A stretch of DNA of 64,000 bases. Source: Convolutriloba macropyga. Taxonomy: Eukaryota. The DNA lies in the NCBI RefSeq assembly GCF_964194025.1, contig NC_134476.1:12338001-12402000 (forward strand), read 5' to 3'. A program made the position numbers and the translations under genes. Below the pieces are notes generated by a model, which was not told the origin of the DNA, did no database searches, and saw only the letters and a list, made by a program, of their open reading frames with translations. Below, piece after piece: positions 1 to 64,000 of this stretch (the stretch's first letter is position 1; every line of letters starts with the position of its first letter).

Positions 1-14000: not shown

Positions 14001-15554
14001 AAGTGATTTTTGTCATCAAGGAATCGATATTCAAGAGTTTAAGCTGTAACATAAAGATCCCAGTACCAATTTTTATCATATTTCAGAAAAATGTAATGAT
14101 TGAGGTGAAATAAGGTGAAAAAGTTAGTAGTCCCAACTCATGTCAAATTTTTTCAACCTTTGCCGAATTCCACGGATTTCCTAAAATTTTCAGCAATCAA
14201 CAACTCTGACACCTCGACCTGTGCCCACAAATAGTGCATTTACTCAGCTAAAACTCAATCCAGGCAACCTTGTAGCTTTAAAGTCAGAACCAATGGAGCC
14301 GGTCAGAATCTAGAGAGATTTAGTTGACATATTTCGACCGACCCTCATGAGAGCAATAAGGAAACTTTGTCCAATCCTTGCTGGTCCACTAGTGAATAAA
14401 ATTTTTGAACTTTTGCAACTAAAGTAGAGAATATGATCCATGATCGAGTCGTAGGCAAACTGTGGAAAAGACCAAGCTAAGAGTACCCTGGTTTTCTTTA
14501 AGAGTGAAAATGTTGGAGTAAAAAATTGACAACAGTTACAAAATGAATGTATATGAGTCTCGTCAAATAACTAAGCCCGAGTTTGCTCACCCTAGTAATT
14601 TTTAAAGAAAACCAGTCAGTTAATTCCCGTGTTCGTCAATTGATATGATAACTTTTTTATTTAGAAAAGCGTGCCAGCTCTCCAAAGAAAAACAACATCC
14701 GCAATCATTTTCTTCAACAGTTGTTTCAGAGGAATCTGTGAGGCGTTCATTACTGAGTTTCACGACCTGAAAGAGCACACGCGCAAAAAATGAAACAAAC
14801 TTCTTTAAAAAACTGAAAAAAATGCCAAGAATCGTTGCTTAGGGTATATGTTTGATGTTAGAGAGCGCAGATCTTGATAAGCCTCAGTCACATTTGTGCG
14901 TTTATTTTGCAGGATTCTTGTTAGGATCTTGCAAGATTACGCATCATCTTGCAAGATCTTGAAAGGTTCTTGTAGGAACTTGCTAGATAACCGTCCAATT
15001 CGCAAGAGTCTTGCAAGATAACAGATTTACAAGAACAGCCGGAAACATGCTTTAGCTAATGCAAGAGTCTCTTTAGCTGCTTTCTGTTTTTCTGCTGCAT
15101 CAAAAGTCAATTCGGCGTATGCTGCTATGAGATGCATATTGATTGGGTTCAGAAATATCCAAAAATTTTCAAGCATAGGAACTCCAGCCTATATCAAACT
15201 AGTTTCTAATATTAAGTTGAAGCGACCGGCCAAATAATCAATTTCTTTGGTTTGAAATTTGAAATTAAGGGGCAAAACAAAGAAATTGCAATTCATCTCT
15301 CTTTATTGTCCACGAAAATAGTTTGCCTCTAAAAGTCCTTTATTACAAATACTGACTTTTGAGATCGCTTGCGTTCTATGATATCCATATTAAAGTTTTA
15401 TAGATTCCAAAAATTTTATGATTCTTTGGACAAATATCGCTGCTTTGTTGTTCCGACCAACTTTGTTGTTAGCGGGGGGGGGCTATATAATCAACTGGTT
15501 TTCTTGTTCTTTCTATTTTGGCCGATCGATATATTCATCGTACAGGATTGTGTT
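7853..15554. repeat. Tandem triplication, 3 x ~2.57 kb
   Basis: TTAAAGTCCAATTGGTGTGACG starts at 7853, 10432 and 12996, and the last unit ends ...GGATTGTGTT at 15554. Near-identical spurious ORFs recur in the track. Confidence 0.95.
9771..9910. repeat. TCTTGCAAGA-array element (also present in the other two triplication units)
   Basis: ACGGTTATCTTGCAAG ... CTTGCTAGATAACCGT inverted ends enclose repeated CTTGCAAG units. Confidence 0.75.
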
Positions 15555-16500
15555 GGGAGTGGTATCACTAGAAAGCTTATCAAGCGTATCAAACGTAGAT
15601 TTTCAAACCAGAAAGATTTTTCTGAGTTTCGCTTTTTCCAAGGTCTTAGTGAGGTTTAAAGATTTGCAACGTTAGCCTAACGTACATTGTCTTAAGTACA
15701 TAATTTTTGTCGTACTTATTGCCTAATTTTTGAACAATATCTGCTCAAATTTGATGAAATTGTTAACTATAGTCTAAATAGTTTTTCGTTTAAAAATAGA
15801 AGACAATTGATGAAACGTTTTTCCCAATTGTTTTTGCAAGGTTTCCAGCTAAATTTTCGAAAATTCACTTTTTCTTTATGTTTCACAAAAACAGCATCAA
15901 ATATACCTATATGTTCCATTCTGTCCAGTTTCAGTGGTGGTGCAGATATGAAAACCACCGAAACAATCTTCATTGATCAGCTATTGAGTAATTGTAACTC
16001 CGGCTCATTGGAAAATCTCAAGAAATAAAATGTTTGCCGTCTTCCTCTAATGTAAACCGATATTTATGAAAGATTTTTGTTTGCCGAAAAACCTATTGCG
16101 CATTATTTTAAAAAAGTTGGTTTTTTAACAACCATGCAGTCATAGAACACCAGTTTGGGTCTAAGCATTGAGTTTTGCAATGAAAAGGGGTTCGGGTTGT
16201 GTTTTGGGTCTGTCTTTTTGAAATATTTTTTGCATTTCTATCATCCAAACTACAAAAAATTTGTTTTGATTTGAAGATTCAGTTATTAGGAGTCTTCTTT
16301 ATGGTGCAATGGTGTCCAATGAAGCAATATTGTATCTTTTGAGTAAAGCTCATGGGTAATTATGGCTCCGAAAAATGGTTTTTGTGAAAATTTACCGAAT
16401 TCCTGAGATCTGCCAGATTTTGATCTTCTCTTTATGGTTTTATGAAGGAGTCTAGTTATTCAAATGTCATATTTGGTATCTTGGAAGCAATTAAAGAAGA
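15448..16500 (+). mobile_element. HINE-like element, old copy; its 5' end is also duplicated at 10324 and 12887. 3' limit uncertain
   Basis: TTGTTCCGACC...TTTTGGCCGATCGATATATTCATCGTA...GAGTGGTATCA matches the 36461 copy; internal GAGTAAAGCTCATGG is shared. Confidence 0.65.
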
Positions 16501-18840
16501 TGTCTGAAGATTTCAGTTGAAAAATAAAGCTTTTTTGTTAAAAAATTTCTATGAGTATCCGAAACTCATCATTTGTTTTTGATATATTTTTCTAGTCAAA
16601 CTAACTATTTCGGTGATATTTGGTACCCTCTGGTTTTCGTGGAGAATCAACAAAATCTAGACCAGTTTTGGTCTAGCTCTGGATTTTTATAGTTCAAAAA
16701 CTGCTCGGATTGTTATGGAGTGCTTTATTTAATTTGTGTTATTTTTTGCTTTTTTAGTGTTGGTTACGAACCTCAATTATTGTCGAGGCAAAATTTTGTG
16801 AAAAGAGGTGTCAATAAAAAAACTCAGCAGTTTAGGTAAAAAGCATACTTTAATTCTGCTTCAACGCCGTTTGCTTGAAATTGTTCGTGAAATTTTGAAT
16901 TCTGTCTGTACTCAGTGTTAATGTAAACTCTTTTGAATTAATTTCTCCAATGATATTTACAACTGGCTTGAAAAATTTGTAATTTAAATACTTTGTCACT
17001 TCATTTTTGACGGATTGCGGTTGTAACTTTTTGAGGTTTTGAATAAATTTTGTAAAAAGTTTACGGTTTCTGGCCGCTTTCATTATGGAGATTTTGCCAC
17101 TTTCAATTTTATTTCTGCAAGATTTCAGCCTAGTTTCATTAAAGAGATAGAGAACGTGATTCATCGAAATTGAATTATGATGTAGTTTTAATAGCAGTTT
17201 TATTAATAAAATAAATGTTTTCTTTGGGCGCTGATACTACGAGTTCAAGTAATTTTTTTACGGTTTTTTACGTTTTTCAATTTTCAGGTTCTTTTTTAAT
17301 GTCTTGACCTGTCATCATATTACTGCTCAGTAATGAACAGTCGCACATCACATGAATGCGTTGAAATGAGGCGCAGCTGATTAAAGTGAACATTTTTAGT
17401 GAATTTGTTTTGATCTTATAGGCTTCCACAACGTTTCCTCGCAAAACTGATATGAATCATTTTTGAATCAAATGCATTTAAGATAGACCTACAGATCAAC
17501 AGGAAAATGCTTTTACTGCTATCATCAAAAGGGTACCGAAAAATGCTTTTTAAAAACAAAAGCAAAGTTTTGTTTTTAAGTCTGAGAATTGAGATTGGTA
17601 ACAAAACCAGAAGTTAAAAACTAAGTCTTATTGAAGAAGATAAATAATAGTTTTCACCGTTCTCGTCAGATCATCTTTAAGTTAAAACGTGTAATCAAAT
17701 TTTTGTTGTTTTGCTTGACTGGAACATTGATTAAATAGAATTAGAGTAAATCATAGAGGTGGTGGTGGTGGTGGAGGAGGGGGGGGTTGTTGCACTACTT
17801 TAAGTTTGTTCAATTCCTAACTCGTTTAACTACAAAAGCATGGTTACTGGTTAAAATTAACTAGTTGGCAAAAAACAGTACAGCTTGGAAAAAAGAAAGA
17901 ATTTTCAATTCTCATTTCTGCAAATCCTTAATGTTTTTCCATATTTTTGGTGCCCCCCCCCCTCCGACCCTCTTTCCTGGTGCTCAGCAATGATTAAGTT
18001 AGGCAGAGCTTATATGTGAATGCGATTATAGTAATCGGGGTAACATATTGTCTCAAAGGGCGCAATCATTTGCATATTGGGATTAATCAGTCTAATTGAA
18101 GTGTCGGGGTAGAGGGAGATGAAAAAACACAATCAGATTCGCCTCCTTTTGGCTAAATCTTAAATTTAGAAGTCATTTCACAAAAGGCTAAAAATATTTT
18201 ACAGTTACTGGTTTTTGCAAACTTTCAAGTTAATCTTTTTAAGTTTCTGCGTTAACGCAAAGTTGAAAACATTTCATAATAAAAATTTAACGTGAACTTT
18301 TAACTTTCTGCACTAGTTGATCGCTGATGAAATTTTATAATCATAACTTTCCGTGAACTTTTTAGTTTCTGGTGTTGATTCAAATCTAAAATATATGAGT
18401 GACAAGTTTTCATCATCATTATACTTCAAACTAAATCTTTTTAACTTTTCGCTTTGCAAATTAAAGTTTGAGACGATACAGATTTGCTTATGGTAACGTT
18501 GCTTTTATGCTTTCCAAAACATCATACTACGATTAATGAGAAAAAATTAAGCAAAAAAAATCGAGTCCGGAAAAAAAGATCGAAGTGTTAAAAACAATAA
18601 ATTTACTTCACTTTCGCTCTTTAAACAAATTTTAGATATTTGACATGCAAGACATAACAATGATTAACCGATAAAGTAATGCCTCTTTGAAAGCGAAGAA
18701 AGTCACTCGTGAAGTCACTCAAGACCTCTTTCAGCCTCTGAATCGTTTTTGAAAACTGGTTTTTTGAAAAAAAAATTGCTAGTTGTCAGCAACGCAGAGT
18801 GTCAAAGTCAATCTCACGCATGAAAACAGTTGTTCAGGTC

Positions 18841-19195
18841 NNNNNNNNNNNNNNNNNNNNNNNNNNNNNNNNNNNNNNNNNNNNNNNNNNNNNNNNNNNN
18901 NNNNNNNNNNNNNNNNNNNNNNNNNNNNNNNNNNNNNNNNNNNNNNNNNNNNNNNNNNNNNNNNNNNNNNNNNNNNNNNNNNNNNNNNNNNNNNNNNNNN
19001 NNNNNNNNNNNNNNNNNNNNNNNNNNNNNNNNNNNNNNNNNNNNNNNNNNNNNNNNNNNNNNNNNNNNNNNNNNNNNNNNNNNNNNNNNNNNNNNNNNNN
19101 NNNNNNNNNNNNNNNNNNNNNNNNNNNNNNNNNNNNNNNNNNNNNNNNNNNNNNNNNNNNNNNNNNNNNNNNNNNNNNNNNNNNNNNNNNNNNNN
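18841..19195. other. Assembly gap (355 N)
   Basis: Run of N. Confidence 1.
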
Positions 19196-19935
19196 AGTCA
19201 GAAGAAAGCTCAAAAAATTTTGCTGTCGAATAGAATCACATGTAATACCCGATTGTTTGTGTTGACCATCTTTTTGGCACAAATGTTTTCTTGTTTATTT
19301 CGAGAGAAATTATTCTCTTAGGAGAGTGTGATAATTTTCAGCCAAAAACTCAATTTTAGCTGATTTTGTATGAGTTTTTGGGACACTCTTTTTATAAAAA
19401 ACTTGAGCGGTTTTGTAATGTTTTGCTATTTTTGTGAAAAAATTTGGGTTGCCGCTGTGTGATATAATATGGTAAGTGCGAAAATGAATTTTGCAAATTG
19501 CTAATAAACGTTTTTACAGGCAGAAATTGTATAAATTTTGCTATGTTTAACTTGACTTTTTTTATTGATCAAACCAAACGTCTGATTGATTTATTAACAG
19601 ACTTTTAATATATCATCTAAAAAGTTTTAGTGATCTGATCAATCATATATATTTATTGTTTGTTTAGGCAAAAATATCTGAACGAATTGAGCATGGAAAG
19701 CTGGAAAAAAGTAACGAAAAATTTTAATTTAAATTTTTAAGTTTAATTTTTTTTATGGATATCAGTTTTCCATAAACAAAATCCTAAGTAATTTGAACGA
19801 AAAGTGCATGCCAAATAAAATGACCATCCAAAGCCAATAAAGGTCGTGGTGTTCAGAAAAACAATTTCGAGATTTTATTAAGAATTACACGTACGAGCTA
19901 TTTTCATCCCAAGTTCGACCAAGCTTCAATCCGGG

Positions 19936-20314
19936 TGTTATACTTAATCGTATTGAATACTTAGGGATTCGCGTTGCGAATACTTGTGTCAAGATTATGA
20001 TAGGAATTGCCAGGCGAATACACAACTACAAACGCGGTGCGAATCCGTTGCTAAATTTAGCTTAAGATTATGAAGAGCGTTTGCAGAGTAACTTGAATTC
20101 AGATTGACTAAATGAAATTATGATTACTTATGATAAACTAGTATGAACAAAATATGAAAGAATTTAGTAGACTAACGGGAATATTAATATAGGTGAATAA
20201 ATAGAAGTCATAACTTTTAGTTATAAAACGCATGATATAAATATAGATATAGAGGTTAAATAATTTAGTACACATAGAAGTTTCGATATATAATAGGTAT
20301 CCATACGTATCACA
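19936..20314 (-). repeat. 3' LTR (379 bp)
   Basis: Direct repeat of 26408-26813, preceded on the - strand by the purine tract GAGGGAAA. Confidence 0.97.
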
Positions 20315-20322
20315 TTTCCCTC
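20315..20322 (-). promoter_or_regulatory. Polypurine tract
   Basis: GAGGGAAA abuts the 3' LTR and is preceded by a T-run on the - strand. Confidence 0.75.
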
Positions 20323-21453
20323 GTGACAAAAAAAATTTAATGTATTTACAATTTTTAAATCAACACAAAACATGTAACCGAGAAGGATGAACATAACTTA
20401 ACTCAAAGTTGTAGAAGTACTACGAATGTGAAATTTAAGAATAATTAACGATGAAAATTTTAGCATATGCAAGGCTTATACATCTAAGAACTTTCAATTG
20501 CACATAGGCTGTGTGTGTTAATGAGTGTAAATTATCACCACTTGACGGATAATTACAGCACATAAAATAATTCTCAATGTTTAATAATTTTGGAATCGCA
20601 AAGCGAAAACGCTTCAAAATTCTTAACATGGAAACTGCGTACATTAAACGAAATAAATTTAGCGCACACACAGTAATGAATGGATTCGCAGGGCAAATAC
20701 TTGAATAAATGTAAAACTGACAATAGGAGAGCAAATGTTATAAATTAAAACACGGTTAACATTAATTTTAGATTAAAGAAGTGGAAACAAGATTAAATAA
20801 ATGAATGGAGTTTATGACAGTTTTGTTGAGTTTTTAATTTAAATTTCATTTTCTGCATCCCAAACAGATAGTTCTCTCTCTTGTTCATATTCATGGTATC
20901 GAACTCTTGAATCTGGTGGCGAAACTTGGCCGATTTGAATTTCCGGTCTTGGGGGAGATAGGATTCTTGAATGTTCCGCACTTTGAATCATGGCTACTAC
21001 TGTATTCGTGGTTGCTGCATCTTGCTTCTCTTTTTTCGATTTACGTTTTTTCTGTTTGCCGGAACTGGTAGAGGTTAGGGAACTGGTAGGCGAAATATCC
21101 GCGTCCGTGAAACCGTAGAATTGGGGCCGATTTCGTTTTCGGGTTCGTTGTTGTTTTTGTGGGTCGGGATGTGTGTCTTGAGTCTGTTGGTTTTGAGAAG
21201 AAGTCATTTGCGGAGCGGGCACTATTGATATCAATTGTTGTTCCTGAACTGTCGCGTCATCATTGTCGTTGATTGGAGCTGCATTTCGGCGACGTTTGGG
21301 CTGTGGTTTTGTAGGTTTACGTACAGTGAAGGCTCTAGACACGTTTGAATTGACTGAGGAAACAACTGAAGTGGTGTCTCGATGCCGATGTCGAATTTCG
21401 ATTTCCCCTCGCTTTTGTTTTTTAATGTCGTTGCTGTGCTTGGCAATCTTTAT

Positions 21454-22890
21454 TTAAGTTGTCTGTTCATAAGGCGCAGGGCGCCTTTGTGCGTACGTCC
21501 AGAGATTTGTAGATCTTTCAGCCTTGGTGCCAAACTTTGCCAGATCACTATCTCTGACTTTGACTGGCGTTCGCCCCGGTTCGTTAATTATGGTTGTCGT
21601 GGGGGATGATTTAGTGACAAATGAGCCGGGTTTTAAAACTTCGTAAAGCCCAGCAAGCTGTCGTTTCGCCCTCTTTTTGTTTGGCAGTTTTCTGGCAAGC
21701 TTCACACTTAATGATTTTTCTGTTCTTGGAATAGGGTTCGTGAGCTTGGGGTGGATTATGAACCGCGATTCCTTATCGTCTGAGTCTCGGTATCGGAGGC
21801 CTGCGTCCTGTTGTGCCTTATTCATTGCCGTCTCAATTTCCAAATCGCTTCTCTCCGGATTGACCCATCCAGCATCATCGAGGTATTTGGCTACAGGAAC
21901 TGTATCAGCATCTAAATAGTGATTAATAATTTTTTCATTTGTTAAATTTAAACTTGATGGACATGTGATAATATTGCGCAACGGAGTATTCACCAGACGA
22001 CCAAAATGAGCTTCGAACGGAGTTATCTGTGTTGTTTTCTGTCTTGTTATTCGTAAGTCAAAAATTATCTGTTTAATTGCTTTAGATGTAGAAAATGAAT
22101 CATTATTTTCAGTTTTCATACAGGATAACCGCCGTTTAATTGTCTGTATCATTCGCTCCATTAATCCAATTGCTCTATGGTCTCCGACTGGCGCGTCGAG
22201 AATGTTAATGTTATTTTCATTACAGTAGTTTGTAACTTGTTTACCTACTAAACAAGTGGCTTGATCTAGACGGATTGTTCGCGGGATTCCATGAGTATAA
22301 GCATAATCGCGGAGAAATTTTACCACATTTGTCCCATTTGCATGTTCAAAAATTCGAGCTGTTGGATACTTTGAATAACTATCTATACATGTCAAAAAGT
22401 AAATATCTTTATCTTTATCATTTGTTATCGGGCCCCCAAAGTCAATTTGAATTTCTTCATTTGGTTCTTGACAAGCCTTGTGAGGATGCCATTTAGATTT
22501 TGGTATAATAGGTTTCAAATTCTTACCAATATCTGTACACGGACCGCAGTCTGATGCTTTGGCTAGAATCTCTCTATGCATATATGGCCACCATGCATAC
22601 TGAGATAATGAAATCATGCCCCAACTACCAGGGTGGGTCATGTGTATGGATTCCAGTACCGCTTCCTTTATCGAATTGGGTATAGCGACGCGCTCATCCA
22701 CACACAAGCAACCGGACCTCACGTGAAGCTCCTTCCAGAACGAATGTATATAGGGGCTAACTTCCTTACAGCGGTTCTCGTCATCTTGGAGGACACAATC
22801 TCTAATTTCTTTTAATACTGCGTCCTTACTTGTTAAGACGGCTAGGAAGGATTTTGTAAATAGTTGGTTTAAGTTACTTTCAAAAATTTC
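21454..22890 (-). CDS. Integrase fragment (HHCC and DDE core)
   Basis: H..HPG...WWP...C..C; IQIDFGGP, IRLDQA, GLMERMIQTIK, TPFEAHFGR. The frame is open upstream of 22722 to the frameshift near 22890. Confidence 0.92.
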   Translation of the reverse strand, partial: EIFESNLNQLFTKSFLAVLTSKDAVLKEIRDCVLQDDENRCKEVSPYIHSFWKELHVRSGCLCVDERVAIPNSIKEAVLESIHMTHPGSWGMISLSQYAWWPYMHREILAKASDCGPCTDIGKNLKPIIPKSKWHPHKACQEPNEEIQIDFGGPITNDKDKDIYFLTCIDSYSKYPTARIFEHANGTNVVKFLRDYAYTHGIPRTIRLDQATCLVGKQVTNYCNENNINILDAPVGDHRAIGLMERMIQTIKRRLSCMKTENNDSFSTSKAIKQIIFDLRITRQKTTQITPFEAHFGRLVNTPLRNIITCPSSLNLTNEKIINHYLDADTVPVAKYLDDAGWVNPERSDLEIETAMNKAQQDAGLRYRDSDDKESRFIIHPKLTNPIPRTEKSLSVKLARKLPNKKRAKRQLAGLYEVLKPGSFVTKSSPTTTIINEPGRTPVKVRDSDLAKFGTKAERSTNLWTYAQRRPAPYEQTT

Positions 22891-24146
22891 TCTTTGGACA
22901 ATTCATTGTCTTGGATTTCGGGTGATGATGAAATTGGGGTATGAATGTTAGGGCTCATACTAGTTGTCGCTATAGGGGTTGACTGGGTGCGGAAAGTTAC
23001 TTTGGGAGCAGTAGTAGGAGTTGGGGGGTTAGATTGAGGCACTTCTTTTGCGGACATTGTTATGTGGTTCACTTTATTTTCTGCTTTTGCGGTTGAATTA
23101 CAATTAAAATTATTTGACTGGATTCGTGATGCGGATGCGGTAGTGTTTTGAATCAATTGATTTGCAAGGCAATTAAAGTTGGAAATGAATTCAGATTTGT
23201 AATTGTTTACTTGTGCTCGAGGAATGAGTGGATTAATTGATGCATTTGAGTTATTTGTGCTAATTTTAGCAGGTTTACAAACGTGGACGCGCGTCTTGTT
23301 TACTTGTTGGTTATAATTACTGGTTATGTGCCGCTTTTGGAAAGGAATTTTGTTCGCGTGACTAAATAAAGATGTAATTGCGTCGCGAATACGGGAAATT
23401 GTTGCTACCATGAATTCCTCGTCGTATTGATTGACACTTTTAGCGTTTTGATTTGGTTGACGCGAAATATAATCAACTAGGCCCATTCTAGTGCCAGGAA
23501 TATGTTCGATGTTAAAATCAAATGGTAACAAACGATCAATCCATCGTGTTAATCTACTGTTGTAGGATTTATTAGAACGGTGTGATTTTAGAACTGAAAG
23601 AAGTGCTCTGTGGTCTGTTAAAACTGTGAAAGTCTTCCCAAATAGATAATATTTAAAATATTCAATGGCCCACACCACCCCAAGTAATTCGAGTTCATTT
23701 ATACTATAGCGTTCTTCATTGCTATTAAGAAAACGAGATGCAAAAGCTACTGTTTTCCACCCTTCACAATCTAATTGTTCAAGCGCAGCGCCTAAACCTT
23801 GGCGAGATGCATCACATTTGATTCGCGTTTCCAGTGTTGGATTAAAATGAGTGTTTTCCGTAGCATTTCCAATAACAGTTTTGATGTGTTCAAAATGTAA
23901 TTGATGAGTTTCATTCCAAATAAATTTTTCGTTTTTCTTTAATAATGGCCGAAGAGGATGGCATATTTTGGCAAGATTGGGTATAAATTTGCTTAAATGA
24001 TGAACACTACCTAAGAATGACCGTAATTGTTTCAATGTTTTTGGAGCTTTGATTTCCGCAATTGCCGCTGTTTTAGATTCTATAGGTTTAACACCACTTT
24101 GTGAGAATGTGAAACCAAGCCAATTTATTTGATGTTTTGCGAAATG
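22869..24146 (-). CDS. RT thumb/connection and RNase H fragment
   Basis: LRSFLG, CDASRQGLGAAL, YSINELELLGVVWA, TDHRAL, DYISR. Confidence 0.92.
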   Translation of the reverse strand, partial: HFAKHQINWLGFTFSQSGVKPIESKTAAIAEIKAPKTLKQLRSFLGSVHHLSKFIPNLAKICHPLRPLLKKNEKFIWNETHQLHFEHIKTVIGNATENTHFNPTLETRIKCDASRQGLGAALEQLDCEGWKTVAFASRFLNSNEERYSINELELLGVVWAIEYFKYYLFGKTFTVLTDHRALLSVLKSHRSNKSYNSRLTRWIDRLLPFDFNIEHIPGTRMGLVDYISRQPNQNAKSVNQYDEEFMVATISRIRDAITSLFSHANKIPFQKRHITSNYNQQVNKTRVHVCKPAKISTNNSNASINPLIPRAQVNNYKSEFISNFNCLANQLIQNTTASASRIQSNNFNCNSTAKAENKVNHITMSAKEVPQSNPPTPTTAPKVTFRTQSTPIATTSMSPNIHTPISSSPEIQDNELSKEKFLKVT

Positions 24147-26408
24147 TCATTTGCTTAAATTAATTCGAAGATTATCTGATTCGAGTTTTTGGAGGCATTT
24201 GTACACGTATTTGAGGTGCAATTCCTTGGTACCTTTGCTAACTACAATTATGTCATCCAGAAAACAGTATGTGTTAGTCAGCCCAACCAATGTGTAATCC
24301 ATTGCCTTTTGAAACTCGGCCGGCATATCCGTAAGGCCATAAAATCCCGTTTTAAAACGATATGTACCAGTTGCATCGCCGCAAATGATATTAAAATTAC
24401 AATGACGCGCAGTATCCGGATGCAGTTTTAATTGACTATAGGCATATTTTAAGTCAATCGTTGAAAAGTAGACATTATCTCCTAGGTTTGAATTATTAAT
24501 ATGTTGTGAGATTGAATCGATAAGACTATCTATATTTGGCATTTGGTACTTGTTTTTGTGGATCGCTTTATTTAATATTTTTGAATCAAGAGCTAACTTT
24601 ACAGATTTGTCCTTTTTGACCGTAATTACAATGGGAGAAATGTAGTTTTTATCCGAACATTCTTGTAGTTTTTCGATGTGTCCTTGTTCAGAAAGTTTCT
24701 TTAGCTCAGCAGATACTTTGTCTAGTAAGTTTATAGAAACACGACGGCCCTTTTGGTGGGATGGAGTATAATGTTTGTGGAATTTTGAACGAACTGTATG
24801 TACTTTGGACTTACCGATTCTGGAGATTAGATCGGGATAATCAATAGCAATCTGTTTTTTGATTGGGCAATATTCTTGATCTACCTGATTGATTGTTACA
24901 TGGTTACTTGATTGATGTATTGAGAGTCCAAGAGCTGGAAACAAATCTCTACCCAATAGAGAACGATGTCTGTTTGCCACTACTTGAATTTCTATTGGAT
25001 TTGCGTACCAATTGCTGCTTTGAATTGAAGTTTGAAGAATGCCGACCGTATGAATAGGTTCGTTTGAAAATGTTTTCAATTGTTTAGGATTCGCTTCGCG
25101 TATCCACTTCAATTTTGAGTCATGGGAAAAGATGGAGTTTGCCAAGGATTCGTTTATTATTGTGCATACGCTGCCCGAATCCACCAAAACATTTGTTGAT
25201 GTTTTACCGAAAATTACGGGAAGATTGATTGCATCCACTGAAGTTGTGGAATCTGTTGAAGATACTGCTGCTACACAATTATCTTTATCTGAAGAATAGT
25301 TTGACTCCAAATCAGGATCAAAATTAGCCGAAATTTGATTGACATCTTCATTTTGATCGTCTTTTTCTACGTTATTGACCCGCGGTTTAGGTTTTGGGTA
25401 GGAATTGGGATCTTTAGGTTTGCGGCAAACTTTTGCGAAGTGGTTTTCAATACCACAGTTATTGCATCTTTTTCCCCGAGCGGGACATTTATTTCGGTGG
25501 TCAGAGGTCCAATTAGATCCACAGAAGTGACAGGTTGTTGGCTTTTTCCGTGCTGTTGTATTCATATTGGAGAAAGGGGTAGCATTTGCGATGCGCATCC
25601 GTTGTACTTGGTTAACAGTTGAATGTGACTCGGTTTTACTTGCATTCATTTTTAGTTGATTGAGCGTACCCATCTCGATATTAATCGCTATTGCCAATGC
25701 TTTTTCCGGGTCTACTGTTTCTTTAAGGAGCTCCTTTTGAATGTCTTCATTTTGCATGTTTGCGATAAAGACATCCCGGATGATCGTGTCTCCTTTATCT
25801 CCAAGGTCACAGTTTTCCGAAAGTTCTTTGAGATGTCCATAGAACTTCTCAATAGGTTCTCCCTTTTGCTGTTTTCGGGTGAGGAAGAGGTATCTATCGA
25901 ATGTTATATTGTGGATCCGAATGAAGGTTGTATTCAGAATATCCCAAAGATCTTTCGTTGAAATTGTTTCAAAATTGACGGTCGAATTCTTTGAGTTGAA
26001 TACGCGCCGACCTTCCATGCCTAAGCTCAAGTACATCAAGGAGGATGCTTTCCGATCACATAACTTCCACGGTTTATCACCGCAAAGTATGCCAACTGCT
26101 GTAACACGTTGACATTGATTCTTCCACGCTGTTTTTGCTTGTTCATTGCGGGTACGTCGGTCTCGCTCTGATTGTGCCGTCGGGTTGTCAACTGCATCTT
26201 CATATGCTGGTTCAGGAGGTAAGAGGACATGGTCTGGAGGGTCCAATAAGAGGAGGTCCACTTCAATTCCTTCTCGGGCGAGAATTGCGAGTTTCAATTG
26301 TATTCTCCAAAACTCCCAGCGAATTGGGGTTTCTAGTGTTGCCTTTTCCCAAAAGGGTTGAATTCCAAGTGGGGATTTGCCGCTGTCCTTTGTCGCTGAC
26401 TGCGCCAT
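24147..26408 (-). CDS. Gag (zinc knuckles), aspartic protease and reverse transcriptase fragment
   Basis: CHFC..H...CPA..KRCNNCGIENHFAKVC; protease VDSGS; RT motifs SPIVITVKKD, TIDLKYAYSQ, FLDDII. Confidence 0.93.
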   Translation of the reverse strand: MAQSATKDSGKSPLGIQPFWEKATLETPIRWEFWRIQLKLAILAREGIEVDLLLLDPPDHVLLPPEPAYEDAVDNPTAQSERDRRTRNEQAKTAWKNQCQRVTAVGILCGDKPWKLCDRKASSLMYLSLGMEGRRVFNSKNSTVNFETISTKDLWDILNTTFIRIHNITFDRYLFLTRKQQKGEPIEKFYGHLKELSENCDLGDKGDTIIRDVFIANMQNEDIQKELLKETVDPEKALAIAINIEMGTLNQLKMNASKTESHSTVNQVQRMRIANATPFSNMNTTARKKPTTCHFCGSNWTSDHRNKCPARGKRCNNCGIENHFAKVCRKPKDPNSYPKPKPRVNNVEKDDQNEDVNQISANFDPDLESNYSSDKDNCVAAVSSTDSTTSVDAINLPVIFGKTSTNVLVDSGSVCTIINESLANSIFSHDSKLKWIREANPKQLKTFSNEPIHTVGILQTSIQSSNWYANPIEIQVVANRHRSLLGRDLFPALGLSIHQSSNHVTINQVDQEYCPIKKQIAIDYPDLISRIGKSKVHTVRSKFHKHYTPSHQKGRRVSINLLDKVSAELKKLSEQGHIEKLQECSDKNYISPIVITVKKDKSVKLALDSKILNKAIHKNKYQMPNIDSLIDSISQHINNSNLGDNVYFSTIDLKYAYSQLKLHPDTARHCNFNIICGDATGTYRFKTGFYGLTDMPAEFQKAMDYTLVGLTNTYCFLDDIIVVSKGTKELHLKYVYKCLQKLESDNLRINLSK
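26395..26407 (-). promoter_or_regulatory. Primer-binding site, tRNA-Ser-like
   Basis: TGGCGCAGTCAGC directly follows the 5' LTR and is complementary to a tRNA-Ser-type 3' end (...GACTGCG-CCA). Confidence 0.8.
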
Positions 26409-26813
26409 GTTATACTTAATCGTATTGAATAATTAGGGATTCGCGTTGCGAATACTTTTGTCAAGATTATGATAGGAATTGCCAGGCGAATACACAACTA
26501 CTTGTGTATTACGAATTCTGATTATTGGAAACGCGGTGCGAATCCGTTGCTAAATTTAGCTTAAGATTATGAAGAGCGTTTGCAGAGTAACTTGAATTCA
26601 GATTGACTAAATGAAATTATGATTACTTATGATAAACTAGTATGAACAAAATATGAAATAATTTAGTAGACTAACGGGAATATTAATATAGGTGAATAAA
26701 TAGAAGTCATAACTTTTAGTTATAAAACGCATGATATAATTATAGATATAGAGGATAAATAATTTAGTACACATAGAAGTTTCGATATATAATAGGTATC
26801 CATACGTATCACA
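26408..26813 (-). repeat. 5' LTR (406 bp)
   Basis: Direct repeat of 19936-20314, TGTTATAC...TATCACA on +. About 5 substitutions and a 27-bp extra segment relative to the other LTR. Confidence 0.97.
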
Positions 26814-27958
26814 CCGGGCAAGCAGAATATGAAAGAACCGGGAAAATTTAATCAATTACAATAAAATTGAAATAAGAAGATCGAAGACGGAAGCACGTTT
26901 TTTTGCTCTGTTAGATTAATGATTCTCTGATGTTTTCCTGGGTTTTCTTTTTTCGGGCCCGCTATAAGTGTAGATTCAAATATTTTGACACTTTAGGAGT
27001 ATTTAGTGCAAGAATAGGTCTTTAGGCAGTGTAATGTTTTTCCCCTGCGAAATGTTTGTCCTCTTTATAAGTAGATTGATTAGCTTGTAAGAACCTGGAA
27101 ATTGGACGGTTTTCTTACGATAAATTGTTAGTTGAATTTTAAAGCTTATAAGAGCGTGTAATTTTTCAGCAAAATATCTTGTAGGACATTTTATTATCTG
27201 ATAAAAACTGGTAAGACTCTTGTAAAGTCTTGTAAGAAAACATGCCGTCTCAACCCTGGTAGGAAAATTCTGACGGATTCATGAAGTGCTTTTTTTCGGT
27301 TATTTTTATGCTAAATGACTGAATTTTAAGATCTCTACTTTTTTTGTCAGTTTTGTAAGTTGACAGAATTATTATTGACCAATACTTTGGAAATTGGTTA
27401 AGAAAATTGGTGAGTAGTTTCTTAATCAAAGTAAGTAAAATTTTTACTTATTTGAACCAATTTTAACAAAAAAAACAATGCTTCGCAATGATGGAGGAGC
27501 TAAAGCCTGTGTCATATTTTTTTCTGCGGGAAGTTCTGTGTCATATTGTTTTCGGGTAACCTTTGATATATTTTTTCTTTTGTTGGTGGGGGGGGGGGGG
27601 GGGGTTCTTTTAATGCAATCAACAATTAACTCAGCTATCATTCTTTTCCATTTTTGAAAGGATGGCCTTGGTGGAGACCATTCCGAGCTTGTAATAAAAA
27701 CTAATATTTCTTATTATATTTTACAATCTATAAAGCATTTGTAAACACCGCTATGTCGAGCCAGCATTCTAATTATCAACTCAAATTTGTAATAATGTGC
27801 CTCTGCGTTCTGTGGGTCACGATTTGATTTGAAATTTTGAAATCATCATTTTTGATATAACGGATGGGACCAAATATCCGTTTTTACCCAAAAAAAGTCC
27901 CCTCCCCAACCAACATATACAAGCACACATACCCAAGCGCACACACGCATACAGACAC

Positions 27959-27960
<2 letters not shown>

Positions 27961-28011
<51 letters not shown>
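27961..28011. repeat. (CA)n microsatellite
   Basis: About 25 uninterrupted AC units. Confidence 0.97.
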
Positions 28012-28015
<4 letters not shown>

Positions 28016-28866
28016 GGCGCACTTTTACCCTCAGCCCCCGCAATTTTCCTAGTTACTCGACATCTCAATAGCGCAACGACCCAATTTGACCGTAACTATA
28101 GTAACTTAATCTGCAACAAACTTAGACATTTAGTATCAGTTGCAAAAGGCATAATACTAAAAGAGAATTAGAATGAAAGGCCACAGAATGAGAGAGAGAG
28201 TGAATCTACTACAGCATCAGATGTCTACCCGAGTCATAAAGTGATTAACCAATGCACTGATTAGCCCCCCAATCTCTACCTTTGAACTCACAATAAATAA
28301 CCTGAGACATAACACAACACCCCATATCAAATCACGCCAAATTGCATCATTGAATAACGTTTTCTCTTTCCGTCTCTTTTCCTCCCTTTTCAAACCAAGA
28401 ATTCTGACTCCAGATTAACTGAGGATTAACTGACGCTTTCATGTCGCTTAGCCGCTTTGATCATTCGGTTCAAATTTGGATTTATTTTGGAAACATAAAA
28501 TTGCTAAAAGTAACTATATTTCTGATTGATGTGCAAAAGTTGCTGAGTAGAAGGACTCTATTTAACGCGGCCAGACTCATGATGATGTAAAATGCCAGGT
28601 AAAATATGTTGCAAATATAACTTCGAAAGATTTGATAACAAAGATAAAAAAGAAAATTCTTAACATTTTCGCTAATCTAGATCTCGAATTTTGAAAAGAT
28701 CCTAAATCGGACCCAAATAGCCTGTAAAAAGACTGATCAATTATACTTTAGTTCGAATCACGGTTTTTTCACGCTGGATTTTCTGCACATGTATATACTT
28801 TAAGTAACAGTTGTTAGGTCAACAATTGATTATTTTGTTATACATGGCAGTATAACTCGAGTCGGA

Positions 28867-28972
28867 AAAAAAGTTAATCTTGCAAGATTCTTGCAAGATT
28901 CTTGCAAGACGATGTAACGTCTTGTAAGATTCTTGCAAAATTCTTACAAGTTCTTGCAAGATTAACTTTTTT
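28867..28972. repeat. Palindromic TCTTGCAAGA-array mini-element with 21-bp perfect inverted ends
   Basis: AAAAAAGTTAATCTTGCAAGA (28867-28887) and TCTTGCAAGATTAACTTTTTT (28952-28972), with 11-bp-period internal units. Confidence 0.85.
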
Positions 28973-29269
28973 GGAAGAAAAAATCGGCTACAGATAAATT
29001 TTTTAAAAAAGGACATTTAAAAAAGCGCTCAAAAATAGCCGAAAGAGCTGTCCTAGGTCCTCATCCTAAGTCCTATCCTAGCAACAAACTTTTTTGGATG
29101 CTTCAACAATTGAACCTAAAAAATTTTTTAAAAAATCACAAAAAGAAACAGATATCGAATTATCAATCTATCACATGGAAGAAGGTCTTCGAGCCATATC
29201 TTCTCTTCTTCTTTCTCTTTTTTTAATTGTTTTATTTTTTTTCAAAATTCTTTTTTCTTGATCGTTCTG

Positions 29270-29345
29270 CGGGTGTCGTATCGTCACCCTCGGGTGTCGT
29301 ATCGTCGGATTCGGGTGTCGTATCTTCGTCTTCGGCTGTCGTCTA
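29270..29345. repeat. 21-bp minisatellite x ~3.5
   Basis: CGGGTGTCGTATC recurs at a 21-bp period. Confidence 0.85.
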
Positions 29346-29639
29346 GTCCTGAACAGAAAAAAATTGAACAACACAGAACAGCTAAAAACAATTCCATGCA
29401 AAAACGTGCATGAATACCCCCTCCCAAACAACCCTAAGAAACCAAAGTAGAGCAACTCTTAATGCTTGCGCTAAACACATAGGGGCAGGGAAAGAACAAA
29501 GAGAAAATAACTTAACTCCTAAAGTGCCGCAAGCAGAACAAGCCTAGCAGAGGAGTCCACCGGAAAGATACACCGGACAGTAAATGTGCCCGTAAAAACC
29601 CAAACCACATGAAAAAAGCCGGGGAACAGCACAAAAAGA

Positions 29640-29866
29640 CAGCCGACTTTTCGTGATGATTTGGGTGCTTGCACAAAATCTCTATTCCTTTTTTACTATC
29701 ATTTCAATTTTCCTGTGTCTCCACCTGATTTTGACGAACCATGTTTTTGCATGCGAGCAAAAACATGGTTTGACAAAATCAATTGGAAACACGGGGAATT
29801 TGAACTGATAGAAGAAAAAAACAGAGAATTTGTACAACCCCCCAAATCATCACAAAAAGGTGGCTG
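29640..29866. mobile_element. Foldback/MITE-like element, ~227-bp imperfect palindrome
   Basis: Arms of ~110 bp (CAGCC...GGCTG) around the centre AACCATGTTTTTGC-ATGCGA-GCAAAAACATGGTT. Confidence 0.75.
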
Positions 29867-32800
29867 CAGGAAAGAAAACACAACAAGCACACAGAGAGTG
29901 ACTGTTACTTACAGTTTGACTGTTACTTATAGTTGTGTTTTCACTCACATCCTGTTCCCTTTTTTCTTTCTACCGTTCGCATTATTATTCTAATGGTTCA
30001 ATTCTTCAGTCTCTTTTTCTGCTTGTTTGCATTAATGTAAGTTTAGGTCACGTCAATCTTTTCATGGAAGTGTTTGATGCTAAATTTCAACTTCATGTTC
30101 AGAGTTTCCTAAAAAGAACTGATCTGTAGATCTAATGGGCAAGCTTCACGGCAGAGATCTACATTATTTTTCGATTGTACAAGCTTTTTCATTTTTCAAG
30201 TGTTATGTAATTTTTTTTCTCACTATTCTTATCTTATTTTAATCAACTTCAGAACAACAAACTCTTTTGGTCCTTAAAATATCAACTCTCTAGAAAACGA
30301 AAAGTAGAGCCATTTATTTAAAATTGATTTATATTATCCCTTAAACCTCCTTCCTTTTAATTTATATGTACGCTTTACGCAATTCGACATTTTTGGTCCC
30401 AAAAATAGATATAATCATAAGCTTTACAATTGCTCTTTGAAAATTGAAATAGTTGCTTTTCTAAGCGCCCAACAAACTCTCTAATGAAAATAATGTACAC
30501 TTTTTCGGCTCCTATGGAAGTTATTTTCGAAGCCTGAATGAACTTGAGACAGGATTTTTGTCTGTCTAAATATACCTTTAAATATCCTTTATGGAACAAT
30601 TTTCTAGTCAACAGCGTTCAGATTTCCCCCAAATTGCACAAGTTTTTAAATGGTTGGCTTGGTAGAGTCAATCAAAACTCTTAAACATGGTCAAATGAGC
30701 TTTAGCTAACCAATTAGACAGATCCACCATTTCATTCCACTTAAATTACTAGTTCCCTAACTGGATACAAAAACACAAAACAAACTAATCGTCGCAGAAC
30801 TTCTTCAAACCAGAATACTAGCGTGGTGATTTTCTGTTCAAGTGAGACTTGCAAGAATTTAGCATTGAATTAGCCAGAAGTAGATGAATTGCTATAAATC
30901 TATCTATGATAATATTCTAGACCAGGATTGTTCTAACTCTACCACTTTCAGGATATCAACAATTATTATGCATAACGACTTAAACTTTTACCTAATGGAA
31001 CAACAACTTCTTAAACCAAAGAAGGCTATCAAAACTGGTAAAATGACTGCATCTTTGTCATAAACGAAAGTTGCATAAAGTTTTTCATAAAAAAAATATT
31101 TCCAACAAAGTTTCCACCAGTAATTTCCAAACTTTTTTATAGTTGGAATTTCTATTAATGGCAGTCCTATAAATAGAAATTGTGTAACAAAATTCTCCAT
31201 AAACTGCTACTGAATATTCCTAAATGTTTTCTTCAACGTGCTCAATTTAATTGAGACCAGATCTCATATCTTCATATCACGAAATGAAATTATTTCAAAG
31301 ATTCTTGAAGCCCCATTCTTAATTCGGGCTCTAATAGAATGAAAACATTCTTCGAACAAGTTGAAATTGGTTTTTATTACGCCAAAACTAAAACAAAATA
31401 ATTAAATAAAGCAGGGAAAACAAATACCACACGATGAAAGTCTCTGGAAGAGTACAATGTGTCCAAAGGAGAAAAAATGCAACTCTAAAAATCTGTATGA
31501 TAAAGTTGATATCCAGGTAAATTAGAATCTCTCCTGGCCTATTTGGCTATGCAAACTAGAGGGTTCATGAAAACATTCAGCTTCCTGTTTGAAAAACAAG
31601 GTCAATGCATTTACAAATCTTAGACTTTAAAATCAGTTTTTTTTTAGTTCTATGAAAACAACTTTTCCATTTTTTGTTAATTTTTTCTTTGTCGCACGCC
31701 GAAAATGCATTTGGCGGGAGCGTGTTTTAAGATTTGTTTTACGAAAGTCCTTTAGCTCAAATTTTTTAAGATCGACACTTCTTATGTTTGAAATCGATGA
31801 AAATTGCGGAAACAGTCAAAAATGAAAGTGCTTTGATTGGTTTAGCGAAGCGACAAAAATCAACCACTTCATTTGTTTAAAAAGAACAAAAATCTCAACT
31901 CGGGAAATATCTTTTCTGCCATTAAATAAATCACTCCAAAGCTCAATGATCAACAAAATCAATTAGTTGTCGTAAATTTAATTTAAAATTTACTTAATTT
32001 TGACGAAGACTCAAAATTTTTGGTTTATAATTACTCTCCGCTAATAACAACATAGATTTGGTGTTTACGATTACGTTTAGTCATCACGTTTTTTGTTGAT
32101 CATCAATGATTTGTTCAACACGAATGGAGGTGGCGCGCATTCTAAAAATGAAAAAAATAGCATCAAACAAACTTAATTCAGTTGATTTTCCTAGGCGGCT
32201 ACTTCTCATCTGAGACATGCAAAAAGAACCAACTGAAATAGAACGAGGTAATTGAAAAATTAAAAGCAAAGGTGAAGCCCCGCAGAGGCGGCGTGACCAA
32301 TTTCAAGTGATCAAAAGATTAAAAAGAACCCGCTGAAAGGAAATTGAAAACAGAATAACAAGACGCTGATTTTTGCAAAGAGTGTTTGCAGAAATTCAAT
32401 CTCTAAGGAAATTTCTCCCTATATACCATCAAAAATCTATTTTCATGAAGAGTTTGTTATAACATAGCTAGCGGCCGTGGAAAATTGTTCATGAAATTCA
32501 GCTGTGGCAACCAGCTTTATCTTTATCAAAATTGTTTTTCAACAAGAAAAATTTTTTTCTCTTAAGTAACCCGGCTGTAGTCAAAAGCATAACGATTCCC
32601 CCCCACCCGCCTTAGACCCGTAGAATATAAGAGAATAGCCATTTTAAAATATGAGATTTTCATAAACCCTTTCAATGGAATATTTCAAGTACAGTGTCCA
32701 ATTCCACCTCCTCTTAACCCTATTTATGAAGCAAAAACAAGCACTCGCTGGTCAAAACAAGCAGAGAAAACAAAGGCATAGATGGACAAACTCAGAACTT

Positions 32801-35800
32801 TATCCGCACCGTAAAAAAATTTTTATTTTGATAAAATTTAGCCGTCAGAATCTCTGTTACCCAATAGAGGTAGGCTCGTTTTTTACAAGTTTTTCGTTTT
32901 TGTCTGCAATTTTTGCATTTTTTTTGCAGTTTTCACTTTCTATTGCACTTTTTACCTTCCTTTGCCATTTTCGCATTTTGAGTTGTGATTTTTTTTAAAT
33001 TTTCTGTGTATTTTTAGCAATTTTCCAATTGTACTTCGGAAACTGAGATAACCAATTTTTGAAAAGAGAACTGAGCAATAAACACAGTTAGATATAAAGA
33101 AGACAAAACTGCATGTGGCGTTGGAAAAATTGCAACAAAATCGGGCGAAATTTTTGATCGTTTCATTTTTTTTTAATATTTCAAGGTACAAAAATTATAA
33201 TCTTAAAGATAATGAAAAAACAGAAATTTTGATGTATGTCAAAAATTTTTTATTGCACACTTTGTGGATATTAATACTATAATATTTCCTCCCAAAATTG
33301 AACTAAACATAAATTTCAAGAAAAATTATTTGCCGATTTGATTTTATTAAACAATTTTTGACACCTCCGATACCCTTTCGTTATTGAATCAAATGTTTTG
33401 AATGCTACAATCTAAAATTTTGTTTTTTTGAGCTATTTTCAAAACTTTTTATGTTTGACTATTTAAGAACGAGAAAGTTTTGTTCTCTATTTTTCCCAAA
33501 TTGGGAGTGGATATTGATGGAGACGTTTATTTTTGTGTTTGAACAACAAGACCTTCTGCTGTCCACCAGTTTTATGTAACCATTATATTCTTGCCAGTTT
33601 TGTGTCGTTTAGTGAAAAATTCGTTTCCGCAATATATACACTCAAAACTAGGCGGCGTTATACGAAAATACAAGATTACAATAAACATTCTACATTGTGA
33701 AATTTAAGAAGATAAAGGTTCATCTTAAAATGTTTTAAAATCTAGAAAACGTTTATCTAGAAATTTTTCGAGATATTAAATTTTTTTTACAACACTTTTG
33801 AAGATCACAAAATATAAAGAAACTGTTCCGCCCCCATTTCTACGTTTTTTCACAAATTCTACTTCAGTCTGCTGACCTGTAATTAAAAACAAGAAATTTA
33901 CTCTTCGAGGGTCGACAAAAAGTTGCAACGATAGACATTTTATGTTACGAACAATTGACTTCATGATCCAAAAACGTTTTATGAGATTGACATGACTACA
34001 ACTTTGCCATAAAGGAAATTTTTTTGACTTCAAAAACGAAGGTTCTATGACTAAACTTACTCATAATTGAAAGTTCTATGGTAAAAATTACTTCATAAAA
34101 CATTGTCAGTTTTGCTTTGCATATTTTCGTGTATCCTCATAAATTTCTTACATCAAAAATAAACTCTGCATTCTGCAATGAAGTCTAAGAAAAAATGTGG
34201 CTTTCCAGACACATAAAATGTTCCGGATAAACCAGAACTTTAAAACAAGCACAGGAAACACCTAGCACAAGAAACACACAGCACAAAGAGAAGAAAACAC
34301 TGTTATAAGACATTTCCTAGATGCGCTCCCACTTCCTCAGACTACCTATCATTGAATTATTTAAGGCTTCAGTAAACTTTTCAATTAATTTTTTTTCAAT
34401 TTTCTAAAAAACTTTTATACTTCCATAAAGTTTCATGACCACTATTTTTTCGTAATTATGTGTTCGCTTAGAACTCAATATTTCAAATTGTTTTTAAGTT
34501 AGTTTTTTTGAAAAGTAATTTTCCCCTCCTTTTCATGAGAGTTTAAAAAATTTCATTAAAATTCAATTTCATAGAACTCTCCTTTTATGAAAGGTCTATG
34601 ACCACAACTTTGCATAGACTCCACACTATGAAGTTGAAATTTCGTAACTTTTTGATTTATGGAGTCAACTCGAGTTTTCTGTGGTATCCTTTTGTGAAAA
34701 GTGTTGAATGAAAAACGGTTCTTATTTATTGTAACATTTAAAAAGCGCGTGTGGATCAATTCCCAAAGGCAATTATTTTGAAGTATTTGTTTAGATAACT
34801 TCTCAAAATTTCAGCTAATTGCAAACCAACAAATAGGATGATGTGTATTTGCTGTAATTTTTGATGACATTTTGGGAGTCAACAATTGTTCAAAATATAG
34901 AGGAAAAGTTTAATTTTTCCTTAGTTTTTATACCCAGGAAATTGTTAAGACAGTTTACAGCCTAATTGCCTATTGTGTTCCATAAAAAGGCGTTAAGGCG
35001 TTGAAAATTGGGCGTTTTTTTTTGGGCGTGGGCGTTTGCCTTGAGTTGGAATGGCGGAACAAATAGACTCCCACTTAGCGTAGCTTTAAGACATCGTAGG
35101 CAGTCATTTCGACTGGAAAAGTTGTTGAATTATGGAAAACAAATAAAAATTCCTGTTAGTGACTTTAGTTTAAGATTTGGTTGTTGAACTTAAGCGAACT
35201 GTTAACAAAATTTCAAGGATAATTTTGGCACCCTTCTTTTAATTATTTTCCATTCAAAGTCTTCCTTTTCCCATCTTAGTCGAGACAGGCGTGGAACAAA
35301 ATGTTTGCTTGTGTTTTATTCAATTTTAACATTTTTGCAAGCATTTTGTGGAACTTCGCCGACATTTGTCTTCCCTGTTTTTGACAAGTTAAACCCTATT
35401 TCTTAAATGTAAGGCACAAGGAAAAATGGAGAAAACCAGGAAGGAAGAAGAATGGGAAGGATGGCGAAGGCGGAGAGGGGGGGGGGGTCGGGTGTCAAAA
35501 TAAAATTGTGGTAAAAAAATGATGCAAAAAATGATGAAGGAGATGTGCCCCAAAAGGAAAAGAACAATAGTTGGAGGGGTAGGCAGATTTAATTGAAGAA
35601 TTCAAATTAATGCCTAACTTGGGATCTTTTCCGTCTCCCCCCCCCCCCTCCCCCGCCCCGCCGTCGGATTCAAGTTCATTATGCACCCCTCATTTATAGA
35701 ACAGCACATTGTATATCATCATGAAAAAATATGACATGTGCGTCTGGGGGTTGCAAATAATATGCACCCTCTAAACTGGAACCTAGAGCAACACCCCCCC

Positions 35801-35974
35801 CCGCTCCACCCACCACAACCACCATCATTCCTTCGGGGAGAAAGCGGTTCAAAAGTGCTATTTGATATTTGAACTATATGTCTCAAGGGGTAATTTATCA
35901 ACGACGAGTTGATGAAATTCTTCCTTCTAAATTCCCCTTACATGTACTCAACTGCGTAAATTGATAAGTTATAG

Positions 35975-36062
35975 CAGCTCCTATAATTCTGTATATCTAT
36001 GTTAACACGGAAATGCAGTTCAATTTATCACTCACATCAGAAGGGCCGCCACTGGTCGACAG
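35975..36062 (+). CDS. GPCR exon: end of TM2 and ECL1 (putative)
   Basis: Tandem TAG/CAG acceptor at 35974/35977. Frame reads xPIILYIYVNTEMQFNLSLTSEGPPLVD. The donor GACAG|GTAGAG (phase 2) matches the TTTTTTAG|A acceptor at 46222. Confidence 0.55.
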
Positions 36063-39000
36063 GTAGAGCTGCTAGCTACCTTTTGCCCTATAAGGGCCTC
36101 TTAAGTGACATTTCAATCACGCTTTCTCGCGAGGCTGGTCACGTGCTCTTTTGAGAGAGAATATGAGAGTATTATGTGCCGAAAATTATGGTAAAGTGCA
36201 AGAGCAGTACAATGGGGAACTTTTCTGTTGCCCCCGCCCCTTCAGTACAACTTATCATGATTAGTATTGCTCTTTTTTATCTACTAGCAAACCATACAAT
36301 GGTGGTTTTCGTGTCTTTCCCATTTAGCCCATGAAGAAATTATAGCCCGCCATTGTCTTATGCTTATATGATGGGCTATTAATTATATGACCCTTAACCG
36401 GGACTCAAAAAACTGAACTAGTTCTTTACTAAAGTTTTTAAGCTGCTCCAAACGATTGACTTTTGTTCCGACCCCACTTGTGGGCGGAGGAACTATATAC
36501 TCAAATGGGTTTTTTTTGTTCAGACAATTTTGGCCGATCGATATAATCATCGTAGAGAGTTGTGAGTGGTATCATTAAACAGCCCGTCCAGCGTAGAAAG
36601 TGGAATTAAAAAGATTTTTTTCAATTTTTGCTTTTTGTAGGGAGTTATTGAGGTTTAAAATTTTGTGAATATTAGACGTTATTCAGCTGTTTTTATTCAC
36701 ATTTTCGGTATTTTTGACCTAATTTTCGTCAATTTTGCTGACGTTTGTTCAAATTGTTAACTTTAGTGTTATTCATTTTATCTCTAAAGATAAAGGAGGT
36801 TTGCTGAAATGTTCGATCCGATTTTTTGGCTAGAACTATGACAAATTTGACTTTTTAGCCCACTTGCTTTAAATTTGCTGGAAGTAGATACCTTAAAACA
36901 AGTTACAAGGCTGACAAACAAGTTAACTGTACTACCGCTGGCTTTGAGAGTCTTCTAGAATTATAATTTTGCTAGTTTTTTGAAAATTTAAAATCGATAA
37001 TTCAACAAAATGAATTTTTGTTTTGACAAGCTGAAAAATTTTGACAAAAAATTGATTCATTTTGTAACCATTTGAACAAACGAGTATTTTATTAGACGCG
37101 CAGCAACTACTGGGTTGATCTTCATCACGCCATGGATCCTTACGATAAAAACTTTTAATGGGGCACGACCTTTCTTTTCAAATTATTTCCGCTACGTAAA
37201 TGTTTTCTTGTTAATTACTGACAAGAATTTCAAATCAGGTCTCAATTATTGACAGATACTATATACATCAAATGTGGTCAAATGCGATTAAATTATGGTT
37301 TCCGAGTAAAGCTCATGGTCTTAGGGCTCTGACCGAATGTTTTCGTAAAAATTTTTTGGACTTCTTCAGTTTCGCTTTCTTTTGTTAATTTTTTTGCAGC
37401 CCAATGACTTATTTCCCCCAATCAAATATCCAATTAGCGTTATAGGAGGTTTAAATTAAACTAGACAACTTTTTCAGTAGTTATCTAATGCCTGTTATGA
37501 CTTTCAATATATTTGTTTTAAGAAAAAATTGGGTCATTTTTGAACTTCGACAATATTTTATTAATACTTTTCTCAACTCCGGGTGCAGTCTCTGAAAAAA
37601 AGCAAAAAGCTTTTTTCTGTTGACTTAAATTAATGTCCGTAAAGGTTTTAAGCTCAACTAACGGTTTCTTTGTTTTGATACTACGCCTTTCAATGATTTT
37701 TTTTATTTTGGAGCAAAATTGCATATTTTTCTAGTTCATTTTGCTTCCTTGTCGAATTATCACAATTATGACAAGACCAAATGAACAAAAACATAAGAGC
37801 AAAAATGCACAGCTTTTGAAAAAGGCTTATTTAAATTTGTTAACTCTTTCTGTTATAGCGTTTATGCTTTTTGGGCCGAAACAAAATTATCTCTCAAAAT
37901 TTTATTGGTTTTTTCTGTTTTTGCCAATGTTTGTCTTTCTTTTTGTTGTCGTACGCCATATATTTGATAACAATAGATCTCAATTGCTTTCTCGAGAAAT
38001 TTAATTCAACCTAGTTAAAGATGTTCATTTATAGCTGTTTGTTTTAATGACTTTCATATTGAATTTAAAAAAAAAAACAATTTTTTCAACTGTATATTTT
38101 TTTATTTCATTTTCGTAACCAAGTAACTCAATCTCACTAATTTCAAGTCTCAGCTACTTTTGCTAACTCAAACATTTTTTGGCGTTGGGTTATGCGTTGT
38201 GACTGATTGCTTCGATCAATATTTTCAATAAAAAACTTTCGAGATGCCTATACTGTTCAGCTTTTGGGTTTAATGTTGTTGTCATGTCTACGTAGTCCTT
38301 TTATAAGGAAAAATCTTTAATGACGAGAAGATGAACATTTACAGTTCTTGGTTGTAAAATCCTATAATTATTGTGCCCTGAACGGTGGGGTGTGTTCTCC
38401 TTAAAATTTTTTTTTGTTTCTTTATATGTTTGTTATTCTCCGTGTTCGTGAATTAGTCTCAATATTACAGGACCAATCGGCTTTTTGACGTGTTGAAGTT
38501 TATTTTATCGCTGTTTTTTGAAATTTTAAGTCTCTGGTGATTTTCGAAAATATTTTTTTTCAAATACATAATTGGGTTTTTTGAGATTCGTCTTTTTTTA
38601 AATAGCTTTTTGGTCAAAATGTAGCTCAGTCTCTGTAAACACAGGTCACAACCCGTTTCCAGTGAGCTTTAGTTTAGCCTCTAAAATTGTTTTAGCCTCA
38701 AAAATTCGTTTCTTGGCTTTGTTACTACTGTGTCTACGAGGTTCTACAAAATATTTAAGATTTTTAATATTTGTACGTTTTATAGGAGTTTTGTCCTCTT
38801 TTTAATATAAAAAAATAATCGTAAGTCCCATTGGCTTTGAAATTTAGCGCAATTGAACATTGGATAATGAAATAACTCAATTCCTTACTATGGAGATATA
38901 AATGAACATATTAGGTATTTTTTTTGATATCTATTGACATTAAAAACTGTGAAATTAATTGTTTTCAAAAATAGGTGCGTATATTTGAACTTCGCACCTC

Positions 39001-42000
39001 TTTGCTCTTTCTTGTCGACCTGTTAACCAGTCGAATTGAAGACAGGTCCCATTTCCTTTCTATTGAAGTGTTTTTCAAATTGTTTTGTTTAGCTTTTATC
39101 TAATGCGAGTTTAAGTTTGTTATAATTTTTTTAATTATAGACATGGAGTTTTGGTTGAGTGTTTGCTGTTGGATGTTTATTATTGTCCTTTCTATTAATC
39201 CTAATGTCGACAACGTTCATCGGCACTCTAGCGTGTCATTATTGTATTCCATTGGTTGTTTATTGAACGATATGTATATTTTTGAAATTTTTCTATCTCT
39301 TCATCATTTGGTAGCCAATTAAGTCAAGAATGTGGATGAGCGGGGTCGGAACCTTATGTGCGTACGCACATTACCGATTCTCTTTGTAATTGTTAATTAC
39401 GCAAAGCAAAAGCTCTGTCCGCACAAATTAGTTGGATTCAATTTTGAAAGAGAGAACTAGCTAACCATTCCAAAACTGATTGGTGGAAAAAAACTCAACG
39501 GCCGAGTACCAAATTATTTTCTATTTTATTTTCAAATTACTCCCAATTAAAATATTTATTTTTTGTTGAATCTCATCACATCCTCACTCTTGTTTTAAGT
39601 AGTTTCTTGGGAATAGATTTTCCATATCTGTCAGGTGTTTTGTGTTGGATTTTCAATTCTCAAAAATTGAACCAAATTTTTCGAGAGGTAAGGGGAAATT
39701 AAAGAAAAACTGCAAGCAACCAAATTTTTTCAACAATTTAAGTTGTTTTTCTTTTTAGTTTTCTCACGACAGATATAAGCATTTCTCTTACCCCTTCTAT
39801 TTCAAAATTTTAAGTCACTGCACAAAAATCACGATTGCTTACCCTCGTCTTCGAGGTACAAAATCGTATCGTAAAAAAACGGTATACGTGAAATTTGATA
39901 TGGAATATCAACAATTCCCTCGTGTGGTTAGGAGGAATAGCTTGATATTTGTCAAACAAGGCACAAAAAAACATCAAGTTTACTCCTTGCGTGAACTTTT
40001 GTAGACAGCAAATACAGGAGAACCAATTAAGCAATCAAATTTTGGGATTGTAAAAGCAAAATTTTATTGATTTACATCAAAGTTATTCTTTAAAATCCCT
40101 GGATAAAAATGATAAAAAAAGCGACTATCAAAATAGTTACCAAGATTAAAAAGGGAGACATAGCCATTAATCTGAGGTGATAACAAGCGATATCGAGGAG
40201 ATTATTGACAAAAATGTTGAGAAGATTGAAGATTAAAGCACAAAAATCGGTAATAAATCAGATAAAAAATGGAGGAAAAAATGAGCTGCAAAAATTAATT
40301 TTGAAAGACATTCCATGCTGCCAAAGATAAAATGAGGTGTCAGGACAAAATATCAACAAACTCCTTACGCCAAAAAACCAATGTCAGGATAAAAAATATT
40401 TCACTCTATTGTTAAAATTACCACATAGACTATTTAATATAATTTGTGATCAAGTATTTTAAATGTAAGACTAGTGAATTTGGCCAAGCCTCCGTGACCC
40501 GTGCGACTTGATTAGAATACTCCGCAAACTCTGCAAACGCTTAAATGTGACAAAATTTTCTTGTATTACCAAATGCTATTGTTTATTCGGGAAAAAAAAA
40601 GTTCAAATGAACTTTGCACGAAAATTGCAGTGAAGCCGGTTAAACCAGAAATCTGTCACTAAGAGCATCAAAATCTTCCAAATTCACAATATTTCAAAGC
40701 CAATTGGACCTTTCGTTAATAATATAAAATAAAAAGAAAACAAAAATCCTTTAAAATGTACAACATAAATAATCTCAAACATTTTACGAAATCTCTTAGT
40801 AAGAGTAGAAAAAACACCAAAAACTATAACCATTATAAAGACTAAAATATAGCTCACTGAAAACGCGTTCTTACCTGTCTTTGCAGAATCTAAGCTATAA
40901 ATCGACCGAAAAGCGATTTATAGAATGGCGAAGCTCAAAAATCCAATTAAAGTTTGAAAACAAATAGTATCAAAAGCAGTAACAGACATAGGATTTAAAA
41001 AAGTTTCAATTAGATTGCAACACCTCAAGAAGCCATCTGCGCCGGATATTAATGAGACCAAGTCACAAGACTACAAAATAAAAACAAATTCAGGCCAAAT
41101 CTCAAACCTCATCAACAACTTTATGACATCACAGTGTTCAAGGCACTATAATTTTAGGTTGTTATTTGCAAGAACTTTAAATTATCAATTGCTTCTCATA
41201 TTAATATCAACGAATTTTCTTTATGAAAGGATTACGTAGACATCACAACAAAAACAGGCCCAAGGTTTGAATAGTATAGAAATATCGACATTTTTAATGA
41301 AACGAAATGGTCGAAGCCATCAGTTAAAACATATAGCCAACCAAGAAAATGATTTTTGATTTAACAAAATTAGTTGACCCTTTTTAGTAGTGAGATTGAT
41401 TACTTGGTGTCAAAAATAAAAGCAAAAAGGGGACAGTTGAAAGATTCTTTTTTTTTAAAAAAAATTTGAAAGTCATTAAAACAAATAGCTATTAACCGAA
41501 GTCTTTGAAAAGTTTCAATTATACGTCCTAGAATTCAATTGAGACCTATCATTATCAAGTTTTTGTTGTACAACAACAAGAAGAAAGACAAACATAGGCA
41601 GGGATAAAAAAAATCCGTGAACTTTTGCCATAGAAATGTGTCTCAGCCAAAAAGCATAAAATATTCAAAAATAACAATTTTTATGTTCAAATACGCCTTT
41701 TTTCCACGACTGTGCATTGTTCCCAATTGTCTTTTCTTTCAATTGGACCTGTCAATAATTCTTGGTCAAGGCGACAACGAAAGAAAATAAACTTATAATG
41801 TATTCAATTAAGCTCAAATTACAAAAAATAATTGAAAATTCTTAGTATCAAAACCAAGAAAACTTTAGTTAACTATAAAACCGTTGACAACAATAACCTA
41901 AAACTCTGAGCAAATGGGTTTCTCCTGTTGTTACTGAGACTACGCTTAAAGTAATTTTTTTTCACCGTAAAATTTTTAACCGTAAGGATCCGTGGCGCGA

Positions 42001-45000
42001 TCAAGATCAGCCCTGATAATGCTGCTCGGCTAAAAATACACTCATTTGTTCATGGGCTGCAAAATAGATTGATTTTTTTAAACACAATTTTTCAGTATAC
42101 CAAAAAAATGATGAATTTTTTTATATTTATGGAGTTTTTAATTGCCAATATTATAATTCCTGAAGACTCTTAAGGCCAATATTACAATTCCAGAAGACTC
42201 CCAAGAATACCACTAGTTCTTTTTGAGCTTACAAAGATTATGAGTGAAGTTCAAAGGTGTCGACTTACAGCAAATTTGAAGATAGTGGGCTAAAAAAGCG
42301 TATTTGCTCCCATTTTTGACAACAAAAAGTCAGAAAAAATTTAGCATTAAATCTGGCCAAAAACAATTCAGATGGAACAATTCAGAAGCTCTACCTTATC
42401 TTTAGGGATAAAATAATTTACACTACCATTAACAAACTTAACATTTTTTACAAAAAATTAACGAAAATTTGGAAAAAATACGGAAAAAGTGAATTAAAAC
42501 AAGGTAATATCGTCTGTTATTCACAAATCTTTCAACTCGAGAACTCCCTGTAAGAATCGAAAACCAACAAAAAATATTTTCAGTTCCATATTCTACGCTG
42601 CACCCGCTTTCTGATGATACACTCACAACTCTACGATGATTATATCGATCGACCAAAATTGTCTGAACAAAAAAAACCCATTTGAGTATATTGTTCCTCC
42701 CCCACTAAAGTGGGTCGGAACAATAAGAAAATGATAGCGCTCAAATAATGGAACCCTGAAAATAGATGTCGTATTGCCGCAGGTGAATAACCAGAAGTTT
42801 CCTTTCCCAAATCAAGACTTTTTCAGGGGCCTATTTCTCACTCCACTTTAAAGTCCCTTCAAACAAAAAATAACAACTCAGTCTTGTTGCGGCCAGCTTT
42901 GCTCCCTTTAGTCCACCGTGACTAAAACACCCGCTCTGATTTGTCTTCTCATTTGCATCAAAAAATTTGGAAAAAGTGAACAGATCCTATAGAAAAACAA
43001 CGTCCCATCACAATCCAAATATTTTTGATAGCAAAGAAGACAGCGCCCCAATACAATCTAAGTTTTTGGGATTTTAGGAACAGTGTTATAAGTTACGCAA
43101 CTGTAATGTTCACAACAAGAGCTGATTATTGAGTATTACAACACGGTTGTTGTTGTCGATATCCAGCTCCGAGACAAATGCGAGTAGGCAAATAATTTCG
43201 AGCGGACGATAAAAACAATTTGGTCATTTTATTTTAAAAATCATTGTGATTACAACAGTTCAATAGCTTACAACGCTAGTTGGGTAGATTTTCTTCTGCC
43301 TTTTTTTGGCCACTACTGTTATATTAGGAGAGTCGTGAAATGAAATGTAATCTCATCAACTACACAATGCATAAATTAAGCAACTATTGTAATCTCAACG
43401 AGAGATAATTAATAATATTCTAAGATTGTCATCACCCTCTCGAAGCTATATTCAAAACTGAGTATTTGCCTTCGACGTTGAACTTCCCCGGGTGGAGACA
43501 ACATGGCTAACTTACGAGACTTTACATTTTTCTTACGAGGGATAATTGACTTGTAAGAACTTACAAGGCTGATGGTTATCTTGTCAATTTGCTCCAAACT
43601 TCACTATAGGTGCCGAAATAGTGATTTTATTGTTCCGACCCATCATGAGGGGGTACGAACTATATACTCAACTACGAACTATATACTCAATTGGCTTTTT
43701 TAATTCAGTCCAGAGTAGAATATGTAATACAAAAGGTTTTTTTGATTTATTTTTCTAGAGCAAGTTATCGATGTTTATATTCTTGTGAATATCAGACCAA
43801 TTTACGTTATTATTATCATATTTTCCGAAATTTTTGCTAAAATAGCCTGAAATAAGGTTTTTTAGTCCACTTTGATTAAATCTATTATACTGTAAGTACA
43901 AAACCGAAACCACTAACACAATCAATCTTTTGAAGATCCAAAGGGGGCTAGTCCTACTTCAATTCTCATTAAGAGTGCTCTGTAATTAAAATTTTGCCGT
44001 TTTTTGCTATTTCTACTCAATGATTATCAACAACGCGGCACTGTTTTTAATTTTTCGAACGCACAAATTATATTGCAGTTTATCGCGTTAAATTATGGTT
44101 TTCTGGCATTAATAGATCCAGATTTCACATTTTTTAAAATTTTTTTTCAATTGCCCATATTTCAAATTTTTTCCGTTTTATCAGATAATGAATTTTTTGA
44201 CCATTCACTTATCACATTATTGGCGTTCAAAATAGGACACAATTGAGCATTTCAAATCATTGAAAGAATTGATTATGGTTTTAAGGGCTTCGACATCACT
44301 TTCTCGAAAAAATAAAGTGAATTTTTTACCACTCTCCTTAATTGTCGTTCTTATTTTGAAATTTTAGTCATACGAAGTTTTCGGGATAATGACAGATCTC
44401 ATTGGCTTTTTATGGAAGAAAAGATGAGTCGATATTCTGATTTTATTATATAGCTGATGGCTTTTCTTTTTTGACTTCGCATTTTTACTTTTTTTATTGT
44501 ATATTTGTTACCTATTTTTGTGAACTACAAACTCAAAAATCACACTATTGGCGTCAAACAAAGGCGCAAGTGTACAAAATTGAATGTTTTTAAAGAATTG
44601 GTTACAACTTTACTTGTTTCGACACGGGTTTTTCGCAAAAGAAAAAGTTAATTAATTTTTGATATTTGCTAAAGTTGACGTTCATTTTCTTGACGCAAGA
44701 CATATTCCTAAAAATTACAGGTCTTAAAGGCTTCCATTGGACGAAATAGCAAACCTATGTGTTTTTTTTTCTTTGTAGCTAATGGCTTTCATGAGTTTGA
44801 ACACAATTTTTTTTCGAAAAACACAAAAGTATTACTAAGTTCCTCCCCTTTTTCCTTGTTTCTCCACTTGTTACTTAGTCTCATTAATGAGAAGTGACGT
44901 ACCACATTATTGGCTTTCCATAAAGGTGCCACTGAATAAATTTTTAGGTGCAAAATAGGGCTTTACGGCTTCGACAGCGTCTTCTCTTTAGTTTTTTATT

Positions 45001-48000
45001 GAAGTTTTGTTTGTTGTTTCTATTTGTTGTTTGTTTTGTAATTGCATAAAAAATTGAGTAATGACAAGTCTTACTGCCCTCAAATAGAAGCATAGTTGTC
45101 ATAAAATTGTTGGATGTTTTCAATTGATTTCTAATGCTTTGCATTACTTTGAAATAAATTGTTTTTGGACTTATAAGAGAGTTTTTTAACTTCGCTGTTT
45201 TTGTTTTTTTGTTTAATTTTTACCGACCCTTATTATATCTGGTGCCATATCTTTTCTAGCGAAATACAAGTTAGTTTAATTAGTTTAAGTTTTATCTGAC
45301 GCTATTTTGACTTTGTTTTTAAGTTTTTTTTTCAAATGGACATAAAGTTTTGGATGTATTTAATGTTTGTTGTTTTTGTTGTTTGATTTTGATGTTGGTC
45401 TTGACTTGCTTTCTCAATAATGGCAGATCTACTCAAAATATTGCGGCATTTTTCACTCTACTGACTTGTGTGCTTTGGAGGCGATCTTTTTGTTCATGCT
45501 TTTTTGTTCATACACCTTTTTTGAAAAATACGTGAATTTTGGGGGTTTTCTATCTGTTCCGCATTTGGTAGACAATTATATCAGAAATTTGGATGGGTGG
45601 GGTCGGAACATTATGTCCGATAGCACATTACCGATTCTCCTTATTTCAGTTAGTTTCTCAAATCTCATTATGTCACTGATTCGTCTGATAGAATCATCAA
45701 TAATACATGACTAATTATCCATAAAACGAATAAAATGGCTGATCTAAAACGACCACTGCAACAATGCGATGGTAACCAATATTCTTGGAATTGATTTTCA
45801 AGAATCCGTAACAACTTTAAATCGGCGCTCGCATCTCGGCTTTCGTCAAAAAAGTGCTTTCGATTATTTTCAAAAATGTTTTTGCTTTCTCATTTGTTTT
45901 CTTTGTCGTGTATATATAGCATCATGAAAGTTTGTAGTCATGGATATTTATTTTAAGAGATTTTGAAATTAATTTTTCAGTCAAGTCGCTCAAAATTTAC
46001 CACCTCATAATTTCAGGCTTTTTGGTTAGTTTTCAATTTAAACATTCCATTAAAAGAGTGGGCGGAGAGAATGGGATATATGTTCAAAAATTATAATTTT
46101 TTCGACAAAATTGTTTTCACTGATTATGACCAGAAAAAAGCAAAAAAGAAATTGTTAAACAAAAAATTTTGTGAATTATAATACACGTACATGTTGCGGG
46201 GAAAATTTCAGCCATTTTTTAGAATGCCCTCTGTATACCTTGTTCGTTTAGGTTGCCAGCTTTACAATTCAATGGACGTATTGTGTATGTCGTTCTCTGT
46301 CAACATCCTTGTCATAATGTCATTCGAGCGGTACACAATGATCAAACGACCCATGCAGAGACAGACCATCAAATTCTATCGTGCGATCATCAAAGGCATC
46401 GTGGCATTTATCATCGCAATCTTCATCTCATCACCAATGTTTGCAATCAGCGACAAACTCACACTAGATATCAGGCAGTTGTTTCCTTTTATGGCAATGA
46501 GTTAAGTTTTTTAAGTTAATAAAAACAACATGCGTAAACAGAATATGGCTGTTCGGTTGTTCGGCTGTAATAACCCAGCTTGTGGTATATCAAGCTAACA
46601 AAGTTGTAACAGAGTTTTGGTGCAACGGAAGCATGTCCGGCCAGGGTTGTGGAGATAGTAGTTCGAGTCCTCTAAGCTTTAATTCTTTAGCATTATATGG
46701 AGTTAGCTGGTACCCCAGTTGGGTTGTTACTTGTCAAGGTTCGGGCAAAAGTTGAATGACATGTTGAGATGGTATCAATTTCCGGAAAATTGGTAAACCT
46801 AAGGCCTTTGAAGATTGCTTACCGAAAAATAAAAAATTGCGAATAAGAGAGCCAAGTTTTTGGAATTAATAGTCGCAAAGAAGAAAGGTCAGTTTTAATT
46901 ACTTAAGATTAAATGCATAATATTGCCATTAAGCATGCAAAAATGTATGACCGATTTTCTCAATTGCTGAAGTCAAAGATTGTGAATGCCGATAAGAATT
47001 ATCAGCAATAAACTTTCGCAAATTCCAAAAAAGAAAACTAATAAAATTTTAACTACAGATTAAATTTTTCGTGTGTAGTAAAATATTATAATAATCTCCT
47101 TAGTGACTGATGAATCGAAAAACTTGCGAGAAGAAGATCTTGCAAAAAATGCAAACGGCTTCCCTTTTCTTGCATGACTCTTGCAAGTTTTTTTATTTCT
47201 CCTGAAAAATTTTGCTTATTCTTTAATTTGCTTGCAGGATTGGCTGCAGTGGGCGACTGGTAGATCTGATATATGAAGGTTAGAGATTAAATAGCTGATA
47301 TTGTGCCGGAAAATTTTTTCAGTCAAGTTAAAAACCGATTTGCAGATTTTTCGGTATGTTCTGGTTGTATTACTCTCCTCATTTTTATTGTGGACGGCAG
47401 TGGCAGAGTTAATTATATTAATTATAGGACAATCGATCAGAGCACTAGGTATTAAAGCAGGCTGAAAAAGTTCTCTACAACATTACGTGAACTAATAACA
47501 TAACATAAAAAATTATAAACGCTAATATTTTCTGGACAAAGTAATAAAAAAAGTGACAATAAACAATGTACCTTTTGTTTGAAGATCTACAAGGAAGTAA
47601 TAAAATTTCTAAACAACCTAAAAACTGGGTCCAAAGATTGTTTTCGTTGCCGTTTGATGCCTTAAAGATTATTTGATTGGAAGTACATTGCTTTTTTGGC
47701 AAAAAACGTTACTATTTGGCGCAGTTTTGGTTTTGCATCATAAGTGTTACCGGTTTTGCATCAAAATCAAGTTTTTAACAAGGCCATCTAAAAACTCGTT
47801 GCGACTGCCAATCATGAGATTTTTTGCTGCAGAAAAATTTTAAGGCAAAATTTGCGAAATATCAATATTCAAAAAATTTTCCTCTTTTGGTTTCTCTATA
47901 AACATTTTGTTTGAAAAAATGAAAGAAAAGAGTTGCAAGTAATTGTTTTTGTTGAAAAATTGGAGTTTAAAATTTGATGACTCGAGATGTTTCTAGGTTT

Positions 48001-51000
48001 TTATCGGAATAGTGTATATGAATTCGGACTCTTGCAGGAAACTTGCAAGATTCTTGTAAGACTTCACATTCAAAAATCATTTAGAAAAATTTGATTCAAT
48101 TAAAATCAGTTCTGCTGATCAAAACTCTTGTAAAAGTCTATTAATTTGGTTTTAAGTTAGTTTTAGAAACCAGAAGTACTAAAAAGACAATAATGACAAA
48201 CTTGCCAGACTCTTGCAACATTTTGATTCCGGGTTTAAAATTTTTCCATGGATTTTTGTTTCGTAACATGTTTAATAAACAATAAATTACTTCAAAGGTG
48301 TTTTCTGAAACATTAGTACCCTGCTTTTGTTGTCTGGATTAATATTTTGCAAGATTTTCGCTCATCCGCTCATCACTGAGGAGATCCGCTCATCAGTAGG
48401 GAATGTTTTTCAACGATGAAGTTTAATTTCGTTAACTTGATAATATTGAATCATTTTCTTTCCAAATATTCTGTTTATAGTATATTGTCTGCGTGCCATA
48501 TTCGACAGAATAAGCCGCAATTTTATAGATCACTTTTTAAACGGTCTTCCTTATAACCTTCGTTACAGAAACTTTTTCATTATCAGTAATCAGCTATGTT
48601 AGAAATATGTGTAATCAAATGTATGTTAGAAATATATTTAATTGTATAACTGTTCCGAATCTCAAATCAGTTTTTTTGTTCAGACAATTTTGGGCGATCG
48701 ATATAACTAACCATCGTAGAGGGTTGTGAGTGGTATCATTAAAAAGCCCATCCAGCGTAGAATATGGAACTAAAAAGGTTTTTTCAATTTTTGTTTTTTA
48801 TAGGGAATTATCGAGGTTTAAATTTTGAGAAAATACAGTGAATTCAGGTGAAATTTTATTCACATTTTTTGGAATTTTTGACTAAAAATTCAAAAATTTT
48901 ATTAAAATTTGTTTATTGTTTTAGAAAGTGTTGTTGATTTTTATTTGTAAAGACAAAAAAATTTTGTACGCTATTTTCAATATTTTTTGTCAAAAATTTT
49001 GGCTAAATATTTCAAAATTAAGATTTTTTCATCAAAAACAGCATGAAATAAGTTTCTTTAGTCCAGTCTGATTAAATTTACAGGAAGTACAGACCCAATC
49101 AGCACTAAAACAATCTTTGTAGACTCAAAAGAGGCTTTTTCTACTTCAAATTCCGTTGAGAGTGCTCTGTAACTAAAACTTCACCGTTTTTTGCTAAATT
49201 TATTCGTTGATTATCAAAAACACAGATTCTATTTTTGATTTTTAAACTATCAAAATAGCAAAATCTATAATATTCGAATAATTAAATGTTCCTAATGGAC
49301 AAACAGAATTAGCGGGTCTAGTTTTGACCAATCTTGGCCTGGTATATTTCAAAAAAACTTCGGTTAGTAATCAGTCGGTCGTTTTTGTAAAAAAAATTCG
49401 ATCTTTCTACATTAATTAAATAACAAAACATTTAAATCCAAAGCTCACTAATCATAGTTTTAGTTCGCTTCCTAATTAGCTCCAACTTATTCTATCTAAT
49501 TGCTTACTTGAAAGCTCATGGTCGTTTTGACTTTTAAAAGTATTTGATTTTCAAATAAACAACGACTTATTGCCCCCAGTCAAAGATCCAGCTATTTTGA
49601 AAGAGGTATTAATGAACCTTGACACTTCTTTCAGTTGTCATTTAATGTCTGTAATGACTTTGAATATACTTGTTTTACGAAATCATCGATAAATTTTGAA
49701 CTTTGCCACTATTTTATCTTACTTCTGTCAACTTCGGGAGCAGTCTCACTAAAAACACGCGGAATCCAATTTCCTGTGATTCATAAATTAATGTCCGTAA
49801 CGGTTTTATCTTCAACTAATTTGTTTTGAGACTATTCCTTTTCAGTTTTTTTATTTTTGAGATTAACTGCAAATTTTATGAGTTCCTTTTGTTTCCTTGT
49901 CCAATTTTCGCATTGTTGACAAGTGCCATTGACGGAAAGCATAGAAGTGAAAATGCACAACGTTGAATAAAGGCGTATCCGAATATTTAATTGTTTTGTT
50001 ATATAGTTTATGCTTTTTGGGCTGAGACAATTATCACGCAAAATTTTATGGATGCGTTTTGGTTTCGCCTATGCTTGGTTTTTAGTTTTTGTACGCCATA
50101 TATCTTCCAGCAATAGTTGTCAACTGCTTCCCAGGGCGTATCGCTCAACCTAGTTGAGGGATTCAGTTGATAGCCGTTTGTTTTATGACTTTGAAAATGA
50201 AAATGAAAAAAAAATCTACTGTACCTTTTTTGCTTTCATTTTTTTAACAATGTAACTCAATCTCACCAATTCGAAATCTCAAATACATTTGTTAAGTCAA
50301 ACATTTTTTGCGCGTGGTTATACGTTGTGACTGATTGCTTCGGCGATTAATTTCCTAAAAATTTTTCGATATTTCTACACTGTCCGATTTCTATTTTTTG
50401 TTGTCATTTAAACGTAATGCTTTTAGAAGGAAGACTTTTTGACGTGAAAATGAAGAGAGTGTGACAATTTACAGTTCTTGCAGGTAACAGCTTCTAATTA
50501 TATTGCCTTGAACAGTGTGATCTCGTAAAATTGTTCGAAGTTCTGGCTTCTTTATATATTTGTTGTTATTTTGTGGGTTGGTGAATTAGTCTCATTATTA
50601 GTCCAATTGGGTTCCTGAGTTACTGCAACTTAACAGATCGCTGTTTGTTGAAGTCATAAGTCTGTTAAGACTTGTGAAAATATTTGTTTTCAAAAAAAAA
50701 TAATTGTGTTTTTGAGCTTCGTCTTTTTTATTTAATTTTTTGGTTGATTTGTAGCTCAGTCTCTGTAAACTCAGGTAACAACCGTTTCCTGTGAACTATG
50801 AATTAATCTCTTTAACCGTTTTAACTTCAAAAATTTGTTTGTCGGCTTTGTTACTGCTGTTATTAGGAGATTTCATAAAAAAAATGAGATTTTTTTTTGT
50901 TTATACATTTTTTAGGACTTTTGTTTTCTTTTTAATTTATAACAATAATCGTAGGTCTCATTGGCTTTGATTTTTTGCGCAATTGAGCATTGGATAATGA

Positions 51001-54000
51001 CATGTCTCAACTGCTTCCCATGGGGATTTAAATGAACATTTTGGAAATTTCAATGCAATTAACTCTTTTCAAAAATAAAAACTTATTTTTGAACTTCGCA
51101 CCTCGCTGCTCTTTTTTGCCGACCTATTAACCAGTCGCATTGAGTACAGGACCCATATTTTTCTAATGATCTATAGGTTAAACAATTTCGTTTAGGTTTT
51201 CTCTGATTCGAGTTGGATTTTGTTATGATTTTATTTATTATAGAAATCGAGTTCTGGTCGTAAATAGTGTTTTTTGTTTGATATTATAGTCCTTTCTAGT
51301 AATCATATTATCAACAACGTTCATCGGCCCTCTAGGGTGGCATTATTGTGTTCCATTGGTTGTTTTTGGAACGATTTGTATGTTTTAGAAAGTTTTCTAT
51401 CGCTTCATCATTTGGAAGTCAATTAAGTCAAGAATGTGGATGAGCGGGGTCGGAACTTTATGTGCGTACGCACATTACCGAGCCTCCTTGTTAGTAATAT
51501 GTAATCGGCTTTGAAATTTCTCAGAAAACTCTGCATAATAACATAAAAGGAAACGTTTCTATTATCAGCATGAACAACGAAAACAACATCAACAACCAAA
51601 CTAGTGACGTAATCAAACAGCCAGCATCACAAACGCTCCAGCAACTTCGCAATCTAACTTCGACCACCGAAGATGTTCCAGAACTTACAGAATCACGACT
51701 TAGTAACTCGACCATAACCATAATTCGCTGCGTTACAGGATTCAACCACTCAACTTTTCACACATATTATGAAGTTTTCATCTATTTCGCAATTTTCTTC
51801 ATACCTGGTGGGCTTATCTCGACTTGTTACATGTTGCTAGTTAAATCGTTCCGAAGAAATGCGCAATACTTCAGCTCGGCAACGGATAACACGGCTAACA
51901 GCAGCAGTAACCCGAACAATTCGGTCACCGAGACCAGGTATGGTAAATCTTTTCCCCTGCCCCCACCCCGACCGCCCCACCTCCAAGTCATAGATTCGGG
52001 ATATTTCTGCGTCTACCGTCTGATGAATTGATTCCTAACAAAGTTGTATTTGAAAATACCTGTAAATAAGGGATACGGGTTTCAGGTTTCCGTCAGTTTT
52101 GATTGTTATTTAGATCGGATTATCAACGGTCATTGGACTATTTCATCGGACAAGTTTTGCATGAGCGTTAAGGAACTTGCATCTTATCAGATCTTACACA
52201 ACAAAAATTTCCGAATCACGGCAACCCTTCTATCCTGCTCTCCAATTCCTCATACCCCATCACGGCCCCTCCCTTGCTTTCAGTCTTCTTTGACATTAAA
52301 CACCCTCCCCCTCCCCCCCGCACGTCGGGGTACTTTTCACATAGCAACGTGTTTTACGACATAAATTCGCTATCTGGGAGGGGGGGGGGGGGGGGGGGGG
52401 TGGGGGGGTCTAATCTAATTGGCTCTGGGGTGTTGGAAAGGGGTAAAATAATGGAATAGATTTGAGGGCTCAATCTCCAGGCTTAAGGTTACAGTGACAG
52501 ATTGCTAATTATTTCTGCGCGCGAAGTGAATTCTTTTCTATTTTTATCACTCAGTAAAAAACACATGTACTTAATGGTCCAATTTATAATTTTAGGCATC
52601 ATAAGCGCATGAATGGAAACTTTATTATCTTAATTGATTGGTCAATTTGCCGCTCACTCATAAATTCCATTGAACAATCTCCACCGTTTTGAAACAAGCT
52701 TTCTTAAACTGAGATCTTGTGAAAACTTGTCATTATACTAGAATAAATAATCTGTAATTTATACTTAAGTTCTATGATGGCATGACAATGTGTATCAAAT
52801 AGCAAAAAAGGAGAACACCCAAAATCACCAACCTAAGTTATAAAATCAAGTACGATACGTCATCATCTAACTGATATTTTAAAAAAAGAATGGCCTTTCA
52901 AATCGTAGAATTTGTTCATTATTTGCTACAGATATCTTTAAACCAAAAAAGGTGTTTAAAAAATCTAGCTGCTAGCAAACGGAAAATTGTCCGGTATGCT
53001 GGTAGCTAGAATTTATATGAAAACTTTATTATCTTCATTGATTGATTAAATTCTTGTTCGCTCATAAATTCTATTCAACAATCTCCACCGTTTTTAAACA
53101 AATTTTTTAAGAAAGATATCTTATAATATTTTAGCATAAAGCTAAAACTAAATTTATCTCTTAAATTTACACTAGTACAAATAATCTCTAATTTATACGT
53201 AAGTTCTATGATGGCATGACAATGTGTATCAAATAGTAAAAAAAGGAAAATCAGCCAGAACCAGGAACCTAATTGATAAAGTCAATTACGATATGTCATC
53301 ATCTAACTGATATTTAAAAAAAAGAGAATGGCCTTTCAAGTCGTTTAAATTGTTTATTGTTTGCTACAGATACCTTTAAACCAAAAATCGTGCTTATAAA
53401 ATTTATCTGCTAGCAAACAAAAAATTGTCGGTTTTTAGCAGCTAGATAAAAAAGAAAAGCACCCAAAACCAGGAACCCAGATTAAAAATCAAGCATGATA
53501 TGCATGATCTAACTGATATATAAGAAAAGAATGGCCTTTCAAATACGATAAAAAGTTTATTTCTCACATAGCAACACGTTTTACGGCGTAAATTCGCTAA
53601 CTGGGACAGGGGTCTAATCTAATTGGCTCTGGTGTTGGAAAAGTCAAAAATAAAGGAATAGATTCAAAGTCTCAGCCTCCAGGCTTAAAGTTACAGTGAA
53701 AGATTGCTAATTATTTCTGCGCGCGAAGTCAACTTTTTTCTGTTTTTATCACTCAGTAAAAAAAATACACTTACTTAATGTTCCAAGTTGTCACTTTAGG
53801 CATAGTAAGCGCATGCATGAAAATTGTATTATCTCTCTAGATTGACCAGTTTGTCGCTCGCTCATAAATTTTAGTCAAGAGTCTCCATCATTTTGAAACA
53901 AGTTTTTTTAAACTATGATCTTATATAGACTTGTCATTAAAAACTACGACTAAGCTATACTAAAATTATCTCAATTTCATTGATGGTGTGACAATGTGTA

Positions 54001-55045
54001 TTAAATAGCAAAAAAAAAGAAAAACACCCAAAACCAGCAATTTATGCTATAAAACCAAGTAAGATATGATTTGATCGAACTGATGTTTAAAAAAAGTGTA
54101 GCAATTCAAATATTACATTTCTTTCACAGTTTTTCTATCACATTTTTTCTTAATTTTTTCTCACTTTTTGTATACGAATCCTACAGAAAAAAAACTATTT
54201 TTCAGCCAAGTACATCAAGTTTTCTTTAAAATAAAATTTTATCACAAATGTGAAAATGAAAACACATCAAGGAAGGAAAAATGAGGAAAGAAAAAAGACA
54301 TTGCTCCCGGGGCGGGGTGGGGTGATGGGGTTGACAGATCGCGCTGAAATTTAAGATAAAAACGAATGGAGAAATTTTTTTTGAATTTAGTCAGATTAAT
54401 AAGGTTCTGATTGTAATGAGTAATTCATTAAATTTTCAAGCCACAAATAACTATTTTATCTATTTGACCAAAAACTTTGAAAAAATCAAATGTTTTATCC
54501 TTAATATCTCAGAATTTTGTAAAATCATTTTAAATCTGTCTCTCTCTTTTTGGTCGATTGAACCATTGTAATAACCCATGTATCTCCCACTGAAAAGATT
54601 TTCAAAATAGCCAAATTATAAAAAAAATTTAGAGAAGTCTTTTAAATTCTAAATGATCGAGCATTTTTTGCAATCAATACTTCCTATTTACTCAGAAGTA
54701 CTTATTTTGTTATTTTATGCATTAAAAACAGCCTTTAACGTTACCTGACGTGTTGGAGAAAAGTAGAGGTAGAAAGCAAAAACTGTTAGAAATTTGCTGC
54801 AAATAATTGTAAAGCAAAAAAATTGCTAAAAAAATCTAGCTGGTAACGCATCTATTAGACTTGAAAATAAATGTATGCTAATGAAACATCAAAAATGACA
54901 TAATTTTAAGAAAAAACTCAGAAAAAACTAGTTTAGATTTTTGTGACAATTTTATATATACTGATACAATCGCCTCAAGAAGTCCACTAATTGTTTTCCA
55001 GACATAATGATCTATTTTTGTTGGCGCCAGTGTTTTTTTTGTGTT

Positions 55046-55083
<38 letters not shown>

Positions 55084-58000
55084 GGTGCGCTTGTAGGAAT
55101 GTACATGTTGGTGTATCTGACTGCGTGTGTATGTAATTTTGTGTGTGTGTGTGACTATAATATGGAAAGAGACAATGAAAGAGAGACTTGTTCTAAGAAA
55201 GTAAGTTCGTTTTATGTTAGACAGAGATGGAAAAAGATTTGCAAAACTGTCAGAATTAAAAAAAAAGATAAACTATTTAATTTATCTTACAATTTGCCTT
55301 CTTGTATATGTGAAAAACCAATATTAATTAAATGTTTTTAAGACTCAATGGTAACACATATTTAAGATTTCAGAGATTTTACTGTTGTTATGCTCATGAG
55401 ACATAATTACTGAAAAGTTTAATCGGTGAGTTTATATCACAAACTATCGCCAAAGGTACATTTACCGATAAAATTAGCTCTAAATTTCCATACCAAGTTA
55501 TTTAGAAAAACAAAGAAGACAAAAATGAACGGTGACACATCTTGAGTGAAAATCATTTGCAAAAAAAAAGTTTTTATTGGTGTTGGTATATATGTTTGTG
55601 TGTGTTTGTGCTTGTGTCTGCCTTGTGTCTGGTGTGTTGTTAAGTGAGGTTTGTCTGTGTCGGAGCCTTTAAAACTGTACTAAACTTATCTTTATAGAAT
55701 GGGCTAGTGAGTTTCTGTTTTTGTCTGCCGAGAAATGACGGCATATGTTTTGGTTCATGTAGTACAATAATTTTTTTCCGATGTGTATAAGTTCTTTTCT
55801 GATAGTTCCAACGTTTTCTCTGACGGAAATTCAGGGTTGTTTTTGAAATCTAGACAGGTATGTTGGAACATACTGTGCTACGCACAGACTCGCACGAACC
55901 ATCTTGTTTGCGATATATTTTAAGCCAGTCTGAAATGCCAATTGCCGGTTCTAAATCCAGTATAAATTTTGGGCGCTTGGATCCCACTGGTCGTATATAA
56001 AACACTTATGTATACAAGAGGTTTAATCATATGTTTATATATCCGTTCTCCGTTAAAATTTCTGAATCTAATTGCTTGTTGTATAAAGGTTTACGCAGGT
56101 CGGGTCAGAAGTATGAACAATATGCTCCAGAACACAATTCAAAATAGTCGCTGATAGTTTGAAATGACGCGACCAAAAGTATGGTCCAATGTGTGTATTT
56201 AATGTGTGAAATGTACTCAACAACCGATAAAAAATGGCCCAATCACAACTCTACCAACAAAACCCAGTTGTCAATTTTTGATTTGTTTGGATAATACTCT
56301 CTGATCCGTCTCGTTGGTAACAATTTCAAGTCTCGTTTGTAAAACATTTGCAAGATTTCAGGGAAGTGATTGTTGTTATACTCATGAAACATCAATACCG
56401 ACAAAAATTATTCAAAAAGTTCATATCAAAAATTATTGCCAAAGGTACAATTACCAATAAAATTTGCTCAAAAATTCCATATCAAGTTATTTAGAATTAG
56501 CAAAGAATACTTAAAGGAACAGTGACGCTTCTTAAGTGAAAATTAGTTGCCAAAAACGTTAATTTTTTTGTTGTTGGTGTTTCTGTTTGTGTGTGTTTGT
56601 GTTTGTGTGTGCGAAGTGTCTGGTGTGAGTAGGTTAGTGAGGTTTGTCTGTGTCGGTGCCTTTCAAATGGTACTAAACTTATATTTTTAGAAAGTTCTAG
56701 TGAGTTTTTTTGTCTGCCAAAAAATGGCGGGATATTTCTTGGCTCAAACAGTACAATTAATTTCTTCCAATGCGTATAAGTTGCTTTCTGATACTTCCTA
56801 CGGTTTCTCTGAGAGAAATTAATGGTTGTACTTGCAATCTAGACAGGTATGTTAGAACATACTGTGCTACGCACAGAATCGCACGCACCACCTTGTTTGC
56901 GATATATTATAAGTCAGTCAGAGATGTCAATTTTCAGTTGTAAATCAAGTATAAATTTGGGCGCTTGGGCCCGACTGGAGGTATATATAACATTTATGTA
57001 TATCGGAGGTGTTATCACATGCTTAAATATTTGTTCTTAAGTAAAATCAGTGAATTCAATTGCTTGTCATATCATGGTTTACCCATGTTGAGGTGGAAAT
57101 ATGAACAATATGCTCCAGACCACAATTCGAAATAGTGGGCTGACAATTTGAAATGACGCGATAGAAAGTATTGTGCAAACGGTGTATTTAATGTTTGAGA
57201 TGTACTCAACACCAGATAATAAAAGGTCAAATCACAATTCTACCAATAAAACCCAGTCGTCAAGCTTTGATTTGCCTGGATATTACTCTATGATTGGGTA
57301 AAATTCACGGGAATCTTGGTTTATCAGAAACGGTACTGAAATATGTCGAAATAGATAACAAGTTTGCTAATTGAGTTCCTGAAACGAGCAAAATCCAAAC
57401 GTATATGAATCTCACATGATTGTAATTAAGAACAGGTATACAAACATATGATTGTGCCTCCGTTATATAGGTTAACCAAGGGAAAGTTTGAGCGCGTGAG
57501 CCCGTTTGGAGGTATGTATCAGAATTGATATATACCTCCAAACGGGCCCAGGAGCCCAAATTTACCCTTGGGCTCATTGCGGTAACAAGAATGACATCCT
57601 TACTGTAAGGGTTCCTAACCTTACTCTAAGACTTTTTCAGCACTGATTCAGAGGGTGACTAAAGTCGCATTTCGGACTGAAATTCTTCTAATTCAAAGCC
57701 AATTCAGAAATTCATTCTAAGTGTTCTCAGAATCAGAGAAATTCAGAATCACTGTTCTGAAATATTTCTGATTATACAGATTGAAAACTTACAAATTGTC
57801 TAATATGTTCTGATTCAGTACTGTTACCCACTGAACGTTGGGTACGGGTTTACAATTATTCTATCTGTTTTAAAGGGTTCGCCAGATCAAGCGACTGTCC
57901 AGAATGGTATTGATCATAATCTCGTGCTACATGGTCTGTTTTCTACCCTTTGGGACCCTGAGGCTGATCCAGTTTGTTCACCCCGTGGCTGCGCCCAATG

Positions 58001-61000
58001 AGGTGTTCTACACTTTCATCACAATGACATACCTCAATGCCAGCATGAACCCTATTCTCTACACGTTCCTCAGTAACAGGCTAGCCGAAAAAATTAGTTT
58101 GAGTATAAAATTTAACAAAGCTTGGCGTAAACCTGCTTGATAGACCACGATGTAATCGGTTTCGGAAAAAAAAACCACGGAAAAAACCCAACCCAAAGTT
58201 AAATAGGAAAAAAAAACCCCATGGAAAGAAACCCCCAAGAAAAAAAACCCCACGGAAATAAACCCGCACTTTACTGCCAAAGAGATGTAAACTCAATCAA
58301 ATTAAATTAATTGAATAATTAAATGAATTATAATTACACTTACACAGATTCTAACACAATTAAACAGATAAAAGCAAAATATTGAAACAGTTTCTGAAAA
58401 TGATATGTTTGAAGAAATTGCTCGCAAATATTTCAATAATTGATATTCGTGTGCAGCACAAACAATTCGTTTTATTCTGCCATGATTTTCATTTTTTTTT
58501 TTCACTATCTCTTTTCCCTTTTTGTTGTGCCACGGTAAACTCTTGAAGCGCTTGTTGTCTGTGTATCGCCTCTAAAAATTGCTCTGTATATTGCCCCGAC
58601 CTTGCAGGCGCTATGCGCGCATTTAATAAATCTCAGAACTAAAAAAAAATGTAGATAAAATCTCTCAAAAAATTGCAAGAAACTGATGTATACATTAGTA
58701 ACAAGTAACTAGAATAGCTTAGTCGACAAAATTTTGAACAAAAATTTGTCAAGAAAAGCCCAAATTCACCCTTGAATCCTATCCAAGGAATATTTTGTTA
58801 AGTATAGGTACAGGGGGATTCTCTACCAGGTATCAAAGGGGTCAATTATCAATAAGATACGAATACTTACAGATCATTTATTGGTCATGTGGTTAGATAT
58901 CATCGATTCAAGCAAAATACTATACTCTTCCGAAAACTTTCAACCCTTTTATTAGAAAAATTTTAATCAAAGAAATTTCATTTCTTCAAATATCTTTAAA
59001 AGAAACTTTTAAGATTTCTTTTTCAGATTTCTGTTTTTCTGACCTTAAGATTTCAGATTTCAAAAAAAACTTCAACTTTCGGATTTTAAAATTTCAAAAA
59101 TTTTTAATCAAAGAAATTTTAGAATTTTTAGGATCATTAGATTAATGCATCAGAATGGCTACACGTAAAGAACGAAAATTAAAAATTTCCACTGTGCGAT
59201 GCATATAAAAACACAATATTGAAAAAGTCATTTTAAATTGCAAGAGAGGATGTTTCTTTACATAATCCATCAAAAAAATTGCTAAAGCAGAATTTTGTTG
59301 ATATAATACATTCCAAAGTCGAAATTTTTAATGAAATAAGATATAACTTGATGTGGTACAATATCAAATTTTGCAATTTAAATAGATTAAGGGTAACTTT
59401 TAGAAAAAAATTTCGACGAAATATTCTGGTTGAAAAAAGCTCCTAAGAGAGCCTGGTAAAAAAAACTCGCAAATATTACTAGTAACTTCTAGTTCAAAAA
59501 CATGAATCAATATGTTTAGACTTGATATAATTAAAAAAGATATGCTGGCTGAAGAACAACTATGTTGTTTGACTTGTTAGCGCCTTAACTAAAACGCTTT
59601 TACGCCCCGCAAAATATCTGTAAGAGAAATTCACAAACTCAGTAGATGACCGCTTAATACTATGACAAATTGTTTTTTTTTTGCCTTTCAACAGTTTTTT
59701 TTTCTTTTTTAACATCAAATACTACCTCACAATAATTTTGATGTCTGATAAGATATACAAGTGTGTTTCCATCTTAATAGAACTATTTCAACTGCATCAG
59801 GAAAGATCTGGTGCAATGGTTGGCAAAAAAAGTTCGATGCAATAATCTGTTTTTGGTAAGTTTTGACTCTTTGGAGTAACTAACCACAAAAACTTATAGA
59901 GAAAGGGAAAAAGGAAAGCAAATGAAGTCGATTGCCGCAAAATAAACAACAAAATTACAATTACGATAACTACTAAAAATTACAACAAAACAAATTAATC
60001 TGTGTCATTTTATTTAACCAGTTGCAACCAGATATACTTTCATCAAATATTGGAAAATCTTTTAATTTAAACTAAGTTAAGTTTAATTAGTTAATATTTA
60101 ATTGAACAAAACAGCAAAATTTAACCACAAAATTGAAAATTGTCCGAAAAATTGAGAAATCAAGTTCAGTTTCAAAACAAAAAAACCATTATTTAAATTA
60201 AAATACAGCACTAAAGACAATATTCTATCTCACTTAAAAATTTAAACTCTCTAAGTTAACGCTAAATAGGTTACAAATGAGACAAAATGGGCAAATCAGA
60301 AAAATTTTATTTATTCATTTTTTTCTATGATCATAAGTAAACATATGCCTTCACAACCATATGCTTTCAGCGAAAACTCAACTATTTTGTCAAATTCTAA
60401 CTACCTATCGGACATGGCATTGATGAGGAGTCTAAGTCAAAAAAATACAAAACAACGGCTATTCCAGCCACCTCTCAAAATTTCACAAATGTTTTTTTGC
60501 AAACTCAGTTCTGATGCCAAAAAAAACATAAAACTTTCGCTGACATATTAATGTATATTCCTCGGCCTTCTTTTGCTTGCAAATCTGATAAAGTAACTAA
60601 ATAGACAAAAAAATTCAAGATTTCAAAAAAATATTGTGAAAGTTAGAGATTTATCGTTTCATAGTAGCAAAACAGCTGGCGAAGTTCAAGAACTCATTGA
60701 AAAATTTCAAAAATTTTCTTGAGAGCAATTAAAACTATGAGCTTCACTCAGAAAACACGTTGTATTTTGTTTTGACCTCATTTTAAGCTAAATGGGGCCT
60801 TTTGTTTATTTAAACTCACCAATTAAAAACCGAGTTGTCTGTATTTGGGACGGAGATAGTTGCAAAAAAATTATAAAGCCCACAGAGTCAAAAAATATCC
60901 AATTCTTTTTTGGTAGCAAAATCAGGCAGATATTGTTCCAAATAATTGCGCATATAAAAATTTGGCGAAAGATTTATCTTTTTTTAAAAAATGATGTTGA

Positions 61001-63742
61001 ATTTTTGATAAAAAGCAATAAAAGTTAGCGAAAGGCCGTCAAACTGTTAGTTCAAATGTTTTCATAGAAATCAGAGTTGAAAATGGCCCTATTTGTGTAA
61101 GCGATAATCTTTTCCTCGTTCTTTTTGTGTTTGCTAGCAGTCAATTTGAATAAAAAAGGATAAAGAGTTATATTTTGATCCATTTTTTATGAAAAGTGAC
61201 AAATATGTTAATTTTTCAAAAAAAAAAACTAGGAAAAAAGTTGCTTAAAACAATTGACTGAACAAAAAACCCAGTTGAACTTATAGTTCCTTCCCACTAA
61301 AGTGGGTCGGAACAACTACCGTTAAAAAAGTCTGGTCGTAAAATTGAACCATGACCCAAAAAAATAGTCGATCCCCTACTACTTTTTTAGGGTTTTATTA
61401 GAAATCCTATCGCATCAAGTCTTCAACATTTCTCCTCAAACCTTCAAAATTTCCTACAAGGTCCTACGTTCGTTTTCAGTTCTCAATCGGTAATGACCTT
61501 TCTTATAACCTAACAGCCTATTATTTTTCCCTAATGCAGCTTTGCAGCATCTACTGGCTGTACGAAAAGCTGATATCTCCCATTAAAACATTCACGAGCA
61601 CATTTTAAAATGCCGAAAGTCAGCAGTGCCAGAGGTTAAAATGCCATAAGTTGCTACTTAGCCAGAAGTTGAATTTCGTTGGCTTTCGTCATTTTAAAAC
61701 GTGCGCGTTTAATGTTTTAAGCATGGTTATATGACTCTGCAGAAGTCACTTCGAAATTCAGACTTAAAATCTCGAACCACTTCGCGGTTCTCGATAAACG
61801 CCAAAAGTTCTCAGTGACTTCAAGCAGAGTCACTAAACCATTACTTAAAGCATCCCCATAAAATTATAGTCACTGTTATGGTACATTGACGGTTATGAGG
61901 GCGGGCTATGCGTAATTTGGTCATTAAGCGTGTGGTTAGGGCCATAATAGGAAAATTACCAAGAAAACTGATAGGGGGTCTATTCAAGCTCAACTACTGT
62001 GAAAATGGACCAGTACTGGATTCGAACCAGCGTCTCTTACCTGCAAGCCTAGTGTGCTACCCATTTACACCAACTGGTCTTGGCTCTCGAACTTGGGCAT
62101 CTCTTATAACCCGTTCTCACGCTCTTTCTTGTTCCTCGAGGCTTCATTTCTCTAGCCAAGTATACGTTGAACAAGTAGAGCTTCTTGTCAAGCTATGTGA
62201 AGCTTATCTCATGCACAGTTTACATTAGGTTGTTCTCTCTCAACCTTCTAACAAAAACATTTTGAAAGAAGTAAATCAAGAGTAACTAGCAAGCCCGCAA
62301 AAGCATCACAAAATCATATCCGAGCAGGTTTTAAAAAATATAGGATTTTTTCGTGGCAACTCGGGCTCGAACCCATGCCCCTCTTTTAACAGCCACAGCT
62401 CTTGCTTCTTAGGCTACCGACGCGTATATTTGGCGTCCATTACCTTATTTAAGAGCAAATTTTTGTTAAGCGACAATTTTGGCTTTGCTGTAATTAAGGT
62501 GCGCTATGTTAAACGAGCGCAATGAATTAGCATAAACCGAGCTTCTAAACCAAAACTTCTACAACAAAAGACAACCAAATCCCAAAATTATTTCAGAGTA
62601 CATTTCAGAGTATATTTCAGAGATCCTTTTCCTCCCCTACTTGGGCTCGAACCCATGTCCCTCGCTTGACAGCTATAGCTCGATTCCATTGCTACATAAG
62701 CAAAATTTTTATCAATGTCTTTTTTGTTTCGCGTGTTTTTGCTAAGCCGTATGCTAATGCAGAGCAGGCTCCTAGGCATGATTGTGTGGGATGCATTCTT
62801 AAGGATCGCTAAAACATGTGAACATAGGAGCGCTGCTAAACATTGCGTTCAAGTGCGACTAAGACGAAAAATATTGGTCGATGGCTTTTTGTCTCGCTTG
62901 TTTTTGCTAAGCCGTATGCTTAATGAGCAAAAAAAACATTTACAGATCAGGCACCTAAGCATGGTCGTGTAGGCTGCATGTTTAAGGATCGTTAAAACAT
63001 GTGAAGATAGGAGCGTCGTTAACCACTGCGTTCAAGTGCGACTTACATTTACTATATTAGATAAAGAAGAATAAATTAGAAGGGAAAGAAAGAAGGGCGC
63101 GAGAAGGAAACACAGTAGTGGATGAAAAACAAGATTCTACATTTTTGAGACAAAAAAAGAGGCCATATTTTGCACCGACTCGGTCTCGAACCTATGCCCC
63201 TCGCTTCACAGACACAGGTGTAATCCCTTGCACTACCGACGCCTGATACTGTTGTCTATCCCTAGTGGCTACATACGAATATTGGTCGATGGCTTTTTGT
63301 CTCGATTGTTTTTGCTCAGCCGTATGCTTGATGAGCAAAAGAACCTTTACAGATCAGGCACTTAAGCATGGTCGTGTAGGCTGCATGTTTCAGGATCGCT
63401 AAAACACGTGAAGATAGGAGCGTTGTTAACCATTGCGTTCAAGTGCGACTTACATTTAATAAATTAGATAATTGCAGTTTGAGTTAAACTGAATGAGATG
63501 TTTCCAGATATCAAAACCGGATCAAGGCACTGTGCGGCAGAGTTGGCCAGTTATGTCGGGTGGTGTGTCCTCGTGTTGTAATAAGATCTGGCCAGACAAT
63601 CGTGAGGAGCCGTGACGTCAGCATGTCTCCTCTCAGTGGAGTGGGGGGAGGGGGCAGAACGAGTTACAGTCACTTGACAGCCCAGAAGAAATATAGCAAT
63701 GTCAACACAAAGACGTCATCTTACAACGTCTCTCAATTATAA
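35975..63742 (+). CDS. Multi-exon class A (rhodopsin-like) peptide GPCR, urotensin-II/MCH/somatostatin-receptor-like, 5'-partial. Model: join(35975 or 35978..36062, 46223..46474, 51569..51937, 57876..58079, 63508..63742)
   Basis: The joined exons give one open frame: end of TM2 (PIILYIYVN), C3.25 and TM3 (CQLYNSMDVLCMSFSVNILVIMSFERY), TM4 (ISSP), ECL2 Cys, TM5 (FFIPGGLISTCY), TM6 (CFLP), TM7 (MNPILY) and helix 8 (NRYQNRIKALC). Internal exons are 252, 369 and 204 nt, all multiples of 3, and all introns are phase 2. Confidence 0.8.
36461..39387 (+). mobile_element. Non-autonomous Helentron/HINE-like element, complete copy (~2.9 kb)
   Basis: 5' end TTTTGTTCCGACCCCAC-TT-GTGGG..GGAAC (subTIR plus partial inverted copy). 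3' end GGGGTCGGAAC (39342-39352), perfect palindrome ATGTGCGTACGCACAT (39356-39371) and TACCGATTCTCTTT tail. No TSD, T-rich ends, no ORF. Confidence 0.8.
40690..42723 (-). mobile_element. HINE-like element, inverted copy, 3' end not found
   Basis: The reverse complement begins TTGTTCCGACCCACTTTAGTGGGGGAGGAAC. Collinear similarity to 36461-38850 is traceable to ~40690. Confidence 0.75.
43627..45645 (+). mobile_element. HINE-like element, complete diverged copy (~2.0 kb)
   Basis: TGTTCCGACCC at 43631; GGGGTCGGAACA at 45599-45610; decayed palindrome ATGTCCGATAGCACAT; TACCGATTCTCCTT tail. Confidence 0.78.
46223..46474 (+). CDS. GPCR exon: TM3 (ERY motif), ICL2, TM4
   Basis: Lies within ORF 46191..46505 and carries LGCQLYNSMDV...MSFERY...ISSPMF. 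Acceptor is TTTTTTAG at 46222 (alternative TTTAG at 46251). The 3' boundary is inferred from the GC donor ATCAG|GCAGTT. Confidence 0.85.
46612..46680 (+). repeat. Decayed tRNA-derived head
   Basis: TGGTGCAACGGAAGCA (A box) and AGTTCGAGTCC (B box) at tRNA spacing. Confidence 0.4.
48651..51492 (+). mobile_element. HINE-like element (~2.8 kb) with a small 5' deletion
   Basis: TGTTCCGA at 48651, then the shared 5' block (GTTCAGACAATTTTGG..CGATCGATATAA). 3' end GGGGTCGGAAC 51446-51456 and palindrome 51460-51475. Collinear with 37400-39387. Confidence 0.8.
51569..51937 (+). CDS. GPCR exon: long N/S/T-rich ECL2, TM5, ICL3
   Basis: Lies within ORF 51570..52031: IRCVTGF, then YYEVFIYFAIFFIPGGLISTCYMLLV. 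Acceptor TTTCTATTATCAG at 51568; donor ACCAG|GTATGG at 51937. Confidence 0.85.
52333..54110. repeat. Older composite direct repeats (period ~1.23 kb with nested 0.2-0.4 kb subunits)
   Basis: TCACATAGCAAC..TTTTACG at ~52337 and ~53564. Subunits ATGGCATGACAATGTGTATCAAATAG and ATCTAACTGATAT recur 3-4 times. Confidence 0.85.
55047..55080. repeat. (GT)n microsatellite
   Basis: GT dinucleotide run. Confidence 0.93.
55360..57290. repeat. Diverged tandem duplication, 2 x ~990 bp
   Basis: AATCTAGACAGGTATGTT.GAACATACTGTGCTACGCACAGA and TATGAACAATATGCTCCAGA occur about 988 bp apart. Confidence 0.9.
57876..58079 (+). CDS. GPCR exon: TM6, ECL3, TM7 (NPxxY)
   Basis: Acceptor TTTTAAAG at 57875 is in phase with the previous donor. 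Reads VRQIKRLSRMVLIIISCYMVCFLPF...TYLNASMNPILYTFLSN. Confidence 0.9.
58157..58270. repeat. Short GGAAAAAAACCCCAC-type repeats, probable DNA-transposon terminus
   Basis: CGGTTTCGGAAAAAAAAACCAC followed by about five degenerate 14-16-bp units. Confidence 0.5.
60700..61315 (-). mobile_element. HINE-like element, 5' part, inverted
   Basis: The reverse complement begins TTGTTCCGACCCACTTTAGTGGGAAGGAACTAT. An internal GAGTGAAGCTCAT match lies near 60740. Left limit uncertain. Confidence 0.65.
62006..62079 (-). pseudogene. tRNA-like Pol III element (pseudo-tRNA or SINE head), nominal anticodon TGC
   Basis: GACCAGT/ACTGGTC acceptor stem, GTGT/GCAC D-stem, GCTGG-TTCGAAT-CCAGT T-arm and a TTTT terminator. 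The anticodon stem has two mismatches. Confidence 0.7.
62714..63470. repeat. Three ~150-190-bp direct repeats interleaved with tRNA-like heads
   Basis: TTTTTGCT.AGCCGTATGCT...TGCGTTCAAGTGCGACT at ~62735, ~62900 and ~63310. Confidence 0.85.
63172..63242 (-). repeat. tRNA-derived SINE-like head (related decayed copies at ~62353-62423 and ~62635-62700)
   Basis: Reverse complement GCGTCGGTAGTGCAAGG...GGTTCGAGACC...TCGGTGC has A box and B box at tRNA spacing. Confidence 0.6.
63508..63742 (+). CDS. GPCR terminal exon: helix 8 and Ser/Thr-rich C-tail
   Basis: Acceptor TTTCCAG at 63507. The frame YQNRIKALCGRVGQLCRVVCP...SSYNVSQL* is continuous with ORF 63560..63742 and gives an amphipathic helix 8 followed by Cys residues. 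It is a higher-GC island within AT-rich DNA. Confidence 0.7.
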
Positions 63743-64000
63743 ACAACACACAGCTTAGAGTGAAGCAGCTAATCTTATGATGCTCTTTTTCAATACATAG
63801 AAACTGGATATCAGTTATACAATATTTGGATTAACTGACGACAAAAGATCTCGAGAAATGAATGAGATCATTTCTGATTCCCCCCCCCCCCTCCCAACCG
63901 GTTCAAATTTAACCGCGAAATAGTGCACGAATTACGGTGAGTTGTTCGCATACATTAATGGGGAAATGTTCCCCACGGGAGCAGTTCCTAGATGGTTAAA

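Follow-up and report, generated by a model that had tools for sequence, protein, structure and literature searches.

The window analysed here is a stretch of 64,000 nucleotides from Convolutriloba macropyga, and its forward strand carries a rhodopsin-type receptor from TM3 to the C-terminus. Four exons, separated by three predicted introns that we number 2 to 4, make up this part of the gene:

46252-46474, + strand: exon, TM3 (with ERY) and TM4; Pfam 7tm_1, E 9.8e-11; 78% identity to the homologue P0001
46475-51568, + strand: predicted intron 2, 5094 bases, likeliest form GC-AG (atcag|GCAGTT ... tattatcag|c)
51569-51937, + strand: exon, extracellular loop 2, TM5 and part of intracellular loop 3; Pfam 7tm_1, colinear with homologues
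51938-57875, + strand: predicted intron 3, 5938 bases, GT-AG (accag|GTATGG ... ttttaaag|g); its junction restores ...TETR|VRQIKRLS... as in P0001
57876-58079, + strand: exon, TM6 and TM7 (CFLPF, NPILY); Pfam 7tm_1
58080-63507, + strand: predicted intron 4, 5428 bases, GC-AG in this assembly (aacag|GCTAGCC ... tttccag|a)
63508-63742, + strand: last coding exon, helix 8 (YQNRIKALC), C-terminal tail to VSQL and stop codon; frame as in P0001 (YQNRLKNL...VSQL), P0003 and P0006

The Pfam 7tm_1 matches on these exons cover profile positions 58-127 (the match with the E value above), 126-189 and 204-260, and the ERY, CFLPF and NPILY motifs are all intact. The exon at 46252 is preceded by a phase-1 acceptor (ttcgtttag|), whose position is common to all paralogs.

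An earlier note on this DNA had begun the receptor with a further exon:

35999-36062, + strand: claimed first exon, donor gacag|GTAGAG; unsupported, without homologue

We found that the exon ending at 36062 joins 46252 in frame only as MLTRKCSSIYHSHQKGRHWST-G-CQLYN, which would place MLTRKCSSIYHSHQKGRHWST before TM3 and leave TM1-2 missing, so the junction at 36062 was set aside. Neither a TM1-2 exon nor a 7tm_1 signal was found in the 46 kb upstream, either by a motif and hydrophobicity scan or by a Pfam scan of ten candidates, and a TM1-2 exon was likewise not found in the 5-10 kb upstream of four paralog loci. The acceptor that precedes TM3 in every paralog requires an exon further upstream. 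Separately, an ORF at 36212-36331 resembles a first helix, without support.

Intronless homologues and the age of the introns

In each of three homologues (P0001, P0002, and P0003), located on genomic contigs of 39-235 kb, the region from TM3 to the C-terminus is a single uninterrupted ORF. When the window exons are joined at 51937|57876 and 58079|63508, the product is colinear with all three, free of gaps, down to the C-terminal VSQL, and reads ...VTETR|VRQIKRLS... and ...FLSNR|YQNRIKAL...VSQL across the two junctions. Because the joined exons match the homologues, both junctions are sound and introns 2-4 belong to this gene alone; the earlier note had the exon chain right from TM3 on. The positions of all three introns are absent from close homologues, by which measure introns 2-4 appear to be young. 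The nearest relative of the window gene is P0001 (63% identity), in a family tree that is poorly resolved. The older phase-1 acceptor before GCQLYN is retained in all paralogs, and thus they are not plain retrocopies.

The same distribution would arise if the three introns, together with their weak donors, were old and had been lost jointly in the paralogs by cDNA recombination, which removes 3' introns first. The paralogs do keep only the 5' intron before TM3 and are without all three 3' introns, which is the pattern of cDNA-mediated loss, and the poor resolution of the tree favours this history as well. However, at least three separate intronless lineages (P0001, P0002, and P0003; 46-63% identity among themselves or with the window gene) would each have had to lose them, unless the window gene were the outgroup, yet it is closest to P0001. 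Moreover, the repeats at the intron borders and the inverted repeat of intron 2, both described below, point to insertion. We regard joint loss as very unlikely; on grounds of parsimony, introns 2-4 were probably gained, and the gain may well have occurred by insertion.

The second haplotype and the state of the gene

A second haplotype of the receptor gene (L005) is present in the same DNA runs and has introns 3 and 4 as well. In 51522-51879 it differs at 14 positions, which coincide exactly with the variant letters of DNA runs X1 and X4, and X1 contains both haplotype forms. The four runs holding the TM5 exon are genomic DNA, as indicated by an even depth across the introns and a repeat depth of up to 10^5, and a run search limited to RNA libraries returned none.

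Comparison of the two haplotypes gave a mixed picture of constraint. Not one of the 204 bases of the TM6-7 exon differs, against 14 of 173 in its flanks (Fisher p 1.4e-5), and divergence begins at intron position +2 after the exon; this identity amid diverging flanks is a sign of the gene being kept. In the TM5 exon, 10 differences amount to 8 amino-acid changes, which lie in loops, and 2 silent ones, a ratio without the signature of strong constraint. Some intron blocks are conserved as well as exons, exon and intron divergence overlap, and no overall signal of purifying selection was seen in exon versus intron divergence between the two haplotypes compared. A contig walk, an ORF search and exact look-ups did not find the TM3-4 exon of the other haplotype in the 37 kb that precede the shared intron sequence, where only repeats and Polinton-like genes turned up.

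These data bear on a second alternative, in which the receptor gene is a pseudogene interrupted by three blocks of plainly inserted DNA, nothing is spliced, and the GC 'donors' are meaningless. The purely genomic origin of the runs, the TM1-2 exons not found in 46 kb upstream, the 8 versus 2 changes in the TM5 exon, and the heavy burden of repeats, together with a >37 kb insertion in the other haplotype, would all fit with such decay, from which a T>C change at position +2 of a donor is also expected. Against it, both haplotypes have open frames in all four coding pieces, which connect in frame to give a full-length match to the conserved VSQL with the three receptor motifs intact, and the TM6-7 exon has stayed identical beside diverging flanks. 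Furthermore, all three borders produced by exact removal of the blocks have the form G[T/C]...AG and follow AG, which is unlikely at random insertions in a dead gene (roughly 3% per intron by our estimate). Thus, we consider a pseudogene quite unlikely.

Borders of the introns

The junction strings listed in the earlier note, gacag|GTAGAG at 36062, atcag|GCAGTT at 46474, accag|GTATGG at 51937, and aacag|GCTAGC at 58079, all stand at these places, and it is true of all four that GTAAGT is lacking and that the donor follows CAG. Among the three introns of the receptor, intron 3 is a GT-AG intron with AGG at both borders; its donor and acceptor are identical in the other haplotype, and its 5' end is at single-copy depth in the DNA runs. 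An apparent inverted repeat at its start was rejected as a C-run/G-run of low complexity.

Intron 4 differs between the haplotypes at its donor, being GC-AG in this assembly and GT-AG in L005 (aacag|GTTAGCC), with a border repeat of CAGG[T/C] and CAGAT. Only the join aacag|GC...ccag|a yields the conserved SNR|YQNR, whereas the sole nearby GT donor (ctca|GTAACA, 58072|58073) puts the last exon in a frame that lacks the conserved tail. The junction at 58079 had been said to create a textbook helix 8, which proved right, the alternative GT at 58073 costing the tail. At the spot of the 58080 donor, the intronless paralogs read AAC AGG TAC/TAT; T is therefore ancestral, and the GC at 58080 is a derived T>C variant. 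Two GC donors had been proposed for the gene; GC is real at 58080 in this assembly and likeliest at 46475, but L005 has GT at 58080. The remainder of either GC donor (GCTAGC and GCAGTT) is far from GCAAGT, with exonic CAG present.

Of the in-frame junctions open to intron 2, 46474|51569 is plausible and the best, yet there are others. Four further choices are free of stops: GT at 46478 or at 46481, with the exon ending at 46477 or 46480, respectively; GC at 46494 with the acceptor at 51524; and GT at 46501 with the acceptor at 51549. The first two, 3 and 6 bases downstream of 46475, keep the frame but are very weak donors; their flanks scored -8.8 and -10.4 versus +2.1 for 46474 on a weight matrix of vertebrate frequencies that serves for ranking only. 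After TM4, A|GTTAAG was said to run into a stop with the acceptors 51524 and 51568, which is correct; the list of remaining alternatives given with this claim was incomplete, as it missed the pair 46501 and 51549. Most likely, intron 2 would thus start with GC. Its borders and interior hold the following features:

46481-46493, + strand: 5' arm of an inverted repeat (GTTTCCTTTTATG), covering bases 7 to 19 of intron 2
51542-51554, + strand: 3' arm (CATAAAAGGAAAC), 15 to 27 bases upstream of the AG that ends intron 2
48650-51490, no strand assigned: high-copy repeat inside intron 2, related to 37402-39387 (self-match)

The direct repeat TATCAG stands at both borders, at 46469-46474 and 51563-51568. 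The 13-base inverted repeat is exact, and its two inverted copies are the only ones in the window (0.30 expected at up to 1 mismatch). It is subterminal rather than terminal, and intron 2 alone among introns 2-4 has one. The duplex energy of its arms is -24.8 kcal/mol versus -14.0 +/- 3.5 for shuffles, and the other haplotype has a single A-to-G change in the 3' arm, where the G would still pair with U in RNA. By the same measure, end pairing of introns 1, 3, and 4 is no better than that of shuffles. In the DNA runs, both ends of intron 2 have single-copy depth, while its middle (48538-51522) is very high copy; word depth in the 48650-51490 repeat is 10^4 to 10^5 versus about 20-70 in the flanks. 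As L005 jumps from the match of 48649 to that of 51491, this repeat is missing in the other haplotype and is therefore a later insertion.

The motif GTTTCCTT at 46481, an in-frame donor position, resembles the donor RTATCCTT of U12-type introns. A U12 reading was rejected, because the motif has T at +3, where A hardly ever varies, the acceptor is not preceded by a TCCTTAAC-like branch site, which U12-type introns have 10-26 bases before their 3' end, and the motif is part of the inverted repeat.

Taken together, the border repeats are TATCAG/TATCAG in intron 2, AGG/AGG in intron 3 and CAGG[T/C]/CAGAT in intron 4. They differ in length, and AG-containing repeats of 3 bases are also common at ordinary introns, so that only the 6-base TATCAG lies clearly beyond expectation. 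A common element at the intron ends was rejected, as the ends of the three introns are without mutual similarity.

Origin of the introns and the donor rule

The reading that we favour, with some confidence, is that the window gene is the TM3-to-C-terminus part of a lineage-specific rhodopsin-type receptor, whose once single coding exon was split by three insertions that now behave as introns 2, 3, and 4. Each insertion would have occurred right after an exonic (C)AG and be bordered by a short direct repeat containing AG, the upstream copy providing the exonic CAG|G and the downstream copy the acceptor AG. The weakness of the donors would follow from their youth and from their not having originated as donors. 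In both intron 3 and intron 4 the first donor may have been GT, the G and T of intron 4 coming from the old AGG TAT codons, and the GC at 58080 would have arisen later by T>C at +2, a change that U2-type splicing tolerates better than any other. The 13-base inverted repeat is probably a remnant of the inserted element, and in RNA it could bring both splice sites of intron 2 together.

In most animals, GC-AG introns of the U2 type account for about 0.5-1% of introns, and GT to GC at +2 is the best tolerated donor change. Like these, intron 4 and probably intron 2 run from GC to AG behind an exonic CAG, and intron 4 presents the GT/GC pair directly as two alleles. Known GC donors usually keep a near-perfect remaining consensus (GCAAGT); unlike them, the two donors here are poor in their remaining positions, and excision is a prediction from sequence. 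New introns, for their part, are expected at AG|G proto-splice sites with poor intronic donor positions. Introns born from inserted DNA include the introner elements of Micromonas and Aureococcus and the new introns of Daphnia flanked by short repeats, and Fritillaria borealis has non-canonical introns derived from MITEs (review PMC11282704). The window introns resemble all of these in their gene-specific positions and in the short direct repeats at their borders that would supply splice-site letters, and one of them has inverted repeats near its ends and a non-GT start. Unlike introner elements, their ends are single copy and do not form a proliferating family; further differences from insertion-born introns are that the three share no end sequence, that their border repeats vary in length, and that they have grown to 5-6 kb filled with later repeats.

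The earlier note had read the four junctions differently, proposing that the species may set its 5' splice sites mainly by exonic CAG plus G at +1, with changed recognition by U1, U5, or U6. Under such a relaxed splice code, GC, and elsewhere GA or GG, would serve as well as GT, and the present donors would be ordinary. The most likely GC start of intron 2 in a poor context speaks for such a code, as does the presence of the intron 4 GC allele in a gene with intact exons. However, GT stands at two of the three supported donors in one haplotype or both, the GC of intron 4 being derived, and three young introns of one gene say nothing on the genome-wide donor logo. The exonic CAG can be explained by its being part of the short direct repeats shared with the acceptor side, at the insertion sites, and no change in U1, U5, or U6 is needed. 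No snRNA was found in the window by an Rfam search, and our literature search found no paper on non-canonical splicing in acoels. We judge a relaxed code of this kind to be unlikely. A species-wide code does not follow from four sites, given that one junction is unsupported, one GC is derived, and the introns appear young and stand at the AG|G sites expected of new introns. The locus alone does not show a relaxed donor rule, and, since the GC at 58080 is a single-letter variant of an ordinary GT, it does not show a new splicing code either.

If introns 2-4 are spliced, the locus would preserve a clear trace of introns gained recently in an animal: paralogs in the same genome have kept the intronless state, the repeats at the borders can still be read, and the donors have remained weak. 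To our knowledge, a relaxed 5' splice-site rule has so far been documented among animals only in appendicularian tunicates. It is conceivable, though we hold the idea only tentatively, that the major spliceosome of this acoel accepts G-nonT donors widely after exonic AG, aided by pairing of intron ends, which would let inserted DNA become introns at once. Heterozygous animals with the GT/GC allelic pair would allow a direct measure of the cost of a GC start, and hence of whether the donor rule is relaxed. Were it so, the locus would offer a natural test, with a GT/GC allelic donor that lacks a stem beside a GC donor that has one.

Exon chain of the receptor gene

The window is AT-rich (G+C, ~33%) and carries repeats throughout. 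Three plus-strand ORF pieces match consecutive positions of the rhodopsin-family profile 7tm_1 (58-127, 126-189, and 204-260), and exon borders were set from these pieces plus the adjoining splice-like sites. Joining 46474 to 51569, 51937 to 57876, and 58079 to 63508 yields a predicted product of 342 residues from four exons.

Predicted receptor exons (coordinates, strand, content, basis)
46252-46474, +, TM3 (ERY) and TM4; 7tm_1 ORF and splice-like sites
51569-51937, +, extracellular loop 2, TM5, and part of loop 3; 7tm_1 ORF and splice-like sites
57876-58079, +, TM6-TM7 (NPILY); 7tm_1 ORF and splice-like sites
63508-63742, +, helix 8, tail, and stop; splice-like sites and homologue frame

With the TM3-4 exon as the query, a full HMMER search revealed a small family of homologues (P0001, P0002, P0003, P0006, and P0007). 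The genomic contigs with P0001, P0002, and P0003 span 39-235 kb, and each of these three homologues has TM3 to the C-terminus as a single unbroken ORF. Alignment with the homologues is gap-free across the joint of 51937 with 57876 (...VTETR/VRQIKRLS... versus ...VTEMRVRQIKRLS...) and across that of 58079 with 63508 (...FLSNR/YQNRIKAL... versus ...FLSNRYQNRLKNL...), and the predicted C-terminus is VSQL, as in P0001. These data indicated that the junctions proposed at 51937 and 58079 in the earlier note are correct and that read-through to the stop at 58140 had rightly been dismissed there; from TM3 onward, the homologue alignment bears out the exon chain for the window haplotype. The only GT near 58079, ctca/GTAACA, was rejected as the donor: the last exon's frame then lacks the conserved tail.

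The further junction at 36062, which would put MLTRKCSSIYHSHQKGRHWST before TM3, found no support. Just downstream of that donor lies a plus-strand ORF (36212-36331) that starts with MGNFSV and encodes one hydrophobic helix ending in ...LLANHTMVVFV; it loosely resembles a GPCR N-terminus with a first helix, with neither Pfam nor homology support.

A second haplotype and the intron 4 donor

The TM5 exon's 153-residue ORF has 94% identity to P0008, which is encoded on a 309-kb contig. The corresponding locus (L005) and the window are colinear over window positions 46616 to ~60300, and the 14 differences between them over 51522-51879 are exactly the variant letters in DNA runs X1 and X4. Since X1 contains both forms, we concluded that L005 is the other haplotype of the same organism. 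The intronless paralog P0002 is present in the same assembly as L005.

L005 agrees with the window at the acceptor of intron 2 and at both splice sites of intron 3. Its intron 4 donor is taacag/GTTAGCC versus taacag/GCTAGCC in the window assembly. Intronless paralogs have AAC AGG TAC or AAC AGG TAT at this spot, which marks the donor G and T as old codon letters; by this comparison, the window C, as read in this assembly, is a derived T>C change. Thus, the GC donor claimed at 58080 holds for the window haplotype, and the other haplotype reads GT.

Several further features were observed at introns 3 and 4. The ctca/GTAACA site (58072-58078) lies 7 bases before the GC donor; splicing from it to the same acceptor would change the reading frame and truncate the protein, and the site might compete with the weaker GC allele. 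The first ~120 bases of intron 3 (51938-52060) are identical between haplotypes, as is the ORF tail reading through its donor (...TETRYGKSFPLPPPRPPHLQ...); a splicing element could explain this identity, as could an alternative 3' end or recent haplotype exchange. Inside intron 4, a minus-strand tRNA match (Rfam RF00005, 46.9 bits; 62007-62079) adjoins a G+C-richer block at 62360-63470, made of ~410-base repeats and stopping 36 bases short of the acceptor.

Donor choice and predicted end pairing of intron 2

Homology does not place the intron 2 junction, since the sequence of extracellular loop 2 varies too much. Among open-frame donor/acceptor pairs, atcag/GCAGTT with tattatcag/c had the best flank score (+2.1), while GT sites 3 and 6 bases downstream of the 46474 donor scored -8.8 and -10.4; the donor matrix was entered by hand from vertebrate frequencies, and the scores serve for ranking only. 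This junction has TATCAG on both sides. The proposed GC at 46475 is therefore likely, as the best-scoring in-frame option, rather than fixed by homology.

Intron 2 carries GTTTCCTTTTATG 7 bases from its start and the exact reverse complement 15-27 bases ahead of the 3' AG; the two are the only copies in the window (expectation at up to one mismatch, 0.30). For the duplex, the predicted energy is -24.8 kcal/mol versus -14.0 +/- 3.5 for shuffles. In the other haplotype, a single observation, the 3' arm carries one A-to-G change that would leave a G-U pair. End pairing like that of intron 2 was not found in introns 3 and 4; both began with GT donors and lack a stem.

Both ends of intron 2 are single copy. 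Between them, the other haplotype lacks the block at 48650-51490, a repeat of very high copy number. The haplotypes also show a very large structural difference here: upstream of the point matching window position 46616, the other one has >37 kb of extra DNA inside the intron (L006, L007, and L008 on ctg37237, ERZ25071359). ORFs with DNA_pol_B_2, Endonuclease_7, and double-jelly-roll-like domains mark a Polinton/Maverick-like element, and reverse-transcriptase ORFs are also present.

Origin of the introns and state of the gene

Introns 2, 3, and 4 are absent from all paralogs and specific to the window gene, whose nearest relative is P0001 (63% identity) in a poorly resolved tree. All paralogs share an older phase-1 acceptor directly before GCQLYN and are therefore not plain retrocopies. 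On this distribution, intron gain in the window gene is the most economical reading; conceivably, the introns are instead old and were lost in several paralog lineages through cDNA recombination.

The introns are bordered by direct repeats: TATCAG and TATCAG (intron 2), AGG and AGG (intron 3), and CAGGT or CAGGC and CAGAT (intron 4). These are short, and only the 6-base one clearly exceeds the level of ordinary introns. If inserted DNA duplicated a few bases at AG/G sites, one copy, on the upstream side, would become the exonic (C)AG/G and the downstream copy the acceptor AG. Such insertion would account for CAG before the donors with no change in U1, U5, or U6. The species-wide CAG-plus-G code suggested earlier is not established by this locus. 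A literature search on such splicing in acoels found no paper; among animals, appendicularian tunicates offer the known parallels (PMC11282704 and PMC13326754).

Is the gene alive? Searches of 46 kb upstream for TM1-2 exons found none, the TM5 exon differs between haplotypes by eight amino-acid changes and two silent ones, and some intron blocks match the exons in conservation, all of which would fit a pseudogene. We nevertheless consider this unlikely: the four coding pieces are open in both haplotypes, receptor motifs are intact, the exact-removal borders of introns 2, 3, and 4 are all GT or GC...AG, and the TM6-7 exon is identical between haplotypes at 204/204 bases, while its flanks differ at 14/173 (Fisher P = 1.4e-5). 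A 25-codon part of extracellular loop 2 (51624-51696) holds seven of the eight amino-acid differences, and the helices show silent changes only; by this pattern, the loop may be a fast-evolving, ligand-facing one.

Elsewhere in the window, a minus-strand LTR retrotransposon (20030-26813) has LTRs of 285 bases with 98.9% identity to each other, plus long gag-pol ORFs (753, 388, and 422 residues); the paralog locus L004 contains a related element. A tandem array at 5082-15554 is built of long units (~1.5 kb and 2.56 kb) with 97-98% identity.
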